This document shows, one piece after another, positions 1-64,000 of a stretch of DNA of 64,000 nucleotides. The translations under genes were made by a program, and so were the position numbers. The DNA is from Escherichia phage UE-S1. The first letter of the stretch is position 1. Each line of letters starts with the position of its first letter. The stretch lies in the sequence record ON568341.1, one strand, 5' to 3'. The notes beneath the pieces were generated by a model. That model ran no database searches. It saw nothing but the letters and a program-made list of their open reading frames with translations, and was not told where the DNA came from.

Positions 1-44
1 CATATCAGCAATTTGTTAATGATAACCCAAGTGATTTTCCTACA

Positions 45-803
45 TTGACGGGCGAACAAGACCACAGTGAACAACGTTTTGGTTCAGGTGAAAAGCCACA
101 ACAATCAACACAACCTGTTAAACAGCCTGTATTTGCAACCAAAGAATCAATCAATGAAGCAGACGAAGAAATTGAAGAATTTGAAAGTATTACAGTACCT
201 GATGGTTATAGAATGACTTCTTCTAAAGGAAAAACATACACTAAGAAAAACAACTTGTGGTATGATATTGACAGCAAAAAGCAACTTAACACTAGTGCTT
301 CTAAAAGTGTTGAAAGAGCAGCCCAACGTGATATTTTCCGTCATAACAACTCTGGTGCTATGAAAATTGGAACAAAAGTTAAATCCAAACAAGGTAAAGA
401 ATATTCTTATGTTGGTGGTGACCGATTCATTAGTGCTGATGGTAAATTTATTCCGAAAGCAACCGCAGCTAAATTACTTGCTAAGTACAATGACGAGAAA
501 GAAGATGTAAAACCAGATAATTCTAGTACTGATCAAATTCAATCAAAAGAAGAACCTAGGAAAGAACCAGAATCTGAACAAAAACCAGACGAAGTTTCTG
601 GTTCAGAAACTAAATCTGAAACAATTGCTGGTGATGACGTACAATCATTAGCTTCTAAAATCAAAGAGTCACCTTATGCTAAAAAAATCACAGTTCTTTT
701 AACTCGTGGTGATGAGGTTTCTCTACTTGCTGCTGATATTCTACTTTCAGGCAAAAAGGATGAAACAGTGCAAATTTTAAAATCATTAAATAATAATGAT
801 TGA
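45..803 (+). CDS. Hypothetical protein; track start at 45 is a TTG and the frame stays open back to position 3, so the gene may begin upstream of the window
   Basis: 252-codon ORF; no in-frame stop between position 3 and 45; Lys/Glu-rich C-terminal half; no motif recognised. Confidence 0.45.
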   Translation: MTGEQDHSEQRFGSGEKPQQSTQPVKQPVFATKESINEADEEIEEFESITVPDGYRMTSSKGKTYTKKNNLWYDIDSKKQLNTSASKSVERAAQRDIFRHNNSGAMKIGTKVKSKQGKEYSYVGGDRFISADGKFIPKATAAKLLAKYNDEKEDVKPDNSSTDQIQSKEEPRKEPESEQKPDEVSGSETKSETIAGDDVQSLASKIKESPYAKKITVLLTRGDEVSLLAADILLSGKKDETVQILKSLNNND

Positions 804-825
804 TAACTAAAAGGATTTATTTAAA

Positions 826-1806
826 ATGGCTAAAAAAATTAATGAAGCACAAGTTAAAATCGATATCGCAGGTTTAGAATCTGATGATTTGGAAACACTA
901 TCCCGTATGTTAGCTCTTGCTGGTCAAGCTGAACGTCAAGACCCTGTGGTTGCTGCTCCAGTATCATCTATTGGGTCTATGGCTCCATCTCTACCACCTA
1001 TTGCACCACTAGATCTTGATTCTATTAGTGCCGAAAAAGAAATTGGTGGAATTGAAACTTCAGTTGAAGATCCATTGGCAGCAGCAGTTGATGGTCTTTC
1101 CGCTGATGATGGTGATTTTGGTGCTGACACCGATGAAGTTGGTATTGATGCTGAATTTTCAGAACCAGGCGTAGAAGGTGAAGAAGATTTTTCTCTTGAC
1201 CTTAGTGGTCAACCTCAACTAGAATCAGTTGAAGAAGACGACGATGAGGAAGAAGAAATCATCGAAGAAGAATTCGATTTTAGTCGTATGCTATCTCTTG
1301 CTGGTATTAACGAAGAAGAAGACGACGATTTTTCCGTAGAGGGTAATACTGCTACTGATAGAGAAATGAAAGATACTCAATTTCTACCAGATCTAAGTAT
1401 CTCTGAAGATGAAGAACCATCTGACAGTACTGATTATGGTCCATATAATACTGAAGCTGATGCAGTTCGTGATGGTCAACTTAAGACTAATGGTGTTGAA
1501 GGTGATCATTTTGTTGTAATTGCGAAAGGGAACCAGTTTTATTGGAGACGTGTTGTAGATGAAGATGTTGACAATCGTCCAGAACCAGAGTATTATGACA
1601 ATGAAGGAAACGAAAATCGCGTTCATAAATTTGAACCAAAATCTCCAGGTACTGCATTAGGAGATAACCCACTCAATGTTAATGAAAGTGAAGAAGATGA
1701 TTCACCAGAAGGTAACACTGACTTGGAAGATGACTCTGATGAAGAAGTAGAAGATATTTTCGAAAGTCTCCAAGAAAAATATAAAAAATTTTTAGGAGAC
1801 AAATAA
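826..1806 (+). CDS. Highly acidic (Asp/Glu-rich) protein of unknown function
   Basis: 326-aa ORF with AAAAGGA-like ribosome-binding site; long runs such as EEDDDEEEEIIEEEFDF; internal repeat SRMLALAG / SRMLSLAG. Confidence 0.6.
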   Translation: MAKKINEAQVKIDIAGLESDDLETLSRMLALAGQAERQDPVVAAPVSSIGSMAPSLPPIAPLDLDSISAEKEIGGIETSVEDPLAAAVDGLSADDGDFGADTDEVGIDAEFSEPGVEGEEDFSLDLSGQPQLESVEEDDDEEEEIIEEEFDFSRMLSLAGINEEEDDDFSVEGNTATDREMKDTQFLPDLSISEDEEPSDSTDYGPYNTEADAVRDGQLKTNGVEGDHFVVIAKGNQFYWRRVVDEDVDNRPEPEYYDNEGNENRVHKFEPKSPGTALGDNPLNVNESEEDDSPEGNTDLEDDSDEEVEDIFESLQEKYKKFLGDK

Positions 1807-1807
1807 T

Positions 1808-2203
1808 ATGCAATATAATTATCGTGAACTAGTTGAAGCGTTGGACGAAATCACCGGACGAGATGAAGAAGGAAGTTTTTCCGTTGAAGTTGATTCCGAT
1901 GTTGTAGCAATTGATGTTCTTAAAGATATTACCAAATGTCTCGTTGATATTGTTGATAAGATTAAATCTGGTGAAGATCAAAAAGAAATCGTTGATAAAC
2001 TACAAAAAGCATGTGACATTTTGTCTGACATTCGATATAATGATGAAAGTACTGAAGTCGATGATGATGAAGTGATGGAAGCTATTGCTGGATGTTTTGG
2101 AACTGAAGGTATGGGTCCAACGATTGACAAAGATGGCGTACAGCACTATAATGAACCAGATGCACCATCTTATGCTGCACGCCAAGGTTATGTTGGAGAC
2201 TAA
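1808..2203 (+). CDS. Small acidic protein of unknown function
   Basis: 131-aa ORF starting 2 nt after the previous stop; AGGAGA ribosome-binding site; Asp/Glu-rich. Confidence 0.55.
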   Translation: MQYNYRELVEALDEITGRDEEGSFSVEVDSDVVAIDVLKDITKCLVDIVDKIKSGEDQKEIVDKLQKACDILSDIRYNDESTEVDDDEVMEAIAGCFGTEGMGPTIDKDGVQHYNEPDAPSYAARQGYVGD

Positions 2204-2208
2204 AATAT

Positions 2209-2589
2209 ATGTTTCCTGTACCATCACATAACAGTACTGAATATCAAAATGATGTACTTTCCAAAGTTAGGGAAGTACATGAATCAGATTCAGAAATAAC
2301 AGACCGTATGCTTCTGATGTCAATTTTTGAAAATTTCAGAACTGGCGGTGGTTTACGTCTTAGCAAGTTTGGGTATGGAATTTGTAAAGAAAATAATCTT
2401 TATGAATTTACAAAAATCCCCTTGCAAAGAGAATTTAAAAGTTCTATAATGTTTACATCACTTGACAGAATATGTACTTCACCTTATTATGTTGAAGGTC
2501 AGTACATATATCTGACAGATGCAATGATAATAACTGAATTAACATTGTGTTGTGATGATTTTAAACAATTATTTTCTATTCATATGTAA
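2209..2589 (+). CDS. Hypothetical protein
   Basis: 126-aa ORF tightly packed after the previous gene; GGAGA ribosome-binding site. Confidence 0.5.
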   Translation: MFPVPSHNSTEYQNDVLSKVREVHESDSEITDRMLLMSIFENFRTGGGLRLSKFGYGICKENNLYEFTKIPLQREFKSSIMFTSLDRICTSPYYVEGQYIYLTDAMIITELTLCCDDFKQLFSIHM

Positions 2590-2601
2590 GAAAAATAAAT
2601 G

Positions 2602-2629
2602 TTGACAAGATAGAATGATGTGATATAAT
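2602..2629 (+). promoter_or_regulatory. Sigma70-type promoter: TTGACA, 16-nt spacer, TGaTATAAT (extended -10)
   Basis: Exact -35 TTGACA at 2602-2607 and -10 TATAAT at 2624-2629 inside the motif GATGTGATATAAT. Confidence 0.6.
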
Positions 2630-2694
2630 AAGCATCAGACATAAAGTTTTCAAGCGGCACAAGATGTGAGTTTGAAAAAAATAAAAAAAAGTGA

Positions 2695-2722
2695 TTGACA
2701 AGTTGAAACGATGTGATATAAT
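2695..2722 (+). promoter_or_regulatory. Second tandem sigma70-type promoter: TTGACA, 16-nt spacer, TGaTATAAT
   Basis: TTGACA at 2695-2700, TATAAT at 2717-2722; same GATGTGATATAAT motif about 93 bp downstream of the first copy. Confidence 0.6.
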
Positions 2723-2892
2723 GTTCACATCAAGGCAGCAAAGAGATTTACCTTTTTAAACACACGGATGATTCATGAAGTAATAAAGGAACTGATAAGT
2801 TAAATTATTTTAACACAGTTCCTTTACTTTTGCCCACGGATTGGCTATAATAGAAACTTAAACGATTTTATCCAACAAAAGGAAATATATAC

Positions 2893-4218
2893 ATGACTAC
2901 TCAAAACGATATCCTGAATGTTAAACTGACTCCAAAGAAAGCTAAAGAAGCAATGGCACTAGCTGACATGATTCAAGATAGCCTGATGATTTGGGGTAGC
3001 CCAGGTATCGGTAAGTCTGCAATTGCTCGTCAATACGCTGATGAAAATTACCCTCTGCGTAAAGATAACGAAGCTAAAATCGAGTTCATGAAACAACAAA
3101 TTGAAGCTGACCCTGAAAATGCTGATCAGCTACGCCGTGAACTGGCTGCATTTGAAGCTAAACTAATCGACCAAGATACTAACTTCATCGATTTCCGTTT
3201 GTCTCAAATTGAACCAAGTGACCTCCGTGGTATCCCTGTACCAGAGAAGCTTTTCCGTAAAACTGACGGTTCTCTTCTCAAAGAATCTGAGCTTGCTGAA
3301 GCAAAAGATTATGTTGCTGAAACTGCTGTAGTTTGGGCTGCACCTAAAGTGCTGAAATTGCCAGAAGATTGGAAAGGGGTTATTCTGTTTGACGAAATTA
3401 ACTCTGCAATGCCAATTGTTCAGGCAGCGTCTTATCAGCTAATCCTCGACCGTTGTGTTGGTGAGATGAAGCTACCTAAAACTGCACTGATTCTTGCAGC
3501 AGGTAACCGTGAAACTGATGGCGGTGTAACGTTCTCACTGGCTACACCACTACGTGACCGTATGACACACATTGAGATGATTCCTTATCATCAAGATTGG
3601 ATTAACGATTATGCAATTGGTAAACGTTTGAACCCAGCAACTGTTGCGTTCATCAACAACACAGGTTCTAAGTACTTTAACACTCTTAGCCCACAAGATC
3701 CTTCTCACAGTGGTGGTACTTCTCCACGTTCATGGGAAGCTGTAGCACGCTACGAAGATCTCAAGAAAACTAAGACAATTGATAAAGAAGTGTTCCGTGC
3801 AATGATTGCTGGGCGTGTAGGTGAAGGTGTAGCAACTGAATACATTGAGTACGTTGATAACGTTGCTAAACTACCAGATACTATGTCTATTCTGTCTGGT
3901 GAAATCAAAGATATCGATGCAACTCTTGATATTTCTGCGAATTATTTTATTACTTTGAACTTGGTTTATAAAATTATCGACCTGTTCAATGAGAAGCAAG
4001 AACAACGTCTACCAGTGGAAGAATGGGGTAAACTGTGCAACAACTTCATTACCTTCCTTGACCATAACTTCTCTGCAACTCAAGCAGAACTGGCAGTTCT
4101 GGCAATTCGCACCATTACGCTTCATAAGGTTGCGATTTCCATTAAAGATGTACCAGCGTTTAAAGATTTTATCGCTAAGTACTCTGAACTAGTTCGTAAA
4201 GCACGCTCTCTTGGGTAA
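2893..4218 (+). CDS. MoxR-like (AAA_5 / CobS-like) AAA+ ATPase
   Basis: Walker A GSPGIGKS, Walker B ILFDEIN, later AAGNRE motif; AAGGAAA ribosome-binding site. Confidence 0.8.
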   Translation: MTTQNDILNVKLTPKKAKEAMALADMIQDSLMIWGSPGIGKSAIARQYADENYPLRKDNEAKIEFMKQQIEADPENADQLRRELAAFEAKLIDQDTNFIDFRLSQIEPSDLRGIPVPEKLFRKTDGSLLKESELAEAKDYVAETAVVWAAPKVLKLPEDWKGVILFDEINSAMPIVQAASYQLILDRCVGEMKLPKTALILAAGNRETDGGVTFSLATPLRDRMTHIEMIPYHQDWINDYAIGKRLNPATVAFINNTGSKYFNTLSPQDPSHSGGTSPRSWEAVARYEDLKKTKTIDKEVFRAMIAGRVGEGVATEYIEYVDNVAKLPDTMSILSGEIKDIDATLDISANYFITLNLVYKIIDLFNEKQEQRLPVEEWGKLCNNFITFLDHNFSATQAELAVLAIRTITLHKVAISIKDVPAFKDFIAKYSELVRKARSLG

Positions 4219-4238
4219 TTAACAAAGAGTGGTTGACA

Positions 4239-4268
4239 AGAAGGATACGATATAGTATCCTTCTTTTA
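4239..4268 (+). terminator. Intergenic stem-loop with U-tract between the ATPase and VWA genes (partial terminator or attenuator)
   Basis: AGAAGGATAC-gatata-GTATCCTTCT followed by TTTAT; a TTGACA lies just 5' but the -10 spacing is poor. Confidence 0.45.
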
Positions 4269-4292
4269 TCTTAACTAAACGAGGAAATATAC

Positions 4293-5717
4293 ATGTCGGA
4301 TAACAAATCTTCATCTAAGTTTAATGAAGTATCACCAGAACTCCAAAAGGAATGTCAAGATCGATTGGTTCTGGCTCGTACATCTTTGATGTTAACTGCT
4401 CCGTTCTTTGGTGTTTTGGCTTCGCGTTTACGTCCTGTTCCTAATAATACATGGTGTCGTACACTAGCAGTTGATGGGAAACATTTATTCTACAATGTAG
4501 AATTTGTTATGGGCATCCAAGATCAATCTAAAAAGAAAGAGTACGAAGATGCTATTCGTGAAAAACACCCAGAGGTTACTGATGAACAATTAAAAGAAAT
4601 GACAGAAGGTCTGACAGATGAAAACCTCATTGCAGTGATTTGTCATGAAATTTTGCATTGTGCTTACGACCACTTCCTTCGTCGTGGAATGCGTGATCCA
4701 CAACGATACAATCGTGCAGCAGATTATGCAATTAACCAAATTATTGTCCGTGAGAAAATTGGAAAAATCCAAAGCTCATGGTTATATGATAAAAAATATG
4801 AAGGAATGACCGCTGAAGAGATTTATATTCTTCTGGAAGATGAAGAACAAAAAGAAGAAGGTGAAGGGAACGGTCAACCACAAAGCGGTGGTGGTGAAGG
4901 TGAAGGTAAAAATCGCGGAACTTTTGGTGATATCAAAGATGGTAAGGGTAAACCAAAAGGTACAACAATTGACCAACATGACGTTCCACAAGAAGGCCAA
5001 GACGGTGGTTCAAGTGAACAGCAAAAACGCGATTATATGGATGATTTCAAAACAGCAATGATGAATGCTGCACGTGCTGGTGGCACACCAGCAGAAATCG
5101 CTCGTATGATTAATAACTTCAAAGAACCAAAGATTGATTGGCGTTCTAAACTTCAACGCACTCTTCGTAGCTGGTTGAAGTCTGATGCAACTTATCAAAA
5201 TCCAGCACGTCGTTCATGGGGTGCAGGTTTTGGTTCTAATGGTTCATTTTATGGTAATCCAATTTATCCAGGGATGAAACCAGATGATGATATTGATATT
5301 GCAATTGCACTCGATGCTTCTGGTTCTATTTCCGAAGACATGCTTCGTGATTTTATTAGTGAAGTTCTTGGTATCACTAAACAATTTAAACAGTTTAAAA
5401 TTCGTATCATGACATTTGATACTGAAGTTTATACTGTAAAAGATTACAAAACTGGTGAAGAACGTAAGATTCTGGAATATCCAGTAAAAGGTGGTGGTGG
5501 TACTGACTTTGAAGCAGTATGGGTTCATATGAAGAATGACAACTATAAGCCTAAACAGCTTGTAATGTTTACTGATGGTGAACCGTGGCAGTCATGGGGT
5601 GATCCTAACTACTGTAAAACACTGTTTGTGATTCACAGTAACCCAAATAAAGTTGCACCATTTGGTGAAACAGTACACTACGAGTATGAAGCAGACAAAA
5701 AACGTCAACGTAGTTAA
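4293..5717 (+). CDS. Protein with N-terminal HExxH metallopeptidase-like region and C-terminal von Willebrand factor A domain
   Basis: HEILH(C)AYDH motif; Gly/Glu-rich linker; MIDAS-like DASGS in IAIALDASGSISEDM; VMFTDGEPW. Confidence 0.75.
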   Translation: MSDNKSSSKFNEVSPELQKECQDRLVLARTSLMLTAPFFGVLASRLRPVPNNTWCRTLAVDGKHLFYNVEFVMGIQDQSKKKEYEDAIREKHPEVTDEQLKEMTEGLTDENLIAVICHEILHCAYDHFLRRGMRDPQRYNRAADYAINQIIVREKIGKIQSSWLYDKKYEGMTAEEIYILLEDEEQKEEGEGNGQPQSGGGEGEGKNRGTFGDIKDGKGKPKGTTIDQHDVPQEGQDGGSSEQQKRDYMDDFKTAMMNAARAGGTPAEIARMINNFKEPKIDWRSKLQRTLRSWLKSDATYQNPARRSWGAGFGSNGSFYGNPIYPGMKPDDDIDIAIALDASGSISEDMLRDFISEVLGITKQFKQFKIRIMTFDTEVYTVKDYKTGEERKILEYPVKGGGGTDFEAVWVHMKNDNYKPKQLVMFTDGEPWQSWGDPNYCKTLFVIHSNPNKVAPFGETVHYEYEADKKRQRS

Positions 5718-5729
5718 GTACTAAATAAT

Positions 5730-5759
5730 GAGAACGGAAATTTTCCGTTCTCTTCTTTT
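5730..5759 (+). terminator. Rho-independent terminator
   Basis: GAGAACGG-aaatttt-CCGTTCTC hairpin followed by a T-tract. Confidence 0.6.
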
Positions 5760-5765
5760 ATAAGT

Positions 5766-5793
5766 GAGACAACTCACAAAAATATGATATAAT
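5766..5793 (+). promoter_or_regulatory. Sigma70-like promoter: GAGACA, 16-nt spacer, TGaTATAAT
   Basis: GTGAGACAACT -35 element and extended -10 TGATATAAT upstream of the 5829-8883 gene block. Confidence 0.45.
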
Positions 5794-5828
5794 AGTTATT
5801 GTACCAATATACATGGAGAGTATTAAAA

Positions 5829-6074
5829 ATGGAACAAGAAAATAATCAAATTCAACTAACCCTTCTAGACCTAATCAATGCAGCAAAAATCATGGAAGCT
5901 GCTGTTGCCCGAAATACATTTAAAGTTGAAGAACTCGTGGATGTTTCCCCAGTTGTCGCCAAATTTGTTTCTTTTGCAAATGAAGCACTTGAAGATATTA
6001 AAGCTCAAGAAGACGCTGCTAAAGAAGAATCTGAATCACAAGATATTAAAGCTCAAGAAGATAAAGGAGAATAA
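5829..6074 (+). CDS. Small hypothetical protein (start moved to the ATG with a GGAGAG ribosome-binding site)
   Basis: ATG at 5829 preceded by GGAGAG; the track ORF starts at 5799 without a good ribosome-binding site. Confidence 0.5.
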   Translation: MEQENNQIQLTLLDLINAAKIMEAAVARNTFKVEELVDVSPVVAKFVSFANEALEDIKAQEDAAKEESESQDIKAQEDKGE

Positions 6075-6076
6075 TT

Positions 6077-6733
6077 ATGGCAGCTATTCGTCATGTTGGT
6101 GTAATGCGTAATACAGGTTCACGTGTTTTTGTTGTTTGGCGTTCACTACCAGATGATCCTGACCACTGCCTTATTGTTTATCGTGATTCCTTACCAGAAG
6201 CATATGTTCATGCAGTAACTGATATTGTGATGGGTCATGGTCAATCAAACATTGATTTGTGGGAAGTAATGCATAAAATTGGTTACCTGGATGGTCGTAA
6301 AATGCTAGATGTACTACACAATATGCAACATTTACGTCGAGTTCGCACTTGTGATATTGATATGCATACTGGTGGTAATAATAAAATTTCTCTTGATGTT
6401 CTAAACAAAGCATTAGATGAAAATCAAGCGAAAGTACAAGAAGATGGTAAAGTAAAAGACTTTAACCCATTTAACCCACAAGAAGTAGACACAAAAGTTG
6501 AAGAAGCAACTATTGTTGAACAACTTATTTCTGACGCTAAAAAATATGAAAAACTTGCTCAAGAACACTATGAACGTGCATACAATTTAGAGCCAAGTTT
6601 GCGTCCACAAACACAAGTTGTTGAACAACCAAAAGATAGTAAAACAATTTATCTAGAAATTCCTGAAGGTATTTCACAGACTAAAGCTATTGAGAAAGTA
6701 AAACAACTATTCGCAGAACGCAAAGCAAAATAA
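6077..6733 (+). CDS. Hypothetical protein
   Basis: 218-aa ORF with AAAGGAGA ribosome-binding site, immediately after the previous stop; no motif recognised. Confidence 0.55.
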   Translation: MAAIRHVGVMRNTGSRVFVVWRSLPDDPDHCLIVYRDSLPEAYVHAVTDIVMGHGQSNIDLWEVMHKIGYLDGRKMLDVLHNMQHLRRVRTCDIDMHTGGNNKISLDVLNKALDENQAKVQEDGKVKDFNPFNPQEVDTKVEEATIVEQLISDAKKYEKLAQEHYERAYNLEPSLRPQTQVVEQPKDSKTIYLEIPEGISQTKAIEKVKQLFAERKAK

Positions 6734-6736
6734 AAT

Positions 6737-7330
6737 ATGAAAAAGAATGAATTAGATGAAGCAATTAAAGGTTTATCTAATGTATGTTTTAGTGGCGGGG
6801 CAGCAGGTGCTGACCGCCTTTTTTCAATCTATGCAAAAAATAATGGATTTGAAGTTATTAATTTTTCATTCAAAGGTCATGTGCATAGTGTAGATGAAAG
6901 CACCATATTAGAAATACCATCCAATATTTTATCTGATATTTCTATATTAAATCAACTAAACATTGCATGTTATTCGTTGCAGCGAAAAGTACCAAAGCCT
7001 GGTTCATATGTTTACAACTTACTTGCAAGGAATAGTTATCAGATACTTAATACAGAAAGAATATATTGTATTGCAAATATTACATCGCCAACTAAGGTAA
7101 GTGGTGGTACTGCATGGGCAGTACAGATGTACATTGATTCAGTTGAAAATCCAGAAATTTATTGTTATGATATGAATTCACGTTCTGTGTTTTACTTCGA
7201 TACAGAACTGAAAGAGTTCAAACAATCATTCGTGGTTCCACCACCACATGGTAACTGGACTGGTATTGGTTCACGCAATGCAACAGAAAAACATATGGAA
7301 CATTTTATTACATTTTTCAAGGAAGAATAA
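6737..7330 (+). CDS. Rossmann-like protein with GGAxGxD motif (SLOG / LOG-DprA-like nucleotide-binding fold); function unknown
   Basis: N-terminal VCFSGGAAGADRLF resembles the glycine-rich loop of SLOG-family proteins; stop overlaps the thyA start (TAATG). Confidence 0.45.
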   Translation: MKKNELDEAIKGLSNVCFSGGAAGADRLFSIYAKNNGFEVINFSFKGHVHSVDESTILEIPSNILSDISILNQLNIACYSLQRKVPKPGSYVYNLLARNSYQILNTERIYCIANITSPTKVSGGTAWAVQMYIDSVENPEIYCYDMNSRSVFYFDTELKEFKQSFVVPPPHGNWTGIGSRNATEKHMEHFITFFKEE

Positions 7331-8883
7331 TGAAGCAACTACAAGAACTATATCAAAAAATTCTAGATGAAGGCGTAGAAAGCGTTGACCGTACTGGCGT
7401 TGGCACAATCAAACTTATCGGTCAACAAATGCGTTTCGACCTTAAAGATGGTTTCCCAGCAGTGACGACAAAACGTCTAGCTTGGAAATCAATGACTTCA
7501 GAATTACTATGGTTTATTGAAGGCTCCCATGATGAACGTCGCCTTTGTGAAATTTTACATGGAACTCGTGATACAGAAAAGAAAACTATTTGGACAGATA
7601 ATTGTTTAGATCGTGCAAAAAACGATCCCAATCGATTTAATGGGGAAACGGTCGGTAATATGTATGGCATGAATTGGCGTTATCAACCATCTGAACCACA
7701 TAGCTATCAATATATTGAGAGGAAAACATATATTGATGATTATGTTGAAAATCATATTTGTCCAGAAATTACTGATACATTTAATGGAGTTAAAATTCAC
7801 AAATCTGCCAAATGTGGGGATTATGAAGTTATTGGTAAACATCATAATAATATAGTAATTCGTTTCATTAACACCGGTTCATATAAAATTGTACCAAGAA
7901 CTGCGAAAAATATTAAAGATTTTTTCCAACCATCAATTGAAGGGATTGGATATTTGGGTGGTGTAATTCCTGATACATTAACTGCAAAAAAATTATATCA
8001 AATTTGGAAAGATATGATTATTAGAGTGTATAACCCTAGAAAAAATCATTTATCATATGAAAATATAACTGTATGCAAACGTTGGCATAATTTTATGAAT
8101 TTTTACAATGATGCTTTTTCATTATGGGGATTTCAAGAATTTGTTGACAGTGGGTATTCTCATCAACTTGATAAAGATTATTACGGTTCAAACATTTATT
8201 CACCTGATACTTGTATTTTTATATCAGCATCATTAAATAAAACATTAAATGGTGGTGGACATGGGTTTAAAATTTATCTTTATAAAGGTAATGTATTTTA
8301 TTCTAGAACCGATTTACAAGAATCACGTGGTTTAACAAGAAAGGCCAATTTACCAGATGATGTAACAATATTAGAAGATAATGAAACACACGTAGTAAGA
8401 CCAAAAATATACATTGATCAACTACAGCGTTGTATTGATTTAATAAAGAACGATCCAGATTCAAGACGAATTGTTATTACATCATGGAATTCTAGAGATA
8501 TTGAAAATGCAGCATTAGGTATGTGTCACCCATTAGTACAATGGTTTGTTATTAATGGTAAGTTGTCATGTTCATTTTATATGCGTAGTTCTGATAGCTT
8601 CTTAGGCTTACCATTCAACATAGCATCATATGCACTACTTACCCACATGATAGCACAAATATGTTCTCTAGAGGTTGGAGAATTGATTTATACAGGTGGT
8701 GATTGTCACATTTATAAAAACCACGTTGAACAAGTAAAAGAACAACTACAGCGAAAACCACGTGAATTACCTGAATTGTGGCTTGATCCTACCATTACTA
8801 ATATTGAAGATTTCACAATGGATTCTTTCAAATTAGTAAATTACAACCCAATGCCAACAATTAAAGCACCGATGGCTGTATAA
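7330..8883 (+). CDS. thyA: Thymidylate synthase (ThyA family) with a ~228-aa in-frame insertion
   Basis: N-terminal TS motifs (DRTGVGT, FPAVTTKR) and C-terminal TS core (NDPDSRRIVITSWN, catalytic CHPLVQWFV, LGLPFNIASYALL, GGDCHIY); 517 aa rather than ~265-285. Confidence 0.85.
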   Translation: MKQLQELYQKILDEGVESVDRTGVGTIKLIGQQMRFDLKDGFPAVTTKRLAWKSMTSELLWFIEGSHDERRLCEILHGTRDTEKKTIWTDNCLDRAKNDPNRFNGETVGNMYGMNWRYQPSEPHSYQYIERKTYIDDYVENHICPEITDTFNGVKIHKSAKCGDYEVIGKHHNNIVIRFINTGSYKIVPRTAKNIKDFFQPSIEGIGYLGGVIPDTLTAKKLYQIWKDMIIRVYNPRKNHLSYENITVCKRWHNFMNFYNDAFSLWGFQEFVDSGYSHQLDKDYYGSNIYSPDTCIFISASLNKTLNGGGHGFKIYLYKGNVFYSRTDLQESRGLTRKANLPDDVTILEDNETHVVRPKIYIDQLQRCIDLIKNDPDSRRIVITSWNSRDIENAALGMCHPLVQWFVINGKLSCSFYMRSSDSFLGLPFNIASYALLTHMIAQICSLEVGELIYTGGDCHIYKNHVEQVKEQLQRKPRELPELWLDPTITNIEDFTMDSFKLVNYNPMPTIKAPMAV

Positions 8884-8886
8884 ACG

Positions 8887-8917
8887 AAAAGGGAGAACAT
8901 CAGTTCTCCCTTTTTTA
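8887..8917. terminator. Bidirectional rho-independent terminator between convergent genes
   Basis: A-tract, GGGAGAAC-atcag-TTCTCCC hairpin, T-tract. Confidence 0.7.
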
Positions 8918-11188
8918 TTATCTAATTGTTACCAACGTTCTTCCGTCGAAACGTACATCAGGAGTTGAAGGTATACTGAACACTACGTTAGTGCCGTTAA
9001 ACGTCACGCTATCGACCTCAACACGAGTATAGACACCTGGACTAACCTGTTCCTGTATCTCTGCTGTGACGATGTTTGAGGCTGTTACAGTAAGGGTGTA
9101 GTAGTTACCACTTAATACCCAAGATGAAATGGTAAATGCATCGGTTCTTACTGAACCTGAACCAATTGGAACCCATTGACCTTGAACTTTTTGCATTGAA
9201 GTACGCTCGGTATTGGAGTATGCAATCATACCATCAACACCAACAGAGTTATCAATAGTAGCTAGTACTGGTAATTGAATACCATATCTATTGAAACGTG
9301 TTCTAATAATTCCATTATCATAGATACTTACATCAGCATAATTCCCCATTGAAAGTTTCAAATCTGAATCAACTAATTGCATTGTACTTTGGTTAGTAGG
9401 GCTTTCTAAAGTAATTATTCCATTTGGTAATAAGCTTAAGTTTTTAAATTTATTCGAATTACCATTAAAATTTGTATTAGCGTTGAAAGTACTAGTTCCA
9501 TTAACTACTATTGTGTTTTCTGCGGCATCACCTAATATTGTATTTCGTTGAACAATCAAGTTACCATTAGCAGTAATATTAGTCGCTGTAGTATCACCAT
9601 TTAATTTTGTATTAGCGTTGAAAGTACTAGTAGCATTAACTACCAATGTGTTTGTTGCGTTGTCACCTAATATAGTATCACTTTGAACATTCAAATTACC
9701 ACTAGCAGTAATATTAGTCGCTGTGGTATCGCCATTTAATTTACTTGTACCATCAACTACGATATTACTATTAAATTTCGTATTAGATTTAAAAGTACTA
9801 GTAGCATTAACTACCAATGTGTTTGCTGCGGTGTCACCTAATATTGTATTGCTTTGAACATTCAAATTACCACTAGCAGTAATATTACTAGCTGAAGTAT
9901 CACCAATTAATCTACTTGTACCATCAACTACGATATTACCATGAAAATCGCTTTCACCGTTTTTAAATTCCACTTGTACCGAATACATAGAACTAAATGA
10001 AATTATATTACTACTTGCACTTATACCAACATTAGTATTAGTTGGGTTATCGAAGTGTAATATTGGAGTTAATGCTGGTGTTGTTGTTGTTTGATAGAGC
10101 GTTAATGATGAGTTGTTAATTCGCACACGTTCTGTTCCGGCAGTACTAAATCCAATAGCATCATCAGCAGGATGAAAAATACCAGTATTAGTATCAGACC
10201 ATTTTTCAGGATCATTACCAGGATTACTTGTTGGGTCGAATGGTTTATTATTAAATGCTATCGCTGGTGCGGAAGCACTCCCATATACAACACCAAAACG
10301 ACCAGACCCTATTGTACCATCATCATACATTGAATCGCCTGTTCTACGTAAACATTCAATTACAACATTATCTATGGAAGTTTGAACTGTACCAGCATTA
10401 GTTCTGAATTGACGATTATTTGCAATCATAATAGTGTTATCATATAACACAGAAGCTGCTGAAATACTTGTTCTTGATTGACGAAGGCGTATGTTTTTAT
10501 CTTCAGTAATAATAATCCAATCACCATCAGATAGTGCTGTTTGATTCATTGGCACACCGGAAGCAAACGGCTTAGTTAAATCATCATCAGTTGCTAAATT
10601 AACAAGTCCACTATGCCCAGTACTAGGGATGGAAGTTGAAATAATTCTTGCAAAAGCGTTTGTTACGAGCTTTGCACCAGATATATTTGGATTAGAATCA
10701 ACATAATATAAAATTTCAACCCAATTCCCCTGTCCAGTTGGGTTAGTTGGAGTAAATGTTACTGGGCTGGTTTTTGGTTTATTCGCTTCAAAATGTGCTT
10801 GGGCGGCATCCATAATACCACGCACAACATAATAATCACCACTAAGTGATGATGAGGGTGCAGGTAGTGGGCTTTGGGCTAACGGTGGGTCAATATCATC
10901 TGGAATCGGATTATATGTACCAACAAACTGTAAACCACTAGTTACTGAATCTGGTAATTGAGATGTAAGAAGTTTACCATTTGCATCTAAGTTAGCGAAA
11001 CGCCTGTATGCCATTGAACCATCTTCAAAATCCAGAACACCCTCGAACGATTTCCATGCTTTATTGTATCTAATCATCCCTGATCTTATTACATCAGCGG
11101 TTTCTTTTGATGGTGCTTTTGGTAATTCTAAAAAAGATTTACTATCAATAATTACACCACCATCACCTCTAATTCGATTTATACTCAT
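8918..11188 (-). CDS. Tail fibre protein, repeat-rich (distal fibre-like)
   Basis: 756 aa; several tandem ~45-aa repeats (NITASGNLNVQS-TILGD-A-NTLVVNATSTF); Thr/Asn/Ser/Gly-rich. Confidence 0.6.
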   Translation of the reverse strand: MSINRIRGDGGVIIDSKSFLELPKAPSKETADVIRSGMIRYNKAWKSFEGVLDFEDGSMAYRRFANLDANGKLLTSQLPDSVTSGLQFVGTYNPIPDDIDPPLAQSPLPAPSSSLSGDYYVVRGIMDAAQAHFEANKPKTSPVTFTPTNPTGQGNWVEILYYVDSNPNISGAKLVTNAFARIISTSIPSTGHSGLVNLATDDDLTKPFASGVPMNQTALSDGDWIIITEDKNIRLRQSRTSISAASVLYDNTIMIANNRQFRTNAGTVQTSIDNVVIECLRRTGDSMYDDGTIGSGRFGVVYGSASAPAIAFNNKPFDPTSNPGNDPEKWSDTNTGIFHPADDAIGFSTAGTERVRINNSSLTLYQTTTTPALTPILHFDNPTNTNVGISASSNIISFSSMYSVQVEFKNGESDFHGNIVVDGTSRLIGDTSASNITASGNLNVQSNTILGDTAANTLVVNATSTFKSNTKFNSNIVVDGTSKLNGDTTATNITASGNLNVQSDTILGDNATNTLVVNATSTFNANTKLNGDTTATNITANGNLIVQRNTILGDAAENTIVVNGTSTFNANTNFNGNSNKFKNLSLLPNGIITLESPTNQSTMQLVDSDLKLSMGNYADVSIYDNGIIRTRFNRYGIQLPVLATIDNSVGVDGMIAYSNTERTSMQKVQGQWVPIGSGSVRTDAFTISSWVLSGNYYTLTVTASNIVTAEIQEQVSPGVYTRVEVDSVTFNGTNVVFSIPSTPDVRFDGRTLVTIR

Positions 11189-11229
11189 TTAAATATTTCC
11201 TCAGAATAGATTATATATGATGTATTTAT

Positions 11230-11267
11230 TTTAGATAAAAGAAAAGGCCAAGTATAGACTTGGCCTT
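11230..11267 (-). terminator. Rho-independent terminator downstream of the 11273-12052 gene
   Basis: AAGGCCAAGT-ata-GACTTGGCCTT hairpin followed on the minus strand by a T-rich tract. Confidence 0.6.
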
Positions 11268-11272
11268 GAAAA

Positions 11273-12052
11273 TTATTTAGTACGTTCAGGTATATCAATA
11301 CCTTCATATACCCAACTCGCAGCTTGTTGTGCTTTATAAATTGCGTTCGGGTCGGAATCATCAACTGCATCAATTGCTTCACATTGTTTATCACAATCAG
11401 AAAATAGTTTTTCAACCATTGCTAATGATTCAGTATATAGCTGTGTCATTTCTTCTGCTGTTAGTTTTACTATAGCATCATCAAGAATAATAGTAACTTC
11501 ATGAGCACCAGACACAACTTGTGTATAATAATTAAGGAGCATTTGGCGACCAGCAAGATCTGTATTATAACGATGTTCTTTGAATACATAACCAGCATTA
11601 ATTCGATTAGTACGTTCTGATAAAGTTCGTTCTTTCAAATCTTTTTTCACATCAGAAATTGGTACATCGACATAATTGTATGTTTTAAGAACAGTCAATG
11701 CTTTATATTCATCAGTTGCATCTTCTAAAAATTCAACTACTGGTTGTTTTTCATCTTTTAATCGAACATATTCCAATGGTTGATCATTCTTATTTACATT
11801 ACCTACATTTTTATATTCTAACCACCAAAAACCTTCTTCTTTTCTTACCTCATCATTTGGTTCTACTGGAGAACCATCATAACTGGAAATACCATACAAA
11901 GTTCTAATATCGCTATAAAGATAGCGATAGGTCTGTGAATCATCAGGAATTGCACCTGGGCGTTCTTTAAGACCTTTAACACCGATTGGGTTTGAGATGA
12001 TACTACCCAATTCATAGTTTTCCTTTGAATTACCTTTCACATATGTGAACAT
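11273..12052 (-). CDS. Hypothetical protein between two fibre genes (possible fibre hinge or assembly component)
   Basis: 259-aa ORF; assignment is by position only. Confidence 0.45.
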   Translation of the reverse strand: MFTYVKGNSKENYELGSIISNPIGVKGLKERPGAIPDDSQTYRYLYSDIRTLYGISSYDGSPVEPNDEVRKEEGFWWLEYKNVGNVNKNDQPLEYVRLKDEKQPVVEFLEDATDEYKALTVLKTYNYVDVPISDVKKDLKERTLSERTNRINAGYVFKEHRYNTDLAGRQMLLNYYTQVVSGAHEVTIILDDAIVKLTAEEMTQLYTESLAMVEKLFSDCDKQCEAIDAVDDSDPNAIYKAQQAASWVYEGIDIPERTK

Positions 12053-12117
12053 ATAACTACCTCACTTGTTACGATGGTGTCACCCAAGTAAGGTGACACC
12101 TTTTATTATAATTATTA

Positions 12118-15100
12118 TTAAGCAGTACGTTGAGCAATAAACATATCTGCTACTGAACTTACACCATCATAAATTACTTGATAGATAGTTACAGAGTTTG
12201 CAGTTTTGTTAAGTGTTCCATCAACTACAGCATATGTACCATCGGTAGTAAAGTTTCTATTACCTGTTGTATCTTGTTTAACATAAATGTATACTGAAGA
12301 TGCTTTACCACCACCAATTAGACCAGTGATAGGTGCTAGTGTTGTATCTTGATCAAGTGTGATGAAGTATACGTTGCTAGTTCCGTCAGGTGTCCAAGTT
12401 CCAGAAGGTGCAATAACAGAAGAAGTTACTTGATTTGGTATAACATCATATTTTTTGGTAGTTACTTTTGTTGTAGTGAAGTCTGCGTTGGTTGTAGATA
12501 AATGACCTGTGACAGTTACACCCTTGTCAAATACTGCATTTTCTTTGAAAGAAGATGTTGCATTAACAGTTAATGTATCAGAATCAGAATCACCTAACAC
12601 AACACTACCATTTGCTGTCATTAAACCAGTAACAGTTAGTGTACCGCCGATTGTAGCTTCACCAGTTACAGATGCACTAGCAAGTGTAGCTGCACCAGAT
12701 GTTGTAATGGTGGTAACAGTAGCGTCTTCAAGTGTAATACTTGATGCAGTTAATTTTCCATCAACCGTTAGGCTACCAGTAACATTCGCACCAGCCGACA
12801 TAGTTACTGCTCCACCAAATGAACCAGTGGTCATGACTTCAAGGGTATTTCCTTTAAGTAATTTAGTTGCAGTTATATTTTCACCAGCAGTAATACTAGT
12901 ACCAGCAGCAACACCATTGGTTGCAGTTAATGATTTAACAGCCACGTCAGAGTTTGATTGGTTTAGTGTTGCGTTTAGAATGCCAGTTACAGTGAAGTCA
13001 CCGTTGTTAACTACGTTACCGTTGATTGTTAAGTTATTGTTTTTAGAACCAACATCACCGATGGTTGCTGATTTAGAAATCAATTCTGCACCAGATGTAA
13101 TGTTACCTGCGGCACTAATAGTGTTAGCTGCCTTAACTGCATAAGGTTCAATAGTTTGACCACTAACATCGATATCAGCATTAATACCACCATCAACACG
13201 TAAAGAACCAGCAATGTAAGTATTAGGGAAAATTTGAACAGTTTCTGAGTGTTCACCAACCTGTGTACCAATAATAACAGATGAACCAGTTTTTATTGAA
13301 CCTTCAGATGTTAGTGCTCCCACTGTTGCTGTGCCAGTAACGTTTAGTTTGCCACCAACTTTAGCGTTATTAGTTACTGTTAACGCTATATCATCACCAT
13401 TAAGAGTCATTGATGATGCAGATGCGTTTCCAGTAACATCGAGTGTACCACCAATAGTTGCATTGCCATCAGAATGTAGAGTTTGTGCAACAGAAAGACT
13501 GTTTGCAACCACATCAGTACTGGTCAAATCCAATGCACCCGGTGTTAATGTACCAGTAATGTTAACATTATTACCAAATGTTGCTGCCCCAGTAACATCT
13601 AGGGTAGAGCTAAATGTACCAGAAGTTGCAGAGATTGAACCAGATTCTAGTGAACCAACAGTAGTTTTTCCAGTTACACCTAGTGTACCACCAACTGTTC
13701 CATTTGTTGTAACTTCTAATGTTCCAGTACTTAGATCTTTCGCTGTAACTTTGTCAGATGCGTTAATAGTTGTTGTTGTAACACCACCACTTAGGGTGCT
13801 TGCACCAGTAACACTGAGTGTTTTAGCTGCACTAACGCTGTTTACGTTAAGATCTGCACCAGATAGGTCTAAACCACCTTCAGGAATAAATTTACCCTTA
13901 ACGGTTAGTTGTTGAACAGAACTGTCACCAGTAACATCCAGTGTAGAAGCAGTTAGACCACCATTCAGGCTTGCTTCCCCAGTAACATCTAGGGTAGTTG
14001 TTACAGTCGCACTGTTAAGAGTGGAGTTACCGGAAATATTAGCACTTGGTGCAGTGATTGAACCTTTATCAACTTGTACATCACCAGAAACAACTTTAAT
14101 ACCACCAGCATCAACTGTTAGTTTTTCGGCAGTGTTCAAAGTACTTGAAATTGTTGTTGCACCAGTTAAGGTTGTGGTTCCTGCAACACTCATGTTTCCA
14201 GAGATAGATGGATTACCTGTAATGTTACCAGTAGTTAGAACCAAGTCAGTACCTACAGTAGTGGAACCAGTACTTTCTAATGTTACACCGACAATATTTG
14301 CAGATTTAAGGTCAATGGAGCCATCAACAGTCAAGTTACCATGTACTGTTGCATCACCGAGTGAATTTAATGATTTCACAGAAACATCAGTTTTACTAAG
14401 GTCAATTACACCAGCAGTAAGTGTTCCAGATACTGCCAAATCACCAGTAATTGCTGTATTTTTAGTAATAGATACAGTTTCTGATGCTGACGTAATTGAG
14501 CCAACAGTAAGTGCACCACCAATGGTTGCATTGTTAGTTACAGTTAACGCTGTTTCTTCACCAGATAGTGTTAAAGAAATACCATTCATTTCACCAGTAA
14601 TATTTGCAGATGCCGCAGAAATATCGCCAGCAACTACCGCATTTGTTGCGTTTAGAGTTGTTGTAGTAATTTCAGTACTTTTTACTTTAGGAAGTGCGTT
14701 GATACCATCTTTACTATTAACTGTAATAATACCAGAACTTGTTAGCGATTTAACAGAAACATCTGCACCACTTAAGTTAACTGTTCCAGAAACAACTAGA
14801 TCGCCACCAATATTAGCACCTTCTGTTGTAGTGATTGATTTTGCATTAACTTCAGTTTGGCTCAAATCAATTGTACCAGGTGATACAGTTCCAGAAACAG
14901 TAAGATTACCAGTAATGGTGGTATCATTAGAAATAGATACACCATCATCATTACTAATTGTTGGGGTTTCAATAGTAACAGCTTTAACTTTACCTGAAGA
15001 AGTCATATCAGCAACAGTTGATGTACCAGTAACCTTTAGATTAGTAATATTTGCAGTAGTTGAACCAAGTGTAGTAATAGTACCATCAGTACTTTCTAGT

Positions 15101-17601
15101 TTAGGAAGAACACTAGCAATAGAAGATTCTTTACTAACAATTGCACCAGTGCTGGTTAGTGATTTTGCAGTTACATCAGCATTAGTAAGGTCAACTGTTC
15201 CATTAACGGTTAGATCTCCCCCAACTGTTGCACCAGCAGTAGTAGTAATTGAATTAGCATTAACATCTGCTTTAGTTAGATCAATTGAACCTGGAATGAT
15301 TGCACCAGAGACAGTTAGATCACCAGTTACTTTTGTATTATTAGCAATTGTAATTCCATGTTCATTGGAAATATTAGGAGTTACTAATGAAGGAGTAGTA
15401 GTTACGCCAGATACATTTAATGTTGTACCAACTAATACACTTGATAGATTAGATTGTCCAGTTACGTGAAGTTCATCTGCATTAACAGTTGTGATAGTTG
15501 CAGTTGTACTTTTAAGTACTGGGAGTACGTTTTCGGACACACTATCATTGCTTTTAATAACACCAGAAGTAGTAAGTGATTTAACATTAAGTTCGGCTTC
15601 TGATAAATCAAAAGAACCTTTAACTACGAGGTCACCACCTACTGTTGCACCAGCAGTAGTAGTAATAGATTTTGCATTAAGTTCGGCTGCACTTAAATCT
15701 AGTGAACCAACAGTTAAGCTACCAGTGATATCAACATTTTCAGTAAAGGTAGTCTCCCCACTAATCGTTGGGGCAGTTAAACTCGTCGCAGTGATATTAG
15801 TACCTTTGATTGTTTCACCACTTAATGTACCACTAGCAGTAATAGTCGGTGCGGTAACTTCTGTAGATGCACTAATTGTTGGTGCGGAAACCGAAGTTGT
15901 ACCAGTAATAACACCAGAACTTACTGATCCAGCAGATAATGCACCAGAAAGAGTTGCAGTTGTACCAGTAATATCACCAGTGACAGTTAGTGCTCCACCA
16001 ACAGTAGTATCACCTGTACTTTCCAAAGTTGCACCTTTGACATGTTCGGCTGCCACAACTGATTTTGGTGTTAAATCTTGTCCACTAACGTCAACGGTTA
16101 AACCAGTTACTTTACCAGTGAAATCAACATCATTAAGAATTGCCTTACCACCAACTTGTAGGAATGGTGTACTTGGGTCTTGTGTTTCGTTACCTGTAAT
16201 TGTTAGATAATCTAATTTGTTTAGACCATTACCAGTAATACCATATGTTGATAGTGATGCATTGCCAAATGTTGCAGTTTTAAGAACTTTCAATGTAGCT
16301 GGAGAAACCAACTCAGATTGAACTTCATTCGGTAAAATAACAGTTGGTCGTTGTTCTGGTGTAGTATATGCAAAACCGAGTTTAACCGCTGGGTCTTGAC
16401 TATTTTTACCTAAACTGATAGATTTGAAAGTTGCAGTACCGTTTAAACCAGTAATATTAGAACCTAGTGTAACACCACCCACCAATGAAGTAGTTCCTGA
16501 TACATTCAATGTGGTTGCATTAATATCATCCAACTGGAATTCGCCACCAAGAAGACCAGAAACATTAATGTTATTAAAATTAGCTGTGCCAGTACTTTCA
16601 ATATTTGGGATAGTTGCAGTACCAGTAACTTCAAAATCAGCAACTTTAGTTTTACCTTTTTTTACTTCTAGAAGTGGTGTGTCTGGTGATTGAGTATCGT
16701 TACCAGAAACAGTTAGATAATCTAATTTGTTTAGACCATTACCAGTAATGCCATAGGTTGGCAATGATGCATTACCAAATGTTGCAGATGTCAAAACAGT
16801 CAATTTTGCTGGTGACATTAGTTCAGATTGAATTTCGTTTTGTAGAATTACAGTAGGACGCTTATCTGGGGCACTGTAAGGAAAGCTTAGTCTAAAGGTT
16901 TGTGATTCAGAGTTAGAGCCAATACGGATGTCTTTAAATGTAGCAGTACTATTAATACCTGTTACATTAGCACCAAAAGTTACAGCACCTTTTTGGTTAG
17001 ATGCACCAGTGACGTTCAATGTTTCAGCATTCAAATCAGAAAGATTAAACTCACCGCCTAGTGTACCATTAATGTTTACATCGTTGAATTCAGCAGTACC
17101 AGTGCTTGTAATATCAGTTGTAGACATAGTTGTGATTTCTGCGGAATTAGCAGTAATTTTATCAAAAGCAGCAGTTGTACCAACATCAGCAGTTAAGTTA
17201 CCTTTAAGTGTTGTTACTTCATCAACTTCTAAGCTTTTTACTTTAGTTTCTTGTAGTGCTGTTGACCCAGCAGTTTGTGTAAAATCACCACCAACTGACA
17301 CAACACCGTTAAATGTAGCATTTGCATTGATTGTTGCTGTATCAGAACCACCATCTTCACTACCGATAGTAGTGTTACCTTTAACATCAAGACCACCACT
17401 TAGTGTTGCTTTTCCAGCAACATCTAATGTAGATGTAATATTGGCAGTTTCTGTTTCAATGGCAGTAAAAGATGCATTTGCAAAAGATATACTACCATTT
17501 ACAGTTAGGTTATTCTTGAATACAGCATTCCCTTTGACTAAAAGATCCTTACCAACCGTGCCAGCACCAGTAATATCTAAGTCAGTTTTTATTGAGTACA
17601 T
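12118..17601 (-). CDS. Large tail fibre protein (proximal long-fibre-like) with internal tandem domain duplication
   Basis: 1827 aa; Thr/Gly/Ser/Asn/Val-rich; repeated DLSKADVNAKSITTTAGATVGGDL-type modules; ~500-bp direct repeat in the DNA. Confidence 0.65.
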   Translation of the reverse strand: MYSIKTDLDITGAGTVGKDLLVKGNAVFKNNLTVNGSISFANASFTAIETETANITSTLDVAGKATLSGGLDVKGNTTIGSEDGGSDTATINANATFNGVVSVGGDFTQTAGSTALQETKVKSLEVDEVTTLKGNLTADVGTTAAFDKITANSAEITTMSTTDITSTGTAEFNDVNINGTLGGEFNLSDLNAETLNVTGASNQKGAVTFGANVTGINSTATFKDIRIGSNSESQTFRLSFPYSAPDKRPTVILQNEIQSELMSPAKLTVLTSATFGNASLPTYGITGNGLNKLDYLTVSGNDTQSPDTPLLEVKKGKTKVADFEVTGTATIPNIESTGTANFNNINVSGLLGGEFQLDDINATTLNVSGTTSLVGGVTLGSNITGLNGTATFKSISLGKNSQDPAVKLGFAYTTPEQRPTVILPNEVQSELVSPATLKVLKTATFGNASLSTYGITGNGLNKLDYLTITGNETQDPSTPFLQVGGKAILNDVDFTGKVTGLTVDVSGQDLTPKSVVAAEHVKGATLESTGDTTVGGALTVTGDITGTTATLSGALSAGSVSSGVITGTTSVSAPTISASTEVTAPTITASGTLSGETIKGTNITATSLTAPTISGETTFTENVDITGSLTVGSLDLSAAELNAKSITTTAGATVGGDLVVKGSFDLSEAELNVKSLTTSGVIKSNDSVSENVLPVLKSTTATITTVNADELHVTGQSNLSSVLVGTTLNVSGVTTTPSLVTPNISNEHGITIANNTKVTGDLTVSGAIIPGSIDLTKADVNANSITTTAGATVGGDLTVNGTVDLTNADVTAKSLTSTGAIVSKESSIASVLPKLESTDGTITTLGSTTANITNLKVTGTSTVADMTSSGKVKAVTIETPTISNDDGVSISNDTTITGNLTVSGTVSPGTIDLSQTEVNAKSITTTEGANIGGDLVVSGTVNLSGADVSVKSLTSSGIITVNSKDGINALPKVKSTEITTTTLNATNAVVAGDISAASANITGEMNGISLTLSGEETALTVTNNATIGGALTVGSITSASETVSITKNTAITGDLAVSGTLTAGVIDLSKTDVSVKSLNSLGDATVHGNLTVDGSIDLKSANIVGVTLESTGSTTVGTDLVLTTGNITGNPSISGNMSVAGTTTLTGATTISSTLNTAEKLTVDAGGIKVVSGDVQVDKGSITAPSANISGNSTLNSATVTTTLDVTGEASLNGGLTASTLDVTGDSSVQQLTVKGKFIPEGGLDLSGADLNVNSVSAAKTLSVTGASTLSGGVTTTTINASDKVTAKDLSTGTLEVTTNGTVGGTLGVTGKTTVGSLESGSISATSGTFSSTLDVTGAATFGNNVNITGTLTPGALDLTSTDVVANSLSVAQTLHSDGNATIGGTLDVTGNASASSMTLNGDDIALTVTNNAKVGGKLNVTGTATVGALTSEGSIKTGSSVIIGTQVGEHSETVQIFPNTYIAGSLRVDGGINADIDVSGQTIEPYAVKAANTISAAGNITSGAELISKSATIGDVGSKNNNLTINGNVVNNGDFTVTGILNATLNQSNSDVAVKSLTATNGVAAGTSITAGENITATKLLKGNTLEVMTTGSFGGAVTMSAGANVTGSLTVDGKLTASSITLEDATVTTITTSGAATLASASVTGEATIGGTLTVTGLMTANGSVVLGDSDSDTLTVNATSSFKENAVFDKGVTVTGHLSTTNADFTTTKVTTKKYDVIPNQVTSSVIAPSGTWTPDGTSNVYFITLDQDTTLAPITGLIGGGKASSVYIYVKQDTTGNRNFTTDGTYAVVDGTLNKTANSVTIYQVIYDGVSSVADMFIAQRTA
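16150..17150 (-). repeat. Tandem direct duplication (~504 bp unit, two copies) inside the 1827-aa fibre gene
   Basis: GTTAGATAATCTAATTTGTTTAGACCATTACCAGTAAT... occurs at ~16205 and ~16709 with long flanking similarity; protein module ITGNGLNKLDYLT... repeated. Confidence 0.7.
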
Positions 17602-17684
17602 TTATACCCTCCATGATAACCTTGTTAATATGTATATATTTAGTTTTATTCTTCTGTTAACTAATAATTTGTCAAAATAAAAAA

Positions 17685-17715
17685 CCAGACTTATTGATAA
17701 CAAGTCTGGATTCAT
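17685..17715 (-). terminator. Rho-independent terminator
   Basis: CCAGACTT-attgataac-AAGTCTGG hairpin followed on the minus strand by a T-tract. Confidence 0.5.
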
Positions 17716-17717
17716 TT

Positions 17718-18617
17718 TTACTTACCAGAGATAACAATCTTCCCACTGAATGTAACATCAGAAGTAAAGATTACGTCACCAGTATTGCTAATTTGTGTGC
17801 CAGTTACTACCAATTCAAATGGTGATGTCGAAACACTACCAGGTGTCTTATTTGCATAAATCGAAACATACAAATTTTCTGGTGATTGTTTGTGTTCAGA
17901 TGCTGGAATTGTGATGGTGAACTCATCTTTATTAGAAATCCAATCATCTTGGTTTATCAATTTACTATAAGGTACTGTCATTGTTGTTGCTCCTATAATG
18001 TTTACTATAACATTTATATAATCCGTAATTTTGCCAATTGCATCTATTGTAATATCACCAGCACCGTTCACTACTACAGATGTTTGAAATACTGAATCCA
18101 ATGTCCTACTACCAGGAGAATCACCATGTAGTTGTATCATGATATCAGGCCCACGCCCATGTACAGATGCTGGAATGGTGTATGTATAATGGTCGGTAGT
18201 ATCTGGTACTAATGTAAATGCAGATACTGGTACAGTTTCAGTTGTTACATATGAACTATCAGTTTCATGTGAACTACCTTTGAATGATTTCCAAATACCA
18301 AGGTCTTTAATATAAATTTGAAGAACATTAGTTTCATCAACTAAAAAATACACATCACCATCTGACCCAATAGATTCATCCGGGGCACTGGTCCCACGCA
18401 AAATACCAGAACTACCAGTGCCACTATGTGCGTTTAGATATCCTAACGTAACTAGATGTGTGTTAGCGGTCGGGTCACCTGCTGAAATTGGAAGAAGTTT
18501 TGTTCCTGAGTAGTTTTGTATTTGCACGACACTACCATTTGTGGTAATCTGTGCACCATTCTTCCCAAGAATGAAGGATTTCTTCATTGTTCCTTCTAAA
18601 TTAGAAAAAACTGCCAT
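17718..18617 (-). CDS. Tail fibre or tailspike protein sharing an N-terminal module with the next gene
   Basis: N-terminus MAVFSNLEGTMKKSFILGKNGA... parallels MAVFSNFEGTMKPKMILGKNGA... of the 18634-20775 protein. Confidence 0.55.
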   Translation of the reverse strand: MAVFSNLEGTMKKSFILGKNGAQITTNGSVVQIQNYSGTKLLPISAGDPTANTHLVTLGYLNAHSGTGSSGILRGTSAPDESIGSDGDVYFLVDETNVLQIYIKDLGIWKSFKGSSHETDSSYVTTETVPVSAFTLVPDTTDHYTYTIPASVHGRGPDIMIQLHGDSPGSRTLDSVFQTSVVVNGAGDITIDAIGKITDYINVIVNIIGATTMTVPYSKLINQDDWISNKDEFTITIPASEHKQSPENLYVSIYANKTPGSVSTSPFELVVTGTQISNTGDVIFTSDVTFSGKIVISGK

Positions 18618-18633
18618 TTTAATTTAATCTCCT

Positions 18634-20775
18634 TTATGGTAGGGTTATATACGTTACTGGCTGGGCAGCTTTTAATGATGCACCAGCGGCAGTTGCTGTT
18701 ATGATGGGATCTGCAATATCAATTCTATATACATTATTAACAACATATACTGCACGAGTTATATACGTTTTCAAATCATCACCATTTTCCCCAGCACCAG
18801 ATATAATGATCTCAGTACCAGCCGCTTTTGCATATTGGTTATCACCCCATGACACACCCAATGCTTCTATATACGTTTGTCCTACTGTCGTTTGTCTAAT
18901 TGTGTCATATTTTCCAAAAAATGAACCACCCACTGTTACAATATATTTTCCACCAGATTTTTTATGTATAATCGTCCCTTCTGGGAAGTATCTTCCTCCA
19001 GGAAAAGTATCATATGGAATATAATATTGCTCAACTACAGGTATTAGTACTGGACCACGGTGACCAGTACCGTCAATTGCAGTTGTTACTTTGAAATTAT
19101 TAGATGATTGATCGATTCTATCTACGTACATTTTAGAAAAACTATATTTTGAAACATTACAATCATCTTGAACAACACAGTTAGTCCAATTAGTATAAGT
19201 ATATTTAGAGCGAGTATACATACCCCCACCTTCACCTTCAGTGGAAAGGTGTTGTCCTATGACATCTAATTCTTTTGTTCTGATATCACTAAATTTAGAT
19301 GAAGATGGTAGACCACGCCAAAGAATTTTAGAACAAGTAATATTACTTAATTCTGTACTATTCAACCAATTATCCGATCCAGAAGTATAAACGATTACGG
19401 AAGACTCTGGTATATAGAGATTGGATATTTTAAAGTTTCTAGGTGGACCAGCAAATCGACCACCAGTTACACCCCAGTTAATAGATACCATACGGTTTGT
19501 GACTGTAGGATCATTAAGTAAATGTCCGGTTAAACCATCAATTACAAACTCTTTTGAACCATAAGTTATTACACCAGCAGTTGTTAACCCAGTACCAACG
19601 GAAATTAAAGATGATGGGTACACCTCATTATCAAGTATTTTGAAATCCATTCCCAATTCGACATGGATACATTGTCTAACATTATAAAGTCTATTATTCT
19701 TAATAACAAAGTTTCTAACATATTGTGTATCAGGGGCATCCAAATCATAAGGACCAGACCCAGCAACACCAATACCAATACCCCAGTTTGAAAGCGGGAT
19801 TGGTGCATCAGAACCATCAACATTTTCAATTATATTACCTTCAATTACAAAACCATCAGGATAATGTGAGTTAATAACGTTCAATTCAATTGCATCCCCG
19901 TAGATATCATGAATGTGGTTGTATGAATAACGACCAACCTTCATTTTCTCACCAGTTCCTTGTTGGAGAACGCCATATTTACATTTAGTCATTTCATTAA
20001 AGCAAAAATCTATTGTGCCAGATTGGGTCATACCTTGCATTAAGAACGCAGCAGTACTGGTAATGTTAATAAATTTATTAAAATAAAATTTACCATCCCC
20101 GCCAAAGAATTTCAAATAACAGCCAGTAAGTGTGGTGAATTGAATTTGTGAATTAATAACGGATATCATAGTTCCACCATTACCCGTAATAGTGCCACCA
20201 AACCAAGTTACATCTTCCAAATATACTGCTTTTTTGATACGATAATTACCACCTGCTTGAATTTGTATTTTATTTTCTTTTGCATAAGTTGCACACAAAT
20301 TTACAGCTTCAGTGTCATCGGTTTCCCCATCACCTTTCGCACCAAATTCTTCTGGTGTTATATAGAACTGTGCTTGTTGAACTGTACCGCCAGTAACAAG
20401 GCCAATGAAATCACCACCATTTTTACTTGATAGTGCTTTTTTATTAATGTAGAGTGATTTAATCCAAGTACCATTAGTTTTTACGAAGATATCAACAATA
20501 CCATCTTCATCAATTTGAAAATAAGTATTATTATTTTTTCCAATATCATCTGACGGTGATTGAACACCAAATAATGCATTTGGATTATCTTCAAGGTATC
20601 TAATATTAACTGCTGAATCTTGGTCTGATGGTGTTCCTACTTTTAGTGGTAGAAACTTTTCACCTAGATAATCTTTTATCGATACGGAATCATTGACGAA
20701 ATTTATCGAAGCACCATTTTTACCCAATATCATTTTTGGTTTCATGGTCCCTTCAAAATTAGAAAATACTGCCAT
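18634..20775 (-). CDS. Tailspike-like protein with pectate-lyase-type beta-helix signature (possible depolymerase); start moved to the internal ATG
   Basis: EEFGAKGDGETDDTEAVN motif; ATG at 20775 preceded by AAGGGGGGTG; the track N-terminal extension would overlap the upstream gene. Confidence 0.6.
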   Translation of the reverse strand: MAVFSNFEGTMKPKMILGKNGASINFVNDSVSIKDYLGEKFLPLKVGTPSDQDSAVNIRYLEDNPNALFGVQSPSDDIGKNNNTYFQIDEDGIVDIFVKTNGTWIKSLYINKKALSSKNGGDFIGLVTGGTVQQAQFYITPEEFGAKGDGETDDTEAVNLCATYAKENKIQIQAGGNYRIKKAVYLEDVTWFGGTITGNGGTMISVINSQIQFTTLTGCYLKFFGGDGKFYFNKFINITSTAAFLMQGMTQSGTIDFCFNEMTKCKYGVLQQGTGEKMKVGRYSYNHIHDIYGDAIELNVINSHYPDGFVIEGNIIENVDGSDAPIPLSNWGIGIGVAGSGPYDLDAPDTQYVRNFVIKNNRLYNVRQCIHVELGMDFKILDNEVYPSSLISVGTGLTTAGVITYGSKEFVIDGLTGHLLNDPTVTNRMVSINWGVTGGRFAGPPRNFKISNLYIPESSVIVYTSGSDNWLNSTELSNITCSKILWRGLPSSSKFSDIRTKELDVIGQHLSTEGEGGGMYTRSKYTYTNWTNCVVQDDCNVSKYSFSKMYVDRIDQSSNNFKVTTAIDGTGHRGPVLIPVVEQYYIPYDTFPGGRYFPEGTIIHKKSGGKYIVTVGGSFFGKYDTIRQTTVGQTYIEALGVSWGDNQYAKAAGTEIIISGAGENGDDLKTYITRAVYVVNNVYRIDIADPIITATAAGASLKAAQPVTYITLP

Positions 20776-20788
20776 TATGACACCCCCC

Positions 20789-21916
20789 TTAAATATTATC
20801 TTGAATAGGTTGGACCGGAGCTTGCCATGAAAGAGTACAAATAATTTCCATTTTACCATAAGGACTATTATTAACTGAATCATTGAATACACATGAAATA
20901 ATTTCATCTACATCTGAAACTTCATGATTTGTTTCATTAACAATAAAACGCATCTGGTGATTAATATCAAAGTAGGATGTTGGTGCAATGACAGTACCAC
21001 CAATATTTTCGTTTGCTTCACCACCGAAACGAACAAACATATCGGTTACTGGAATGGAGTAAGGTTGAAGAATATTTACATCAATATTTGAAACCACATA
21101 ACCAGCAGGACAAGTTCCTATAACCAATAGTGCGTTTGTCCATGAATGGTCAATGATATTTCTTATAGAAATTGTATCTTTACCTGGTGCACCCGGTTCA
21201 CCTTGCTTACCTTGAATACCTTGTGGACCTTCTTTACCACGGAATAAAATACCACTACTCCATTCTTTTGATGGTGGGGTGGTAGTTGTTACTTCATCTA
21301 CATAATAAAGTTTACCATCAGTGTTGTTATAGAAACAATAATCAACTGGGAGGTTTTCTATGCTTGGAAATTGATCACCACTACCGTCAATATGGAAACG
21401 ACCACGTGGACCTTGCTCGCCACGGAAAGGAATACCATCACTCCATGTTGCTGTTACTTTTTGATAAAAATATAATTTACCATCTTGTGTATTGTAAAAT
21501 GTATAGTTATCAAAAAGACCAGAACTTGGAAAATTAGTTCCCGCACTATCGATATGAAAAGGCTTACCAGCTTCACCAGTATCACCTTTACCAAATTCTA
21601 CACTAATCCATGTACTGGTTTGTTCTTGTGCATCATTTGATTTAAAATACAAAGTACTTGTGTTATTTGCCAAGCTAAGGTAGCACCAACCAAGTGGTTC
21701 ACCAACTTTGAATTTATCAGACGGAACTTCAAAACCAATCTCGTTTGGATAAAAGTTCTTACCGTTTTCACCATTTTGTCCTACAACAAGACCTAAATCT
21801 TGAATTGTATTATCGGTATAGGTTACAATTAAATGACCAGCAGCATTAATAACTAGACTTTTGATGCCGGAGTTATTACATGAACCACTGGACCCATTGT
21901 TAAATGAAATTGTCAT
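20789..21916 (-). CDS. Collagen-like repeat-containing tail fibre protein
   Basis: Gly-X-Y triplet runs (GQNGENGKN; GEQGPRGR; GKEGPQGIQGKQGEPGAPGKD). Confidence 0.6.
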   Translation of the reverse strand: MTISFNNGSSGSCNNSGIKSLVINAAGHLIVTYTDNTIQDLGLVVGQNGENGKNFYPNEIGFEVPSDKFKVGEPLGWCYLSLANNTSTLYFKSNDAQEQTSTWISVEFGKGDTGEAGKPFHIDSAGTNFPSSGLFDNYTFYNTQDGKLYFYQKVTATWSDGIPFRGEQGPRGRFHIDGSGDQFPSIENLPVDYCFYNNTDGKLYYVDEVTTTTPPSKEWSSGILFRGKEGPQGIQGKQGEPGAPGKDTISIRNIIDHSWTNALLVIGTCPAGYVVSNIDVNILQPYSIPVTDMFVRFGGEANENIGGTVIAPTSYFDINHQMRFIVNETNHEVSDVDEIISCVFNDSVNNSPYGKMEIICTLSWQAPVQPIQDNI

Positions 21917-22025
21917 ATTATTTCCCTTTTATGAGTTAATGTCATATACCAATATTTATCAGTACAAAATACATTTCGTCGCCATTAATAAATAAATGAA
22001 AGTTCACTACTAAAAGGGCTTAACA

Positions 22026-22523
22026 ATGGCATTAAGATCAAAAAACTTTCTTTTTAAAAGAAAAACAAAAGATGGTTCATGGCAAGATTTTCCTGAATCC
22101 GATAGTTGGTATCCAGCTAATTTGGATTATCTTTGGAATGAACAAACATTACCACTGGCAAGTGGTGGCTACTATGGTAGCACTACTGGGTTGCATACCA
22201 TTTCATTTACACTACGTAATTTTATTGGTAGAATTTATGTATTAGCAACATTAGCTAGTAATCCGACTGACGATGATTGGTTCCCAATTAAATTCACTGA
22301 AAGTTGTAAATATTATCTTGAATTTACTGATATGGTTATTTTAAATCCAAACGGCGGTGATTTAATTAGACAACAAGGAACTACCGGAACATTTGCAGAA
22401 ACAGTGACAGGCAACTTTACATATATTAAAGTTGGTATTGATCGTGATTATATTAGTAAGTACCCGTCTGATGTACAAAAAAGTTTAGCGGGTAAGTTAG
22501 AACAAATTTTAATTAACTACTAA
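22026..22523 (+). CDS. Hypothetical protein
   Basis: 165-aa ORF; first of three co-oriented plus-strand genes. Confidence 0.45.
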   Translation: MALRSKNFLFKRKTKDGSWQDFPESDSWYPANLDYLWNEQTLPLASGGYYGSTTGLHTISFTLRNFIGRIYVLATLASNPTDDDWFPIKFTESCKYYLEFTDMVILNPNGGDLIRQQGTTGTFAETVTGNFTYIKVGIDRDYISKYPSDVQKSLAGKLEQILINY

Positions 22524-22532
22524 GGATTAGAA

Positions 22533-23141
22533 ATGAAATTAGAAGCAGAACAACCAAAACTATTCGTTAAAGGTCATGTACTAATTACCGACGTTACTGA
22601 TCCATCAAATCAAAAGGTCGTTTTAGATAAATCTAACGCTATTCACCCAGAAAATATGAGTACTGCAATTGCTAATGCGTTAGCATATAATCAAGATAGC
22701 ACAAGTATTCCTATTGGTTCGATTAGCGAGATGCGTTTTGGTAATGGTGGTACGGTAGTGTTAAGTACTGGTCGTGTCACTTACAAAAAACCACGTGTCA
22801 CTTCATTTGGTGGTTTGTATTCACAAACATATTTGAAAAAAATTAACCCTAGAATCACCGCTGGCATTGATTCACAATATAATAATATAACAACCGTGCA
22901 TATCCCAGGACAATCATATACGGACATTGTGTGCATTTGTACTCTTGGTTTAGGTGAACCATCAGACCAAGGTGTAAGTTCAGGTACAAGTATGGATGGA
23001 ACTTATGTATTTGACGAATTGGGTCTATATACTGATGGTGATAGCGGTATTCCGTTGACACATATCATTTTTCACCCAGTTGAGAAAAGTGCAAATCGTG
23101 TGTTGCAAATTAAATACACAGTTCGTGTACAACTACAATAA
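22533..23141 (+). CDS. Hypothetical protein
   Basis: 202-aa ORF with AAGGA ribosome-binding site. Confidence 0.5.
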   Translation: MKLEAEQPKLFVKGHVLITDVTDPSNQKVVLDKSNAIHPENMSTAIANALAYNQDSTSIPIGSISEMRFGNGGTVVLSTGRVTYKKPRVTSFGGLYSQTYLKKINPRITAGIDSQYNNITTVHIPGQSYTDIVCICTLGLGEPSDQGVSSGTSMDGTYVFDELGLYTDGDSGIPLTHIIFHPVEKSANRVLQIKYTVRVQLQ

Positions 23142-23153
23142 TGGGGTCAAATA

Positions 23154-24254
23154 ATGAGTGTAAGTTATACAATTTATAGAAGTAATGGTAGTGTTTATGC
23201 TACTATTCCAAATAATGTTATTCTGGGACCAAATCAACCAGGAAGCAACCCAGTTCCGTTAAATTTCGTTGGTAGGAATAAAGTAAGTTATGGACAAGCA
23301 TGGAATGAAAACTTTTTACATTTAGTTGAGAATTTCAGTTCAGCTTCTGCTCCACGCGGGAACGTCAATGGACAACTTTGGTACAGAAATGCTGGCAGTA
23401 CTGGCGAATTGTTGATATCATTGGTAGATAATGCCAGACAACCATCAGATATTGTAAGTGAAGCTGAGTGGGCTTCTATTCCCATGATTACAGTGTTCAA
23501 TACTGTACCTGACGGTGAAAATAGCGTCATGGGTCGCATGGTATTAACTAGTAATGGTGATTCACTTCGTGTATTAATGAAAAATAAAGAATGGCGTGAA
23601 ATTCAAACATCACGCCCAGAGAACAAAGAATATACATCATTATTGGATATTAACTATGACGATGGAAAAAAATACATTGAGTTCACACAAAATAATAGTA
23701 CCAAACCCATCGCATATTTTAACTTAGGTGGTACTTCACAAGTAGATACCAATAACTGGACAACCTTAACTAATGGTACTGGTGTATTTGAATTCGGTAG
23801 TAACTATTTTTATGAATTGAAAATTATGATTAGAGAGGTAAACGATTCATCTGGTGAAATTGTCTCAGTTCCATACAACTCAAAAACATTTTTTATTAAA
23901 GGACAATTTTATGTAGATAATCAAGGAACTTTTGTTCCTGGTTCAGTGGGGGCAAGCCAAATGCCAGATCCACGTAGAATTACTCAGCTAGAATCAATCA
24001 AGGACGTTATCACCAGTAGTCGTCAAAACTGGGATGTGAATATTGTTATTAATGGTGTAGATCCATCTCTACCTAATCCTAATGGTACATCCAAAGCAGA
24101 CTATGAAAGCTGGGTTATCAACTCACTAAACTCAAATAAAAACTTAGGTTTTCGAGTAGATGGAAGCATTGGTAATCTTTCTCCAGGTGAATCTGTGAAG
24201 CTACAAGCATCAGTACTATTAAATATTACAGGTATTCCAATTATTGGTGTATAA
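23154..24254 (+). CDS. Hypothetical protein
   Basis: 366-aa ORF, Asn/Ser/Gly-rich, tightly packed after the previous gene. Confidence 0.5.
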   Translation: MSVSYTIYRSNGSVYATIPNNVILGPNQPGSNPVPLNFVGRNKVSYGQAWNENFLHLVENFSSASAPRGNVNGQLWYRNAGSTGELLISLVDNARQPSDIVSEAEWASIPMITVFNTVPDGENSVMGRMVLTSNGDSLRVLMKNKEWREIQTSRPENKEYTSLLDINYDDGKKYIEFTQNNSTKPIAYFNLGGTSQVDTNNWTTLTNGTGVFEFGSNYFYELKIMIREVNDSSGEIVSVPYNSKTFFIKGQFYVDNQGTFVPGSVGASQMPDPRRITQLESIKDVITSSRQNWDVNIVINGVDPSLPNPNGTSKADYESWVINSLNSNKNLGFRVDGSIGNLSPGESVKLQASVLLNITGIPIIGV

Positions 24255-24284
24255 AAAAAAAGGAGCCAAGTGGCTCCTTTTTTA
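24253..24284. terminator. Bidirectional rho-independent terminator between convergent genes
   Basis: A8, AGGAGCC-aagt-GGCTCCT hairpin, T6. Confidence 0.65.
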
Positions 24285-24746
24285 ATATCTATATGGTAAA
24301 CTATTGACAAACTGAGTACCTTCACGTATACTTTCCCATAATGAGTAAAAATCTTTCATTAAGTTGGTGTTAAGTAATGTGTTTTTAGCTCCTGGGTGTA
24401 ATGGTTTAGGCCACGAACCAATTTTAACCCATGCATAACCAGAGCTTTCATGATTTAAAATTGGTATAAATTCATTTTCAACCACAATAACAAATGAATA
24501 ATATTTAAATTTTCCATTTTTTGTGCAAAATACATCAAACGGTATAATATCAATAATATCTGGTATTGAGTCACCTAACTCTTCTTTAATTTCTCTCATC
24601 AAACCTTGTAATGGTGTTTCGTTATGTTCAAGCTTTCCACCAACAAATGCCCAGTTGTTAGAATAGGTACTTCTTTCAGAACGCAAGTTTAACATCATAT
24701 GTCCAGTACTTTTTGATAAAAAAATAGCACCAACAGCTTCATTCAT
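24282..24746 (-). CDS. Nudix hydrolase
   Basis: Nudix box GGKLEHNETPLQGLMREIKEELG (Gx5Ex7REUxEExGU pattern). Confidence 0.8.
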   Translation of the reverse strand: MNEAVGAIFLSKSTGHMMLNLRSERSTYSNNWAFVGGKLEHNETPLQGLMREIKEELGDSIPDIIDIIPFDVFCTKNGKFKYYSFVIVVENEFIPILNHESSGYAWVKIGSWPKPLHPGAKNTLLNTNLMKDFYSLWESIREGTQFVNSLPYRY

Positions 24747-24758
24747 AACAACACCTCC

Positions 24759-26102
24759 TTATTTGTCAGTGAAAGTTATTTTCCAATATCCTTGTCGATA
24801 AACAGGCATAATACTCTTATGCCATTTAAATTTGTCATTATACCTATAATAACCATTATCTTCTTTATTATAAATGTAGTTACGTACAGATGATGGGTCA
24901 ATTAACTCAACACCATCGTTTGTAATTTTAAACATATAATTTGAAGGAATTTCGGTTTCTTTATAAATGATGTTATGTATACTGTTATTTACATAATATT
25001 GTTCCGGTATTGCATCGAAAAGAACTGAACCTTTCTGTACAAAACCGTGTATCGTATAATCGACAGTATAGTTACTATTATCAAGCTGTACAATAATTTT
25101 GTTAGCATCTTCATTTTCACCATATGAAGATATATAGCCTTTAAGTGGGTTGTCTTCTTCGATTGACTGTTGAAATTTAATACCTACTTTTTTGTCATCA
25201 AAATTTGGTTCTAAATATTTAAGATATTTTTCCCATGAATATATACCACCATTAGGCGAAACATCAGATAATGATTGACTGACTAAAGTTAGCTGATATG
25301 TATCTGGCAAATTATATAAAGAATTAGTTATTTCTTCAACTTTAATACATAAATTTTTGGGTGTAAAAACATCAGTAATTATATCAGTATAGTCACCCAT
25401 TTCAATATCAAATTCGTCACGAGCACCTTTAATGTTAGTAGTAATTTGTTGAATTAGTTTTGGCTTTTCAACAATAGCTGGCAAAGAAAACCATATTGTT
25501 GTTTCAAATGTTAATACCATTATATCTAAATCTTGGTCAGTACCTTGTGGAAAACCACGCGTGGTGAACTGACAATCAATTAATTCAACATCACTAAGTG
25601 ATGTCCAGTCCAATGGATTATCTGATAATTGAAGCTGGATGCTTGGTGCAAATAAAGTAGAGATTTGCTCGAATAATTCCATTTTTGTTTGAATTTGAGT
25701 TACCCAAATGTTCAAATCAAATGTAAAAGTCCAAGGTACAGGGTTGTGTCTTACAATTTTATACTGTGTGTCAAGTTCCTTTTTATATTCATTAATGGCA
25801 GGAGACTTGTTCGTCCCCATCACTAAAGTTTCATTTGCATTAGAGCGTACACTCTTGCGATCCAACTTTAGTTGGTTAACACTTATTGTCATAATAGGTG
25901 CTGATGGTAAAACATTTTCACTATTCCCATTAATAATTGCTGCTGCCATTCTTGAAATATCAGCATAACGACATGGAACTTTTTTATATTTTGGGTTCCC
26001 ATCAGCATCAACGCCATTTTGCACTTGAAATTCACCAAAAACTCTGATAAGATGTTTCAGTACTCTGCGAAATTGACCGTCATAATAATAATCTATCTTC
26101 AT
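24759..26102 (-). CDS. Hypothetical virion or structural protein
   Basis: 447-aa ORF; start overlaps the upstream stop (ATGA), suggesting translational coupling. Confidence 0.5.
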   Translation of the reverse strand: MKIDYYYDGQFRRVLKHLIRVFGEFQVQNGVDADGNPKYKKVPCRYADISRMAAAIINGNSENVLPSAPIMTISVNQLKLDRKSVRSNANETLVMGTNKSPAINEYKKELDTQYKIVRHNPVPWTFTFDLNIWVTQIQTKMELFEQISTLFAPSIQLQLSDNPLDWTSLSDVELIDCQFTTRGFPQGTDQDLDIMVLTFETTIWFSLPAIVEKPKLIQQITTNIKGARDEFDIEMGDYTDIITDVFTPKNLCIKVEEITNSLYNLPDTYQLTLVSQSLSDVSPNGGIYSWEKYLKYLEPNFDDKKVGIKFQQSIEEDNPLKGYISSYGENEDANKIIVQLDNSNYTVDYTIHGFVQKGSVLFDAIPEQYYVNNSIHNIIYKETEIPSNYMFKITNDGVELIDPSSVRNYIYNKEDNGYYRYNDKFKWHKSIMPVYRQGYWKITFTDK

Positions 26103-27604
26103 TCTGTATCCTTATGTATACGATATGCAGTATTTGGTTTAACTGCGTCATGTAATGGAACTTTATTATCACTATTTACAAACTTAGTAAGTGCTAAATC
26201 TGCACCTTCCCATGGTTTTCTGCCACCATAATCAAAAATAACCCATGAATTCTTTGTTGCATTGAATTCCCATAGTGTGACTGGTGTATAATCGGTGCGA
26301 TAAAAATAATCCCCATCAACTGCGTCCGTAGGGAACATAGTTCCTTCTGGTACAGTTCCCCTGGCGGGTGGAATTTTCGGTCGATAATCCTGTTGGGCAT
26401 CAATATTTCCATATACACTATTTGATGTGAATGGCTCATTGACATAGGTTACTTTTGGTTCACCCCATCTATCGTCATTGTACTGAAAAATATGCGGTTC
26501 TTTATAAAAAATACAAAAATCTTCAATATCTTGCGGTGGAATATCACTTGTAGTGTATTCTACATCACAATTTAGCCATTTTTTAGCACTTTTGTCATAC
26601 TGATACAACGTATACCCGGTCACATCTGCATCATTTTCTTTAAAGAAGAAATCCCCATCCATTGGTTTTTTTGGAAAAATGGTTCCACGCTTGACTTCCA
26701 GTGAAATCCATGTATCATTGTCATACTCTTTAAGTACTGGGTACGTTTTTTTCAAAAAATACATACCATTAGCAGGTTCTTCTGGAAAATCGTAACCGTT
26801 GAGCATATATTTAGATAAATCTACGGTGTCGCGGCGGTCATCATACAAATGCTCGTTCGTATAATGGATATAAGGTACTTCATCATCAGCTTGCATGATA
26901 ATACGGTTCATAATATCCATTTCATTACTATAGTTACTGTTTTCGGACGTACCATCAGTAGTGTTTCCATTACCATTATTTGGATCATTTGGGTTATCTG
27001 GGTAATTATTGTTTCCCAGCAAGTCAGAGTACTCAGGTGAATCAGTTAGTGGTTTCACTCGAAGTTTGTAAATGTGGTGTTGCCACGTCACAGAGTAACC
27101 TTCGGCTGTACGAAATGCATCTTGTACCACATAGAAGCGATTTAGTCCAGAATCTTTACCAAGTACATCATAATCACGTAAATTTGGCAGTTCTATCACA
27201 TCACCAGGCATGATTTTCCTGCCTAATCGTTGCATCATCGTATTGTAATGAATTGTGATGTCCATTGTATTAAAATTAAAGAACAATCCTGGGATTTTCA
27301 AGTCAGGAGTTGCTTCTTGGACTTGATAAACACAACTAAGTGTGATTGCTTCAAGGTTGTAGCTTCGATTTGGCGTGTCTCCAAAAATTAAATCACCAAT
27401 ACTTGACACAACCGTACCAGAAGATGTATAATCACCACCATATGATAAGTCATTGGTATCAGCAACTGGTTTTGGACCGACATAAGCGTAAAGCCACATG
27501 TCAACTCCACCAATATTGTATTGTTCGGCAATGGCAGAGTCAATGAACTTGTAATCATTTGTTCTACCTTTTTTCCACATTCTATATGTCATATTTGTCT
27601 CCAA
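26099..27604 (-). CDS. Hypothetical virion or structural protein
   Basis: 501-aa ORF; Asn/Asp/Gly/Tyr-rich. Confidence 0.5.
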   Translation of the reverse strand: METNMTYRMWKKGRTNDYKFIDSAIAEQYNIGGVDMWLYAYVGPKPVADTNDLSYGGDYTSSGTVVSSIGDLIFGDTPNRSYNLEAITLSCVYQVQEATPDLKIPGLFFNFNTMDITIHYNTMMQRLGRKIMPGDVIELPNLRDYDVLGKDSGLNRFYVVQDAFRTAEGYSVTWQHHIYKLRVKPLTDSPEYSDLLGNNNYPDNPNDPNNGNGNTTDGTSENSNYSNEMDIMNRIIMQADDEVPYIHYTNEHLYDDRRDTVDLSKYMLNGYDFPEEPANGMYFLKKTYPVLKEYDNDTWISLEVKRGTIFPKKPMDGDFFFKENDADVTGYTLYQYDKSAKKWLNCDVEYTTSDIPPQDIEDFCIFYKEPHIFQYNDDRWGEPKVTYVNEPFTSNSVYGNIDAQQDYRPKIPPARGTVPEGTMFPTDAVDGDYFYRTDYTPVTLWEFNATKNSWVIFDYGGRKPWEGADLALTKFVNSDNKVPLHDAVKPNTAYRIHKDTE

Positions 27605-27634
27605 AATAATTCGGGTATATCTTTATTTACCATG

Positions 27635-27662
27635 TAGACAAACCATAAGAATGTGATATAAT
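27635..27662 (+). promoter_or_regulatory. Sigma70-type promoter: TAGACA, 16-nt spacer, TGaTATAAT
   Basis: Same ATGTGATATAAT motif as the promoters at 2602 and 2695; about 40 nt upstream of the ClpA-like start. Confidence 0.5.
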
Positions 27663-27703
27663 GTTTATTAATTAGAGTGACGGTGAATCACATAGGAGAA
27701 TAC

Positions 27704-29992
27704 ATGAATCTTACTCAATTGTTCAAAAAAAGCGACGAACTGGCAACATCTCTCGGTCATACATTCTTGACTATTGACCATGTGAGTGCTACAGTACTAA
27801 CCATTGATAGCATCAAGAACGTGTTTGAAGATATGAATATTGATGCAGACAAATTGCATAATCGCTTGATGGACTATCTTAAAAATACATCGGTTCCACA
27901 TGCACCAAAAAGTACAAAAGATGAAGATGCCAATCGTACTTCACTACTAGTAAATCGTGTCGTACATGAGCTTTCAAAAAAATCTGTCATTGAACAACTA
28001 AAAACTGATGATTTTTCGATTGATGCATATTTTGTACTATTTGAATGCTTGTCTTTCCCAAACACTGCACTTGAAGCTGCATTGAAAGAAGAAGGTGTTA
28101 GTTGTACTGAGGCGGCTCGTGCACTACAGAAACATGTTGAGACACTTAATAAGGGTATCAACCTACAAAGCATTAATGATGAACCTACTGGAGATAAAAA
28201 AGTGGCTCAACCACAGCAATCATCTAAACAAAAAGGGTTAGAAGACTACACCACGAATCTAACCGCTCTTGCAAAAGAAGGAAAATTAGATCCGATGATT
28301 GGTCGCCAAAAAGAACTGCGTGCACTGATTGAGACACTCGCTCGTAAAACTAAAAAGAATGCAATTCTTACTGGTGAAGCTGGTGTAGGTAAAACACAAA
28401 TCATTGATGGACTGGCTCAAGCCATCGCTGATGGTAATGTACCTGAACACCTGAAAAATGTTGAAATTCTTTCACTAAATGTTGGTGCATTGACTGCTGG
28501 TACAAAGTACCGTGGTGAGTTTGAAGAACGCATCGATAATTTACTAAAAGAACTAAAGAAACGCGAAAATACTATTGTTTTCATTGATGAAATTCATATT
28601 ATGGTTGGTGCAGGTTCTGCAAGTAATGGCTCTATGGATATGAGCAATATGCTAAAACCAGCACTTTCACGTGGTGAGATTCGTGTGATTGGTGCAACAA
28701 CATACGAAGAATATCGCAAAAATATCGAAAAAGATAGTGCATTAACTCGTCGTTTTATGAAAATTGACGTAGTTGAGCCGACAATTGATGAAACTCGTGC
28801 AATTGTTAATGGGTTAAAGCCAACTTATGAAAAATTCCATAATGTTGAGTTTACATCCGATGCAATGGATGCTGTAATTTCTCTCAGTGATAAATTCCTG
28901 AAGAATAAACACTTCCCTGATAAAGCAATTGACCTAATGGATGCTGCTGCTGCCAAAGTTCGCTCACGTGACAATAATAGTAAGCTTATTACTGCAAGCT
29001 TGGTTCAAGAAGTGGTTGCTGGTATTGCAAACTTAGATATCAATGTGGTTGCATGTACCGAAAGTGAACGTATGCGTAATCTTCCAGATGCACTTCGTTC
29101 ACGTGTATATGGTCAAGATGAGGCTATTCAAAAATTAGTAGATAACGTAATGGTTGCTCGTGCGGGACTACGTGATAAATCAAGTGTTCAGGGTGCATTT
29201 ATGTTCGTTGGTCCATCTGGAACTGGTAAAACTGAAATCACCAAAGCATTAGCTGATGCAACTGGTTCTGAACTTATTCGTTTTGATATGTCAGAGTTTT
29301 CACAAGAACATACAGTATCTAAACTTATCGGTTCACCTCCAGGGTATGTTGGTCATGATTCTGGTAACGGATTACTGCTAGATAAGATCGAACAGTTTCC
29401 GAATGCAGTACTGTTACTTGATGAAATCGAAAAAGCAGATCGTAAAGTACTACTAACCTTCCTACAGGTTCTGGATGAAGGTCGTTTGACTGGTTCACAA
29501 GGAAAAACTGTATATTTTAATAACGTAACTGTTATTATGACTACAAACCTTGGTGCGGCAGATTCAACCAAACGTAGTATTGGTATGAGTGGTAGTGAAA
29601 CTGCTCAAGATAAAGCAATCAAAGCATTTTTACCACCTGAATTCATTAACCGTATTGATAGTATCGTTACGTTTAATGAACTAAGCAGTGAAGCGATTGA
29701 TAGCATCATTGATAAATTTATTGGAAGCTTAAATGACCAAGTAAAAAGCCGTAATGTAAAAGTTACTCTTACAAAAGCAGCACGTGAATGGTTGGCACAA
29801 AATGGTGTACAGGCTGGTATGGGTGCACGACCAATGAAGCGTACAATTGAACAAAACATTCGTGTCCCACTAGCGAAAGAAATGCTGTGTGGAACGCTAG
29901 TGAATGGTGGTAACATCACATTTGATGTTATTAATGGTAAAATTGGTATCAAACCAAAACGTACCAGAACAGTTGAAAAATCACTAGCCTAA
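27704..29992 (+). CDS. ClpA/ClpB-like double AAA+ ATPase (unfoldase); start moved to the ATG with an AGGAGAA ribosome-binding site
   Basis: Two P-loops (GEAGVGKTQ; GPSGTGKTE), two Walker B sites (IVFIDEIH; [10 protein letters not shown]), Clp-N-like N-terminus; the track start at 27677 is a GTG. Confidence 0.8.
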
Positions 29993-30027
29993 AAAAGAAA
30001 AGGAGAGCATATTGCTCTCCTTTTTTA
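29992..30027. terminator. Bidirectional rho-independent terminator
   Basis: A-tract, AGGAGAGCA-tatt-GCTCTCC hairpin, T6. Confidence 0.65.
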
Positions 30028-33000
30028 TTATTTAACTAACAATATATTCTTAATATCATTCCCACTTACTCGTAGGCTATTAGTATACATTGAAAGGTCT
30101 ATTATGTAACTATTTTGAGTATAATGTTTAAATTTATCATAACTACCCAAATTAATACCATTAAAAGAATATGTAGTATTAAGTTTAAAATCATGCTCAG
30201 CACTATACATTACTCCACGGAGCAAATTATTTGCATTTCTGACTTCAACTTTTTCATATCCAATCGATATAATGTCATTCTTGTTAGCAGAAGAACTTAC
30301 TAACACATTATTTCTAACATTATAAGGACTTACTGATATAGGTTGTGCAACATACGTTGTATTTTCTTCACTGATAGTTGTTATGTTAGTGATAGTACCA
30401 CCGACAACACCTATATATATATCGTCAACCATTGGATATCCATAAACCCATATACCTTCATTGTTTTTGAATGGTTTGATAACATTCGCATCATATTCAA
30501 TTACGTTAATTTCTAAACAATCAGGCATTTTAGTTCTTACCAACTCACTAAGAACACCAGCCCCAGTAATTGGTAGGTTATACCCATTATCTATAGTAAT
30601 TCCATCGTCATTAAATATTTCGTTCGATACAATCCACACATCAACATCATCAGGTGTCATTCCGTCATTATACTTACCACCATTTAAAGTAGTATCATAA
30701 AAAACGTCATAATTGATCACATCAATAGTGTAATTTCGGTTTTGTTCATATAATTTAATATCATCTTTGACAAATTCTGAGTCAGAAAATGTTCTAACAC
30801 GAACGATGTTCAATGCAAGAGGCTGTACTGGCTCATTTTGTTGTGCAAGTGTGATATTATCATAACGAAGAACCGCACCAGAAGTATCAACTAATTCAAT
30901 CGTTTCCTTACCAGTAGTTCTTACTGTGAAAAGGATAGGAGTTGTATTATGTTTGATCTTAGATACACGCAATATGGTTTCCCATTTATGGTTTTGATAT
31001 CTTATAAAGTCTTCACCATCAGGAGTGAAAATCATCACCTTATCACCATCAGATAGGTCATTGTCAACAATTTCTGCTTCAGTCAAGCTATTAATAGATC
31101 TCACACGATAAAAATATTTTTCATCAAACGGTGCTGATTTTTTATTAATATCATTTTCAATCTTAGCATATGAAGGAATACTAACAATTGCTTCTGTGTG
31201 TTTATATGGATTTATAATTGCCATACCTTCAGTTTTATATCTACTATTATTACGCAATTGCACCAGTGACACGTTATCAAACCCATATCCATCAACAGTA
31301 AATCTAATATGTCCAACATCACGTCCAGATGGATTTATATCAGATATGTCAATAATATAAGGATCAACTTCATCGTCTTTAACTTCCCATTTTATGGTAG
31401 AAGTTTGTGATTCTAATGCAAGGTTATCAAATGCATTCATATCATTAAAGTACTTAGCTTCAGAAATACTTTTAAGTATATATTGATAGTTTGAATACAT
31501 TGGGTTATTTGTATCTTGTGGTAAATCATCAAGATTTATTTCCGCAAGTTCAACCATTTCACCATTTGTAATAAAATAATCTTCCATGAAATCATCAATA
31601 CTTCTGTTATCTGGTATACTTTGATATACACCATTAACATTTAAGTACACATATTTCCTTGGCATCATAGTAATAGCATAGATATCAATTGGTGTTTTTG
31701 AAAGAATTTCTTCCGCTTTTTCATACTTGTCGGTAGCATCTTTGTCAAACAATCCTCTCATACCAGCTAATACATGAACTGCATCTGAATAGAAACGCGT
31801 ATCTCCACCAACTTCGTCATAACGATAAACGTATACACCATATTCAACTTCTAGTTTTACTTTAATATCATAGTCTGATGCATCAGGATGTTCATCTTTA
31901 ATTAAAGAAATATATTTTTCATATAATTCTTTGCTTATTTCAAAATACCCATAGTTATAATCATTACTAGAAGAAAAACCTAATGGAAGTCTGGTGTTTG
32001 GATTATCATTGTAAGTCAAACCACTGAATCCACAACCAACGGCATCATGAATTTTATCATCACTGATATCTTTATAAAGTTTCAATCGGTTGGCTAATGT
32101 GTTATACTGAACATATTGTCTAAGGTCAGTAAACATTTCATTATGTGTTGATTCTTTATAAACGCGTTCTAACGTAGCTGTAAATTTATCAGTAGCTTCT
32201 AAATCATCTGCATGTTCTTTATACCACTTGTTTACACCATGTGCAGTTCCAAGTGTTACATCCAATTCTGGATAGTAGATTTGCATTAGATAAGCATTAA
32301 CAAGGTCAAACGAATTTTCATTATATTCTGGGAAAGAATATATGTAACGTTGTAATTCATAGTTATTAACAGAGTCTTTTTCATTGGTTTGATATTTTTT
32401 ATTAACATTAATTAAATCATTAATGTTTGCCAAATCTTCATTTGGTTTACATTGAATGTTATCATAATGCATAATAATATCAATTTCTTGGAATCTTCTA
32501 TGTGGGGAAATAAAATCACTAGGTAGTGCACCAACTTGTTCCCATTTTTTAGTAACTTCATTATATTGTGCGTACTCGTAATCCCAAATATCTTTTTCAG
32601 TTTTAATCCAAGAACCATCAACGAAAATATACCCATTAGGATCTAAATCGTTACAAAGACCTTTTATTAAATCATCATCAGATGTTTTTTGTTCTATTTG
32701 TGAACGAATTTTAGTTCTATAAGGTTTAACCTCTTCAAAGTACTCAACAATTTGATTAATCAAATTGTCATTTGAGTAATTTTGTACTAAAGATTGTTCC
32801 AAACCAACAATATAGATATAGGAAGTTTTAAATACCCAATCTACAACACTTTGTTCAACGTGAACATATTTTACCATATCAAAAACAATTTCACTTTGAT
32901 GTAAATCGAAAGAATGTTTGAGTAATGCTAGTGCTTTACGAACATTTATTTCACGATTACTAAGGGAACCGTTTTCATTATGAATACTATAGTCTGCATA

Positions 33001-36000
33001 AATCAAATCATTAAGTTCAATAGTGCTATGTTGACGACCAATAGCTTTCCAATAAATTGAATCACGCGATTGTGCTTTGATATACAACGTCCAAATATTT
33101 TCACTATCCGTAACTCTGATGATATCACCAACTTGATAATTTTTAGTATTTGCTTCTTCTAAACTAGTCTCTTGAATATAAGCTGTTTTGCTATCATACC
33201 CAACGTCATACCAATCAGCATACGACCAGTACTGAGTCATATCTAATGATGTTCCAAGTGATTCGACATAATCACTTTGCTTAATCATTTTATGTTGTCC
33301 CTCACCTTTATTTTCTAAAGTTATAGTAACAACATTTCCTGTATTGGCTGGGCTGTTCATTAACTGAATATATCCATTTTCATCAAAGTGAATGAAATAA
33401 ACTGCACTAGTGGATAAAGGATTTGGTAGATAACCACTGGAACTTAAAATAACAGCGTCATTTTCTTTAAATTTATCCTGCTCGACTGCAATCACTAATT
33501 CATTATTATAAGACAATACACGGAAAGAAACCTCATTAGGGTTAACTTCTGTTGTTTTGACATTAAACACATCTTCCATAACAACACTATTAGTGGTTAT
33601 GTTTTGTGATCTATAATAATTATTTGCACTTTCTACAAAGTTTCTTCGTGCATCAATTACATTCTGGAACCAGGTTTTATTGGAGCCTATACCATTATCA
33701 ACATCTGGATATAATAAATTTATCACCGAACCTGACTTGGTTGTTTCTTGTCCTATTAGTGAGTTCCACATTGAATCCCAAATTAATGGATTAAAGTTAT
33801 AGCTTTCACCCTCTTTACACAGTTGGTATTGATCATGTTTAACAACTTCAGTACTGTCCATATAGTAAGAAATAGTCAAAACACTAGTGTCATCATTGAC
33901 TTTAAACTGCATATTACTAAGGATAAAGGAGTTTTCATTAATTGGTGCAAACCAAGGAATGTTTAACTGTGATGGATCTTTAATAATACGTGCAATATCA
34001 GTACATGATTTAGTTCTGGTATGTAAAGGTGGTACATAAATTGTATCACGTACCCAGAAATAGTATTTTGTCACATAACTGTCAGTTGAGCTATCATATT
34101 CCAAAAATGTACTATAATTATCTTCAAGTGCAGTTCCGCTTGGAAGATACATATTATTATTTTTGTTTTTCTTAGCAACATCTTTACAGTACTTATCCCA
34201 GTTATATGGTTCTACTGGCGAGCATACCCACTCCAATACATCAATAGTGCTATGTGGCAACAAACGCCCCCAGTTGTATCGTTTGTATTCATTAGTAGCG
34301 TCAATATCAACATTACCATCTGCGTCATAAATGGCACGAGTATAATCCAAATAAAATGCAGTGCTTGTGTTCCACCATACTTGACCTACTTTATCTGCAC
34401 CCCAAGCTTGGACTAATTCACCATTACTATTATATTGTGCAGGGTCAATTGGTGAAGTATATGTCACGTTTTGCATAGCTGCACCTGGAATAACACCATT
34501 AATTGGGTCATAAACGTTTAGATATAATGCAGTAATATTTGTACGTTCATCATACGTTGTTGGTCGTTCAAATAGAGTGCTCTGTGGTGCTTTAAAGCTA
34601 TATTTTTTGTCAATATATTCTTGACGTTTATCAGCACTAGTGAATCGTGACACATAACGATACAAACGTGGACGAGTAGCCGGATCAGTAAATTCAATAT
34701 TAATTGAAGTATCAAATGGAACTACCATAACTTTAGGATCTTCGCCAGCAGTGTAATATTGACTTTCTACAGTTAAGGTATCTGGCATAAAATTCGTTTC
34801 ATCAACAAAATAATAATAATCGCCATCTTCAAGTGGGATTTTATCAGTCAATGTTACTTTACAGAATTGTTCAGCGTAAATATCGGTATTTTCGATTGGT
34901 GTTATAGAAACCATTTGCACATTAGTGTCAACTAATTCAAAAATGTTCCACAAACCATTACCATCTTTAAACATCCAAACTGATTCAGGATTTTCACCTT
35001 TACCATTAACATAAGAAATGCGGTCGTTATATGCAGTACTGAAATCTTTAGTAGTGTAAGATACTTCATCTAAGGTAACTGGACCAATATCAGGAAGTTG
35101 AATGTGTTCACTTCTCCCACTACGCATTGGAAATGAAAATTTTCCATTCGGGCGTGTAATCCAACGTGGGTCTTTACCTTGATCACCAAAATATACAACA
35201 TTATTACCAGTACCATTTGAAGTTGCATTTTCATCAAAAGACACCATTTGTGGTTGTTGTTTAAATTGGTCATTAATTAATTTAAATTGAAGATTTTTCT
35301 TACCATCAATATTACCATATGTACCAATTTTAAATGCCCATTCTTGTAATGCTTTATACTCATCAGTGTCATATGATTTAGAAACACGCAAAACACGTTC
35401 TAAAACTTGGTTAGTACCTTTATCATGAATAAATCCTTTATAAAAATCAACACGACTAACATCGCTACTAATCATACGTTGTAGATAATCACGGGATTGA
35501 TAGCCAATTAAATGACTAGACAATTCTTGTAATTGTACATCGCTTACTGGACTTTCATTATCATAGTAATGTTGGAAATCAGTTACTAATGTTTCAAATG
35601 AAGGAATTGTACCAGATTCTAATATAATAAAACCAGGTGCTTGTAATCTTCCAGTCCATGAACCAGTAATATAACCGTACATTTTGATTAGTTCCTGAAT
35701 AGAACCATATGTTGGTTGATAGATGTAATCACCAAAAATAGTTTTATCATCAAATATAACCGCATGTTCATATGAACACAAACTTAAACGAAGTAATGCA
35801 ATACGTTTATTAGAATCTAATGTTCTAACAGTGAAAATATTACCAATACGAGAAGTTTCGATTTCATACTGACGAATACCTTGGTTATTATCGTCAAGTA
35901 GTGACCATACTCCACCATTATTTTGTGTAATAGACTGAACTGAACCAAAATCTGAACCAAATTTTGCATTTGCTGCACTTGGTGTACAAGATATAAATTC

Positions 36001-39000
36001 ACCAGTTATAAGAGAATTCTGACTCCACATCACAAAATCTTTAGCAATAGTGTTCCAATCTTGTTGAACGCCGCCATCATTTACATCTTCGAAGATCCAT
36101 CCATGTTCTTTAAGATACTCCCCATAACCACAAATAAAAGTATAGACTTCTTGGTAACTGTTAAGAACTGTTCCATATTCAATAGAAGCCTCAGACTTCC
36201 ATTCATTGTAATGGACAACATTACGGTTTTCTAATTTAAGAGTTACTTTTCGACCATTTTTCACTGGGAGTTTATATTTAAATTTAGCCCCAACCAAGTC
36301 ATATCCATCTATTTGATATGCACTACCATTCCAGGTAATTTTGATAGCACTCATCTGTTCATCACGAATATTATTTGAACGTACAAGTCCAATTGTTTGG
36401 TTTTCTTGTGAAATCAACCCAAATGATTTAGCATTGAATGTTAGTTGGTCTGCTTTAGTAAATCCTCCAATTTTATGTCCTACATTTACATTAGAAGAAC
36501 GAACAACATCACCATATTTTGTAGTAATGTTTTTATTTTGATACATCAAATAATCACTAACGAACATTTGATACCCAATTGTTCTTGTGTTATTTTCACC
36601 ATGAACAGTGGTTTTTTTATCAAAATTGATACGATTACGGGTATCCCCATAAAGAAATTGTTCACCACCAGTGAATATTTCTTTTAAATTATCATTTCGG
36701 GTGTCCCAAAAATAGTTTGCGAATTGTGCTGGTTTAGCTTTATACAATAGCATCATTTGGTCATATGCAAATAATGTGGTATTCATGTAAGTAAATTCCA
36801 TGTCACCCATATCACCATATGCCCAAGGTTCGGCTCTATGATTTAAAGAACCAGATACTAAACCTAAAATCTCAGGGGCAATATACTCAACAACACAAAT
36901 ATCCACTCCAGAGGATGTTTTATTTCCAGTTTTTGTAATTTTAAATGGTTGTACACCAAATCTTCTATATTTGTCATACTGACCACGGCGGTCACCAGAT
37001 AAAATTGTACCAGTACTACTATCCCCGATAGTATCATTAATATTCCACAGACCACTAGGAACTAAATCACCTTGTTCATCAGTGACAAGTGCTTCATATA
37101 CATATACAACATCACCATCACGTTCACCAACTTGAACAGCAGTTGGTTCATATTCTTGATTCCACCAAGTAGGACGTTGTGTAAATCCAAACATTTCCCA
37201 TGGATGTGTTGCTGGACGATATGTACCATATTGGTCAGTATAGATTGCACGCCACGAACCACGAGCAGGAATTTCAGTACTTTTACCATTGACCATATAA
37301 TAGGTTCCAGTGTAGTTCCATGTTCTCCAGTTACTGGGATCATAATCATGTGTACTATTACTAATACCATTGGATGCTGTAAAGTTAATATAACCACGCA
37401 ATAAAAGTGTTTGTTTCTCTTCCGCACTATATTCAGTTTTTGTAAAATATGGTGTAGGGAAAAGGTCATCACTATTCAATACTGGAACATAATCAACATC
37501 TTTGAATTTATTATCAATACTATTAAAAATTCTATTTTCTAACTCATAAACAACATCATCCATTTTATCAACACCATTAATTACACGGTATGCTTTTGAA
37601 ATAATACCAGTATGACTAATGTTATAAAAGCTTGGTTTACTACCAGCAGTTAGAAATGTAGCTTTCTCAGGAACATATGCTTGTAAAATACCCAAAAACT
37701 GTGGTGTTGGTGGTATAAATGCACGAACAAGTCCAGATGTGCTTCCTACATTATCATAATAGAACGGGAATGAGCTGTCGCGTCCCATATTGATAGTAGT
37801 TAAAATAGAATCAACAATATTTGCTGCACTATTTTGTAAAAAGTTAGATGGATTTTCATTATACATACGAAGCATTTGAGTATTAAATTTATTAATGAAT
37901 CGGAAATATTCAGATTGCATAAACATAGTTGCTTCAAATAAATCAATATCTTCATTTGCGGTATGAGCCATCAATGGAAGCATAGAAGCTTCATTTTGAA
38001 TAATTTTAGTTCCTACTCCATTATTCACTAATCCCTTAGCTAAACGTTCTTCATAATCGTTGAAGTCATCAGCATAACCACTAGTGATATTCTGTTGAAT
38101 AATATCCTGAAAATGTAGAGTATAGTCTCCTTGATTAATATATATAATATTGGAGTTATATGGGTTATTTTGTAAGTTAATCGGAACTTCATATGCACCT
38201 AATTCTTTATCAGGTGTTACGGTTCTACTATAAGTTCTAATTTGAATAACAGAATCATCATCTAAATCTACCGAACTATCAAGTGTGATGCTTTGTACTT
38301 GGCCTTTTGATACATTCTTTGTATATTTTGATACATTAACACCATCGACATTAACTTCAATAATATCAGAATCATTATCTAAAACTTTTTGAGCTAATTC
38401 AAACGTATGATCATATTTTAAAATCTGAATACCATCACCACTAATCTGATGCCAGTCCAAATAAGTTTCACGTTCTGCTTTATAGTACTGATATGTTCTA
38501 TCAACTTCAATAACATATGCATACATACCATCAACAGGTTCTTTGAACACTTCCATGTCATATACAGTACTGAATACTCGATACATGTCAGTGCGTTGGA
38601 CCTGTGGAGTTTGTTTTACATATTGTTTAGAGTATTCGTTTGAACGAACCCAATCAGTTTTTAGATTCATTTTATTATTTTCATCAATAATGTTATAATA
38701 ATACAATCCACCAATTTCAACTTCAACACCAAGATGATCATATGTATAACGTTGTGATTGCAAAAAGTTTTCATAGGTGTAATAGTTATAATCACCAAGT
38801 TCAATGTTATACCCATATACACTATCAGTAGCGTAATTATAATTTATTTTAAAACCAAATAATTGTGAACCTTTAAAGTTACTGGATGGGTATGTTGTAC
38901 TATTATCTAGTTTAATCCCATTGCGATCATAAAGTTGGAATTTTGGGAAGACGTTAACACTAGGTTTAGACTGTGCACGAACCCACAAATTACCATTCCA

Positions 39001-40023
39001 AAACATAGAACTATTACCATATTCATTACCTTTGGTAATTAAAACAACATCTCCATCCTGTGGTTCACCACTTGGACGAGATTCTGATTCTTCATCGGGG
39101 TCTAGTGCTAAGCCATAAACACGTGTACCATCTTGCATTTTTTTAACATATACTTTATAAATCCTATTGTTTTCACCATCGTTACCAATACTAGTGAATA
39201 GAATACGCATACCATCTTGTGGAATAATACCATCAATACGAATACCACTATTGACATCTTTTTGGATAATATCTTCAGGTTTAATATTATCAGAAAAAAG
39301 TTCAACTGTACCACGGAATTTCGTACCGTAGTTAATTAGCTCAATGTTTTTATTATATTCAATAATTGGTGCACGAGCACGAATAAAACGAGCATCTTGC
39401 ATTAATTCTTCGGTCAAGATTGAACCATCTTCCAGTGTCTCACCTAAAGTATACCAAAAGTTTTGTAATGACCAAGTATTACCATTAAGTGCACCACGTT
39501 CCATGACAATGTAGTCAGGAGTAGTAATATTATAAGAGTTTTTTGTATCCCAAAGATATGAGCTAAAATTATTCATTTTATTTGGGTTAATTGCAGGTGT
39601 CCATGCGTAAAACTTACCGTTAAATAAGCGACTTTCATTATCGGTTAGTGCTCCATAATGACTCATGTACCCAACCAGATCATCATAAAATTGAATTGAA
39701 CGAATAGTCGAATCATCATTTTTAGAGACGTAAGCAGTGGACAACTGATATAGTTGTCGAGCAACAGTACTTTCGTGTAAAAAGATATTACCAGCAGCGG
39801 CTGGAGAACCCATATCACCAATATAACCGTCAACTAATTCGTTTTCAGCCGGATTAAACCATTGTTGAATAACATCATCACTGACTTTCTGAATATCTTC
39901 TAAGCCTTGCATCCACTCAGGCAATCTTTTAATAAAAAGCTTTTTCTGTACTGCTTCAGCCATCTGTGTAGGTTGAAACTTAAAATTATTAGTCATTTTC
40001 TGGACTCCATATAATTCGTTCAT
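30028..40023 (-). CDS. Giant (3331-aa) virion protein at the position of a gp7 / gpI-like baseplate wedge component
   Basis: Uninterrupted ~10-kb ORF; sits directly downstream of the gp6/J-like gene in the conserved spike, W, J, I order. Confidence 0.65.
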   Translation of the reverse strand: MNELYGVQKMTNNFKFQPTQMAEAVQKKLFIKRLPEWMQGLEDIQKVSDDVIQQWFNPAENELVDGYIGDMGSPAAAGNIFLHESTVARQLYQLSTAYVSKNDDSTIRSIQFYDDLVGYMSHYGALTDNESRLFNGKFYAWTPAINPNKMNNFSSYLWDTKNSYNITTPDYIVMERGALNGNTWSLQNFWYTLGETLEDGSILTEELMQDARFIRARAPIIEYNKNIELINYGTKFRGTVELFSDNIKPEDIIQKDVNSGIRIDGIIPQDGMRILFTSIGNDGENNRIYKVYVKKMQDGTRVYGLALDPDEESESRPSGEPQDGDVVLITKGNEYGNSSMFWNGNLWVRAQSKPSVNVFPKFQLYDRNGIKLDNSTTYPSSNFKGSQLFGFKINYNYATDSVYGYNIELGDYNYYTYENFLQSQRYTYDHLGVEVEIGGLYYYNIIDENNKMNLKTDWVRSNEYSKQYVKQTPQVQRTDMYRVFSTVYDMEVFKEPVDGMYAYVIEVDRTYQYYKAERETYLDWHQISGDGIQILKYDHTFELAQKVLDNDSDIIEVNVDGVNVSKYTKNVSKGQVQSITLDSSVDLDDDSVIQIRTYSRTVTPDKELGAYEVPINLQNNPYNSNIIYINQGDYTLHFQDIIQQNITSGYADDFNDYEERLAKGLVNNGVGTKIIQNEASMLPLMAHTANEDIDLFEATMFMQSEYFRFINKFNTQMLRMYNENPSNFLQNSAANIVDSILTTINMGRDSSFPFYYDNVGSTSGLVRAFIPPTPQFLGILQAYVPEKATFLTAGSKPSFYNISHTGIISKAYRVINGVDKMDDVVYELENRIFNSIDNKFKDVDYVPVLNSDDLFPTPYFTKTEYSAEEKQTLLLRGYINFTASNGISNSTHDYDPSNWRTWNYTGTYYMVNGKSTEIPARGSWRAIYTDQYGTYRPATHPWEMFGFTQRPTWWNQEYEPTAVQVGERDGDVVYVYEALVTDEQGDLVPSGLWNINDTIGDSSTGTILSGDRRGQYDKYRRFGVQPFKITKTGNKTSSGVDICVVEYIAPEILGLVSGSLNHRAEPWAYGDMGDMEFTYMNTTLFAYDQMMLLYKAKPAQFANYFWDTRNDNLKEIFTGGEQFLYGDTRNRINFDKKTTVHGENNTRTIGYQMFVSDYLMYQNKNITTKYGDVVRSSNVNVGHKIGGFTKADQLTFNAKSFGLISQENQTIGLVRSNNIRDEQMSAIKITWNGSAYQIDGYDLVGAKFKYKLPVKNGRKVTLKLENRNVVHYNEWKSEASIEYGTVLNSYQEVYTFICGYGEYLKEHGWIFEDVNDGGVQQDWNTIAKDFVMWSQNSLITGEFISCTPSAANAKFGSDFGSVQSITQNNGGVWSLLDDNNQGIRQYEIETSRIGNIFTVRTLDSNKRIALLRLSLCSYEHAVIFDDKTIFGDYIYQPTYGSIQELIKMYGYITGSWTGRLQAPGFIILESGTIPSFETLVTDFQHYYDNESPVSDVQLQELSSHLIGYQSRDYLQRMISSDVSRVDFYKGFIHDKGTNQVLERVLRVSKSYDTDEYKALQEWAFKIGTYGNIDGKKNLQFKLINDQFKQQPQMVSFDENATSNGTGNNVVYFGDQGKDPRWITRPNGKFSFPMRSGRSEHIQLPDIGPVTLDEVSYTTKDFSTAYNDRISYVNGKGENPESVWMFKDGNGLWNIFELVDTNVQMVSITPIENTDIYAEQFCKVTLTDKIPLEDGDYYYFVDETNFMPDTLTVESQYYTAGEDPKVMVVPFDTSINIEFTDPATRPRLYRYVSRFTSADKRQEYIDKKYSFKAPQSTLFERPTTYDERTNITALYLNVYDPINGVIPGAAMQNVTYTSPIDPAQYNSNGELVQAWGADKVGQVWWNTSTAFYLDYTRAIYDADGNVDIDATNEYKRYNWGRLLPHSTIDVLEWVCSPVEPYNWDKYCKDVAKKNKNNNMYLPSGTALEDNYSTFLEYDSSTDSYVTKYYFWVRDTIYVPPLHTRTKSCTDIARIIKDPSQLNIPWFAPINENSFILSNMQFKVNDDTSVLTISYYMDSTEVVKHDQYQLCKEGESYNFNPLIWDSMWNSLIGQETTKSGSVINLLYPDVDNGIGSNKTWFQNVIDARRNFVESANNYYRSQNITTNSVVMEDVFNVKTTEVNPNEVSFRVLSYNNELVIAVEQDKFKENDAVILSSSGYLPNPLSTSAVYFIHFDENGYIQLMNSPANTGNVVTITLENKGEGQHKMIKQSDYVESLGTSLDMTQYWSYADWYDVGYDSKTAYIQETSLEEANTKNYQVGDIIRVTDSENIWTLYIKAQSRDSIYWKAIGRQHSTIELNDLIYADYSIHNENGSLSNREINVRKALALLKHSFDLHQSEIVFDMVKYVHVEQSVVDWVFKTSYIYIVGLEQSLVQNYSNDNLINQIVEYFEEVKPYRTKIRSQIEQKTSDDDLIKGLCNDLDPNGYIFVDGSWIKTEKDIWDYEYAQYNEVTKKWEQVGALPSDFISPHRRFQEIDIIMHYDNIQCKPNEDLANINDLINVNKKYQTNEKDSVNNYELQRYIYSFPEYNENSFDLVNAYLMQIYYPELDVTLGTAHGVNKWYKEHADDLEATDKFTATLERVYKESTHNEMFTDLRQYVQYNTLANRLKLYKDISDDKIHDAVGCGFSGLTYNDNPNTRLPLGFSSSNDYNYGYFEISKELYEKYISLIKDEHPDASDYDIKVKLEVEYGVYVYRYDEVGGDTRFYSDAVHVLAGMRGLFDKDATDKYEKAEEILSKTPIDIYAITMMPRKYVYLNVNGVYQSIPDNRSIDDFMEDYFITNGEMVELAEINLDDLPQDTNNPMYSNYQYILKSISEAKYFNDMNAFDNLALESQTSTIKWEVKDDEVDPYIIDISDINPSGRDVGHIRFTVDGYGFDNVSLVQLRNNSRYKTEGMAIINPYKHTEAIVSIPSYAKIENDINKKSAPFDEKYFYRVRSINSLTEAEIVDNDLSDGDKVMIFTPDGEDFIRYQNHKWETILRVSKIKHNTTPILFTVRTTGKETIELVDTSGAVLRYDNITLAQQNEPVQPLALNIVRVRTFSDSEFVKDDIKLYEQNRNYTIDVINYDVFYDTTLNGGKYNDGMTPDDVDVWIVSNEIFNDDGITIDNGYNLPITGAGVLSELVRTKMPDCLEINVIEYDANVIKPFKNNEGIWVYGYPMVDDIYIGVVGGTITNITTISEENTTYVAQPISVSPYNVRNNVLVSSSANKNDIISIGYEKVEVRNANNLLRGVMYSAEHDFKLNTTYSFNGINLGSYDKFKHYTQNSYIIDLSMYTNSLRVSGNDIKNILLVK

Positions 40024-40043
40024 TCATTTATTTTATTTATTAG

Positions 40044-40070
40044 ATAAAAAAGGCGTTCCGAAGAACGCCA
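40044..40070 (-). terminator. Rho-independent terminator
   Basis: GGCGTTC-cgaa-GAACGCC hairpin followed on the minus strand by T6. Confidence 0.6.
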
Positions 40071-40078
40071 GTGTAATA

Positions 40079-43000
40079 TTAAGAACCAATATTTATATTG
40101 CTTTTAGCTAATGAGTTAACTATTTGAACATTTTCTACTGATGCCGTACTCAAAAATATTTGGTCCGAACGTGATGGAATTTCAAATAGTGACCCAAATT
40201 TTGAATTTGGATTTTGTGCAACAATAACAATTGTACTAATATGTCTCCCCAATTGGGAATGTATATAAGTACACAAATCAGTGTAATAGAAACTTTCACC
40301 AAAATCCCAATTATCAACATTAAAATATTCATTTGTTAATGCAATAACATTTTGACGAATTTCATCGTCACTCATAGTACTATTTGGTAATTTAACAACT
40401 TTAAAATCAGCTTTATAGTCTTCAGCAGCACTATTGCCAAACAATGGTAGGTACTCTGCACTATGCCAAATAATACTGTCACTGATGACAATTTTTTGCT
40501 CAACATCTTTGAACATATTTTTCAATTCAACTGATGTAGGTGGTTTTGGGATACTTCCAACTGCATTATTTTTCAACCACACATCAACTTCGGTTTTATA
40601 CGAGTTAGTTAGAACATACATATCAATTAAGTTTGTTCTACTTGGATCAATGCGATTATCGTCAGGTGCATAATGTTTCCAATGGAAGTCAATACTTGTA
40701 CGAGCATTTGTTTTGACTGTGTATTGTGCAGTAACATCTTTATAACCATAGTAATCCAACTTCTGATTCTCATCAGAATTAGTACCCATGTTGTTAATTG
40801 TACGATAAAATGCGAGTTCTGGTGTAACAGTTATGGTGTCATCTGAATATGTCAAATTACTAATTAATTGACCCAAACGATCATTGTTGTTACCAACGGT
40901 TTGTTCGATGAAATAATATTTACCATCATATTTAAAACACACTAAGAATCCAGAACCTTTACTGTACAATCCACTCAATGAGTTAGAACGAATTGCATTA
41001 TTTCGTACAAATTCAGTTCTTTTATATGTATTAGGTTCAGCTAATGCTTGTTCCATCGTATAAGACCAAGATGAATCTAGAAACGTGAATGTATCATTTG
41101 GTAAAGATAGAACTGAAATAGTAAAATCATTATTTTCTTTGAATATCAAAATACCACCATATTTCAATGCATCAGTACCTGACCATTCTGGAACAATTTC
41201 TTTAAATTGGTTTGGTTCCAATGGTATACCATTACTATCTACTTTTCTAGATGTGACAATAATACGAGAGCCATCAAGATATCCATTTTCTTGCTGTATT
41301 GTATCATAAATTTGAAAATCAATATTACTCGTCAGTCCAGAATTGTTAGTACTGGTGGTGTTCGAAGATAAAATTTCAATCTTATCGCTTTGAACAGTGC
41401 CAGTACTAATATCAGTTATTTTTTTGGATGAAACAAAGTAAAATTTCACTTTATCCCCACCAACGAATATATATTCAATACCATTAGCGTCAAATTCCCA
41501 AGTTTCTGCTGTATATTTTACATTTATAACAACCAAAACTTCATGACCATTATACATAATAGTATCATCATTCGTACTTACTTCTACCGGAACCCATGCA
41601 GTTGTTTCTTTGTCATGCACAATGACAAAATCAGTTTTCTTATCCAACATTGCAGAAATAGATTGAACTTCAACGGAATCAAACCTAGTTCTATATGGTA
41701 ATATATAATCAATTGCTTGCATTCTACTTGGTACGGATGTACTTAATACATAAAACCCATTATCTAATACACTAACAATACTTGCCCATACTGTAGTGGT
41801 AGAGTTAGAAAATTTAATCAAAGTACCCACCTGATACGAGCCATATACAGTCCCAGATGAACCCAAAATTCTACCATATGTATTTGTAGTATAATTTGAA
41901 TTATATACAGGCGTCCATGATTGTTGGATTTCAATGCCAATCGTATTGGAAGGGTAAGCTTGATAGCGTTGTATTACCGCATTTTCACCAATCAATGGTT
42001 GAATATTATCAATAACAATGCTGGCATTAGTTTTTGTTGTTGGTAGTAATAGTGACCTATTAAATTTAGTATTTTCTTGATATAATGCCCCGTCATCACT
42101 AAACACATCAGTGTTTTGGTATTTTCCAGTAGGATCATTGATGTCAATAAATCTAGACTGACCACTATAAATTCTATTAATAGCTTTCGACTTAAGCACT
42201 GTATTCCCTAAACTAAGGGGTGCTATATTATAATCTTCACCATTAACAAAGCGGTTTTGTGTATAGTACATTTGTGGTGCACGTGCTTTAATCTGCTCAA
42301 TTGTCTCAGCACTTTGTGCACGATCTGATTCATATTGTAATGAAAAACGTACATCCAACGTACTAGATTCATAACTTGATTGTGTTTTAGTTCGATATGT
42401 ATACTTTACACTTTTATTTTGAATTTCTGATGTTTTAATGTTATACGTTTTACCATTACTGACGCGATACCACACGCGAAAAGTTCCACGCGGCACAACA
42501 CCACTTCTAGAATCTGGATATTTAATTGTTATTTGGTCTTTGTCACGTGTTGAAACAGCAAAAATTGTTTTTAATTGACGGTTAACCGTATTATATGCAA
42601 TACTTTCCATAGATGGTACTTTTGTCCATTTCGCACGCACAATACCATCTTCATTAATTTCTTGAACCCAAACATCAGTTTCGTTTATATTATCAACGTT
42701 TACATCTTGTATTCTATTTTCTTCACGAATATTATATTGATAATCTTGATATGTCAACGTCCCTTGTATAAAATATACAAAAAAACCAGTATTTGGTGAA
42801 CTGAATCCATTACCATCATTTTGATAGACAATATATTTTTGTTCTTGCGGTTCTGGGTGACGTTCCTCAACACCAACGGATGTAATGTCAGGGTTTACCA
42901 CTTCAAATGTCATAGATTCACCATTTACTGTTGCAACAAATGGTATACTTGGTGCAGTCATTGGAATTGTATTCATCCTATACAATTGTCGAGATACACC

Positions 43001-43540
43001 ATTAACATCAATACGTTTAACTGGGTTACCAAATTGATTAGTACTAACAAATGAGCTATTCATAACAAGAATGAAGTTTTCATACCAATTTGCATCCATC
43101 GGGTCATTCCAACGAATAATTTTATCTTTTAGCGATTCATTGAAACTATTACGAACATCTTGGTTAGTTTTAATTTCAGTTAATTTAGCAACTGCACGAC
43201 CAGGATAAGAACGGCGTGGTGCATAAGAAATCATTTTAGCTAGTTTTAGAACTGATGCACGACGTGTTGCAGTATCTAAAAAGTTTTCACGTGTGTTTAA
43301 ATCCATACGAAATGCCAAGTTCTGTCCTAGCATAGAAATTGTATCCAGAATAAAAATGAATTGGTCATTTTCAATCCAGTCATTGAATGAATCAGGATAC
43401 GTTTGACGCAAATAATCAATCATACTCTGGCGAATAGTATCAAAATCATATGCAGTAAGATTGATTTTATAAAAACTTTCATAAACTTGAGTCCAATCTT
43501 CACCACTATATAAATTTGATTGCCTTTTTTGTTGTGACAT
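40079..43540 (-). CDS. Baseplate wedge protein, gp6 / Baseplate_J-like, enlarged
   Basis: 1153 aa; N-terminus resembles the Baseplate_J family start; lies next to the gp25-like gene. Confidence 0.55.
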   Translation of the reverse strand: MSQQKRQSNLYSGEDWTQVYESFYKINLTAYDFDTIRQSMIDYLRQTYPDSFNDWIENDQFIFILDTISMLGQNLAFRMDLNTRENFLDTATRRASVLKLAKMISYAPRRSYPGRAVAKLTEIKTNQDVRNSFNESLKDKIIRWNDPMDANWYENFILVMNSSFVSTNQFGNPVKRIDVNGVSRQLYRMNTIPMTAPSIPFVATVNGESMTFEVVNPDITSVGVEERHPEPQEQKYIVYQNDGNGFSSPNTGFFVYFIQGTLTYQDYQYNIREENRIQDVNVDNINETDVWVQEINEDGIVRAKWTKVPSMESIAYNTVNRQLKTIFAVSTRDKDQITIKYPDSRSGVVPRGTFRVWYRVSNGKTYNIKTSEIQNKSVKYTYRTKTQSSYESSTLDVRFSLQYESDRAQSAETIEQIKARAPQMYYTQNRFVNGEDYNIAPLSLGNTVLKSKAINRIYSGQSRFIDINDPTGKYQNTDVFSDDGALYQENTKFNRSLLLPTTKTNASIVIDNIQPLIGENAVIQRYQAYPSNTIGIEIQQSWTPVYNSNYTTNTYGRILGSSGTVYGSYQVGTLIKFSNSTTTVWASIVSVLDNGFYVLSTSVPSRMQAIDYILPYRTRFDSVEVQSISAMLDKKTDFVIVHDKETTAWVPVEVSTNDDTIMYNGHEVLVVINVKYTAETWEFDANGIEYIFVGGDKVKFYFVSSKKITDISTGTVQSDKIEILSSNTTSTNNSGLTSNIDFQIYDTIQQENGYLDGSRIIVTSRKVDSNGIPLEPNQFKEIVPEWSGTDALKYGGILIFKENNDFTISVLSLPNDTFTFLDSSWSYTMEQALAEPNTYKRTEFVRNNAIRSNSLSGLYSKGSGFLVCFKYDGKYYFIEQTVGNNNDRLGQLISNLTYSDDTITVTPELAFYRTINNMGTNSDENQKLDYYGYKDVTAQYTVKTNARTSIDFHWKHYAPDDNRIDPSRTNLIDMYVLTNSYKTEVDVWLKNNAVGSIPKPPTSVELKNMFKDVEQKIVISDSIIWHSAEYLPLFGNSAAEDYKADFKVVKLPNSTMSDDEIRQNVIALTNEYFNVDNWDFGESFYYTDLCTYIHSQLGRHISTIVIVAQNPNSKFGSLFEIPSRSDQIFLSTASVENVQIVNSLAKSNINIGS

Positions 43541-43604
43541 AATTTATTCCTTTAAATCAGTAAAGTACTAGTTCAGTACTGGGAATTATATAGAAATATT
43601 TATT

Positions 43605-43637
43605 CAAAAAGAAAAGCACTCAGAAGAGTGCTTTTTC
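43605..43637 (-). terminator. Rho-independent terminator
   Basis: AGCACTC-agaa-GAGTGCT hairpin flanked by A/T tracts. Confidence 0.55.
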
Positions 43638-43641
43638 TTAG

Positions 43642-44037
43642 TTATAAAGACGATACAGAATATGTTGCCATTCTATTATTACTTCTTGCATCAAAGACTA
43701 TAGAAAGTTCTTCTACCGTATTCAATACAACGTATTGTAATACGATATTCATTTGGTATCCATATTCAATTCTTGAAATTTGTATGTTTTTAAGATTTAA
43801 GCGTGGATCTAAGCTAATAATCCTACGTGCATCTGCTTCTAAAAGGTTAATAGTATTATATCCTTCCAATTCAAACAACAAATCCCATGCAATAAACCCA
43901 TAGTCTGCATCGAATGCTCTTTCGCCTTTTTTTGTATTAAAATGATTCATCAAATCCTGACGAACCAATTCATTATCATACAACGTTTCAGTTCTACCCA
44001 CAACTGGTGTAGAGAAACCTTTGAAAACAACTGCCAT
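43642..44037 (-). CDS. Baseplate wedge protein, gp25 / GPW-like
   Basis: 131 aa; GxxxRxFDADYGFxxWDLLFE pattern typical of the gp25/W family; sits between the spike-lysozyme and gp6-like genes. Confidence 0.6.
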   Translation of the reverse strand: MAVVFKGFSTPVVGRTETLYDNELVRQDLMNHFNTKKGERAFDADYGFIAWDLLFELEGYNTINLLEADARRIISLDPRLNLKNIQISRIEYGYQMNIVLQYVVLNTVEELSIVFDARSNNRMATYSVSSL

Positions 44038-44050
44038 TGTCTATTTCCTT

Positions 44051-44539
44051 TTATACGGATTCGACGATACGTGCCATCTTTTCCGCTCTAGAAGTGGTTT
44101 GTTTATACCATGTACTATCACGCAATTCTTTACCAGCAGTTTTATAATCAGCTTTACCTAATGCGGACATTGCTTTTTTGAATTTCAAAACTTTGGTTTT
44201 ACCCATTTGGAATACCATCATCCACAATACACGTTGTACCTGTACTGGTGCTGTCATACCAAACTGTTCATAAATGGATTTTGCGTCATTGTACGCAGTT
44301 TGAGCATCTTTAATAAGAAGTTGGTCTGCTTGTTCTTCAGTTAAACCATTTTTGAAGTTCTCGTTGGGAAGAACTAAATGACCATAACCAATAGTATCAA
44401 GTCCGAGGCTATCTTTATATACCCAAAACTTATCATTTTTAAAATATCCAAGTTTTTTTTGATAAGAAATTGTACCTTCAAACTCTTTAATTTCTTTAAA
44501 AAACTGCTCATCTGTATTTTTAATTTCCCATTTACTCAT
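44051..44539 (-). CDS. Glycoside hydrolase family 24 lysozyme (T4 lysozyme-like), free-standing
   Basis: T4-lysozyme-like catalytic triad positions (E in KEFEG, D in KDSLG, T in DTIGYGH) and MVFQMG motif. Confidence 0.85.
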   Translation of the reverse strand: MSKWEIKNTDEQFFKEIKEFEGTISYQKKLGYFKNDKFWVYKDSLGLDTIGYGHLVLPNENFKNGLTEEQADQLLIKDAQTAYNDAKSIYEQFGMTAPVQVQRVLWMMVFQMGKTKVLKFKKAMSALGKADYKTAGKELRDSTWYKQTTSRAEKMARIVESV

Positions 44540-44555
44540 AAAGACATCCTCATTT

Positions 44556-44563
44556 TATTTATA
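44556..44563 (-). promoter_or_regulatory. T4 late-promoter-like TATAAATA box
   Basis: Plus-strand TATTTATA is the reverse complement of TATAAATA, 17 nt upstream of the lysozyme start. Confidence 0.35.
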
Positions 44564-44575
44564 GTACTGAAATAT

Positions 44576-47239
44576 TTATTGACATGCCTCCAAACGTCGA
44601 GCCATTAACTCAGCACGGCGTGTCGTTTGGCGATACCAAGCCGAATTACGGATTTGTGCTGCTGCTTGTTTATAATTTCCTTTCGCTAATTCAGATAACA
44701 TTGTTTTAAATTTAAGAACTCCACCTTTGCCCATTTGAAATACCATTTGACATAGAACTTGCTGTGCCATATAAGGAGTTTTCATGTTATATGATGCATA
44801 AATTGATTTAGCATCATAAATTGCTTTACTACTATCACGAACAAGCATATCATTTGCTTGTTGTTCAGTTATACCAGAAGAAAAGTTTTCGCCATTCACG
44901 ATTAAATGACCGTAACCAATAGTTGGGTAGCCACGACTATCCAAATAACGCCAGAATTTACCATTTCGATAATACCCTTTTGCTTGTTGATATTGCATAG
45001 TACCCTCATATTCCTTTAATTCGGAAATAAATTGAGAATCACCTGGGACAATTTTCCAATCTATTGCAGTTTTATCTACATTACCGACATTATATGTTGG
45101 TTGTACAACTGGTGTAGATGATACACCACTTCTCTGTGTTCTTCTTTTACGAGGTACATGTCGTGAGCCACGCTGTGAATAACCAGTACCAATTGTTTTA
45201 ATTTTGGTAGTAACGACCAATTCATCACTATCAACGGATGGTTGTACTACTGCTTGCGGTGAAGATTGATTTGTTGCTTGACCTGCAATCAATGTTTTAT
45301 TAGCTGCATCTGCACCAATACCAGTTTGTGATGCATAAAATAATCCTGGGTCAACTGAACCACTAAAGCCGAGGACGTTAGCTGACGTTACACGTATTTC
45401 AAATTGCATAACACCATTTGCTTTACCAATGACCTGTCCCTTTTGAACTACATCCTTGTTTAGTAAATTCGTTTGAATATTATAAAATATAGATTTATAA
45501 CCAGATTTATGTTGAATCAAAATCCCACCATTAGTAATTACAACAACACCACCATCTGGTGCAACAACATCTCCTTTACATTGTATTTCCCATCCAGAAC
45601 GGTCAGTCTTTCCTCCATTTTGTGTTGGAATGCCTTTTCCCCAATAGCCGTATTGACGAATGGTCCCACTACACGGCATATACATATGCAAACCTTCATA
45701 TGTAATGCTATACCCAGTCATTCCAGTATCAGATACCATTAAATCTTGTGTTTGAACTTGTTCGGTTTCGGGTGTATAGTTCACAAACTGAATAGCTTCA
45801 GTTTCTTGAGCTTCAGGAATTTCTGGTGTAACATCATTTGCAGGCTGTGGCTGAACAGGGGATTCACTTGAAATCTTCCCCCCACCTTGTCTTGGTGGTT
45901 CAACATAACTACCATGGTTTTTCGCATCAACCCATGAAACAATGTCATGAATGTGTTCATTAAGACCAGCAGATGGTGTTCTGAAATTTGGTGCAGTAAA
46001 TTCAGCAGTACCGCTATTACCACCACTATTAACTGTTAATGTTTGACCTCCACCACTAACAATTGCTGAAGATGAACCAATTAAGTTTGCAGATGTAGAA
46101 GCAGAAATAGACGCATTTGAACCAGCAGTAATATCAGTACTGCTACCACTTTGCATACGTAAGGACGCAGCAGTGACCAGTCGAAGATCAGCACCGGAAT
46201 TAACCACAACTTGTCCACCAACTTTTGCATCAAGAGTTCCAATTAGATCTAATTTAGTATTGGCTCCTACGCGTGCATTAAAATCTTGACCCGTTTCAAT
46301 ATTATATGAACGACCAGCAGTGATGTTAATATCTTGCCCTGCACGAATATTGATATTCTTATCACAGTGCATGTCAATATCCCCTTCACCAGTAAATTTT
46401 ATACGGGCGGTCCCATCACGATTAATTAAAAGTACATCCCCCGTTGCTTCTGATAATAAAAGTTGTGCACCACTACGGGTTTTTATTACAACTCCTTCAT
46501 TTTTACGAGAACCAACACGGGTGTCGTTTACTGGGTTATTGAATTGTGTATCTTGATATCCATCTGGGTCTTGATCCCATGTGGGTGCAGTTAATTCCTC
46601 TTCGGTATAGCCATCATCAATGATGAAACTATTTCCACGTGGGGATGACATCCCATATACAGTACTCGTTGTTTGGCGAGTACTACTTCGGTTAGCAAGG
46701 CCAGCTTCTTCATCATACAAAAGGTTTTGCTTTTTAAGACCAGCAATAATTGGAACATTTGCATATTTGTCTTGCATATCAGTAGTGAGTGTGTTACGAT
46801 CATAGTCAGTAACAGGAAGAGGCATATCTGTTCCGCTATAATTACTAACATCTGTTGCCATACCAGGGACCATAGTATTCATGCGATGGTCATATACACA
46901 ACCAATCCAATACGCTTGAAATGTACGAGCCTGTGCGAAAATCACAACAACAGTGCACCCAACATCAGGCGGCACAGCCCAGAATCCATAACCTTTAGGA
47001 TACTGTCCATAAGCATCTGCACTTGGAATACCTGGTGTTTTACCAGCAAAAGGAGACATATAAGATGCCTCAATCCATGATTCTTTTGAATTTTTATCGC
47101 TTTGTGAACCTTGTATCCAAACTTTTAACTTTCCAGATTTAGTTGGATCTCTATTATCCATAACTGTTGCTAATTGTGGATAAGCTGGGTCAAAACGACC
47201 CAACTGTTGTTGTGCATACTTTTTACTTGTATCTGCCAT
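44576..47239 (-). CDS. Baseplate central spike protein (gp5-like) with M23/LytM-like beta-barrel region and C-terminal GH24 lysozyme domain
   Basis: C-terminal ~160 aa paralogous to the free lysozyme (EYEG, LDSRG, PTIGYGH, MVFQMG); preceding region matches an M23-like pattern (I-H-G-Y-S-Y ... GQVIGKANG). Confidence 0.75.
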   Translation of the reverse strand: MADTSKKYAQQQLGRFDPAYPQLATVMDNRDPTKSGKLKVWIQGSQSDKNSKESWIEASYMSPFAGKTPGIPSADAYGQYPKGYGFWAVPPDVGCTVVVIFAQARTFQAYWIGCVYDHRMNTMVPGMATDVSNYSGTDMPLPVTDYDRNTLTTDMQDKYANVPIIAGLKKQNLLYDEEAGLANRSSTRQTTSTVYGMSSPRGNSFIIDDGYTEEELTAPTWDQDPDGYQDTQFNNPVNDTRVGSRKNEGVVIKTRSGAQLLLSEATGDVLLINRDGTARIKFTGEGDIDMHCDKNINIRAGQDINITAGRSYNIETGQDFNARVGANTKLDLIGTLDAKVGGQVVVNSGADLRLVTAASLRMQSGSSTDITAGSNASISASTSANLIGSSSAIVSGGGQTLTVNSGGNSGTAEFTAPNFRTPSAGLNEHIHDIVSWVDAKNHGSYVEPPRQGGGKISSESPVQPQPANDVTPEIPEAQETEAIQFVNYTPETEQVQTQDLMVSDTGMTGYSITYEGLHMYMPCSGTIRQYGYWGKGIPTQNGGKTDRSGWEIQCKGDVVAPDGGVVVITNGGILIQHKSGYKSIFYNIQTNLLNKDVVQKGQVIGKANGVMQFEIRVTSANVLGFSGSVDPGLFYASQTGIGADAANKTLIAGQATNQSSPQAVVQPSVDSDELVVTTKIKTIGTGYSQRGSRHVPRKRRTQRSGVSSTPVVQPTYNVGNVDKTAIDWKIVPGDSQFISELKEYEGTMQYQQAKGYYRNGKFWRYLDSRGYPTIGYGHLIVNGENFSSGITEQQANDMLVRDSSKAIYDAKSIYASYNMKTPYMAQQVLCQMVFQMGKGGVLKFKTMLSELAKGNYKQAAAQIRNSAWYRQTTRRAELMARRLEACQ

Positions 47240-47252
47240 ATTTTTTTATTCC

Positions 47253-49502
47253 TTAGTCAACTATACTATCGTGACGTTTAAGTGCACGGATTACAATTGC
47301 AGCTTGAATTTGTTGTGTAAAAGAACCACCTGCACCAAAATCATGAACGATTTTATTAACACGATAAATTGTTTGATTAAACGTAGTTGGTGTATTAATA
47401 TCCAATACACCAGTGTTATCATTAATTGACACTACTGGTTGTAATTTTAATAATAGATATGCTTCAGATGTTATGTAGTTTGCTACGTGATAATCATCTG
47501 GATTAATTTCCATATCCTCACCATTAATTACTTGCTCTAGATATTGTAAGTACGAGTAATCACTCCATCCTAACCAATATGGATCACCAACTACACGCAT
47601 ATCAAGCTTGCACAAAAAAGGTCTATTGTAATAGTTGTCACGTATTTTACGTCTATCCATTTCATATGTACTACTGTTATCGTTTAGAGAAGCCGATAAC
47701 GTCGTTTCATTATTGGTTGCTTCAGTAGGCATTGTGAATACTTCACCATAACGATGTCCAATCCCATCAGTTCCTTCATCGTTTTCTTCATATGTAGTGA
47801 CATAATCTTCAATATATTGTGGTAACACATTTACTTGATAATTATTATAACGGTCTTGTTCTTCAGCGTTCCCGACCTGCATTTGGTTTTTAGCCAACGT
47901 ATCAATTTCTGACAATAAATCTTGTTGGTCTTTTGTTAACATTCCACCCATATCACGTGTTACACGCAAATCACTTGTTTTTGCCCATGCATCTGGTATA
48001 CTATTATATTGCACACCTTGTATATTCAATTCTTGTGAGTTATGTGTACCAGAATGGTTTGCCACGTCTTGAATTGGCCCTGGGTTACGGGTAGTGGCTA
48101 CGAAAAATTGTTGGTCAAATTTTAAATCCAAATCAATTATCTCACTATTAAGACCACTAAACTGATAATTATAAGTTTTTATATTCAATTTTGGTTTTTG
48201 ATCGATAGGATCTACATATTTTTCCGCATTCTCAAAGAAATATTCAAATGTGAAATTTTCTGGTTGTAAATCAGATTCATGTACAATATCACCTATCTTA
48301 AATTTAACTATATAAAAAATAACTTTATAAACTGAAGTGTTACGATAATTATCAAAACCAATATATTGTTTTATTGGTATAATATTAACAAATTGTCGTA
48401 CACTGGTGCTCTCATCTGCTTGTACTGTACAAGTATCAATAACATCATCAATAATTCTGGATATAGGAGTACTTGGGTTCCATGAAAAGTTTTTAGAACC
48501 TTGGGTTCCACTTTTAGTTGTTCCAGCTTCTGCCATTTGTTTAGAATCATAATTTATAAACAAATCTTGTAAATCAGGAGCAACTTTAAATTCAAAAAAT
48601 TTGCCATCAGATAATTCACCAAATTTATATCTAAGATACCCATATTGTTGGTCAGCCATCTGATTTAATTTATCTTCCAAATCAAAACAGAAATCACCAA
48701 AGTTTTCAGCCGTACAATTAAATGGTTCTTTAAGTGTCCATTCAATATTATCAACCAATGCTGCTCTATTATGAACTAAACTCATAGAATACATCATAGT
48801 ACTTCCACTTTGTGATGCACTAGCCGTTATACTATTAATTTTAACTGACCATCTTCGTGTTGTTTCAGGAATAATTTCAGGGATTCCATTCTTATTAAAA
48901 CCTATGAACTTTAATTCCAATATCAAAGGTAAGTCCATGAATTTATGAAATCTAAGTTTATTACTTAACGATATTAGTTCATCATATAGACTCATACTAT
49001 TATTTTCAGACATATTAAGAACAGCCGTATTGAAACAATAGTTAGTTGTCATTCCAGGTGTGGATGGTCCAGCTTGCGTCATTTGTACACTTGTGATATT
49101 ATATTTTCCACTAACACCACTTTCAGATATAACATGACGCTGCACGTCGGCATCTGGATAAAGCCAAAAATTTTTAAAATCATCCTTATCCAACGCAAAC
49201 AGACAAAAATGCCAAGTTGGATTATCATATTTTAATAGTTTGTTGTTGTATGGTATCACAAATTGACTTAAATCTAAATCTTCATAAACTTGTCCCATAC
49301 CAGCACTCTGTGATGGCAATGACTCAACATTACTAACATTTGCTTTATAGTTATTTTTTGTAATAGCTTTCACGTCATTTTGTAATGTATTAGCGGTAGC
49401 TTTCAAACTATCCAATGAATTAGATGCAGTTGTTTTTGTCTTCTTATTAATACTTGAAATATCATTTTGAAAATTATCAACTGTACTTCGTAAATCTGCC
49501 AT
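47253..49502 (-). CDS. Hypothetical baseplate or tail structural protein
   Basis: 749-aa ORF immediately upstream of the spike gene in the same operon. Confidence 0.5.
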   Translation of the reverse strand: MADLRSTVDNFQNDISSINKKTKTTASNSLDSLKATANTLQNDVKAITKNNYKANVSNVESLPSQSAGMGQVYEDLDLSQFVIPYNNKLLKYDNPTWHFCLFALDKDDFKNFWLYPDADVQRHVISESGVSGKYNITSVQMTQAGPSTPGMTTNYCFNTAVLNMSENNSMSLYDELISLSNKLRFHKFMDLPLILELKFIGFNKNGIPEIIPETTRRWSVKINSITASASQSGSTMMYSMSLVHNRAALVDNIEWTLKEPFNCTAENFGDFCFDLEDKLNQMADQQYGYLRYKFGELSDGKFFEFKVAPDLQDLFINYDSKQMAEAGTTKSGTQGSKNFSWNPSTPISRIIDDVIDTCTVQADESTSVRQFVNIIPIKQYIGFDNYRNTSVYKVIFYIVKFKIGDIVHESDLQPENFTFEYFFENAEKYVDPIDQKPKLNIKTYNYQFSGLNSEIIDLDLKFDQQFFVATTRNPGPIQDVANHSGTHNSQELNIQGVQYNSIPDAWAKTSDLRVTRDMGGMLTKDQQDLLSEIDTLAKNQMQVGNAEEQDRYNNYQVNVLPQYIEDYVTTYEENDEGTDGIGHRYGEVFTMPTEATNNETTLSASLNDNSSTYEMDRRKIRDNYYNRPFLCKLDMRVVGDPYWLGWSDYSYLQYLEQVINGEDMEINPDDYHVANYITSEAYLLLKLQPVVSINDNTGVLDINTPTTFNQTIYRVNKIVHDFGAGGSFTQQIQAAIVIRALKRHDSIVD

Positions 49503-49513
49503 GTGTTACTCCA

Positions 49514-49828
49514 TTAGCCTATGTTTCGAGTACCATTAAGATAGTTTTGTACTCTTTGATTTGCTGGTATTCTAATTGTTACTCCACTTTTAAAATTATA
49601 TATAGGATCTTCTCCTAATATATCTGGATTTAACAATGCAAAAATATAATATAGACGTTCATTGCCATACATCTCGTAGGCTAAACGCCAGGGTTGATAT
49701 TCATACTTCAATGGGATCTCATAAAAATCATCAGTATCAGCAGGAACTATATCTCGTGGTAAATTATAACCAAGATACCAAGATTGTTTCACCTTAGCAT
49801 AAGGTGAGTATTGACTATAGTTGGACAT
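49514..49828 (-). CDS. Small LysM-like domain protein (tail protein X / gp53-like)
   Basis: YEIPLKYEYQPWRLAYEMYGNERLYYIFALLNPDIL...GVTIRIP fits a LysM-like pattern. Confidence 0.4.
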   Translation of the reverse strand: MSNYSQYSPYAKVKQSWYLGYNLPRDIVPADTDDFYEIPLKYEYQPWRLAYEMYGNERLYYIFALLNPDILGEDPIYNFKSGVTIRIPANQRVQNYLNGTRNIG

Positions 49829-50577
49829 TAAATAAATCCTCCTTTGCGTAATAGTTCACCTCGTTTAAATGCATTGAGGTTAAACGTTTTAGTCATATAA
49901 TCAGATGTCGGTTGTTCTTCAAGTTGTAACATAACTGATATTTTTTGTGGAACCCAAACTTCATCTTGTGGATTCATATATCCAGTACTTCTAAGTTGTT
50001 CGAAGAATTTTCTACTATCCATATCGGATAAATTAAAAGTACTGTCACTACTATTCAAAGGAACTTGAATATAAGAAACATCATTAGGATATGTAAAATT
50101 ATAAGATTTTAAAATTACCGGAATATCATTATATGTGTAACGACCATATCCACTTAAAAGTAAAATTGGTGGTGGTGCACCAGCAATTGCCAATTCGGGG
50201 TTATTAGCAGATGCTGCTTGTCTACCAAAATCCATCAATGAAACCGAACGTATAAAATGAACACATGCCAATGCATACATGGCTTCTGCTGCCGTATTAG
50301 CATAAAATTCACCCTGAATAGTGAAAACCGTATTGGTGGTGTTTTTGTAATTATTATAGTTACTATTGGTATGTATAGGTGACTGTGTTTCATACTGAAT
50401 TGACCTTTGTTCAGTAATTATTGGTGTTACAGTCCAAACCAACCCATTAGTTGGACGCAGAAACGAAAGTAGTGTTGGTTCGGAGCTATCCCCGAAATCA
50501 CCATATACATAGTTAGCACCTGCGGCTTTAGGTCGTAATCGAATTCTACGATCAATCATCTTTTGATTCTCCATCAT
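49828..50577 (-). CDS. Hypothetical protein (start moved to the first in-frame ATG; the track start at 50616 is a GTG)
   Basis: ORF with ATGATGG at 50577-50572; stop overlaps the downstream start. Confidence 0.45.
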   Translation of the reverse strand: MMENQKMIDRRIRLRPKAAGANYVYGDFGDSSEPTLLSFLRPTNGLVWTVTPIITEQRSIQYETQSPIHTNSNYNNYKNTTNTVFTIQGEFYANTAAEAMYALACVHFIRSVSLMDFGRQAASANNPELAIAGAPPPILLLSGYGRYTYNDIPVILKSYNFTYPNDVSYIQVPLNSSDSTFNLSDMDSRKFFEQLRSTGYMNPQDEVWVPQKISVMLQLEEQPTSDYMTKTFNLNAFKRGELLRKGGFI

Positions 50578-50604
50578 AAGGGAACATTTGATGTATTTAT
50601 ACGT

Positions 50605-50632
50605 GGGACAAAACACTTTTTGGTGCTATAAT
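50605..50632 (+). promoter_or_regulatory. Sigma70-like promoter: GGGACA, 16-nt spacer, TGcTATAAT
   Basis: Extended -10 TGCTATAAT at 50624-50632, about 58 nt upstream of the gp55-like ATG. Confidence 0.4.
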
Positions 50633-50689
50633 AACATTGATGGTATAAGGATTGTATCTATTGGATTTAAACATGGAGAGTTGAATATA

Positions 50690-51529
50690 ATGACAAATAG
50701 ACCAAAGCGTAAAAAGTATCTCAATAATGCTGATTTACTTCGTGAAATACAAAAAAGTAAGATTTCATATTGCTGGTTATTAGACAAATCATATAGTATG
50801 TATGATTATATCGTTTTTCATGAGTCAGAAATTACTGCTGAGTTACTTGAAAAAGCAAAAGCAGCACGAATTAAACGACTTAACAATGAAATGCTTGATA
50901 GTATTCGTGCAAAGGAAAATATGAGTGCTAAAAAAGCGAAAGAATATGCAGAAGAAAATAATCTAGTTATTACTGATGTTCCAATTGATGAAGTAGTTAT
51001 TCGTGTTATTACAGATGAACACATCCCACCAGATACTAGAGTTAATTTTGAACCTTTCAAACATTATATCGTAGATAATGAAGGTATTCTTTATGAAGTA
51101 TGTCGCTCTCATTGGAAAGGTGACCTTGAATCTGGGGAATTTAGTACTGTTCATGGTAAAATAACAAATGAACTAGGGAAAATGTTCATTAAACTAGCAG
51201 AGGAAATCTCACATAAATCTAACTATAGAAACTATACATACTTAGATGAAATGATGGGTGATGCAAGAATACAATTAGTTAAAAATGCACTTCTCTTTAA
51301 AGAGAGTATTCTTTATAAAAAAGACAAACCCGCTGTACAACTAAATCCTTTCTCTTACTATACATCATTCGTAAACAATAGTTTTCGTTCAATTTTGAAT
51401 AGTGAGAAAAATGTTCGAAATATACGTGATGATTTACTTGAAATGCATGGCTTTACACCATCACATACACGTCAAATTGAAATTGAATTGAACATGATTG
51501 AAAGGAAAAATGAAGATGGCACTGTTTGA
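50690..51529 (+). CDS. gp55-like late-transcription sigma factor with an internal insertion
   Basis: YLNNADLLREIQKSK resembles the T4 gp55 N-terminus; distal segments GKMFIKLAEEIS and FSYYTSFVNNSFRSIL resemble gp55 core regions (from memory); GGAGAG ribosome-binding site. Confidence 0.5.
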   Translation: MTNRPKRKKYLNNADLLREIQKSKISYCWLLDKSYSMYDYIVFHESEITAELLEKAKAARIKRLNNEMLDSIRAKENMSAKKAKEYAEENNLVITDVPIDEVVIRVITDEHIPPDTRVNFEPFKHYIVDNEGILYEVCRSHWKGDLESGEFSTVHGKITNELGKMFIKLAEEISHKSNYRNYTYLDEMMGDARIQLVKNALLFKESILYKKDKPAVQLNPFSYYTSFVNNSFRSILNSEKNVRNIRDDLLEMHGFTPSHTRQIEIELNMIERKNEDGTV

Positions 51530-52547
51530 TAAAGCAATTACATTCACTGATATCCATTTAGGTTTAAAGAATAACAGCAAGCAGCACAATGAAGATTGTT
51601 TAAACTTCATTAAATTTATGATTGATGTAGCTAAAAAAAATAATATTAAATTTTGTGTTTTTATGGGTGATTATTTTCACAATAGAAGTAATATAAATAT
51701 CCAAACACTAAACTATGGTTTACAAATACTTCAATTACTAAATGATAATTTTGAAAAAGTTTATTTTCTAGTTGGGAACCATGATATGTATCACAAAAAC
51801 AAACGTGATATAACAAGTATCAACATGGCCCAAGTTTATGAAAATATAGAATTCATAAACGAAATTACAACGATTGATGATTGTACTTTTATTCCTTTCA
51901 TGATTGAAGATGAATATAAGTTGTTACCACAACTAAAAAGTAAGTATGTTTTTGGACACCTAGAATTACCAGGTTACTTACTTAACAAAATGGTCGAAAT
52001 GCCCGACCATGGTAAAGAAACAGAGGGTTCTTTTGGTGGTTGTGAGTATGTTTTTAGTGGGCATTTTCATAAGAGACAATCAAAAACAACATCAAAGGGA
52101 ACTCGTGTAGTTTATACTGGTAATTGTTTCCCACATAATTTTTCCGATACATGGGATGATGCAAGAGGTGTGATGATTTTAGAACATGGAAAAGAACCAA
52201 TTTTCAATTCTTGGACAGAAGCACCAAAATATAGAACATTTACACTTTCAGAACTTTTGACTGACCCAAGTTATTATCTTCAAGAGAATACAATTTCAAA
52301 GGTTCAAGTTGATATTGCGATAACTACAGATGAAATTAGTTTTATTCGTGATACTTTCACTAAACTTTATAACATACGTGAATTTAACGTAGTTACTAGT
52401 AAACAAAGTATATCAGAATTGATTGAAGATGGTAAAAGCTTTGAAAGTACTGAGTCAGTTGATGAGATTGTTTTACAACAAATTATGGAAATTGATTCAC
52501 CAATGTTCGATAAAAATCTTCTAATCCAAATTTACAGATCGCTATAA
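51516..52547 (+). CDS. Mre11/SbcD-family nuclease (T4 gp47-like)
   Basis: Calcineurin-like phosphoesterase motifs (TDIHLG, GDYFHN, GNHDM, GHLE, GHFH); start chosen at the ATG with an AGGAAA ribosome-binding site. Confidence 0.75.
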   Translation: MALFDKAITFTDIHLGLKNNSKQHNEDCLNFIKFMIDVAKKNNIKFCVFMGDYFHNRSNINIQTLNYGLQILQLLNDNFEKVYFLVGNHDMYHKNKRDITSINMAQVYENIEFINEITTIDDCTFIPFMIEDEYKLLPQLKSKYVFGHLELPGYLLNKMVEMPDHGKETEGSFGGCEYVFSGHFHKRQSKTTSKGTRVVYTGNCFPHNFSDTWDDARGVMILEHGKEPIFNSWTEAPKYRTFTLSELLTDPSYYLQENTISKVQVDIAITTDEISFIRDTFTKLYNIREFNVVTSKQSISELIEDGKSFESTESVDEIVLQQIMEIDSPMFDKNLLIQIYRSL

Positions 52548-52555
52548 GGGAATAT

Positions 52556-54703
52556 ATGCTAAACATTACACGTATATCAATGAGGAACTTCTTTTCATTT
52601 GGGAACGCACCACAATCAATAGAATTGAATAGTTCTGATATTTCATTAGTTCTTGGGCAAAATAATGATGCAGTTATTGAAGGTGGTGATAGCACTGGAC
52701 GACGAAATGGAGTAGGGAAAAGTGCTATTATTCAAGGATTAGTTTTTGGCTTATTTGGGAAAAGTATTGGTAATGATATTAAAATTCCCAACCTAGTCAA
52801 CAAAACTAATGGCAAAAATTGTGAAGTAGTTATAGAGTTTGAAAAAGATGGTGTGCAATATATAGTTGAGCGTGGGAGAAGTCCTACGTATTTCAATTTT
52901 ATCACATTAGGAAAAGATAATAAGATTGAAGATGAATCGAGAGGTGAAAAAAAAGACACACAAGAAGATTTGAATGAAATTCTTGGAATATCTCAATTAT
53001 TATTTGAACATATTGTAGTTCTTAATGCGAACGTAGAACCGTTTTTGGCTTTATCATCTCAAAAACAACGTGATATGATAGAAGAACTTCTTGGAATAAC
53101 ACAGTTGACTGAAAAAGCTGAAATTCTAAAGGAGATGTACAAGGATACTAAACGTTTAGCCGAACAAGAAAAGTTCAAAAATGAAACTGTGGCTGCAAGC
53201 AATGAACGCATTCAAAAAAGTATTGAAGTACTTCAAGAACAGGCTAACCAATTTGAGATTGATAAAAGTAATAGAGTATCTAAGCTAAATGAAGAGTTGA
53301 ATATATATAAAACTTTAGATTTCAATGATCTCTACCAAGCTGCTGAAGAGAAAGAGAAAGCTCTTATTCATAACGCAAAGCGTGGTGAAATTGAACGCCG
53401 TGTACAAGAGTTGGCTTTAAAATATGATGCTTATGAACGTGAACTTGAAACGTCCAAGCGAGTGTTAAATCTAAGCATTGATAATTTAAAAACGATTGAT
53501 ATTAGTTCGGAATTGGAAAATCACAAGGAGTTGGAAATATGGAAACAGTTAGAGGCTATTCTTAAAGAGAATAATAATCAAAAACGTTTCAAAGAACAAA
53601 AGCTCAACTCACTAAAAGTTGCGTTGAATGGATATAAATGTTCAATTAATACTGAAATCGATAAATTATCAACAGTTGAAAGCAGTAAATGTCCACTTTG
53701 TATGTCTGATTTGGAACATAACGAACATACATCTTCAATTAAAGACAAAATTCAAAGTTCTATTAGTGATCTTCAAACCAAAATTGATAGTTCTTCTTCA
53801 GAAATTGAAACATTACTTAAAGAAATTGAGAGTATTGAGATTTTTGATATGCCACCTAAACCAGTGACATACTATAATACACTTTCAGAAGCACAAATGC
53901 ATGAACATAAGCTTCAAGAACTGATTAAAAAGAGCGAAGAAGAACCAATAAACATCTATGCTAACGAACTTATGTCATCATATGATGAACTTAACTCATA
54001 TGAACTAATGGAAGTACCAGATACATTAAACAAGTACGAAGTTAAAGAGCTAGAAATGACCGTAAGCTCGTTATCACAGCAATTAGAACGTGAATTGAAG
54101 ACTACTAACACTTTTATTAGCCAAATTAACACCCTTAAGACAGATTCTTTAGTTACAATAGACTATAGTGACTATAATAATCTTGATAAAATGTCAAATC
54201 ACCAAGATTTTTTGGTTAAATTACTATTGAACAAGGATTCTTATGTCCGTAAGCGTATTATTGAGCAAAATATCTCATATTTGAATACACGACTTCAGTA
54301 TTATATCGATATGTGCGGTTCTGAGCACAATGTTGTCTTTTTGAATGATTTGAGTGTTGAAATTGAGAAAAGTGGGCAGTACTTTGACTATAAACAGCTT
54401 AGTAGGGGTGAGCGTACAAGGGTAAACATCGCATTATCTTGTGCTTTCCGTGATACATATGAGTCATTATACCAAAGTATTAATATTCTTATCATTGATG
54501 AGATGATTGACCAAGGTCTTGACTCAAGTGGTGTTCTACGTGTGTGGTCTATCTTCCAAGATATGGCTGCTGTACGTGGTAAGAATGTTTATGCTATTTC
54601 CCACAGAGAAGAGTTACTTTCTAAGACTGAAAAAATCCTCAAAGTTGTTAAAGAGGACGGATTCAGTACTGTTGAATATGCAACTCTTGATGATGTTTTC
54701 TAA
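52556..54703 (+). CDS. Rad50/SbcC-family ATPase (T4 gp46-like)
   Basis: P-loop NGVGKSAI, coiled-coil middle with CPLC zinc-hook motif, signature LSRGERTRV, Walker B ILIIDEM. Confidence 0.8.
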   Translation: MLNITRISMRNFFSFGNAPQSIELNSSDISLVLGQNNDAVIEGGDSTGRRNGVGKSAIIQGLVFGLFGKSIGNDIKIPNLVNKTNGKNCEVVIEFEKDGVQYIVERGRSPTYFNFITLGKDNKIEDESRGEKKDTQEDLNEILGISQLLFEHIVVLNANVEPFLALSSQKQRDMIEELLGITQLTEKAEILKEMYKDTKRLAEQEKFKNETVAASNERIQKSIEVLQEQANQFEIDKSNRVSKLNEELNIYKTLDFNDLYQAAEEKEKALIHNAKRGEIERRVQELALKYDAYERELETSKRVLNLSIDNLKTIDISSELENHKELEIWKQLEAILKENNNQKRFKEQKLNSLKVALNGYKCSINTEIDKLSTVESSKCPLCMSDLEHNEHTSSIKDKIQSSISDLQTKIDSSSSEIETLLKEIESIEIFDMPPKPVTYYNTLSEAQMHEHKLQELIKKSEEEPINIYANELMSSYDELNSYELMEVPDTLNKYEVKELEMTVSSLSQQLERELKTTNTFISQINTLKTDSLVTIDYSDYNNLDKMSNHQDFLVKLLLNKDSYVRKRIIEQNISYLNTRLQYYIDMCGSEHNVVFLNDLSVEIEKSGQYFDYKQLSRGERTRVNIALSCAFRDTYESLYQSINILIIDEMIDQGLDSSGVLRVWSIFQDMAAVRGKNVYAISHREELLSKTEKILKVVKEDGFSTVEYATLDDVF

Positions 54704-54711
54704 TTAAAAGA

Positions 54712-54740
54712 TAAAGGGAGCCTTAGCTCCCTTTTTTTAC
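54712..54740. terminator. Bidirectional rho-independent terminator overlapping the 3' end of the minus-strand gene
   Basis: AAGGGAGC-ctta-GCTCCCTT hairpin followed by T7. Confidence 0.6.
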
Positions 54741-55214
54741 ATCAACCATATTTAATTTACCGTCCTTAATCAGCTTTCTAGCTTGTTTTGCACGAGTAGT
54801 AGTGTTACTGCCAGGGACAACTCCGAACCCTTCCAGAATCTCGTTTTGCTGCGTTGCTGGGAGCCTTTTAAATTTATTAGTATCCACTGTTAGTGCCGTG
54901 TGATGTATAACTTGCTCTTCTGGTGGAATATTATTGTTCTTTTCAAGGTAGTCAGCAAGGTTGCGTAGTACTTCATGCAATGGCTTATCTGTTAAATGAC
55001 TAAGACAGCGTTTAAATGAATTTGCAACCCTTCCTTCCCATCCATTCACCTCATTTTGAAGAACCTGTCTACAATGTTGATTTCCACCATGATAGTGATC
55101 CAGAACTGGTTTAGTTATTTTTATGCCTATGATGGGGTCAATGCCATTTTGTTTATTTAGCAATTCAGTTCGATAGTTTGCAGCATCCTTACTATCTTTT
55201 AATCTTTTTTTCAT
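54723..55214 (-). CDS. Endonuclease VII-like His-Me finger nuclease (candidate junction resolvase)
   Basis: LDHYHGGNQHCRQVLQNEVNGWEGR resembles the T4 endonuclease VII HNH-like core as I recall it. Confidence 0.45.
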   Translation of the reverse strand: MKKRLKDSKDAANYRTELLNKQNGIDPIIGIKITKPVLDHYHGGNQHCRQVLQNEVNGWEGRVANSFKRCLSHLTDKPLHEVLRNLADYLEKNNNIPPEEQVIHHTALTVDTNKFKRLPATQQNEILEGFGVVPGSNTTTRAKQARKLIKDGKLNMVDVKKGS

Positions 55215-55305
55215 AATTCCTCACCAAACTATTTGTCATCACAATATTTATAGATTAGTTATTTGCAATATTTTAAGTACTTAATGAATATTTTATAAAA
55301 ATAGT

Positions 55306-55333
55306 GAGACAACTTTAAAATTTGTGCTATAAT
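55306..55333 (+). promoter_or_regulatory. Sigma70-like promoter: GAGACA, 16-nt spacer, TGcTATAAT, firing into a non-coding block
   Basis: GTGAGACAACT plus TGCTATAAT; near-identical architecture to the promoter at 5766-5793. Confidence 0.45.
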
Positions 55334-55339
55334 ATTTGT

Positions 55340-55787
55340 TGTAGTAATGACAATCCTGTTGAATGCAGAAATGCATATAAATGAGAACCTGATCCTATCG
55401 AAAATGTAGATGGCAGATGAGCAGTTCAACAGTGCGATGAGCAGAAGAAACCCGTCAGATGTGGGCATAGTTTGAACCCCTCACGGCAATGCGGCTCAAT
55501 AAAGAACTCCGATAAGCATACAGAGAGTTCCTAGATAGACATATAAGGATCGCACCTTACCAGATTTGCTAAGGGAGTTTATTAAGTGATTTTAATAAAC
55601 AGCCTGAAGTTTGATTGTATAGACTTTCAGGTGAGTGTCAGGATGATTAAGACTGACGACCGTTGCATATGACCGTGATAGGGAGAAACCGAGCAACCCG
55701 CTTCCGTTTGCGATTGATCTTTTTACAATATAGATCCGTCCAAAATTCACGATACAATAAATGCTGAAACCATCAGCGTCAAGAAAT
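55340..55787 (+). ncRNA. Candidate ~450-nt structured non-coding RNA of unknown class
   Basis: Bounded by promoter 55306-55333 and terminator 55787-55810; visibly more G+C-rich than flanks; only short ORFs; local inverted repeats. Confidence 0.3.
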
Positions 55788-55810
55788 AGAGACTTCATTG
55801 TCTCTTTTTT
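55787..55810 (+). terminator. Rho-independent terminator ending the candidate ncRNA
   Basis: TAGAGAC-ttcatt-GTCTCT hairpin followed by T5. Confidence 0.4.
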
Positions 55811-56017
55811 ATTGTCTTCATTCCCCTGCGGGGGGATGAAAATGTCCTCAACAAATCCCGTCAAGTATTAAATCTTTTAAAGTTCTTTATAATTAATTTA
55901 ATGAAATGAATATGAGTTACGTAGTAACGAATATTCTTCAGCTAACGAATGAAATGAGTTAGATGAATCCAATAATATTAAAATTAATTCTTCCATAATT
56001 CAATTCAAATAATTCTG

Positions 56018-56046
56018 TAGTTTAATGAAAAAAAAAACCAGCAACA
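56018..56046 (-). terminator. Rho-independent terminator downstream of the 56067-57112 minus-strand genes
   Basis: CCAGCA-caatgt-GCTGG hairpin followed on the minus strand by T10. Confidence 0.6.
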
Positions 56047-56066
56047 ATGTGCTGGTCGTGTGGGAT

Positions 56067-56276
56067 TTAGTGCTTCTCGTTTTGTTTTTTAATTTTTTTA
56101 TTAAAAGACTTAACTAATAAGTCTCTATCTATTAATGGCATATTAAGAAGTGTTCCGTAATCAATATTATCCATATACACAGAACACTCCATTAGTGCAT
56201 TTTTGATTTCTGACTTATTCAGTTCTATCTCCTTCAGTACTTCTTGTATTTCTTCAGGAGATGACTGGAGAAGCAT
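56067..56276 (-). CDS. Small hypothetical protein
   Basis: 69-aa ORF whose start overlaps the upstream stop by 1 nt. Confidence 0.45.
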   Translation of the reverse strand: MLLQSSPEEIQEVLKEIELNKSEIKNALMECSVYMDNIDYGTLLNMPLIDRDLLVKSFNKKIKKQNEKH

Positions 56277-57112
56277 TACTCGAAAAAATGACTAGGATCA
56301 TATTTTAGTCCATCAATTTCCCATTGATGATTACATCCATCACACTCAACTTCCATACTATGCGATACTCCAATTTCAAGTACTTCATCCATTTTTTCAC
56401 GAATTAGTTTAAGAACTCCTTTTGATTGTTGTCCAAGCCACTCATTAATGAATTCTTTTTCAACTACTTCATCACCATCTGGAGTGATGATTTTTGCAAT
56501 AACTCCACCAATCATATCAAAGTTTAGTTGTGCCATATTTTCAAATACTTCAGAAAATATTTTTACTTTTTCGTCTTGTTCAATCTCAGCAGTTTCTAGA
56601 AACTTAGTTTTCTGCTGCTCACTGAACATACGCTCAGCAAACGATGAATATTCTTTCCATGTTAGTGGTCTAAACTCTAAACGTAGTCCATTATCTAAAT
56701 CAATAGATGGGATTTCTTCGAATGCTTGTGCAGTTTCAAGAAGATATGATAGATTACGTTCAAAACGACCTTCTTTTTCACATTCAGGACATACAGCGTT
56801 AATATCATATGTTTCTTCTTTAGATGCAACTTTAATAGCAATAAGAAGCATTTCAACGTCATTTACATATAACTCATCAGCATCAATAACATTAGGAACA
56901 CAGTTTTCAATGACACGTGATACTGCATCGCCGTTTAGTAACATATCTGGTGTATTGAGTGTCATTTCATCACGTGCACTACGTGCACAAACGCCACATT
57001 TGACACCTTTTGGACCTAAAACTCCGTCTTTATAAGGAATAATGCCGTTAGTAACTAATTTTGTACTGATCTCTTCAATTTTAGTGTACTTAGCAAGTGG
57101 ATTCATAGCCAT
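56276..57112 (-). CDS. Cys-cluster protein (putative zinc-binding), possibly a baseplate hub or assembly component
   Basis: 278 aa with CGVC, CPEC and CDGC pairs; divergent from the head-module operon. Confidence 0.5.
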   Translation of the reverse strand: MAMNPLAKYTKIEEISTKLVTNGIIPYKDGVLGPKGVKCGVCARSARDEMTLNTPDMLLNGDAVSRVIENCVPNVIDADELYVNDVEMLLIAIKVASKEETYDINAVCPECEKEGRFERNLSYLLETAQAFEEIPSIDLDNGLRLEFRPLTWKEYSSFAERMFSEQQKTKFLETAEIEQDEKVKIFSEVFENMAQLNFDMIGGVIAKIITPDGDEVVEKEFINEWLGQQSKGVLKLIREKMDEVLEIGVSHSMEVECDGCNHQWEIDGLKYDPSHFFE

Positions 57113-57203
57113 TTTTGTTAAATCTCCATGTAATAAATGTGTTTATAGTATTTATGACCCCAATAAAAATTAAATAAACCATTTTTTATAATCACAATAG
57201 TTT

Positions 57204-57211
57204 TATAAATA
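57204..57211 (+). promoter_or_regulatory. T4 late-promoter-like TATAAATA box
   Basis: Exact TATAAATA 33 nt upstream of the 57244 start. Confidence 0.4.
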
Positions 57212-57243
57212 TTTCTATAATACATTTATTAAAAGGGAATGTT

Positions 57244-59448
57244 ATGGCTGGAAATACAAGTGATTACCTACTCCAGCAGTTGGTTAATCAAACTAAAGAT
57301 AACAACGATAGTTTGAGTGCTATACGTGAGTTATTGGCTGAAAATATAAAAAATGACAGAAAGAAGTCTGGTTCTAAAAGTGGAAAACGCAATAGTAGCA
57401 ATTCATCAAGTACTGGAAATCGTGGTTCACGAACTAGTAACAAGAGTGCTGATGGTAAAGAATTTGGTAAAATATTCAAATCATTATCATCGGAAGTATC
57501 AAATGTTGGTAAAACTATGATGAGCACTTCTGCAAATGTTAGTAATGTTGTCAATTCAATGGGAATGAGTGCATCTTCATTTGCTGGAACATTGTCAATG
57601 ATTCCTGGTCCTGTTGGTGCAGCAGCAACTGCTTTTAAATTGGTCGCTGACGTTGGTATGGCAGTATATAATGTATTAAACGCACAACTTGAAGTTTATA
57701 ATAGAATAAACAGTGCTGGTGTTGCCCTATCTGAAGGTTATGGTTCCATATTAAAAGGTGCAGGTGCATCAATGATGAGTGTTGATGCATTTGGTGAAGC
57801 ATTACAAACACATAGTTCTGTTGTTGCACAATTGGATGGAGCATATGGTGATGGTGTTTCTACCTTTGGTAAATTATTGGGTACTGTACAACAGGCACAA
57901 AATCAATTAGGCTTATATGGAGTATCACAGAAAACATTAACTGATTTAACTGCACGTAATATTAAATTCCAAAAGCAATTTGGTGGAAGAGAAATGTTAC
58001 GTAGTATGGATCAAGCAAAAAGCACTGAACAGTTTATTATGAGCATGACTAAGTTCAGTAAAAGTATGGGTGAATCAGTTGATGCACTATTAAATAAAAC
58101 ACAAAACTTAGATAAATCATTAGACACACGTTCAATGCAAATAGCATTACAAAACTATTCTGGATTATCTGGTAAAGCAGCGGTTGAAACATCAAAAGCA
58201 TTTAACGAAGCTGCTGCAAGTATGGGTGATGCGGGTGCTGATTTTCTACGTTTGATTTCACATCGTTTGACGATTGGTGGTGTACCAGATGATTTATTGA
58301 CTCCAGTACTTAATCAATTCGCCGACTTAGGTGAGAACTTGGTACGTAGTGGCGTTACTGATTCACAAGAAATTCGTCGCCAGCAGATAGAATTTGTTAA
58401 AAAGAACAAAGAATTAATAAAGCAAGATTTATTACATCAGATTAATTTAGGAAACACTACTGCTGCAATCTTCAACCAACAACTGCTTGATATGGAAGCT
58501 GCGATAAACGATCCTAAGAGTCAACCAGCAGATAAACTAACACAATTCACTGATAGATTCAATAGATGGATTAGTAAAGAATTTTCTGCACCATTTAATA
58601 AAATGTACGCAGATACTCAAAATTCTATTGCCGATTACCTTACTGATATTGCTGATCGAACCGATGGTGCATGGGAGTTTATTGGTCAGTTAGCACTTGA
58701 TGGGTTTGGTTTAGTTCCAATTGCGAAAGATGCAGTTGCGTATTTGGATAGGATTGGTGGTGAGTTTGAGCAGTGGTTAGAAGGTTTAGGTACTGAAATT
58801 TTTGGTAGTGGATACAATAAAGTTTCAGAATCATTTAATAATTTCATGAATAACTTAATGGATTTACCTGGTAAATTATGGGATTCAGTCAAAGGTTGGT
58901 TTGGTGGTTCAAGTGATAAAGTAAAAGTTGATAATAACCCTGTTACTGATGGTGCTGAAAAAGTTAACAGCTACTTCGAAGAAAAAATGAATTCATTTGG
59001 TGATTATATTTCTAATTCATTTGATCATTTTTTAAAATGGAATTCAAGCAGGAACTTCAAACAGCCCAAACCATTAGATGAATCTGTAGCAGAAAAACTT
59101 ATTAGTAGTGGTCTTGAAAATAAACCAAGTGCAACTGCTAGAATAGAAAAATCTGAACATGTTGCACCTTATGTTACTATTACTCCTAAAACATTCGATA
59201 AATCAGCATGGGGTCCGAATGAACCACCGATTCAAGCACAACCTGACGATTATGAGTCAATGAAAGCGATGATAAATAATGGTAGTAGTATGGCAAATGC
59301 TAATAATAATGCCACAATTTCAGAAGACATGAAAGAATTACTTAAAAAACTTGCTGATGTTAACGAGCAATCCCTATCTGCTGTACAACAGACAAATAAC
59401 TATCTAAGAACTATCTCTGAAAACACTCAAGGTGAGAGAAACAGTTAA
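57244..59448 (+). CDS. Hypothetical virion protein (Ser/Asn/Gly-rich; possibly an internal or tail-associated protein)
   Basis: 734-aa ORF directly upstream of the portal-like gene; no catalytic motif recognised. Confidence 0.45.
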   Translation: MAGNTSDYLLQQLVNQTKDNNDSLSAIRELLAENIKNDRKKSGSKSGKRNSSNSSSTGNRGSRTSNKSADGKEFGKIFKSLSSEVSNVGKTMMSTSANVSNVVNSMGMSASSFAGTLSMIPGPVGAAATAFKLVADVGMAVYNVLNAQLEVYNRINSAGVALSEGYGSILKGAGASMMSVDAFGEALQTHSSVVAQLDGAYGDGVSTFGKLLGTVQQAQNQLGLYGVSQKTLTDLTARNIKFQKQFGGREMLRSMDQAKSTEQFIMSMTKFSKSMGESVDALLNKTQNLDKSLDTRSMQIALQNYSGLSGKAAVETSKAFNEAAASMGDAGADFLRLISHRLTIGGVPDDLLTPVLNQFADLGENLVRSGVTDSQEIRRQQIEFVKKNKELIKQDLLHQINLGNTTAAIFNQQLLDMEAAINDPKSQPADKLTQFTDRFNRWISKEFSAPFNKMYADTQNSIADYLTDIADRTDGAWEFIGQLALDGFGLVPIAKDAVAYLDRIGGEFEQWLEGLGTEIFGSGYNKVSESFNNFMNNLMDLPGKLWDSVKGWFGGSSDKVKVDNNPVTDGAEKVNSYFEEKMNSFGDYISNSFDHFLKWNSSRNFKQPKPLDESVAEKLISSGLENKPSATARIEKSEHVAPYVTITPKTFDKSAWGPNEPPIQAQPDDYESMKAMINNGSSMANANNNATISEDMKELLKKLADVNEQSLSAVQQTNNYLRTISENTQGERNS

Positions 59449-59459
59449 GGACGAAAATA

Positions 59460-61199
59460 ATGAGTTGGAAACGACATATGACAGTGGGAAGGTCAAAGCT
59501 ATCGACTATCCCAAATCAGTCCAATAATAGCAATAAATCAACAGGAACAAAAACCAATTTTGCTTCCTATCTTCCAGTTGTATATAATGGATTGGCAAAC
59601 CGTACTGAACGTTATAGTCAGTATGAGCAAATGGACCAAGACCCTGAAATTAGAACTGCATTGAATATCATTGCTGACTTTTGTACTCAAAGTACTGAAG
59701 ATTATGGTTTACCATATAAAATAAAATACAAAGATGATATTGGGGATACTGAAGTAACAACGATTGAAGATCGTTTAGATGCATGGACTGAACAAAATGA
59801 TTTTAAAACACGAATGTATGAGATTGTACGTGGTCTTTTGAAATATGGGGACCAGTTTTTTATCCGAGATCCAGAAACATTTGATTGGTATTGGGTGAGT
59901 CCAAAAAACGTCGAACAAGTATTTGTTAATGAAGCAACTGGGAAAACACCAGTAATTTATTACATACGTGATGTATCATTAAACTTAAAAGATAAAGTTT
60001 ATAGTAATCTACAAGTTGGATTCGATAAAACCGCTTATCCTGGTGCTATTCCTACAACAATGGGTGGTGGTGGTTCTGTCGCTGCTGGCGGTGCATCTGG
60101 ATTCACTAGTCAAGGTAATACTGCTGACCCTTTCAGCACTAATGGTCAATTAGATGTTATTCCTGTTGGTGCAGAACACGTAATCCATTTGACGCTAAAT
60201 ACTGGACAAGATGGAGTATGGCCTTTTGGTACTAGTATACTTGAGGATGTATTCAAAGTTTATAAACAAAAAGAACTTCTAGAAGATAGTATCATAATTT
60301 ATCGTGTACAACGTGCTCCAGAACGTCGTGTTTTTAAAATCGATGTTGGTGATATGCAAGCACATCAGGCAATGGCTTATGTGGAAAGATTTAAAAATGA
60401 AATTCATCAGCGTAGAATACCTTCAAACAAAGGTGGAAGTACTTCTTTAATGGATGCAGCATATAATCCTTTAAGTATATTAGAAGATTACTTTTTCCCA
60501 CAAACTTCTGAAGGTCGTGGTTCGGATGTTCAAACTTTACCAGGTGGTGATAACTTAGGGCAAATTGATGACTTACGCTACTTCAATAATAAATTGATAC
60601 GTGGTCTTCAAATACCAGCTTCCTATCTACCACAAGGTCCAGATGATGGTGGTGTTTCATTATTTGGTGATGGTGCAACACAAGCTATGGCAAGTGAATT
60701 ACGATTCAATAATCAATGTATGCGTTATCAGCGTTTAGTTGCGAAACATTTTGATGCTGAATTCAAAAGATTTATGGTAAAAAATGGATATAATATTAGT
60801 ACTTCATCATTTGAAGTCATTATGAATCCACCAATTAACTTAGCTTCTTATCGTAAAGCTGAATTGGATGCTAAATTAATTAATACATATCTACCTCTTA
60901 ATGATTTACCTTATATGGCTAAACAAACAATTCTTGAGAAAATGGGCTTTTCTAAAGCAGATATTGTTAAGAATGAACAAATGTGGTTACAAGAGAATCC
61001 ACAAGATGGTTCTCAACCTTCTAGTGGTGAAGAAGATTCTGCTGGATTACAGTCTGTTGGTATTGATGCACCAAATGACCCAGGTATGGATCTTGGTATT
61101 GACGGTGATGGTAATTTAGAAAGTGCTGATTCCGAATATCAAGAACAACAAAGTGGAAGTGATGGTTTCAATCCTAATAATTTAGGCAATTCTTTTTAA
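59460..61199 (+). CDS. Portal vertex protein (gp20-like), tentative
   Basis: 579 aa; position immediately before the small core protein, protease and scaffold genes as in T4 (20-67-68-21-22); weak N-terminal pattern resemblance. Confidence 0.45.
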   Translation: MSWKRHMTVGRSKLSTIPNQSNNSNKSTGTKTNFASYLPVVYNGLANRTERYSQYEQMDQDPEIRTALNIIADFCTQSTEDYGLPYKIKYKDDIGDTEVTTIEDRLDAWTEQNDFKTRMYEIVRGLLKYGDQFFIRDPETFDWYWVSPKNVEQVFVNEATGKTPVIYYIRDVSLNLKDKVYSNLQVGFDKTAYPGAIPTTMGGGGSVAAGGASGFTSQGNTADPFSTNGQLDVIPVGAEHVIHLTLNTGQDGVWPFGTSILEDVFKVYKQKELLEDSIIIYRVQRAPERRVFKIDVGDMQAHQAMAYVERFKNEIHQRRIPSNKGGSTSLMDAAYNPLSILEDYFFPQTSEGRGSDVQTLPGGDNLGQIDDLRYFNNKLIRGLQIPASYLPQGPDDGGVSLFGDGATQAMASELRFNNQCMRYQRLVAKHFDAEFKRFMVKNGYNISTSSFEVIMNPPINLASYRKAELDAKLINTYLPLNDLPYMAKQTILEKMGFSKADIVKNEQMWLQENPQDGSQPSSGEEDSAGLQSVGIDAPNDPGMDLGIDGDGNLESADSEYQEQQSGSDGFNPNNLGNSF

Positions 61200-61272
61200 A
61201 CATAAATAACAGTGTATAAGAATGAGGGTTTATATTAGCCCTCATTTATAATGCATATTTCAAGGAGATTGA

Positions 61273-61500
61273 ATGTTAAAGGACATCTTTGAATCTAGCA
61301 GTGATTCAATGTACGACCCTGAAGATGATCAGAACGTATATAAAATTACTGACTCCAGAAAACCAAAACTAACATTACAAGTATTAAATAACTTAAGAAA
61401 GTATCGTGAATTTAAAGCACATGAGGAACAACGCCGCAAAAATGTGGTTGCTGTTGTTTATGCATCTACCCCAACAGGTGATGATTCTGGATTAATGTAA
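61273..61500 (+). CDS. Small prohead core protein-like (gp67 position)
   Basis: 75-aa ORF between the portal-like gene and the acidic core protein; assignment by position. Confidence 0.35.
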   Translation: MLKDIFESSSDSMYDPEDDQNVYKITDSRKPKLTLQVLNNLRKYREFKAHEEQRRKNVVAVVYASTPTGDDSGLM

Positions 61501-61601
61501 ATCAAAAATCGCACTTTTTTAAGCTTTTAAAAAAGGTGATTTTATTCAGTACTAAATAATATCATACTTTATACGAATATAATATATCTATGGAGGATAT
61601 A

Positions 61602-62432
61602 ATGGCGAATTTAAAACTACTACAAGAAGCAATTGCGGCGTTTGCAAATGGTGAACAAGATATTGCTGATAAAAAAATGCGTAAGTATTTTGTTGAGCAA
61701 GCACAAGAAATTAACAAGAAGCTAGAAGAAAGCATGGAAGATGAAGACGAGGAAGTTGAAGTCGAAGATGAAGAACAGCTTGACGAAGATTTTGATGTGC
61801 AACCAGATGCTGGTCTAAATGCTGAAATCGAATACACACTTGGTGAAGAAGATGAAAGTGCAGAAGATGAAGTTGAGTTTTCTGCTGATGCTGATGGTGA
61901 CGGTGAAGATGATGTTGATGTGGAAGTGAAGGCAGATGCTGATGTTCCTTCTGAAGATCAATGGGAATCAATTCAGGATGCTTTCCGTGGTTTACAACAA
62001 ATGTTTGATGAAATTGGTGATGGCGAAGTTGACCTAGATTCCGATGAAGAAGTTGAAGATAGTGAAGAAGAAGTCGGCGTTGACGGTGAAGACGAATTTG
62101 CTGACGTTGAATTCGGTGATGAAAAAATTGGTGAATCCTTCAAACTAGAAAAAGTTGCACCTGTCGACAAGAAAGAAAAAGCTGGTACTCATACTAAATC
62201 CCCAGTAGCACCTGAAGCAAAATCCCCAGTAGCAGGAGCAGAACCAGTTAAATTTGCAAAGAAAACTGATCAAGCACCACTAGTAGACCTAGATGATAAA
62301 TCTGTTCTACCAAAAGATAACCTTGATCTTGGTAAAAATGCTCGCGGTGAAATGAAAGATGTAAAAGCACCAAAAACTACTGCATCAAATTCTAAATCAC
62401 CACTAAGTAAAGCACAACCTAAAGTAAAATAA
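61602..62432 (+). CDS. Acidic prohead core or scaffold-like protein (gp68 position); start moved to the ATG after GGAGGA
   Basis: Extremely Asp/Glu-rich (EDEDEEVEVEDEEQLDEDFD); located before the protease-like gene. Confidence 0.4.
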   Translation: MANLKLLQEAIAAFANGEQDIADKKMRKYFVEQAQEINKKLEESMEDEDEEVEVEDEEQLDEDFDVQPDAGLNAEIEYTLGEEDESAEDEVEFSADADGDGEDDVDVEVKADADVPSEDQWESIQDAFRGLQQMFDEIGDGEVDLDSDEEVEDSEEEVGVDGEDEFADVEFGDEKIGESFKLEKVAPVDKKEKAGTHTKSPVAPEAKSPVAGAEPVKFAKKTDQAPLVDLDDKSVLPKDNLDLGKNARGEMKDVKAPKTTASNSKSPLSKAQPKVK

Positions 62433-62452
62433 ATAAATGAAAGGAGATCATT

Positions 62453-63076
62453 ATGAGTAGTATGATACGTGAATGGTCTTCATTCAATGATTCTAAAGTT
62501 GTTTTGGAACATCGTGATAATGGGTTTGGTGGGCGTGATTGTTACCTTCGTGGTATTGCAATTCAAGCAGACCAACGCAATTTGAACGAGAGAATTTACC
62601 CTTTATCTGAAATTACAAGAGCAGTAAATAATATGAATCAGCGTTTAGCTAAAGGTGAAAGTATTCTTGTTGAATGTGACCATCCAGAAACACTGACTAT
62701 TAATTTAGACCGAGTAGCAGCAATGATTACTAAGGTTTGGATGGAAGGTGCAAATGGTATGGCTGAAATCAAATTACTTGATACTGCACATGGTCAGAAT
62801 ATCCGTAAAATGCTAGAGGCTGGTGTAAAACTTGGTGTAAGTTCTCGCGGTTCCGGTAACGTAGATTATAATGGAATAGTTTCTGATTTTGAAATTATCA
62901 CTATTGATATTGTTGCTCAACCTAGTGCTCCAGAAGCATACCCAACAGCGGTATTTGAATCTCTGATGAGTAAGTACGGATCACCTTGTAATGGTTCTAA
63001 AAAAATCACTGAATCTAAAAAAGTAAATAATTTAGATTCTGAAATATACGATTTTTTCAAGAAATTAAAAGGTTAA
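62453..63076 (+). CDS. Prohead core protease-like protein (gp21 position)
   Basis: 207 aa; AAAGGAGA ribosome-binding site; size and position match T4 gp21; active-site residues not verified. Confidence 0.45.
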   Translation: MSSMIREWSSFNDSKVVLEHRDNGFGGRDCYLRGIAIQADQRNLNERIYPLSEITRAVNNMNQRLAKGESILVECDHPETLTINLDRVAAMITKVWMEGANGMAEIKLLDTAHGQNIRKMLEAGVKLGVSSRGSGNVDYNGIVSDFEIITIDIVAQPSAPEAYPTAVFESLMSKYGSPCNGSKKITESKKVNNLDSEIYDFFKKLKG

Positions 63077-63087
63077 CATTTTAAAAA

Positions 63088-63095
63088 TATAAATA
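63088..63095 (+). promoter_or_regulatory. T4 late-promoter-like TATAAATA box
   Basis: Exact TATAAATA 48 nt upstream of the 63143 start. Confidence 0.35.
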
Positions 63096-63142
63096 TCTGT
63101 ATGTTGAAGTACAGATATTTCAGTACTTAAAGGAGAGAACGA

Positions 63143-64000
63143 ATGTCTAAATTAGAAAAGCTTCTAAAAGAATCATCTCTTTCTGATGAGGCAAAACAGC
63201 TAATTCAGGAAGCATGGAATGAAGAAAAGAATACACTAGCCGCAGAGATGCGTGAAGAAATGAAAGGCCGTTATCAGCAAGATTTGGCTGAATTAACCGA
63301 AGGGTTGAACACTATGGTTACTCAAGTCATTGCTGAAGAAATGGGTGCTGTATATGAAGAGAAAAAACGTCTTGTTGAAGACCGTGTAACTCTACGTAAA
63401 ACACTAAGCAATTTCTCTGCGTTTTCAAATTCTGTTTTGGCTGAAGAAGTTAAACAAATGCGTAAAGAGCGTAAGCATCTGCATGAATGCATGGGTAAAT
63501 TCGTTAATTTTTCTAACGGTATCCTAGCAGAAGAACTAAAAGAATTCCACACAGAAAAACGTCAACTGGTTGAAGCTCGTGTAAAATTACTTGCAGAAGG
63601 TTCACGTCAAATTGCTGAAGCTCGTAATAACTTCATCAAACGTACATCTGAAAGTGCTGCTAAATATATTGCAGAGACAACACAGAAGAATCTATATGCG
63701 TTAAAACAAGATCTAGTGGAAGCGAAACAAAATATGTTTGGTCGTAAAATCTTTGAAGCATTTGCTCAAGAATTTAATGTCAAACAATTCAATGAAAATT
63801 CATTGCTACGTTCACTAACTGAAACAATTAAATCTAAAGAAGATGAAATTGATCAAGTTAAGCAAGAACTACATGAAACTGTTAATGCGGTTAAAGCTGC
63901 TAAAACTAAACTACGTATTATGGAAGATGCACAAGCCCGTAATGCGATTATGTCAGAACTAGTAAAACCACTAACTGCACAGCAAAAACAAATTATGGAA
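63143..64000 (+). CDS. Prohead scaffold-like coiled-coil protein (gp22 position), 3'-truncated by the window end
   Basis: ATG at 63143 after AGGAGAGAA; open frame to position 64000; Lys/Glu/Ala/Gln-rich heptad-like sequence; absent from the ORF track because it has no stop. Confidence 0.5.
   Translation, partial: MSKLEKLLKESSLSDEAKQLIQEAWNEEKNTLAAEMREEMKGRYQQDLAELTEGLNTMVTQVIAEEMGAVYEEKKRLVEDRVTLRKTLSNFSAFSNSVLAEEVKQMRKERKHLHECMGKFVNFSNGILAEELKEFHTEKRQLVEARVKLLAEGSRQIAEARNNFIKRTSESAAKYIAETTQKNLYALKQDLVEAKQNMFGRKIFEAFAQEFNVKQFNENSLLRSLTETIKSKEDEIDQVKQELHETVNAVKAAKTKLRIMEDAQARNAIMSELVKPLTAQQKQIME

Follow-up and report, generated by a model that had tools for sequence, protein, structure and literature searches.

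The two genes at positions 2893 to 5717 of the DNA analysed here, a 64,000-nucleotide stretch of Escherichia phage UE-S1 (ON568341.1; hereafter the window), form a real and intact module composed of a MoxR-like AAA+ motor and a VWA partner that also carries a predicted zinc-peptidase domain. The module is of the phage N4 gp24/gp25 type and has been described before, and is therefore not new. The window belongs to an Asteriusvirus-like jumbo phage with ~94% identity to 121Q and phAPEC6, and adds nothing beyond a well-conserved copy of a module already in print. The MoxR/vWA pair of jumbo phages was described by Iyer et al. 2021 (Viruses 13:63; PMC7824862), and gp24 and gp25 belong to the 14-gene core of the N4-like phages, the group to which core-gene documentation for the pair is limited. 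A first-pass annotation of this DNA considered the role of such pairs in infection not to be established, and our literature searches agree, having found no functional study of the pair, no experiment on any member of its families and no paper on the function of DUF2201 or COG3864. The pair goes unmentioned in the RaK2 paper, the CBB paper and a 2026 jumbo-phage review; the main text of the PA5oct transcriptome and proteome papers does not mention a homologue, and the text of the CRISPRi-ART genome-wide screens (T4, T5, SUSP1, PTXU04) contains no data on the pair. What is added here is incremental: linkage statistics, a conserved inter-gene terminator, a leader hairpin and promoter conservation. 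The coding features are as follows.

2209..2589, + strand: upstream gene, 126 aa, PHROG 15638
2893..4218, + strand: MoxR-class AAA+ ATPase, 441 aa, N4 gp24 homologue, PHROG 1297
2995..3018, + strand: Walker A GSPGIGKS, residues 35-42
3391..3396, + strand: Walker B, D167-E168
4293..5717, + strand: putative zincin (DUF2201_N) and VWA (DUF2201) protein, 474 aa, N4 gp25 homologue, PHROG 1314
4644..4658, + strand: HExxH motif, putative zinc-binding, H118 E119 I L H122
5313..5327, + strand: MIDAS DxSxS, D341 A S343 G S345
5829..6733, + strand: two downstream genes, 81 aa (PHROG 13789) and 218 aa (PHROG 15894)

The ATPase reading frame runs as originally drawn and is preceded by a good RBS (AGGA). 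Walker A, Walker B, sensor 1, the arginine finger and sensor 2, the signatures of AAA+ membership, are all present and conserved. In an alignment of 48 sequences, with identities extending to 33%, residues G35, G38, K41 and S42 of Walker A, E168 of Walker B, sensor-1 N205, R223 and sensor-2 P278-R279 do not vary, and conservation of D167 is at least 90%. The proposal that the protein is MoxR-like was borne out by a fold search, in which its closest solved structures were the MoxR proteins CbbQ2 and NorQ, followed by midasin and dynein. The ATPase itself falls under the Pfam thresholds for AAA_3 and AAA_5 (16.3 bits against AAA_3, where the gathering cut-off is 27); at E <= 0.001, 17 of the 48 relatives match AAA_5 and 16 match AAA_3, and three match Pfam bpMoxR. 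Searching the PDB with the bare sequence of either protein returned nothing significant, while profiles gave weak, P-loop-level matches to AAA+ proteins for the ATPase and a marginal integrin match for the VWA protein. Neither Pfam nor NCBIfam output included a CobS- or CobT-specific family, and the NCBIfam search of the module proteins gave no matches. In an AF2 model of the ATPase, residues 330-441 form an extra C-terminal helical domain, and apparent beta-hairpin insertions precede Walker B (residues 114-149) and sensor 1, candidates for the helix-2 and pre-sensor-1 hairpins of the MoxR clade. The DSSP string of the model, read without superposition, shows the first as strands 114-123 and 140-149 and the second as short strands at ~188-193, with the sensor-1 strand following at 199-205.

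The second reading frame, which also runs as first drawn and has a good RBS (GAGGA), had been said to join an HExxH metallopeptidase-like N-terminus to a VWA domain with a MIDAS, and both parts were recovered. Pfam assigns DUF2201_N (a 'putative metallopeptidase domain'; 1.5e-34) and the VWA-like DUF2201 (7e-21). The HExxH and DxSxS motifs are invariant in 43 sequences, as are D144 and the two residues that complete the MIDAS site, T404 and D428; H127 is at least 90% conserved. In the model the HExxH motif sits in helix 109-128, with H127, D144 and D227/H229 as candidate third ligands, and the site bears weak similarity to Peptidase_M48 and PhageMetallopep. The fold search, whose output was filled by VWA matches, confirmed a VWA fold with the DxSxS...T...D metal-site residues, the NorD VWA being among the matches; the modelled domain is minimal, and a NorD-like 'finger' is not evident. 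The labels 'HNH endonuclease', 'Zn-dependent hydrolase (T4-gp25-like)' and 'homing endonuclease', carried by this protein in PHROG and GenBank, are misannotations. The VWA-peptidase family as a whole comprises 25,037 cluster representatives at 50% identity.

Judged from protein family and gene order, the pair is a homologue of coliphage N4 gp24/gp25. Both families and their adjacent order match those of N4-like phages (Schitoviridae), as expected of orthologues: G7C gp24 matches PHROG 1297 at 4.5e-134, and G7C gp25 matches PHROG 1314 at 7.3e-144 with DUF2201_N and DUF2201 both present. Apparent pre-late expression and a nearby thymidylate synthase gene are likewise shared. With tblastn the VWA half alone aligns to the N4-like pair, at ~28% identity. 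The jumbo-phage ATPase exceeds N4 gp24 by ~90 aa and has a helical segment inserted behind Walker A and a larger beta insertion. Compared with gp25, the VWA protein carries an additional insert ahead of HExxH, and its low-complexity linkers are longer. The window also has sigma70 promoters, whereas the N4 middle genes use N4 RNAPII. [quoted passage not shown] 2021) is evidently the identical module, with no essential difference, and the phAPEC6 record already carries the labels 'MoxR ATPase' and 'N4 gp25-like protein'.

Among characterised systems, NorQ/NorD and CbbQ/CbbO resemble the phage pair in supplying the best structure matches to the ATPase, in having a MIDAS VWA partner and in their two-gene arrangement; their clients are NOR and Rubisco, respectively. 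Sequence identity to them is ~12-15%, the C-terminal helical domain is peculiar to the phage ATPase, and NorD and CbbO lack a zincin domain and possess the pore-inserting finger not seen in the phage protein. The NorQD structures reveal a VWA 'finger-in-pore' mode that their authors proposed as general (PMC13036017). Characterised MoxR-VWA pairs mostly serve cofactor insertion or enzyme activation (PMC13036017, PMC9976466), and the phage pair could similarly insert metal into, or remodel, enzymes of nucleotide metabolism or replication in the manner of NorQD, CobST, BchID and CoxDE. Its neighbours are compatible with such a role: thymidylate synthase and dCTP deaminase genes lie near the pair in N4-like phages and thyA in Rak2-like phages, and a 5'-3' exonuclease gene lies upstream in the distant clade. 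However, no one candidate client enzyme is common to all lineages, the thyA linkage is loose, with several unrelated genes intervening, and an invariant HExxH peptidase-like domain would be left without an obvious role. We regard enzyme maturation as very unlikely.

The elements that would control expression of the cassette are the following.

2602..2629, + strand: promoter P1, TTGACA-16-TATAAT with TG extended -10, 12/12 match
2695..2722, + strand: promoter P2, TTGACA-16-TATAAT with TG extended -10, 12/12 match
2784..2832, + strand: leader hairpin with 11-nt perfect inverted repeat, then C-TTTT-G
2823..2851, + strand: promoter P3, TTTACT-17-TATAAT, weaker, proximal, 10/12 match
4238..4275, + strand: terminator-like hairpin and T-rich tail between the genes, 11 pairs, fold z = -3.8
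5730..5760, + strand: intrinsic terminator after gene 2, 10-bp stem with 5 GC pairs, T-run
5766-5793: next promoter, 10/12 with TG, after the gene 2 terminator

Two tandem near-consensus sigma70 promoters had been noted upstream of the ATPase gene, and P1 and P2 are in fact perfect matches. The leader hairpin at 2784-2832, the 10/12 promoters that overlap the hairpins and the strong terminator stem-loop at 5730-5752 are elements seen here in addition. The window contains 5 perfect sigma70 sites against 0.32 expected, and 5 was attained in 0/100 shuffles. P1 and P2 lie inside a 39-nt direct repeat with a spacing of 93 nt. In the upstream alignment P1 was found only in the window and 121Q, and it is an Asteriusvirus-specific duplicate; of the two, only P2 is kept in other genera, with equivalents in KP13-7, PHA46, pEa44 and XaC1. 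The -10 element of P3 is retained only in Asteriusvirus and, partly, in Alcyoneusvirus. Across 53 divergent loci, the ATPase gene is preceded in 45 (85%) by a sigma70-like promoter matching at 10/12 or better, as compared with 99 of 267 control spacers (37%). The T4-like late motif TATAAATA occurs before the structural genes of the window and is absent before the cassette. Pre-late expression is supported by these signals; as read from the DNA it would fit the competing roles alike, including a host-directed function.

The leader hairpin, with arms at 2784-2794 and 2816-2826 (fold z = -2.45), separates the strong promoters from the ATPase start codon and is a candidate promoter-proximal terminator or attenuator. 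It is kept across Rak2-like genera, with compensatory changes in 2 of 9 pairs, and the order of promoter, hairpin with T-run and start codon is the same in five genera. P1 and P2 might mainly yield a short leader RNA ending at 2784-2832, with the ATPase made from P3 or by regulated read-through, that is, delayed-early control by attenuation or antitermination. The overlap of P3 with the hairpin's 3' arm is consistent with this arrangement, and in pEa44, XaC1 and GAP32-like phages the sole promoter lies 5' of the hairpin, so that read-through would be required. On the other hand, the T-run is short (4 T), and the RNA between start site and hairpin varies in both length (~25 to 150 nt) and sequence. 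The hairpin is absent in the distant clade, and may do no more than stabilise the 5' end. No Rfam family matches the leader, and neither Rfam nor tRNA scans across the full window gave a hit. A leader-RNA function is possible but less likely than not.

The stem-loop reported between the two genes was also found, its stem-loop proper occupying 4238-4265, and a weak 10/12 promoter at 4233-4261 overlaps it. Every Rak2-like genus examined has a hairpin at the equivalent intergenic position; the stem sequences are unrelated. In the distant clade the inter-gene spacer contains a terminator-like hairpin at 41 of 54 loci (76%), compared with 19 of 266 control spacers (7%). A promoter of at least 10/12 is present in 48 of 62 inter-gene spacers, and in 34/37 cases the promoter lies 3' of the hairpin. 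We considered the hairpin as an attenuator setting a 6:1 ratio of ATPase to VWA protein, but this idea was weakened by the 48/62 spacers with a promoter past the hairpin, which make the two genes better described as insulated units. A terminator follows the VWA gene in only 22 of 82 loci.

Linkage of the two genes is nearly complete. The pair was found in 577 phage records and is almost always linked across several large-phage lineages, whose hosts include Escherichia, Vibrio, Pseudomonas and Rhizobium, as well as in marine uncultured clades. Of 90 viral loci, 89 have the ATPase gene 5' of the VWA gene, and all but one have both genes on one strand; the viral locus that departs from the pair is a truncated contig. 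Among genome loci, 34 of 38 show this arrangement, and three of the remaining four are very short contigs. A search of 5,426 complete E. coli genomes gave no match. The 126-aa gene, for which a PHROG match is the only assignment, is directly 5' of the ATPase gene in 79/90 loci, and the 81-aa and 218-aa downstream genes, neither of whose products matches Pfam, occur in 61/90 and 78/90 loci, respectively; module membership of all three is uncertain. An 'anti-sigma factor' beside the rV5-like VWA gene, considered as a functional clue, proved to be a homing-endonuclease family protein.

The first-pass annotation placed the cassette in an early region and preferred host takeover or counter-defence to virion assembly. 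Neither statement was supported. The cassette is a small sigma70-promoter island between annotated virion structural genes and tail-fibre genes, a setting found in all Rak2-like genera, and in CsCl-purified phAPEC6 virions mass spectrometry detected the ATPase homologue gp265c (6 peptides, 19% coverage) along with gp262c, the homologue of the 218-aa downstream protein (1 peptide). These observations speak for a virion morphogenesis factor as proposed by Iyer et al. (2021; PMC7824862), in which the pair would chaperone assembly of virion structures and the zincin would process structural proteins, by analogy with the MoxR-vWA of Acidianus two-tailed virus, reported to be necessary for tail assembly. 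In N4-like roseophages, moreover, a mid-expressed second structural module lies near the gp24/gp25 homologues. Against this, the cassette has host sigma70 promoters in place of the late motif of structural genes, and the VWA-peptidase gp264c is absent from the phAPEC6 virion list although thymidylate synthase is present, a pattern suggesting that abundant non-structural proteins were carried over. N4 gp24/gp25 are middle genes amid those for RNAPII and nucleotide metabolism. Cellular DUF2201/MoxR-like pairs (for example Synechocystis Sll7028/Sll7029 and those of Chromatiaceae chromosomes) form the same two-gene unit in the same order, at ~26-29% identity to the phage pair, and occur in non-phage contexts, namely ordinary chromosomal surroundings with M48-TPR peptidase, SoxA and sirohaem synthase adjoining. 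A morphogenesis role is possible but doubtful.

Counter-defence or host takeover would have the MIDAS capture a host protein that is inactivated or cleaved early in infection; a defence effector, a sigma or RNAP-associated factor and a nucleoid protein are candidate targets. The strong, conserved sigma70 promoters point to pre-late expression, and rIIA/rIIB lie nearby in N4-like and rV5-like phages. Bacterial MoxR-vWA systems with vWA-fused peptidase effectors are predicted conflict systems (PMC7159879, PMC12839542), and the architecture is therefore one used in conflict settings. The ternary systems of Kaur et al. (2020) likewise join a MoxR ATPase to a vWA fused to a peptidase-type effector; they differ in having a third component (VMAP, iSTAND or beta-propeller), of which no conserved counterpart was found here, and in their effectors, which are mostly caspase- or trypsin-like and rarely metallopeptidases. 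Neither phage protein matched PADLOC at E <= 0.01, a resource that models host defence systems and not anti-defence families. The catalytic residues are invariant, not diversifying. Known anti-defence genes are usually patchy in distribution, whereas this is a core pair of N4-like phages, strictly retained and linked across the hosts and marine uncultured clades named above. We consider a host-directed role unlikely. A bolder form of it seems somewhat less likely still: this and many other large virulent phages would use the pair before late expression as an ATP-gated, MIDAS-guided zinc protease that captures and cleaves a single host protein, a split, adaptor-built analogue of FtsH or Lon serving takeover of the host or evasion of its immunity, with the hairpin as an antitermination-controlled timer.

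We favour, at about even confidence, reading the pair as a MoxR-VWA machine with a housekeeping role, in which two components use ATP to remodel and process a client protein. Such a role is preferred to accessory counter-defence because the pair is core and vertically retained in several large virulent phage lineages. By analogy with NorQ/NorD and CbbQ/CbbO, the gene 1 product would assemble into an AAA+ ring of six subunits to which the VWA domain of the gene 2 product docks, and the intact MIDAS would bind an acidic residue on the client. Nucleotide-driven shifts of the VWA domain against the N-terminal zincin domain, across linkers that are long and flexible, would in turn remodel the client and probably cleave it, as a step in maturing or assembling a complex encoded by the phage. 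In this scheme the association of the two proteins, their stoichiometry and the peptidase activity are inferred. Transcription by host sigma70 RNA polymerase would precede that of the late genes, with the conserved terminator, usually followed by a new promoter, insulating the two genes. In the window phage the ATPase is probably made in excess, since two perfect promoters serve its gene and a weaker one the VWA gene; in the distant clade the promoters of the two genes are similar in strength, so such an excess would not be general.

The module is among the few genes common to N4-like podoviruses, rV5-like myoviruses, and Rak2- and PA5oct-like jumbo phages. Its insulated transcription units, leader hairpin and conserved sigma70 promoters are useful for the design of expression and knock-down experiments. 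Identification of the client would give a function to a core gene pair of the Schitoviridae, and would reveal what a MoxR-VWA motor does when it is coupled to a protease.

Both ORFs of the cassette are present with plausible ribosome-binding sites, and the domain assignments made in the first-pass annotation were borne out. Gene 1 (2893-4218, + strand, 441 aa), described there as a MoxR-like ATPase, stays below threshold in Pfam (AAA, AAA_3, Mg_chelatase) but matches PHROG 1297, 'ATPase', at 1e-106; its shorter relatives (about 360 aa) carry Pfam AAA_5, AAA_3 and sometimes bpMoxR. Across an alignment of 48 homologues, with identity down to 33%, Walker A, Walker B E168, sensor 1 N205, R223 and sensor 2 P278-R279 are invariant, and D167 of Walker B is at least 90% conserved. 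Gene 2 (4293-5717, + strand, 474 aa), described as an HExxH protein with a MIDAS-bearing VWA domain, consists of Pfam DUF2201_N ('putative metallopeptidase') and DUF2201 ('VWA-like'), and its HExxH (H118, E119, H122) and five MIDAS residues are all invariant in 43 homologues. An AF2 model of gene 2 (pLDDT 77.6) has two ordered parts separated by disordered, acidic and Gly-rich linkers, and an invariant D227-x-H229 motif lies within the long disordered linkers that join the zincin and VWA domains.

The two-gene module is already known, its function is open, and the regulatory findings added here are incremental. In the N4-like Escherichia phage G7C, gp24 and gp25 have the same PHROGs and the same Pfam architecture as our pair. 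The N4 genes were noted in 2009 (gp24, 'putative ATPase, AAA'; gp25, 'vWFA'), belong to a core set of just 14 genes in N4-like phages, and count as middle genes in N4 itself; the phAPEC6 GenBank record labels its homologues 'MoxR ATPase' and 'N4 gp25-like protein'. Iyer et al. (2021) had described the module in jumbo phages and proposed that it acts in virion morphogenesis. By tblastn the VWA protein is present in 577 phage records, with carriers among Rak2-like and PA5oct-like jumbos and rV5-like, KB57/Mydo-like, phiTE/CR9-like and N4-like phages, and a profile search places 25,037 cluster representatives in its family. A literature search found no experimental work on any family member.

Linkage of the two genes is nearly universal in the loci surveyed. 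The viral set comprised 90 loci: the window, 9 from GenBank and 80 from IMG/VR, mostly at about 38% identity. In 89 of them an ATPase homologue precedes the VWA gene, and the two are usually neighbours on one strand; the sole exception is a contig ending 600 nt upstream. In rV5-like phages the ATPase gene is 3.6 kb from the VWA gene, on the other strand. Bacterial genomes and MAGs carry the pair at 34 of 38 loci, three of the remaining four being very short contigs (0.5-1.4 kb). Some cellular pairs occupy ordinary chromosomal contexts in sulfur-oxidising Gammaproteobacteria, so the module is not confined to viruses; at two loci on Chromatiaceae/Gammaproteobacteria chromosomes (6900-9400) it adjoins an M48-TPR peptidase, a SoxA-type cytochrome, sirohaem synthase and a TonB receptor. 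In the distant clade of divergent viral loci, conservation of the pair extends to three small genes (window 2209-2589, 5829-6074 and 6077-6733). In unrelated phages, homing-endonuclease genes, one of them mislabelled 'anti-sigma factor', are found repeatedly next to the ATPase and VWA genes or between them, and may explain the 'HNH endonuclease' label of the VWA protein in PHROG 1314 and many GenBank records.

Homing-endonuclease genes near the pair
5967-6443, homing-endonuclease gene, G7C
5440-6936, homing-endonuclease gene, Paride
5984-6961, homing-endonuclease gene, rV5-like

The 3.4-kb cassette region is matched at the DNA level by 43 phage records and is 93-94% identical to the Asteriusvirus jumbo coliphages SP27, 121Q, phAPEC6 and PBECO4. 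In 121Q the products annotated 5′ of the cassette include structural proteins and one head completion protein; 3′ of it come hypothetical genes and thymidylate synthase, followed by tail-fibre genes in the opposite orientation. In agreement, PHROGs assigns the three window ORFs at 45-2203 to virion structural proteins. Because structural and tail-fibre genes flank it, the cassette is a small island between morphogenesis clusters, and not part of the early region originally proposed. This position in jumbo phages favors a role in virion assembly, as do the ATPase homologue (6 peptides) and a 218-aa neighbour identified in CsCl-purified phAPEC6 virions, although the VWA protein is missing from the same virion list and thymidylate synthase is on it. 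The island products listed are gp259c (thymidylate synthase), gp262c (the 218-aa protein) and gp265c (the ATPase); either they are truly packaged or their presence may be due to carry-over.

The pair is loosely linked to thyA and dCTP deaminase, which would fit another role, insertion of a cofactor into a nucleotide-metabolism enzyme. This role also conforms to the usual biology of MoxR-VWA pairs but leaves the peptidase domain without explanation. The window thyA (7330-8883) encodes 517 aa versus 309 aa in 121Q, with near-identical ends and a diverged middle; an in-frame insertion of ~200 aa (roughly residues 143-352) matches HNH-endonuclease PHROGs and may be a homing-endonuclease or intein-like element. 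The thyA of Klebsiella phage KP13-7 has the same length. Between the conserved block and thyA, a 197-aa protein (6737-7330) matches PHROG 768, labelled DprA-like recombination mediator, and its sole Pfam match is a weak, sub-threshold one to a SLOG-family domain (YAcAr).

The tandem promoters reported upstream of gene 1, P1 (2602-2629) and P2 (2695-2722), proved to be perfect 12/12 sigma70 matches with TG extended -10 elements; perfect sites are ~15-fold over-represented in the window (5 versus 0.32 expected). Of these two promoters P2 alone is common to other genera, and P1 is an Asteriusvirus duplication. A sigma70-like promoter upstream of the ATPase gene is conserved: sites scoring at least 10/12 lie directly 5′ of it in 45 of 53 distinct spacers, versus 99 of 267 other same-strand spacers from the same loci (Fisher p = 8e-11, which, the loci being related, is not a strict probability). 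A third perfect 12/12 site (2124-2152) falls inside the structural-protein ORF 1808-2203, and since it sits 57 nt 5′ of the co-conserved 126-aa gene (2209-2589), that gene may be part of the same island of pre-late expression. TGAAAC(A/G) boxes, similar to the 'TGAAACG'-type promoter class associated with DNA-synthesis genes in CBB-like relatives, occur 16 nt before the -10 element 5′ of the ATPase gene in pEa44 and XaC1.

A window scan found the T4-type late motif TATAAATA absent 5′ of genes 1 and 2, and present just 5′ of several large structural genes. The motif, whose total in the window (7 versus 10.4 expected) is not above chance, may be useful as a late-unit marker in UE-S1.

Sites of the late motif, among those in the window
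40090-40097, - strand, TATAAATA
44556-44563, - strand, TATAAATA
55245-55252, - strand, TATAAATA
57204-57211, + strand, TATAAATA
63088-63095, + strand, TATAAATA

The stem-loop noticed between the genes (4238-4275 with its T-rich tail) is a terminator-like hairpin. Every Rak2-like genus examined has a perfect-stem hairpin and T-rich tail in this spacer, and because the stem sequences are unrelated it is the structure rather than the sequence that is conserved. In the distant clade a hairpin occupies 41 of 54 such spacers versus 19 of 266 control spacers. Promoters of at least 10/12 also occur within 48 of 62 ATPase-VWA spacers, and in 34 of 37 cases the hairpin comes first and the promoter after it. 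We therefore regard the two genes as insulated transcription units. A comparable hairpin follows the VWA gene in only 22 of 82 loci. In the window, a 10/12 promoter overlapping the inter-gene hairpin serves the VWA gene versus two perfect promoters for the ATPase gene, which suggests that UE-S1 may produce the ATPase in excess.

In Rak2-like phages the conserved promoter is separated from the start codon by a leader hairpin with C-TTTT-G (2784-2832), which shows compensatory changes. Among Eneladusvirus-, XaC1- and GAP32-like phages this hairpin is 3′ of the sole promoter, so the ATPase gene must be read through it; we read it as a candidate promoter-proximal attenuator or 5′ stabilising structure. 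A CACGGAT motif on both sides of the hairpin (2762-2770 and 2835-2843), with a related A(C/T)GGAT 3′ of it in KP13-7, PHA46 and pEa44, might bind a protein or serve as a processing site.

Together, the promoters, inter-gene terminator, leader hairpin and late-motif distribution support expression of the pair before the late genes, as judged from sequence. The promoter class argues against virion assembly, and the timing favors the host takeover or counter-defence proposed at first, as do bacterial systems of predicted conflict function that employ vWA-MoxR-peptidase architectures. Counting against such a role are the pair's place among core genes, the invariance of its catalytic residues and the very broad range of hosts of its carriers. 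The observations of the first-pass annotation were confirmed, and its interpretation is partly supported.

Solved MoxR-VWA pairs offer an analogy from which a mechanism can be proposed. Recent structures of NorQ-NorD show the VWA domain seated on the ring and inserting a finger into the pore; ATP-driven rotation stretches the linker to the N-terminal domain. Plausibly, the MIDAS of the gene 2 VWA domain would capture a client, and ATP-dependent remodelling would then position or gate the peptidase site; past domain identity and linkage, all of this we infer. Given the points for and against the three roles, we judge a generic machine with a housekeeping client most likely. That the pair forms a two-component, ATP-driven MoxR-VWA machine is highly probable, and the fuller reading, in which this machine serves a housekeeping client and is transcribed before the late genes, has about an even chance of being correct.

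Follow-up and report, generated by a model that had tools for sequence, protein, structure and literature searches.

Six sites in the 64,000-nt stretch of Escherichia phage UE-S1 DNA that we analyzed (the window; record ON568341.1) form one conserved class of predicted promoters of RaK2-like jumbo phages, a class that is abundant, strand-consistent and intergenic. Its architecture consists of an A-rich tract, a 7-bp box at −35, exactly 13 bp and TRTGnTATAAT, and the predicted promoters are kept at orthologous positions across genera. The class heads genes of nucleotide and DNA metabolism (thyA), chaperone- or protease-like ATPases, a late sigma factor with SbcCD, and a structured RNA. Judged by sequence, the six sites are promoters for the RNA polymerase core of the host; we infer their activity and timing. 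The best joint explanation, which has about an even chance of being right, is one conserved box class with a phage-encoded reader (best candidate, an RpoD-like sigma factor) within a three-step cascade. In this cascade, early TTGACA promoters would be served by host sigma-70 and the box class by the phage RpoD-like sigma or, by way of the extended −10 element, by sigma-70 itself; a gp55-like sigma factor would then read TATAAATA late promoters. The same three promoter classes have already been predicted for CBB and GAP32, and the promoter finding is largely expected.

Six sites with a common architecture

The source phage is an Asteriusvirus-like jumbo coliphage with ~92% identity to 121Q and PBECO4 and a genomic G+C content of ~35%. 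A preliminary description of the window had proposed two promoter families. The pattern of Family A, T[TA]GACA-N10-ATGTGATATAAT, had exact matches on the + strand alone, at 2602, 2695 and 27635, with ATGTGATATAAT common to all three sites; when up to two mismatches were allowed, there were 4 matches in the window versus 0.04 expected from 100 dinucleotide shuffles. Family B sites were confirmed at 5766, 50605 and 55306, but the pattern as first written (hexamer, 16 nt, TG[AC]TATAAT) had 0 matches in the window, as TG follows the hexamer after 13 nt and 16 nt is the hexamer-to-hexamer spacing. The corrected N13 pattern with up to two mismatches identified exactly the six sites of both families and no others in the window, versus 0.96 expected, and none of 100 shuffles reached six.

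All six sites are intergenic, lie on the same strand as the downstream gene or RNA, and have a spacer of 16 bp and an extended −10 element with TG (Table 1). The −10 hexamer is TATAAT in 6/6 sites. TGnTATAAT, also present in all six, occurs 12 times in the whole window, and only these six copies precede a co-oriented transcription unit. Conserved bases outside the hexamers are T/G before the −35-like hexamer, an A after it and TRTG before the −10; an A-rich UP-like tract upstream and a recurrent g.tt..TGTAG past the −10 are further conserved flanks. The claim that flanking bases are conserved beyond the hexamers was thus borne out. So was the extended sequence ascribed to the 5766 and 55306 copies, which is GTGAGACAACT, common to 5764 and 55304. 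In addition, gttcACATCAAGg just 3′ of the 2695 promoter matches the start region of 121Q early promoters. A CRP site suggested by TGTGA in Family A was rejected, as inverted TGTGA/TCACA occurs at the 2695 copy alone with an 8-bp gap, and CRP needs 6 bp.

The gene behind 2602 and 2695 encodes an AAA/MoxR-like ATPase with weak Pfam matches, whereas the ClpA-like protein encoded behind 27635 has strong Pfam matches. These assignments in the preliminary description were right, as were those of the gp55-like sigma (by PHROG) and the thyA operon. The promoter at 50604..50632 and a late promoter on the opposite strand form a divergent pair.

Table 1. Predicted regulatory elements and associated genes in the window
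Feature	Coordinates	Strand	Remarks
Putative distal promoter of tandem pair, ATPase gene	2602..2629	+	TTGACA, 16-bp spacer, TGTGATATAAT; A-rich tract upstream
Putative proximal promoter of tandem pair, ATPase gene	2695..2722	+	TTGACA-N16-TATAAT with TG
Terminator-like hairpin (AAAGGAACTG...CAGTTCCTTT), then T tract	2785..2831	+	between tandem promoters and ATPase start codon
Intrinsic terminator closing upstream unit	5730..5752	+	directly 5′ of thyA-operon promoter
Putative class-B promoter, thyA operon	5764..5793	+	gTGAGACA, 13 nt, TGATATAAT
Putative ClpA-like gene promoter	27635..27662	+	gTAGACA, 13 nt, TGATATAAT; class-B score 31.9
Predicted TATAAATA late box	40090..40097	-	74 nt upstream of 3331-aa virion protein gene
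Predicted TATAAATA late box	44556..44563	-	24 nt upstream of baseplate-hub/lysozyme gene 44051..44539; 121Q copy 315857
Predicted TATAAATA late box	50594..50601	-	42 nt upstream of structural gene 49828..50559; 121Q copy 321896
Putative class-B promoter, gp55-like sigma/SbcD/SbcC operon	50604..50632	+	TGGGACA, 13 nt, TGCTATAAT
gp55-like late sigma gene	50690..51529	+	PHROG 12791 'sigma factor for late transcription' 8e-154; phrog_234 8e-18
Predicted TATAAATA late box	55245..55252	-	38 nt upstream of endonuclease VII gene; 121Q copy 326546
Putative class-B promoter, no ORF downstream	55305..55333	+	TGAGACA, 13 nt, TGCTATAAT; score 42.1
Candidate structured non-coding RNA, ~470-530 nt	55341..55870	+	transcription unit of promoter 55306
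Predicted TATAAATA late box	57204..57211	+	40 nt upstream of virion protein gene 57244..59448
Predicted TATAAATA late box	63088..63095	+	55 nt upstream of scaffolding-protein gene; 121Q copy 334383

Late promoters and the gp55-like sigma factor

The window contains seven exact copies of TATAAATA. The preliminary description had placed T4-late-like boxes before structural genes at 57204 and 63088 (both +) and at 44556, a copy that is on the − strand (44563 to 44556). It missed four others (40097−, 50601−, 55252− and 51692+); the placement it described held. Seven copies versus 10.4 expected is not above chance; however, six of the seven lie 24-74 nt 5′ of a start codon on the same strand (binomial P ~3e-9). 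Genome-wide, TATAAATA is four-fold depleted yet concentrated in intergenic DNA. The TATAAATA boxes behave as T4-type late promoters, whose 8-mer is identical, and here too the boxes stand 24-74 nt 5′ of structural genes in a phage that encodes a gp55-like sigma. Unlike in T4, many late genes here have [A/C/G]TAAATA alone, as in CBB. The gp55-like protein, which had no Pfam match, is annotated as a late sigma factor in relatives and is the presumed reader of the TATAAATA boxes. Orthologues of gp33 have been reported in group 2 jumbo phages (review).

A structured RNA behind the promoter at 55306

The preliminary description had also proposed a candidate non-coding RNA behind the promoter at 55306. 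Its conservation across relatives, its predicted structure and the lack of a long ORF all support this proposal. No ORF longer than 36 aa was found on the + strand of the RNA region. An intrinsic terminator lies inside it, at 55788-55810, followed by an invariant hairpin at 55816-55839. A search for a known RNA family found nothing with Rfam at the gathering threshold over the whole window, with Rfam at E <=10 over 55200-56100, or with ARAGORN. Homologues of the RNA are present in 121Q (4 paralogues), fEgEco12, EJP2, GAP32 and CBB. RNAalifold predicted 93 pairs for the homologues, 48 of them changed on both sides, with 93% of cells paired. A promoter of the type proper to each lineage was kept in register before every RNA homologue, including one on an E. 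coli chromosomal island. Class-B promoters point to RNA genes that annotation pipelines have overlooked.

Conservation across relatives and relation to the CBB/GAP32 class

In front of four orthologous genes, the promoter was retained in up to seven phages; across those phages the spacer sequence diverged, whereas the box and the −10 element stayed. The 2602 promoter is conserved in 121Q, where the −10 is TACAAT, and in A4. Orthologues of the 2695 box are TTTGACA (RaK2), TGAAACG (GAP32) and GGGACAA (Munch). The thyA-operon box corresponds to TGGGACA in 121Q and A4, TTGAACA in RaK2, TGAAACG in GAP32 and GGGACAA in Munch, and the ClpA-like box to GTTGACA (fEgEco12), TGGAACG (GAP32) and GGGACAA (Munch). 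GAP32 has its own version of the box at 5/5 orthologous fronts (ATPase, thyA operon, ClpA, gp55 and RNA). The ATPase and ClpA promoters, placed in Family A here, have plain class-B counterparts at orthologous positions in GAP32 and Munch. Across the compared phages the upstream box is lineage-specific, in keeping with the phage-specific recognition suggested earlier.

A class called 'Promoter 1' or 'divergent RpoD-like promoter' was predicted with MEME in CBB and GAP32 (Buttimer et al. 2017, PMC5259590, Table S6). In CBB, TGAAACG-N13-TGnTATAAT is present in 18 copies before DNA-synthesis genes and the gp55-like gene, the copy before the latter being Porf_244 (PMC5259590). The sites in the window have the identical register in 6/6 cases, with a 7-bp box, exactly 13 bp and T[A/G]TGnTATAAT, and stand before matching genes, namely the gp55-like sigma gene and genes of DNA and nucleotide metabolism. 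The box is TG[A/G]GACA or GT[T/A]GACA here versus TG[A/G]AAC[G/A] there. TGAAACG is absent from the box position of the six sites; T1, G2, A5 and C6 are common, and positions 4 and 7 differ. By this comparison, the box here is a genus-level variant of the CBB/GAP32 box. TGAAACG does occur in the 2695 spacer but is 10 bp out of register there, and we took it as a coincidence. As the CBB study scanned just 100 bp 5′ of ORFs (PMC5259590), it missed the copies before RNA genes. The literature that we searched contained no description of the class in Asteriusvirus and no promoter or transcriptome study of this genus (phAPEC6, Sharanji and others).

Promoter classes in the 121Q genome

In the complete 121Q genome, G[AG]GACA-N13-TG[AC]TATAAT gave 12 matches versus 0.0 expected. 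When the gap in GACA-Nx-TGnTATAAT was varied from N11 to N15, we found 0, 0, 19, 4 and 1 matches, respectively, all on the + strand. A class-B weight matrix ([G/T][G/A]GACA-N13-TGnTATAAT) identified 28 sites in 121Q, all on one strand and 23 of them intergenic by the RefSeq annotation, versus 0 in shuffles. TTGACA-N16/17-TATAAT without TG was present in 32 perfect copies in 121Q versus 0.8 expected, and in none of the intergenic promoters of the window; it looks like an early class clustered elsewhere in the 121Q genome. The −35 type was associated with TG in 121Q (Fisher P = 1e-5): TT occurred 15 times without TG and 2 times with it, and non-TT 17 times with TG and 3 times without. TT at hexamer positions 1-2 is almost never found in TG-bearing sites, and 16 of the 17 TG-bearing non-TT sites have GG, GA or TG at these positions (the 17th has AG or TA). 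A 7-mer enrichment of intergenic 121Q DNA revealed no other recurrent motif for a phage sigma; it yielded nothing but halves of terminators, Shine-Dalgarno sequences, ATAAATA and fragments of early and class-B promoters. Two of the 7-mers, ACTGGCA and ACTTGCA, are early-promoter variants in 121Q.

The division of the six sites into two separate families did not survive this comparison; the real contrast in 121Q is between TTGACA promoters without TG and the N13-TGnTATAAT box class. The 121Q-trained matrix picked 27635 along with 5766, 50605 and 55306, leaving 2602 and 2695. By sequence these two would be hybrids of a perfect sigma-70 −35 and an extended −10 that could fire from the onset of infection. 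We think it quite unlikely that A and B are distinct recognition or timing classes, with A early (TTGACA-type) and B middle. Such a division would account for the perfect −35 hexamers of the two sites that the class-B matrix left, for the ACATCAAGG start region common to 2695 and 121Q early promoters, and for ATGTGATATAAT in all three A sites. However, 27635 (TAGACA) scores as class B, the GAP32 and Munch orthologues of the A promoters are class B, TGTGATATAAT also accompanies class-B boxes in 121Q (e.g. 10459, 68650 and 191055), and the 121Q early class is without TG. That the sites are chance matches, or repeated DNA without a promoter role, is hardly credible. The window is AT-rich and contains TATAAT alone 123 times, but the full patterns are ~100-fold above shuffles and every copy is intergenic and co-oriented, which upholds the view that the recurring promoter architectures are not due to chance. 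Moreover, spacers and flanks differ between copies, so they are not repeats by descent, and across genera the surrounding DNA diverges whereas the sites stay conserved.

Candidate readers of the box

The lineage specificity of the upstream box suggests a phage-encoded reader. Because the box differs between lineages whose hosts are all Enterobacterales, and is G-rich in an AT-rich genome, at a place where TT is preferred by sigma-70, it is most likely read by a phage-encoded factor, and the most likely candidate is the phage's own RpoD-like sigma. This protein has sigma-70 regions 2, 3 and 4 and is present in all compared phages; its gene is not part of the window, and we assume that this phage has it because relatives with 91-96% DNA identity do. 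In 121Q the gene sits in the early region. No class-B site immediately precedes it there; the promoter matches closest to it on the upstream side are perfect TTGACA-N17-TATAAT sites. The putative recognition helix varies with the box: SR[S/T]S[I/L]HR accompanies TGrGACA, SKATLSR accompanies TGrAAC[G/C/A] and VRGTLHY accompanies TTGAACA, a match that rests on about two evolutionary changes. In a manual alignment the varying residues fall at the positions of sigma-70 E585, R588 and Q589; these residue equivalences were set by hand, as the HMMER and hhalign alignments reach only the first helix of the motif and stop short of the recognition helix, and MAFFT misplaces the insertion. E585 and R588 of sigma-70 govern the third base of the −35 hexamer (review). 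The prediction is that the third hexamer base should track one or two residues of the last helix of the phage sigma, and tracking box base against helix would bear on the role of the RpoD-like sigma in group 2 jumbo phages. The phage sigmas are without equivalents of the sigma-70 −10/TG readers W433, W434, Q437, T440 and E458 and differ among themselves at these positions. The TG-bearing −10 is exactly optimal for sigma-70 and does not vary between genera. Together these points favor host sigma-70 as the reader of at least the −10 element.

Host sigma-70 alone might read all six sites as extended −10 promoters, with the box as a weakened −35 (its GACA half) for which TGn compensates; we regard this as unlikely, although several observations fit. 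The sequence TGnTATAAT is optimal for sigma-70, and a promoter with an extended −10 makes few demands on its −35 (review). GACA matches TTGACA in its 3′ half. Between genera the −10 does not vary, whereas the phage sigmas, which lack the residues that read it and TG, diverge to 35% identity. The finding of the same promoter type on an E. coli chromosomal island means that host sigma-70 may suffice. E. coli extended −10 promoters also resemble these sites in the consensus −10, TG at −15/−14, the 16-bp spacer and the A-rich UP-like tract, but there a relaxed or absent −35 is expected, whereas the −35 here is G-rich, lineage-specific and rigidly spaced at N13. An unread −35 should drift to A/T at ~35% G+C, and yet 16/17 TG-bearing non-TT sites of 121Q have GG, GA or TG at hexamer positions 1-2; TGAAACG of GAP32 and CBB matches TTGACA at only 2/6 positions, yet is conserved in 18 promoters, and boxes are lineage-specific though all hosts are Enterobacterales. 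Alternatively, sigma-70 could be appropriated, reading the −10 and TG while a phage activator, with or without a region-4 anti-sigma factor, reads the box. T4 middle promoters, which combine a MotA box with a sigma-70 −10, often with TGn, and work via MotA/AsiA, provide the model. They resemble the class in having a phage box in place of the −35 and a sigma-70-type −10, in the replication and nucleotide genes behind them, and in standing upstream of the late-sigma gene. A region-4 blocker would silence the −35-dependent early class without TG and spare the extended −10 class, which fits the dichotomy in 121Q. Nevertheless, appropriation seems rather improbable. None of the six −35 regions contains TGCTT (MotA box, (a/t)(a/t)(a/t)TGCTTtA, centered at −30), and an AsiA homologue was not found in 121Q or the window, where the best tblastn match was gp502 of 121Q (E = 0.055, no Pfam or PHROG support). 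A T4 AsiA query (100% identical to T4-like phages) found only T4-like phages among 40 sampled of 1173 records. The genome already encodes a sigma that has a region 4, and this is the more economical candidate; unlike T4, these phages have a full RpoD-like sigma.

With the RpoD-like sigma as candidate reader, the arrangement resembles those of SPO1 (gp28 to gp33/34) and phiEco32 (gp36), in which a phage sigma expressed early turns the host core to a new class of promoters, from which the next sigma is expressed. Here, however, we only infer the step by which the RpoD-like sigma leads to class B, whose −10 cannot be told apart from that of the host. A more specific version is put forward tentatively, as having somewhat less than an even chance: the box would be the element of a co-evolving phage reader (an RpoD-like sigma without the canonical melting tryptophans, or an appropriator) across RaK2-like genera, its regulon would include the multi-copy structured ~500-nt RNA, and a small E. 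coli integrative island would have captured the promoter-RNA module. If this is true, the island could be a satellite or sensor keyed to jumbo-phage middle transcription. The predicted regulatory map for the genus comprises TTGACA promoters for the early phase, a 'box' class with an extended −10, and late promoters with TATAAATA; it corrects the idea of two box families.

Terminator-like hairpins next to the promoters

The hairpin between the tandem promoters and the ATPase gene may act as an attenuator or mark where a short leader RNA ends. Compared by eye, it is retained in RaK2, Munch and GAP32, where both of its arms carry changes. Before the thyA operon, the arrangement of a hairpin followed by the promoter is kept in 6/6 phages compared.

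Promoter-like sites in the window

The window belongs to a RaK2-like jumbo myovirus that infects E. coli, and its gene map was taken from the annotation of relatives. The Asteriusvirus genomes 121Q, PBECO4, phAPEC6 and G17 are 91–92% identical to it across long stretches, with lower identity in fEgEco12 (~85%), A4 (~80%) and RaK2, Munch, GAP32 and CBB (~70–74%).

The preliminary description had proposed two promoter families of three sites each. Family A (T[TA]GACA) matched exactly at its three positions, and the positions of Family B (G[AG]GACA) also held. However, the Family B pattern had been written wrongly and has no matches in its literal form; the true gap from hexamer to TG is 13 nt, whereas 16 nt is the hexamer-to-hexamer spacing. 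With up to two mismatches, the Family A pattern has 4 matches in the window (0.04 expected), and the corrected Family B pattern recovers exactly the six A and B sites (0.96 expected), a number that no shuffle reached. In a neutral hexamer scan the six were the only intergenic sites in the window where a −35-like hexamer and a TG-preceded TATAAT were separated by a 16-bp spacer, and each was oriented toward the next gene. The promoter observation holds and far exceeds chance expectation.

Coordinates of promoters, RNAs and associated features
Feature	Sequence	Position	Strand	Remarks
Promoters, Family A	window	2602, 2695	+	upstream of AAA/MoxR-like ATPase gene
Promoter, Family A	window	27635	+	upstream of ClpA-like gene
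Promoter, Family B	window	5766	+	terminator before, thyA operon behind
Promoter, Family B	window	50605	+	upstream of gp55-like sigma and SbcD/SbcC genes
Promoter, Family B	window	55306	+	no ORF downstream
Sigma-70 hexamer pairs	window	1421, 1568, 2013, 2124, 2462 (1421-2490)	+	11-12/12 positions matched
Sigma-70 hexamer pair	window	27403	+	perfect TTGACA-N18-TATAAT
Leader hairpin	window	2785-2831	+	terminator-like, with T tract
−10-like TATAAT	window	2846		after the hairpin
Thymidylate synthase ORF	window	7330-8883	+	517 aa (309 aa in 121Q)
Late box TATAAATA	window	44556	−
Conserved RNA	window	55341-55870	+	~500 nt
Hairpin and CGTCCAAAATT module	window	55722-55752
RNA paralogues	121Q	~326636, 247474, 192778, 90303
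RNA island copy	E. coli LR-29-1 chromosome (L032)	8892-9540		neighbours: integrase, IS3, DUF4326/DUF488/dual-OB genes
Terminator-promoter units	121Q	98719, 109300, 110582, 112750
Annotation gap, 2 kb	121Q	135195-137160		class-B-like site 135737, perfect early promoter 135822

Six sigma-70 hexamer pairs were also observed. Five cluster a short way ahead of the tandem promoters 2602 and 2695, inside genes for structural proteins, and the sixth lies antisense inside the gene upstream of ClpA. The pairs at 2124 and 27403 are perfect in 121Q too, and the promoter-like form of the latter is retained in A4 and GAP32. These pairs may act as internal promoters or may result from constraint on the coding sequence.

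A single extended −10 class

The genome-wide motif test proposed earlier was run on the whole 348.5-kb genome of 121Q, a relative of UE-S1, where it bore out the Family B motif: the strict pattern has 12 matches (0.0 expected) and a broader form 17 (0.23 expected). Counts of GACA-Nx-TGnTATAAT for N11 through N15 were 0, 0, 19, 4 and 1, indicating sharp tuning to N13, and all copies are on the coding strand. An iterated weight matrix for class B, which consists of a 7-bp box at −35, 13 bp and TGnTATAAT, selected 28 sites in 121Q and none in shuffles; 23 of them are intergenic by RefSeq annotation. Genes behind these sites encode SSB (two sites in tandem), primase, an exonuclease and topoisomerase II, a ClpP-like protease and the ClpA-like protein, a nudix hydrolase and the late sigma; a tRNA cluster, the thyA operon and several unannotated gaps also follow such sites.

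The division into Families A and B as two classes is contradicted by the TG association, the weight matrix and the orthologous gene fronts. Among NNGACA-N16-TATAAT sites in 121Q, those with TT generally lack TG (15 without, 2 with) and those without TT carry it (17 with, 3 without; Fisher P = 1e-5), so the real contrast is between TTGACA lacking TG and a G-rich box that has it. Site 27635 was selected by the class-B matrix along with 5766, 50605 and 55306. The ATPase promoter has TTGACA in UE-S1, 121Q, A4 and RaK2, TGAAACG in GAP32 and GGGACAA in Munch. The ClpA promoter of Asteriusvirus has GTAGACA or GTTGACA as its box, that of GAP32 TGGAACG and that of Munch GGGACAA, and the thyA-operon and gp55 promoters have TG[A/G]GACA in UE-S1 and Munch and TG[A/G]AACG in GAP32. 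All of the orthologous fronts compared retain TGnTATAAT and the 13–14 bp distance, while the spacer sequence varies freely. On the evidence of the fronts, the matrix and the TG contrast, Family A is the subset of one class whose box happens to match the sigma-70 −35 exactly or nearly so. Two of its members, 2602 and 2695, combine a perfect −35 with an extended −10 and are thus hybrids; their intergenic region is 97% identical to 121Q, compared with ~91% for the 10 kb around it. In place of two families there is a single conserved 'box' class with an extended −10, alongside the late class.

A MEME prediction for CBB (and GAP32 as cited there) had yielded three promoter classes: RpoD-like promoters that carry a UP-like element; 'divergent RpoD-like' promoters, TGAAACG-N13-T[A/G]TGnTATAAT, of which 18 copies were predicted, in front of DNA-synthesis genes and, in one case, of the gp55-like gene; and ATAAATA in front of structural genes (PMC5259590). 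Class B shares the exact register of the divergent class but has a genus-specific box in the UE-S1 lineage. It is a genus-level variant of the class predicted earlier for CBB and GAP32. For Asteriusvirus, the literature searched contained neither a promoter study nor a transcriptome study.

Perfect TTGACA-N16-18-TATAAT occurs at 32 sites in 121Q (0.8 expected). Many of these lie in the small-ORF region at 135–154 kb and have a common extended similarity, aaaatagtTTGACAAtagttttTAGTACTGTATAATagtttACATCAAgg; this set is a presumptive early class. The palindrome (C)AGTACT(G), which is set between the −35 and −10 of 121Q early promoters, is strongly over-represented (903 copies in 121Q, 97 expected; 77 in the window, 14 expected). 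CAGTAC, GTACTG and AGTACT are the top three over-represented hexamers, and hexamers of this type were found in intergenic DNA and in all three codon phases of coding DNA. Four loci in 121Q have a composite terminator-promoter unit in which the hairpin GGGTTGACTTCGGTCAGCCC gives TTGACT as the −35, followed by TTTT and then TGCTATAAT; its hairpin sequence appears three times among CBB terminators. More RNA genes, or small genes, that annotation has missed could lie in the 2-kb annotation gap of 121Q.

A conserved RNA behind the 55306 promoter

The class-B promoters reveal an RNA family. The conserved structured RNA behind 55306 is the sole part of the 49.5–57.5 kb region with a remaining DNA-level match to CBB and EJP2. 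Each of its four paralogues in 121Q lies in an unannotated gap of 600–800 nt; the matrix picked out a class-B promoter ahead of three of them, and the fourth follows a TGGGATG variant. Homologues in fEgEco12, EJP2, GAP32 and CBB each have the box of their own lineage. The consensus fold contains 93 pairs, 48 of which have changes on both sides. An Rfam search with the window and the locus gave no match for this RNA. In IMG/VR, an exact 20-mer of its invariant hairpin was present in 10 stretches, 9 of them on ~350 kb contigs.

A copy with 70.5% identity was also found in 2 of 5426 complete E. coli genomes, on a small island adjoining ffs. It is preceded by TGGGATG-N13-TGATATAAT, which is the phage promoter architecture, and could be a satellite or decoy. 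Among the indirect evidence for function of class-B sites, the strongest is that the promoter is kept in register across RNA paralogues, genera and a chromosomal island.

A short module made up of a hairpin and then CGTCCAAAATT occupies differing positions among paralogues and orthologues: near the 3′ part in the window and CBB/c2, and mid-RNA in c2, c3, c4 and GAP32. In this it resembles an insert that is mobile or optional.

Leader hairpin and thyA operon

The hairpin in the ATPase 5′ leader lies downstream of the two strongest promoters and, compared by eye, is retained in RaK2, Munch and GAP32, where compensating changes affect both of its arms. This conservation suggests that the tandem promoters may feed an attenuator or a short leader RNA ending at the hairpin. 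A further −10-like TATAAT follows it.

In the thymidylate synthase ORF, the Pfam ThyA domain matches in two stretches, the second being residues 361–517 (model positions 108–266). The split match and the longer ORF point to an in-frame insertion of ~200 aa, possibly an intein.

The reader of the box

Within a genome the box is conserved, and from one lineage to another it differs: TGrGACA in Asteriusvirus and Munch-like phages, TGrAAC[G/C/A] in GAP32, CBB, Yen9-04 and Serratia phage BF, and TTGAACA in RaK2. Since the hosts of all compared lineages are Enterobacterales, and since the box is G-rich where sigma-70 favours TT, its reader is likely to be phage-encoded. According to reviews, group 2 jumbo phages have no RNA polymerase but do encode two sigmas, one minimal (gp55-like) and one RpoD-like. 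The latter (121Q gp167) contains regions 2, 3 and 4 and is fast-evolving, with 35–60% identity between phages whose structural genes are still similar. No class-B site immediately precedes its gene in 121Q, and the closest promoter matches upstream of it are perfect sites of the early type. Across 12 contigs the last helix of this sigma co-varies with the box, SR[S/T]S[I/L]HR occurring with the G-type, SKATLSR with the A-type and VRGTLHY with the RaK2 box, a co-variation that amounts to about two evolutionary events. By manual alignment (HMMER and hhalign stop short of the helix), the changing residues occupy the E585, R588 and Q589 positions of sigma-70. In sigma-70, E585Q and R588H make recognition of −33 less specific; this third base of the −35 hexamer is the one that distinguishes G-type from A-type boxes. 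The link between helix and box is testable.

It is unlikely that sigma-70 alone reads class-B sites, a reading that the lineage-specific box argues against. In its favour, TGnTATAAT is invariant, while the residues by which sigma-70 recognises the −10 and TG are missing from the phage sigmas, which also vary from one to another at those positions. At least the −10 may therefore be read by host sigma-70. We give even less weight to recognition by sigma-70 plus a phage appropriator; no credible AsiA homologue was found in 121Q or the window. A search of 121Q for another recurrent intergenic motif as a possible phage-sigma target found none. A phage-encoded reader of the box itself, with the RpoD-like sigma as the best candidate, remains the favoured reading.

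Late promoters

The three TATAAATA boxes listed in the preliminary description are present, but the window contains 7 copies rather than 3, a count not above chance (10.4 expected). Six of the seven, however, lie 24–74 nt upstream of a same-strand start codon (P ~3e-9). In 121Q there are 17 copies compared with 63.8 expected, a four-fold genome-wide depletion, and 12 of the 17 are intergenic, 12–146 nt (11 of them 12–57 nt) ahead of mostly structural genes. This placement, together with the gp55-like gene, marks the late class as an ordinary T4-type late system. Other late genes in the window have [A/C/G]TAAATA, as is also the case in CBB.

Follow-up and report, generated by a model that had tools for sequence, protein, structure and literature searches.

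A putative colanidase-type tailspike gene bearing the N-terminal module of a conserved virion protein at the long-fiber locus of Escherichia phage UE-S1

The window analyzed here is a stretch of 64,000 nucleotides from Escherichia phage UE-S1 (ON568341.1). Positions 17718–21916 are filled by three open reading frames on the minus strand, which we label A, B, and C. Gene A (17718–18617; 299 amino acids) is 100% identical to UES1_521 of UE-S1 and encodes a conserved virion structural protein (121Q gp572, CBB_227, GAP32_221; phrog_10468, E = 7e-87). Gene B (18634–20775; 713 amino acids; 121Q gp573) encodes a homolog of colanic-acid depolymerase (colanidase) tailspikes, and gene C (20789–21916; 375 amino acids; 121Q gp574, RaK2 gp062, CBB_228, phAPEC6 gp253) a conserved "tail protein." The constant downstream neighbor of A is gene D (12118–17601, minus strand; 1827 amino acids; 121Q gp571, CBB_226, phAPEC6 gp256), which encodes the long tail-fiber protein. 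The reading frame listed for B, 18634–20907, starts 44 codons too early. The real ATG lies at 20775, where it is preceded by the Shine-Dalgarno sequence AAGGGGGG and followed by the conserved opening MAVFSNFEG; the start of A at 18617 is preceded by AAGGAG. A terminator-like hairpin with an 11-bp stem and a following T-run (17685–17709, minus strand), found by a pattern scan as a consensus match only, stands directly after the stop codon of A and probably ends a C-B-A transcription unit. A scan for sigma-70 promoters gave fewer matches than in shuffled sequence and was disregarded.

The N-termini of A and B are homologous over ~105 residues (BLASTP E = 2e-22). The homology extends to about residue 105–110, and beyond it the two proteins have no similarity. 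Identity within this module is 40% over 109 residues by tblastn and 43% in a MAFFT alignment, so that formal alignment by all three methods upholds the similarity. The original prediction of near-identical N-termini of ~60 residues was right about the homology but overstated its closeness: there are 18 matches among residues 1–22 and 30 among residues 1–60 (50%). It had further assigned the module to all three proteins, whereas only A and B possess it. Hidden Markov models run over all six frames of the window found no copy besides these two, tblastn across the window found nothing further, and BLASTP detected no similarity between C and A. A 14-residue match within a 3331-residue reading frame of the window is at chance level and is not a module copy. 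Related whole genomes likewise have at most two copies each. Compared with each of the A modules, the B module shows 35–44% identity; A orthologs are about 55–70% identical to one another, and the B module is thus an old paralog rather than a recent duplicate.

Two parts make up the module. In A, sub-module 1 (18426–18617, minus strand; residues 1–64) is the N-terminal module proper and is followed by sub-module 2 (18279–18425, minus strand; residues 65–113), a single copy of a ~44-residue repeat with the pattern G..GD.Y......iY.K..G.W. The B module (20464–20775, minus strand; residues 1–104) likewise consists of sub-module 1 (about residues 1–63; E = 5e-27) and one ~44-residue fiber repeat (about residues 64–104; E = 9e-15). 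Ten of the 14 columns that are invariant in an alignment of 76 family sequences fall within residues 1–21. AlphaFold2 predicts three short strands and a helix at residues 58–64 for sub-module 1 of A, with low confidence for the first 10 residues. Neither A nor B had any match in the Pfam copy searched, where no model covers the opening ~65 residues of the module. When the alignment of the two N-termini was run as a word-indexed protein search, just five fragments came back.

Behind the module, at a boundary at about residue 100–105, B continues as a catalytic and C-terminal body of the phage phi92 gp150 type (18634–20463, minus strand; residues ~105–713). Residues 101–712 match the beta-helix colanidase structure PDB 6E0V (phi92 gp150) with an E value of 1e-235, far stronger support for a beta-helix in B than the sequence motif from which it had originally been proposed. 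The body is 57% identical over 617 residues to full-length phi92 gp150, matches phrog_6117 "colanic acid degradation" (E = 3e-258), and has a precomputed assignment to Pfam PF27800 (WcaM). The match of residues 143–250 to PF12708 (Pect-lyase_RHGA_epim; 21.1 bits, E = 3e-4) lies below the cut-off of 27, and membership of B among the pectate lyase-like proteins, at the level of fold, would follow solely from its homology to 6E0V. According to PMC13450770, which cites Xu et al. 2025, phi92 gp150 hydrolyzes colanic acid at the beta-1,4 Glc-Fuc linkage, an activity demonstrated biochemically. Given 57% identity, B is likely to do the same. Bodies of this type stand behind unrelated N-termini in 255 phage records that include both myoviruses and podoviruses.

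The C-terminal part of A (17718–18266, minus strand; residues 118–299) comprises two tandem homologous beta-sandwich domains (residues 118–212 and 213–299) with no enzyme fold and no confident structural match; a single-sequence AlphaFold2 model of A was uninformative (pLDDT 34.5). Among A homologs, conservation falls from the N- to the C-terminus, with mean identities of 68, 60, and 46% for the three successive parts. A and C are conserved over their full length in phages of Escherichia, Salmonella, Cronobacter, Erwinia, Yersinia, and Xanthomonas, and are core virion proteins of every RaK2-like jumbo phage. Such end-to-end conservation is the behavior to be expected of structural adaptors and not of swappable receptor binders. 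The gene order C-A-D is unchanged in GAP32, CBB, 7t3, EJP2, and XaC1, and the A-D synteny is also seen in fEgEco12. B is found solely in 121Q-type and fEgEco12-type coliphages and in Salmonella SD phages; it is a lineage-specific insertion between C and A.

RaK2 (Alcyoneusvirus) departs from this arrangement. It keeps C, as the syntenic ortholog gp062, together with gp061, a module-only gene that corresponds to the N-terminal 115 residues of A with 59% identity. The C-terminal domains of A, gene D, and the DUF4376 protein have been lost together in RaK2, and B is also absent at the locus. This joint loss links the C-terminal part of A to the long fiber. RaK2 ORF060w was considered as a detached C-terminal part of A and proved instead to be the ortholog of a 756-residue protein encoded at 8918–11188 of the window.

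Gene C matches phrog_13565 "tail protein" (E = 1e-218) and has 60 full-length homologs with identities of 42–98%. Its product consists of three units of ~50 residues, parted by short Gly-X-Y runs, and a C-terminal domain of ~125 residues. The proposal that C is a collagen-like Gly-X-Y fiber holds in a weak form. A regular-expression search of the translation located runs of three triplets each at residues 46–54, 111–119, and 166–174, and one of seven at residues 227–247 (21176–21238, minus strand); the score against the Pfam Collagen family (PF01391) was 17.3 bits (E = 0.0042), below the cut-off of 27.2. No significant relationship was detected between these three repeated units and sub-module 2 (hhalign E = 0.34; iterated profile E = 0.085).

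Mass spectrometry of virions of related phages accounts for three of the four genes. In CBB virions the A ortholog CBB_227 was detected with 5 peptides and 32% coverage, and the C ortholog CBB_228 with 13 peptides; absence of both A and B from virions had originally been named as a refuting outcome. The C ortholog gp253 was found in phAPEC6 virions (14 peptides, 65.6% coverage), and D orthologs were detected in both phages. RaK2 gp062, the C ortholog, was not detected in RaK2 virions.

We consider that B is a single accessory colanidase tailspike, mounted via an old paralog of the N-terminal module of A, and give this reading a probability of about 0.6. The locus is the fiber-attachment part of a RaK2-like jumbo coliphage related to 121Q and RaK2, in which C and A, both specifying core virion proteins, closely precede the long-fiber gene. 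In the 121Q/fEgEco12 coliphage lineage a fourth gene, B, lies between them and combines the old paralog of the A module with a horizontally circulating phi92 gp150/WcaM-type colanidase body. The common module would dock A and B, probably as trimers, onto identical or paralogous sites where the baseplate meets the long fiber. Attachment of the module to the tail or baseplate is suggested by its N-terminal position, by the conservation gradient, and by the module-only gene of RaK2. B would be carried as an accessory part of the virion and would cut the colanic-acid slime of E. coli before the fibers meet their receptor. Against this reading, phage PBECO4, in whose genome a B homolog is present, was reportedly unable to infect a colanic acid-overproducing mutant unless an enzyme of a different phage was supplied. 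A is more likely to be an adaptor linked, as we infer, to the long fiber than a receptor binder. The junction at about residue 105 of B is the point where the depolymerase body is grafted onto the jumbo-phage module, and its position is information required for payload swaps in the engineering of such phages.

The module is also found in other proteins, and its two parts behave differently there. Sub-module 1 is located at the extreme N-terminus in every homolog and nowhere else. It opens metagenome proteins of uncultured phages, among them P0029 (Beta_helix) and P0030 (Peptidase_S74), both encoded on one 120-kb contig, as well as P0040, P0057, and P0061 (BNR/sialidase-like, CBM5/12). Modular re-use of N-termini with different C-terminal payloads, as originally proposed, is therefore seen from both sides, with the B body behind other N-termini and sub-module 1 on other payloads. 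The precomputed family PF27114 (Phage_tail_beta), assigned to P0029 and P0030, was considered as a name for the module. It cannot be equated with it, since the records of A and B do not list it and since P0029 and P0030 have a second common region at residues 94–148. In a representative library the sub-module 2 profile finds as many as 14 copies in a single protein, often beside collagen repeats, and this type of repeat also occurs in LPXTG-anchored bacterial proteins; the iterated profile still matches both A and B (E = 2e-13 and 7e-11, respectively). Sub-module 2 is thus a generic internal fiber repeat that is not restricted to N-termini. It resembles CFSR (PF19079)-like collagen-flanked repeats in that it matches a ~44-residue repeat that alternates with collagen triplets, and a weak CFSR match was found in one protein with sub-module 2-type repeats.

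A broader proposal may be made, which we hold tentatively: residues 1–65 (MA[VI]FSN.EGTM...ILGK.G...) would be a portable docking module outside the curated families, serving both a core fiber-junction protein and accessory enzymes. Its use may span jumbo phages and also uncultured phages, unrelated to them, with genomes of at least 120 kb. If so, A and B would compete for or share sites, giving virions with a tunable colanidase load, and the 115-residue gp061 of RaK2 would have remained in the socket as a "plug" once the long fiber was lost.

It is less probable, and in our judgment unlikely, that the common region is a generic trimerization or shaft-initiating element with no docking role, and that A and B attach otherwise or via different partners. 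Such an element would fit residues ~65–110, which are the ~44-residue repeat iterated inside collagen-containing fiber and surface proteins, and nothing resembling the D1/D2/XD or gp10-like adaptor folds of CBA120 and T4 was recognized in the N-terminal region. The 120-kb contig on which sub-module 1 occurs twice points the same way, having no BLAST-detectable homolog of C or of the neighboring baseplate genes and no other detectable gene in common with the window. However, sub-module 1 is confined to N-termini and holds most of the invariant positions in its first 21 residues, and a free-standing RaK2 gene that covers exactly this region is hard to explain for a mere shaft start.

B could instead be no virion component but a soluble colanic acid-degrading enzyme, made late and freed at lysis, that helps progeny to diffuse through slime and biofilm. 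This we regard as improbable. The catalytic body is dispensable on some hosts, because phage JP4 is viable despite an in-frame deletion of B residues ~152–659, and some records label B as an auxiliary or "biosynthesis" protein. B homologs are also absent from the virion proteome of phAPEC6 (Asteriusvirus), the one proteome found for a phage with this gene. Its table includes gp253 and gp256 and lacks gp254 and gp255, perhaps for want of entries in the search database. The gp254 and gp255 reading frames are intact but unannotated in the GenBank record, and their absence from the table is therefore uninformative. Against a soluble enzyme, B lies between two virion protein genes in an apparent single transcription unit with a hairpin after A, it bears the N-terminal module of a protein whose ortholog is detected in virions, and its closest characterized relatives are annotated as tailspikes.

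That the three genes are host-range cassettes for alternative receptor-binding proteins, several of them depolymerases and all held by a single type of anchor, is very improbable: the genes adjoin the long-fiber gene and the related jumbo phages RaK2 and phiKp24 carry many depolymerase fibers, but C has no module, A has no enzyme fold, the single beta-helix enzyme body is in B, and A and C are core proteins conserved end to end from Escherichia to Xanthomonas phages and not swapped. The multiple depolymerases or host-range determinants originally suggested as possible are not supported.

The accessory-tailspike reading has close parallels. Residues ~198–801 of phi92 gp150 (PDB 6E0V/6E0W; PF27800 WcaM) align end to end with B residues ~105–712. 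In gp150, however, they follow an unrelated N-terminus of ~190 residues, whereas in B they follow the jumbo-phage module common to A; phi92 itself is a myovirus of 148 kb whose baseplate differs. In CBA120 (TSP1–4), G7C (gp63.1/gp66), phiKp24, and RaK2 (gp526–534), too, related N-terminal domains anchor several virion proteins whose distal domains differ, and in these branched systems depolymerase bodies are likewise exchanged horizontally. In two-RBP systems of the KP32, K11, and KP34 type, a conserved docking peptide on RBP2 is described as binding a branching domain of RBP1 (PMC13352976). The highly conserved MA[VI]FSN.EGTM at the extreme N-terminus of an otherwise divergent protein is reminiscent of those peptides, a likeness of peptide pattern alone to phages that are podoviruses. 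The modularity of receptor-binding proteins and the re-use of their N-terminal modules are already known, and this locus is one more example, unsurprising to specialists. Mildly new are the ~65-residue piece that lacks a model in the Pfam copy searched, the stand-alone module gene of RaK2, and the loss of the distal domains of A together with the long fiber in that phage.

The analysis also corrects public annotation of the function of B and the start of A. Public labels for B vary among "colanic acid biosynthesis protein," "MutT/NUDIX," and "hypothetical," and the start of A is placed at Met11 in some annotations.

The stretch from 17718 to 21916 is filled, as originally predicted, by three minus-strand open reading frames, which we label gene A (17718-18617, 299 aa), gene B (18634-20775, 713 aa), and gene C (20789-21916, 375 aa). 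Gene D (12118-17601, minus strand, 1827 aa) is the neighboring long tail-fibre gene. The 17000-22500 region shares 92.7% identity with Escherichia phage ph0011 and ~87% with 121Q, PBECO4, and phAPEC6, all of them jumbo myoviruses of the genus Asteriusvirus. The 121Q counterparts are annotated as 'tail protein' (gp574, C), 'colanic acid degradation' (gp573, B), 'virion structural protein' (gp572, A), and 'tail fiber protein' (gp571, D). Protein A is UES1_521 of Escherichia phage UE-S1 (100% identity); genes A, B, C, and D go unmentioned in the published description of UE-S1.

B starts with the ATG at 20775, which opens the conserved sequence MAVFSNFEG and has AAGGGGGG upstream; the listed ORF start at 20907 is wrong. 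The start of A was assigned to Met1 because of the conserved MAVFSN.EGTM and the AAGGAG Shine-Dalgarno site upstream of the ATG at 18617. A public gene call (11188-12057 of locus L013) places it at Met11, giving 289 aa. A terminator-like hairpin, identified by pattern match only, lies directly 3' of A (17685-17709, minus strand), and its position suggests that C-B-A is a single transcription unit. A second such pattern match follows D at 12076-12100, and these two strong terminator-like hairpins bracket the long-fibre gene. The one after D separates convergent or adjacent units and could serve both directions.

Judged by sequence, the homology of the A and B N termini is beyond doubt (BLASTP E = 2e-22). 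Identity is 40% over 109 aa by tblastn and 43% in a MAFFT alignment, with 18 of 22 residues identical at the start and detectable similarity to residue ~105-110. The two N termini had been described as near-identical over ~60 aa; the homology stands but the near-identity does not, with only 30 of the first 60 residues identical. Over the first 34 coding bases all differences are synonymous or near-synonymous, and DNA identity falls thereafter. The likeness reflects conservation of the protein, not a recent duplication of DNA. We refer to the common ~105 residues as the module, made up of sub-module 1 (residues ~1-65) and sub-module 2 (residues ~65-112), neither of which has a match among the Pfam models searched. 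No module was seen in C, so the claim that three proteins share the N terminus fails. Whole Asteriusvirus genomes contain exactly two module copies.

An AlphaFold2 model of A built on a 76-sequence alignment had a mean pLDDT of 82.7 and a pTM of 0.39, a low value of the kind expected for beads on a string. The predicted parts are three short strands plus a helix (residues 1-65), a small β unit (residues 70-113), and two β-rich domains (residues 118-212 and 213-299). Mean identity is 68% over residues 1-64, 60% over residues 65-113, and 46% over residues 120-299. Ten of the 14 invariant columns in the alignment fall within residues 1-21, the part of the monomer model with the lowest confidence, as one would expect if this peptide folded onto a partner. 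A is conserved over its full length in ~70 sequence clusters (40-100% identity).

The β-helix body foreseen for B was confirmed. Residues 101-712 match phi92 gp150 (PDB 6E0V chain A, 'Bacteriophage Phi92 gp150') with E = 1e-235, and B is 57% identical to full-length gp150 (804 aa) across 617 residues. The two begin to align at residue ~96-105 of B and ~189-198 of gp150, which has its own ~190-residue N terminus, unrelated to that of B. A statement in PMC13450770, citing Xu et al. (2025), reports that gp150 hydrolyses the β-1,4 glucose-fucose linkage of colanic acid. The B-type body was found in 255 phage records, at 80-99% identity in ~34 Asteriusvirus-type genomes, ~58% in phi92-like myoviruses, ~37% in GAP31/SSE121-like phages, and ~30% in podovirus 'tailspike colanidases'. 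B is thus chimeric, joining a jumbo-phage N-terminal module to a colanidase body that is exchanged widely. The B homologue of Escherichia phage JP4 (PQ330092.1; 4656-5261 of locus L014) is only 201 aa long, with residues ~152-659 removed in frame at a GDGE/GAGENG microhomology and the N-terminal module and last 54 residues kept. E. coli O157:H7 served for both isolation and propagation of JP4, so the enzyme body is dispensable on that host. An E. coli assembly also contains a 201-aa relative (P0001).

The module is present in 71 cultured-phage records, all of RaK2-like jumbo phages. Gene order is invariant, as seen in GAP32, CBB, 7t3, EJP2, and XaC1: C, A, and the long-fibre gene come after three structural genes (165, 202, and 366 aa) that are transcribed divergently. 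B is confined to coliphages of the 121Q and fEgEco12 types and to Salmonella SD phages, always between C and A. Its module shares 35-44% identity with each of the A modules, against ~55-70% among the A modules themselves, and so is no recent copy of the A beside it; on these identities it is either an old paralogue or an import. In RaK2, C (gp062) is followed by the module alone (gp061, 115 aa, 9001-9348 of locus L003) and then by gp060 (9513-11045 of the same locus), the orthologue of a 756-aa structural protein of the window (8918-11188, minus strand). The β-sandwich domains of A, gene D, and the DUF4376 protein are thus absent from RaK2 as one block, in line with the literature, where RaK2 is said to lack a homologue of the CBB long-fibre gene. 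This joint loss suggests that the distal domains of A work with the long fibre. The 756-aa protein is ~100 aa longer than 121Q gp569 (654 aa), and comparison of its C-terminal end with the A β-sandwich profile, via the RaK2 orthologue, was non-significant (E = 0.04-0.16).

In the best-supported reading, which we hold with a confidence of 0.6, B serves as a single accessory colanidase tailspike. It would attach where the baseplate meets the long fibre, using a paralogue of the module that begins the core protein A. C, a conserved structural protein, would be trimeric, with its short collagen-like runs acting as connectors.

When the A/B N-terminal profile was run exhaustively with HMMER against 1.84 billion representative sequences, 160 proteins matched. 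One set matches profile positions 1-65/86, always from target residue 1, and includes proteins of 705, 780, 1218, 1344, and 1366 aa. Outside the match, these have Beta_helix, Peptidase_S74, or BNR/sialidase-like plus CBM5/12 domains. Peptidase_S74 is an intramolecular chaperone of fibres. Two of these proteins lie five genes apart on a Logan metagenomic contig of an uncultured phage (SRR18476386, 119.9 kb, region 1-10118). Both the 780-aa protein with Peptidase_S74 (P0030) and the 705-aa protein with Beta_helix (P0029) open with sub-module 1, and they have in common only the module and a second stretch at residues 94-148. BLAST detected no similarity between this contig and the window besides sub-module 1. 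In a second, much larger set the match is confined to profile positions ~65-112 and can recur up to 14 times within one protein. Collagen repeats occur in many of these proteins as well, and some of them are bacterial surface proteins with an LPXTG anchor. The corresponding ~44-residue repeat (consensus GADGSSILSGTGAPANSLGKDGDFYIDTDNTNTGDIYVKANGAW; 18279-18425 in A and 20464-20586 in B, minus strand) was found in 633 copies in 150 representative proteins (P0015-P0154), often alternating with collagen triplets. A profile iterated from the 633 repeats matches A (E = 2e-13) and B (E = 7e-11), and against Pfam CFSR (PF19079) the repeat proteins gave one weak match only. We consider it unlikely that the region common to A and B acts purely as a shaft or trimerisation element.

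Mass spectrometry of CBB virions detected CBB_226 (D), CBB_227 (A), and CBB_228 (C), and phAPEC6 virions contained gp253 (C) and gp256 (D). The absence of gp254 and gp255 from the phAPEC6 virion table is uninformative because the A and B ORFs, intact in that genome (MK817115.1), have no CDS feature in the record. That B is a soluble enzyme of lysis time is an improbable alternative to the tailspike reading, less so than a cassette of several depolymerases but behind the shaft element. The C orthologue gp062 was undetected in RaK2 virions, and none of the virion proteomes found covers B.

C had been called a collagen-like fibre; it does contain Gly-X-Y runs (3, 3, 3, and 7 triplets), but these fall below the Pfam threshold. 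It is conserved over its full length in ~60 sequence clusters (40-100% identity). The multi-depolymerase cassette of the original prediction is contradicted, and we regard it as very improbable, since C lacks the module, A has no enzyme fold, and both are conserved end to end across host genera.

The accessory-tailspike reading follows a well documented pattern of conserved N-terminal scaffolds with exchangeable distal domains, seen in the CBA120 tailspikes, G7C, the RaK2 adsorption complex, phiKp24, and a recent atlas of Klebsiella receptor-binding proteins; genes A, B, C, and D are already annotated in public records. We found no paper on the gp572/gp573 N-terminal homology, the module-only gene of RaK2, or the insertion history of B, each of which fits this known pattern.

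Elsewhere in the window, the thymidylate synthase ORF (7330-8883, plus strand) encodes 517 aa, compared with 309 aa in 121Q and RaK2, and is matched by Pfam Thymidylat_synt in two pieces. The ~240-aa in-frame insert (residues ~118-360) matches phage 'HNH endonuclease' PHROGs (phrog_2081, E = 4e-32). No group I intron was found at this ORF by Rfam, and the insert appears to be a homing-endonuclease-like or intein-like element placed in frame.

Follow-up and report, generated by a model that had tools for sequence, protein, structure and literature searches.

Escherichia phage UE-S1 (sequence record ON568341.1) encodes a Clp-type unfoldase within the 64-kb stretch of DNA analyzed here, referred to below as the window, and a tblastn search of the window found no homologs of ClpP, ClpS, or ClpX. 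This raises the question of what such an unfoldase works with in the infected cell. The initial annotation of the locus was right that the window lacks a ClpP-like peptidase, and it proposed that the protein might be an orphan that redirects host ClpP or a disaggregase. The gene is already known: dozens of genomes of related phages carry an annotation for it, and papers on RaK2-like jumbo phages mention it. A search of the literature for functional or transcriptomic data on the ClpA of RaK2-like or PA5oct phages returned annotation-level remarks only.

Genomic context of the clpA gene

The window is collinear with positions 271.4 to 335.3 kb of Escherichia phage 121Q (Asteriusvirus), at 87-94% nucleotide identity, and the nearest deposited genome shows about 10% nucleotide divergence. 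The ClpA protein is 95.7% identical to 121Q gp581 (annotated as "ClpA-like"); identity is about 96% to the proteins of 121Q, PBECO4, slurp01, SP27, and phAPEC6, about 75% to that of RaK2, and about 61% to those of GAP32, BF, and Yen9-04. The ClpA-like proteins of the RaK2-like phages (121Q gp581, PBECO4, phAPEC6, RaK2 ORF069, and GAP32_229; PHROG 4871) represent the same gene at the same locus. Genes for a NUDIX protein, a gp15-like protein, and a virion protein of ~500 aa, all on the minus strand, are followed by clpA on the plus strand and by the gene for a virion protein of ~3300 aa on the minus strand, an order common to RaK2, GAP32, Munch, EJP2, Yen9-04, XbC2, and BF. The clpA gene lies between tail-sheath-stabilizer and baseplate genes, antiparallel in a late tail/baseplate block. 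The window shares its flanking genes, antiparallel orientation, proximal promoter, and terminator with its RaK2-like relatives, but differs in an extra G in the 5' leader that brings an upstream GTG in frame. The gene and its immediate signals are as follows.

27635 to 27662, plus strand: proximal promoter P1, with TAGACA, a 16-nt spacer, and an extended -10 element, TGaTATAAT
27694 to 27699, plus strand: Shine-Dalgarno sequence AGGAGA, 4 nt 5' of the ATG, read from the sequence
27704 to 29992, plus strand: clpA coding sequence, 762 aa plus stop
29996 to 30026, either strand: bidirectional intrinsic terminator, with a 14-bp stem and a T-run on both strands

The longest open reading frame runs from 27677 to 29992 on the plus strand, is GTG-initiated, and comprises 771 aa. 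The true start of clpA is nonetheless the ATG at 27704, which is supported by the Shine-Dalgarno sequence, by the 762-aa length given for the same product in the 121Q annotation, and by a Logan contig that encodes a 762-aa protein identical to the window ClpA. This identical protein was found in sequencing runs SRR31305037 and ERR12263181. The AGGAGA sequence is also kept in 121Q and in the Logan contig, and it belongs to the ATG. In the absence of the extra G that the window has at 27682/83, neither of these two sequences has the upstream GTG in frame with clpA; a start at the GTG at 27677, which in them is frameshifted or runs into a stop, was rejected.

Directly after the clpA stop codon, the terminator (RNA fold energy -19.1 kcal/mol, z = -6.0) separates clpA from the convergent gene for the giant virion protein, which is 3331 aa long in the window. 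Phage Munch has an annotated terminator at the equivalent position. With sigma-70-type promoters in front and a terminator of its own behind, clpA forms a separate transcription unit. An Rfam scan of the 64-kb window gave no matches.

A promoter class shared by clpA and clpP

P1 matches the consensus at 11 of 12 positions and has the TG in addition; position 27635, which the initial annotation took as the left end of the feature, is the first base of its -35 hexamer. A TGnTATAAT promoter lies 35-48 nt 5' of the ATG in all nine lineages examined. The longer motif GACA-N12-15-TGnTATAAT has six copies in the window, all on the plus strand. The copies at 2602 and 2695 precede an ATPase/VWA cassette (2893-5717), and the others are found before clpA, before a gp55-like late-sigma gene, and at two other sites. 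In this ATPase-plus-DUF2201/VWA cassette, the VWA partner was confirmed, and the ATPase has no Pfam match but does match PHROG 1297. It had been described as a MoxR-like cassette driven by the same promoter motif as clpA, and the common motif was recovered in our analysis, with the same class also present before 121Q clpP. Across the 121Q genome, the motif occurs 24 times on the plus strand and never on the minus strand, against an expectation of 0.54. Two of these copies lie directly before clpP (214302) and clpA (298189), and others precede ssb, primase, exonuclease, tRNAs, and the late-sigma gene.

The commonest -35 element of this class is GGGACA rather than TTGACA, and an RpoD-like sigma factor encoded by 121Q (gene 167) is therefore a possible reader. 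The use of the motif by the late-sigma gene argues that the class would be active before late transcription. P1, which had been described as an early-type promoter, is of sigma-70 type and probably acts before the late genes, whether at an early or a middle stage. No T4-type late promoter, TATAAATA, was found before clpA. This late motif precedes several neighboring structural genes and shows no overall enrichment, with seven copies found and 10 expected.

Domain architecture of the ClpA protein

The predicted protein contains the Pfam domains Clp_N, AAA, AAA_lid_9, AAA_2, and ClpB_D2-small, arranged as follows.

27704 to 28138, plus strand: N-domain with a divergent Clp_N fold, about aa 1-145
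28238 to 29026, plus strand: D1 AAA+ module
28373 to 28396, plus strand: D1 Walker A motif, GEAGVGKT
28499 to 28525, plus strand: D1 KYR pore loop, GTKYRGEFE, aa 266-274
28574 to 28597, plus strand: D1 Walker B motif, IVFIDEIH
28742 to 28756, plus strand: D1 arginine fingers, LTRRF
29027 to 29938, plus strand: D2 AAA+ module and D2-small domain
29210 to 29233, plus strand: D2 Walker A motif, GPSGTGKT
29336 to 29356, plus strand: D2 GYVG pore loop, PPGYVGH, aa 545-551
29411 to 29437, plus strand: second Walker motif of D2
29579 to 29587, plus strand: ClpP-docking tripeptide IGM, aa 626-628, aligned with I617-G618-L619 of E. coli ClpA
29636 to 29659, plus strand: D2 arginine finger, PEFINRID
29822 to 29842, plus strand: D2 sensor-2 motif, GARPMKR

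The top-scoring model is the NCBIfam ClpA model TIGR02639, which covers the protein end to end (760 bits, model positions 4-732 of 734) and, together with the Pfam domains, bears out the earlier description of a full-length two-ring Clp ATPase with a Clp-N-like N-terminus. The equivalog cutoff of this model (993 bits) was not reached, and the protein is best described as a divergent, predicted ClpA-like protein rather than a curated equivalog. The best match among solved structures is E. coli ClpA (E = 8e-180). PHROG 4871 ("ATP-dependent protease") matches with 1032.5 bits, residues 2-755 aligning with profile positions 11-760 of 764. We also aligned the window ClpA with E. coli ClpA and four phage homologs; in this alignment the E. 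coli and window proteins are 41% identical. They share the domain order N-D1-D2 and a similar length (758 aa in E. coli, 762 aa in the phage), as well as the ATPase and pore-loop motifs, sensors, arginine fingers, and position of the ClpP-docking loop. The phage N-domain, by comparison, is barely recognizable from a single sequence: it scores 22 bits against a Pfam Clp_N cutoff of 20.7, and the isolated domain finds PDB matches at E = 0.03 only. A profile built from five phage N-domains nevertheless matches E. coli ClpA N-domain structures in register (E = 1.2e-9).

The Walker, pore-loop, arginine-finger, and sensor residues are all invariant in the alignment, among the phage lineages as well as in E. 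coli. These include the equivalents of E. coli K220, Y259, D285/E286, and R339/R340 in D1 and of K501, Y540, D564/E565, N606, R643, and R702 in D2. Loss of pore loops or sensor residues, which would have indicated an inactive ATPase, can be set aside. Relative to 121Q, the dN/dS ratio is 0.04, N-domain included. The initial annotation had suggested looking for an IGF/L-type docking loop in the second AAA domain, and one is present there as the IGM variant, in place of the IGL of E. coli ClpA. Across lineages, the tripeptide is IGM in both the window and 121Q, IGV in RaK2, LGM in GAP32, and IGF in Deifobo, a PA5oct-like phage. The glycine is invariant and both flanking positions are hydrophobic throughout the lineages aligned; Met or Val as the third residue is a variant of the Leu/Phe type, and a loop of this kind is a predicted docking element.

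The protein had been called ClpA/ClpB-like, and it was also compared with other double-ring families. ClpB and Hsp104 resemble the window ClpA in having two AAA+ rings and a Clp_N-type N-domain, and they give high-scoring partial matches. They differ in carrying an M-domain coiled coil in D1 and lacking a ClpP-docking loop, and the window ClpA is the reverse: its alignment with E. coli ClpA is continuous between D1 and D2, with a gap of only 2 aa and no M-domain. Models or structures of ClpB, ClpC, ClpV, ClpK, and ClpG match in two separate stretches. In the ClpB model, the M-domain region finds no counterpart: residues 13-430 align with positions 6-398 of the 853 in the model, and what remains forms a separate second match. 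The missing M-domain and the presence of the docking loop rule out a ClpB-like disaggregase, so that the ClpA half of the earlier label holds and the ClpB half does not. ClpV/TssH was also rejected, since the match to TIGR03345 is split into two stretches and reaches 555 bits where the cutoff is 885, and the neighboring genes encode phage tail and baseplate proteins. Judged from its sequence, the gene product is an intact ClpA-type unfoldase of a 121Q/RaK2-like jumbo phage, under selection, and not a ClpB-type protein.

Candidate peptidase and adaptor partners in related genomes

The idea of an orphan unfoldase that borrows host ClpP rested on a missing partner, and this premise is an artefact of a view limited to 64 kb out of ~350 kb. 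The relative 121Q, whose genome is complete, encodes both a ClpP elsewhere in that genome (gp464) and a ClpS-like adaptor (gp48). A phage ClpP encoded elsewhere is what the initial annotation had named as refuting its reading, and the apparent oddity of an unfoldase without a peptidase partner vanishes once complete related genomes are compared. 121Q gp464 matches Pfam CLP_protease over its full length (4e-41), scores 155 bits with cellular ClpP models versus 51 bits with the head-maturation ClpP model, and shares 35.6% identity with E. coli ClpP, the Ser-His-Asp triad being aligned and intact. ClpX was not found in the whole 121Q genome, which leaves the phage ClpP with no Clp unfoldase of phage origin other than ClpA. 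Adaptor gp48 scores above the Pfam ClpS cutoff, has an N-terminal extension of ~65 aa, and carries substitutions at positions aligned with N34, D36, and H66 of E. coli ClpS. In 121Q, clpP and clpA are about 84 kb apart; clpA, clpP, and clpS are scattered and form no operon, and this dispersal around the phage genome is a difference from E. coli ClpAPS.

In our phage collection, ClpA, ClpP, and ClpS are distributed over practically one and the same set of ~70 records, with 70 records for ClpA (at least 60% identity), 69 for ClpP (at least 60%), and 71 for ClpS, all of them RaK2-like. Such sets are a recurring feature of RaK2-like jumbo phages, and we infer from these relatives that the UE-S1 genome also carries clpP and clpS. 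We further compared gp464 with E. coli ClpP at eight positions that we take to form the docking pocket. Four of the eight are changed non-conservatively (Y60T, F82S, F112L, and L114G), and the pairing of ClpA with ClpP is for this reason not readable from the sequence.

Two other 121Q proteins were rejected as ClpA partners: gp473 ("ClpP-like"), with a sub-cutoff score of 16.7 bits and a signal-peptide-like N-terminus, and gp475 ("HslV-like"), with a match at about 19 bits. A role of ClpP as the capsid protease was likewise rejected. A separate T4 gp21-like protease gene exists in the window (62453-63076) and in 121Q, so ClpP is not needed for head maturation. A single ClpP-homolog peptide has been detected in CBB virions (PMC5259590), and this could point to a morphogenetic role of ClpP.

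Phage-encoded ClpA with ClpP is also known from other jumbo phages (PMC6102473). The PA5oct-like Pseudomonas jumbo phages (Wroclawvirus) and Agrobacterium phage Atu_ph07, which are distantly related to UE-S1, carry both proteins. The PA5oct-like ClpA differs from the window ClpA in its gene neighborhood and its IGF loop, with 42% identity between the two. The PA5oct-like ClpP is nearer to cellular ClpP, at 46-64% identity to E. coli ClpP versus 36% for the 121Q ClpP.

Proposed role of the phage ClpA

The most likely mechanism, to which we assign a probability of roughly 0.6, is a protease made up of phage-encoded ClpA and ClpP and served by a ClpS adaptor that is likewise phage-encoded. ClpA would assemble as a hexamer that threads substrates into a tetradecamer of ClpP, most likely that of the phage itself, which would be homologous to 121Q gp464 and encoded far beyond the 64-kb window. 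A ClpS-like adaptor, the gp48 homolog, would bind the divergent N-domain and pick or modify substrates. The clpA gene would probably be expressed ahead of the late genes together with clpP, both having the same promoter class, and its product is non-structural, judging by the virion proteome of phAPEC6. The result would probably be a regulated proteolysis of the phage's own during a long infection, with host, misfolded, or phage regulatory proteins as possible targets. Points in favor of an autonomous ClpAP are the retention of an IGL-type loop in every lineage, the co-occurrence of the three genes, and the promoter class shared by clpA and clpP; points that count against it are the sub-cutoff TIGR02639 score (760 vs. 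993), the Met in the loop, the four altered docking-pocket positions of ClpP, the ClpP peptide in CBB virions, the scattered genes, and the location of clpP and clpS beyond the window. If the protease is autonomous, it would exemplify a virus that supplies a regulated proteolysis system of its own, which might serve in host takeover, counterdefense, or quality control in long infections.

Alternatively, the protein might dock on host ClpP, alone or alongside the phage ClpP, competing with host ClpA and ClpX and redirecting the peptidase to new substrates. The retained IGM docking loop, the abundance of ClpP in E. coli hosts, and the lack of ClpP in the 64-kb window are all compatible with such a role. 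We consider it unlikely, however, as the complete relatives all have their own ClpP with an intact triad under the same promoter class, which would be superfluous if host ClpP served, and as the same gene set is found in a clade infecting hosts from Escherichia to Xanthomonas, which favors a self-contained system. The conserved place of clpA among tail genes could instead hint at a role in assembly. E. coli ClpA alone has chaperone activity, as in the remodeling of RepA, and the phage protein might similarly act without ClpP as a chaperone or assembly factor, unfolding, remodeling, or folding huge virion proteins such as its 3331-aa neighbor or translocating during morphogenesis. Its position beside the gene for this giant protein and the tail and baseplate genes is kept in at least eight further lineages. 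In general terms, ClpA and ClpX of jumbo phages have been put forward for such roles, as potential translocases or helpers in assembly, and phage ClpS as an adaptor (PMC7824862). Several observations make a ClpP-independent function improbable as the main one, however: clpA is opposite in strand to its neighbors and has sigma-70-type promoters rather than a T4-like late motif, the ClpP loop is kept in all lineages, which argues for coupling to a peptidase, and a mass-spectrometry table of phAPEC6 virions includes the products of the clpA neighbors (gp245 and gp248) and not ClpA (PMC7247149). Use of host ClpP and a ClpP-independent role are not mutually exclusive alternatives.

A decaying or inactive captured bacterial clpA without current function would agree with the score under the NCBIfam equivalog cutoff and with the very divergent N-domain. 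We regard decay as extremely improbable and as effectively refuted by the conservation data, given the dN/dS of 0.04, catalytic residues that are invariant among lineages just 41-75% identical, and the clade-wide retention of the locus, promoter, and terminator. There is also a more elaborate form of the ClpA-ClpP-ClpS protease model, in which the RaK2-like machine is orthogonal, its interfaces having co-diverged from those of the host, and in which the distal promoter-like site P2, described below, couples pre-late clpA expression to antisense silencing. The IGM/IGV/LGM loop may then match the altered pocket of ClpP (Y60T, F82S, F112L, and L114G), and the 65-aa N-terminal extension of ClpS may go together with an altered N-degron pocket. 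We hold this elaboration to be doubtful. If true, a private set of targets, for instance host defense or takeover targets, would be degraded without cross-talk with host ClpAPS.

A distal promoter-like site within the virion gene

A second promoter-like site was identified upstream of P1.

27403 to 27432, plus strand: distal promoter-like site P2, TTGACA-N18-TATAAT, a 12/12 match

P2 is located 272 nt 5' of the clpA ATG, inside the 5' portion of the gene for the 497-aa virion protein and antisense to it. Nine lineages were examined, and the site is absent from EJP2 and XbC2 and present in the other seven (the window, 121Q, RaK2 with an 11/12 match, GAP32, Munch, Yen9-04, and BF), at 263-274 nt from the ATG. 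Its two hexamers fall on codons for D-Y-T/S and for S-S, at a distance of six codons. In a codon-level alignment, GAT TAT AC. and TCA AGT are identical in the window, 121Q, RaK2, and GAP32. These codons sit within what is otherwise the most variable stretch of the virion protein N-terminus, and the 18-nt spacer between the hexamers is unconserved. The pattern looks like selection at the DNA level. P2 is a new, minor detail of this locus, and it might add to clpA expression, produce an antisense RNA against the late gene, or do both.

Antisense promoter upstream of clpA and the ClpS-like adaptor

The ClpA-type unfoldase gene clpA lies amid late tail and baseplate genes on the opposite strand, and a second promoter-like sequence is found approximately 270 nt 5' of it.

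27403-27432, +, perfect sigma-70 consensus promoter, antisense within a late virion gene (27592..26099, -)

This promoter was found in seven of the nine RaK2-like jumbo phage lineages examined, and in the virion gene the codons beneath its hexamers are invariant, with hypervariable protein sequence on neighbouring positions. It may serve clpA as a second promoter, regulate the virion gene in antisense, or combine the two roles.

The complete, collinear relative Escherichia phage 121Q also encodes a ClpS-like adaptor, at a position beyond the window.

34461-35006 of 121Q (NC_025447), ClpS-like adaptor gene

The protein has an N-terminal extension of approximately 65 aa and is substituted at the positions aligned with N34, D36, and H66 of E. 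coli ClpS, and its gene adjoins IF3-like and KTSC/DnaJ-like genes. Clade-wide identity is 38-64% for the ClpS-like adaptor versus 60-75% for ClpA and ClpP, indicating that the adaptor evolves faster.

MoxR-like cassette and an ORF-poor stretch

Two tandem 12/12 extended -10 promoters, one at 2602 and one at 2695, lie 5' of the MoxR-like cassette, which shares with clpA the extended -10 promoter class GACA-N12-15-TGnTATAAT.

2893-4218, +, "MoxR-like" ATPase gene, matching PHROG 1297
4293-5717, +, partner of the ATPase, with DUF2201_N metallopeptidase and VWA-like domains

The ATPase itself matched nothing in Pfam at E <= 1e-3. In phage phAPEC6, the 49.5-kDa "ATPase" gp265c was among the virion proteins detected by mass spectrometry (PMC7247149). 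Size and gene order suggest that gp265c is the homolog of the MoxR-like ATPase, and its listing as a virion protein would be unexpected for an ATPase of the MoxR type.

Another copy of the promoter motif is located near the start of a stretch of approximately 1 kb (55215-56275) in which we found no convincing ORF.

55306-55333, +, GACA-N13-TGnTATAAT promoter motif

The stretch returned no Rfam matches, and the matching part of 121Q carries no annotation. It may represent a small, so far unannotated gene or a non-coding RNA.

Differences from 121Q

7330-8883, +, thymidylate synthase ORF, 517 aa (309 aa in 121Q)
8918-11188, -, tail-fibre or depolymerase-like gene, 756 aa (654 aa in 121Q)
18634-20907, -, tail-fibre or depolymerase-like gene, 757 aa (713 aa in 121Q)

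The thymidylate synthase ORF has the same ends as its 121Q counterpart, with an in-frame middle insertion of approximately 210 aa that has mosaic flanks and breaks the Pfam ThyA match into two parts. The inserted segment resembles those of homing endonucleases or inteins, or else a read-through intron ORF; an Rfam scan of the window detected no group I intron. The HNH endonuclease gene 584 of 121Q, located between gp6-like and gp25-like baseplate genes and labelled "associated with group I intron", has no counterpart in the window (43555-43583 versus 314100-314864 of 121Q). Nucleotide identity to 121Q is lowest in the region of the tail-fibre or depolymerase-like genes, whose differences probably reflect host-range variation.
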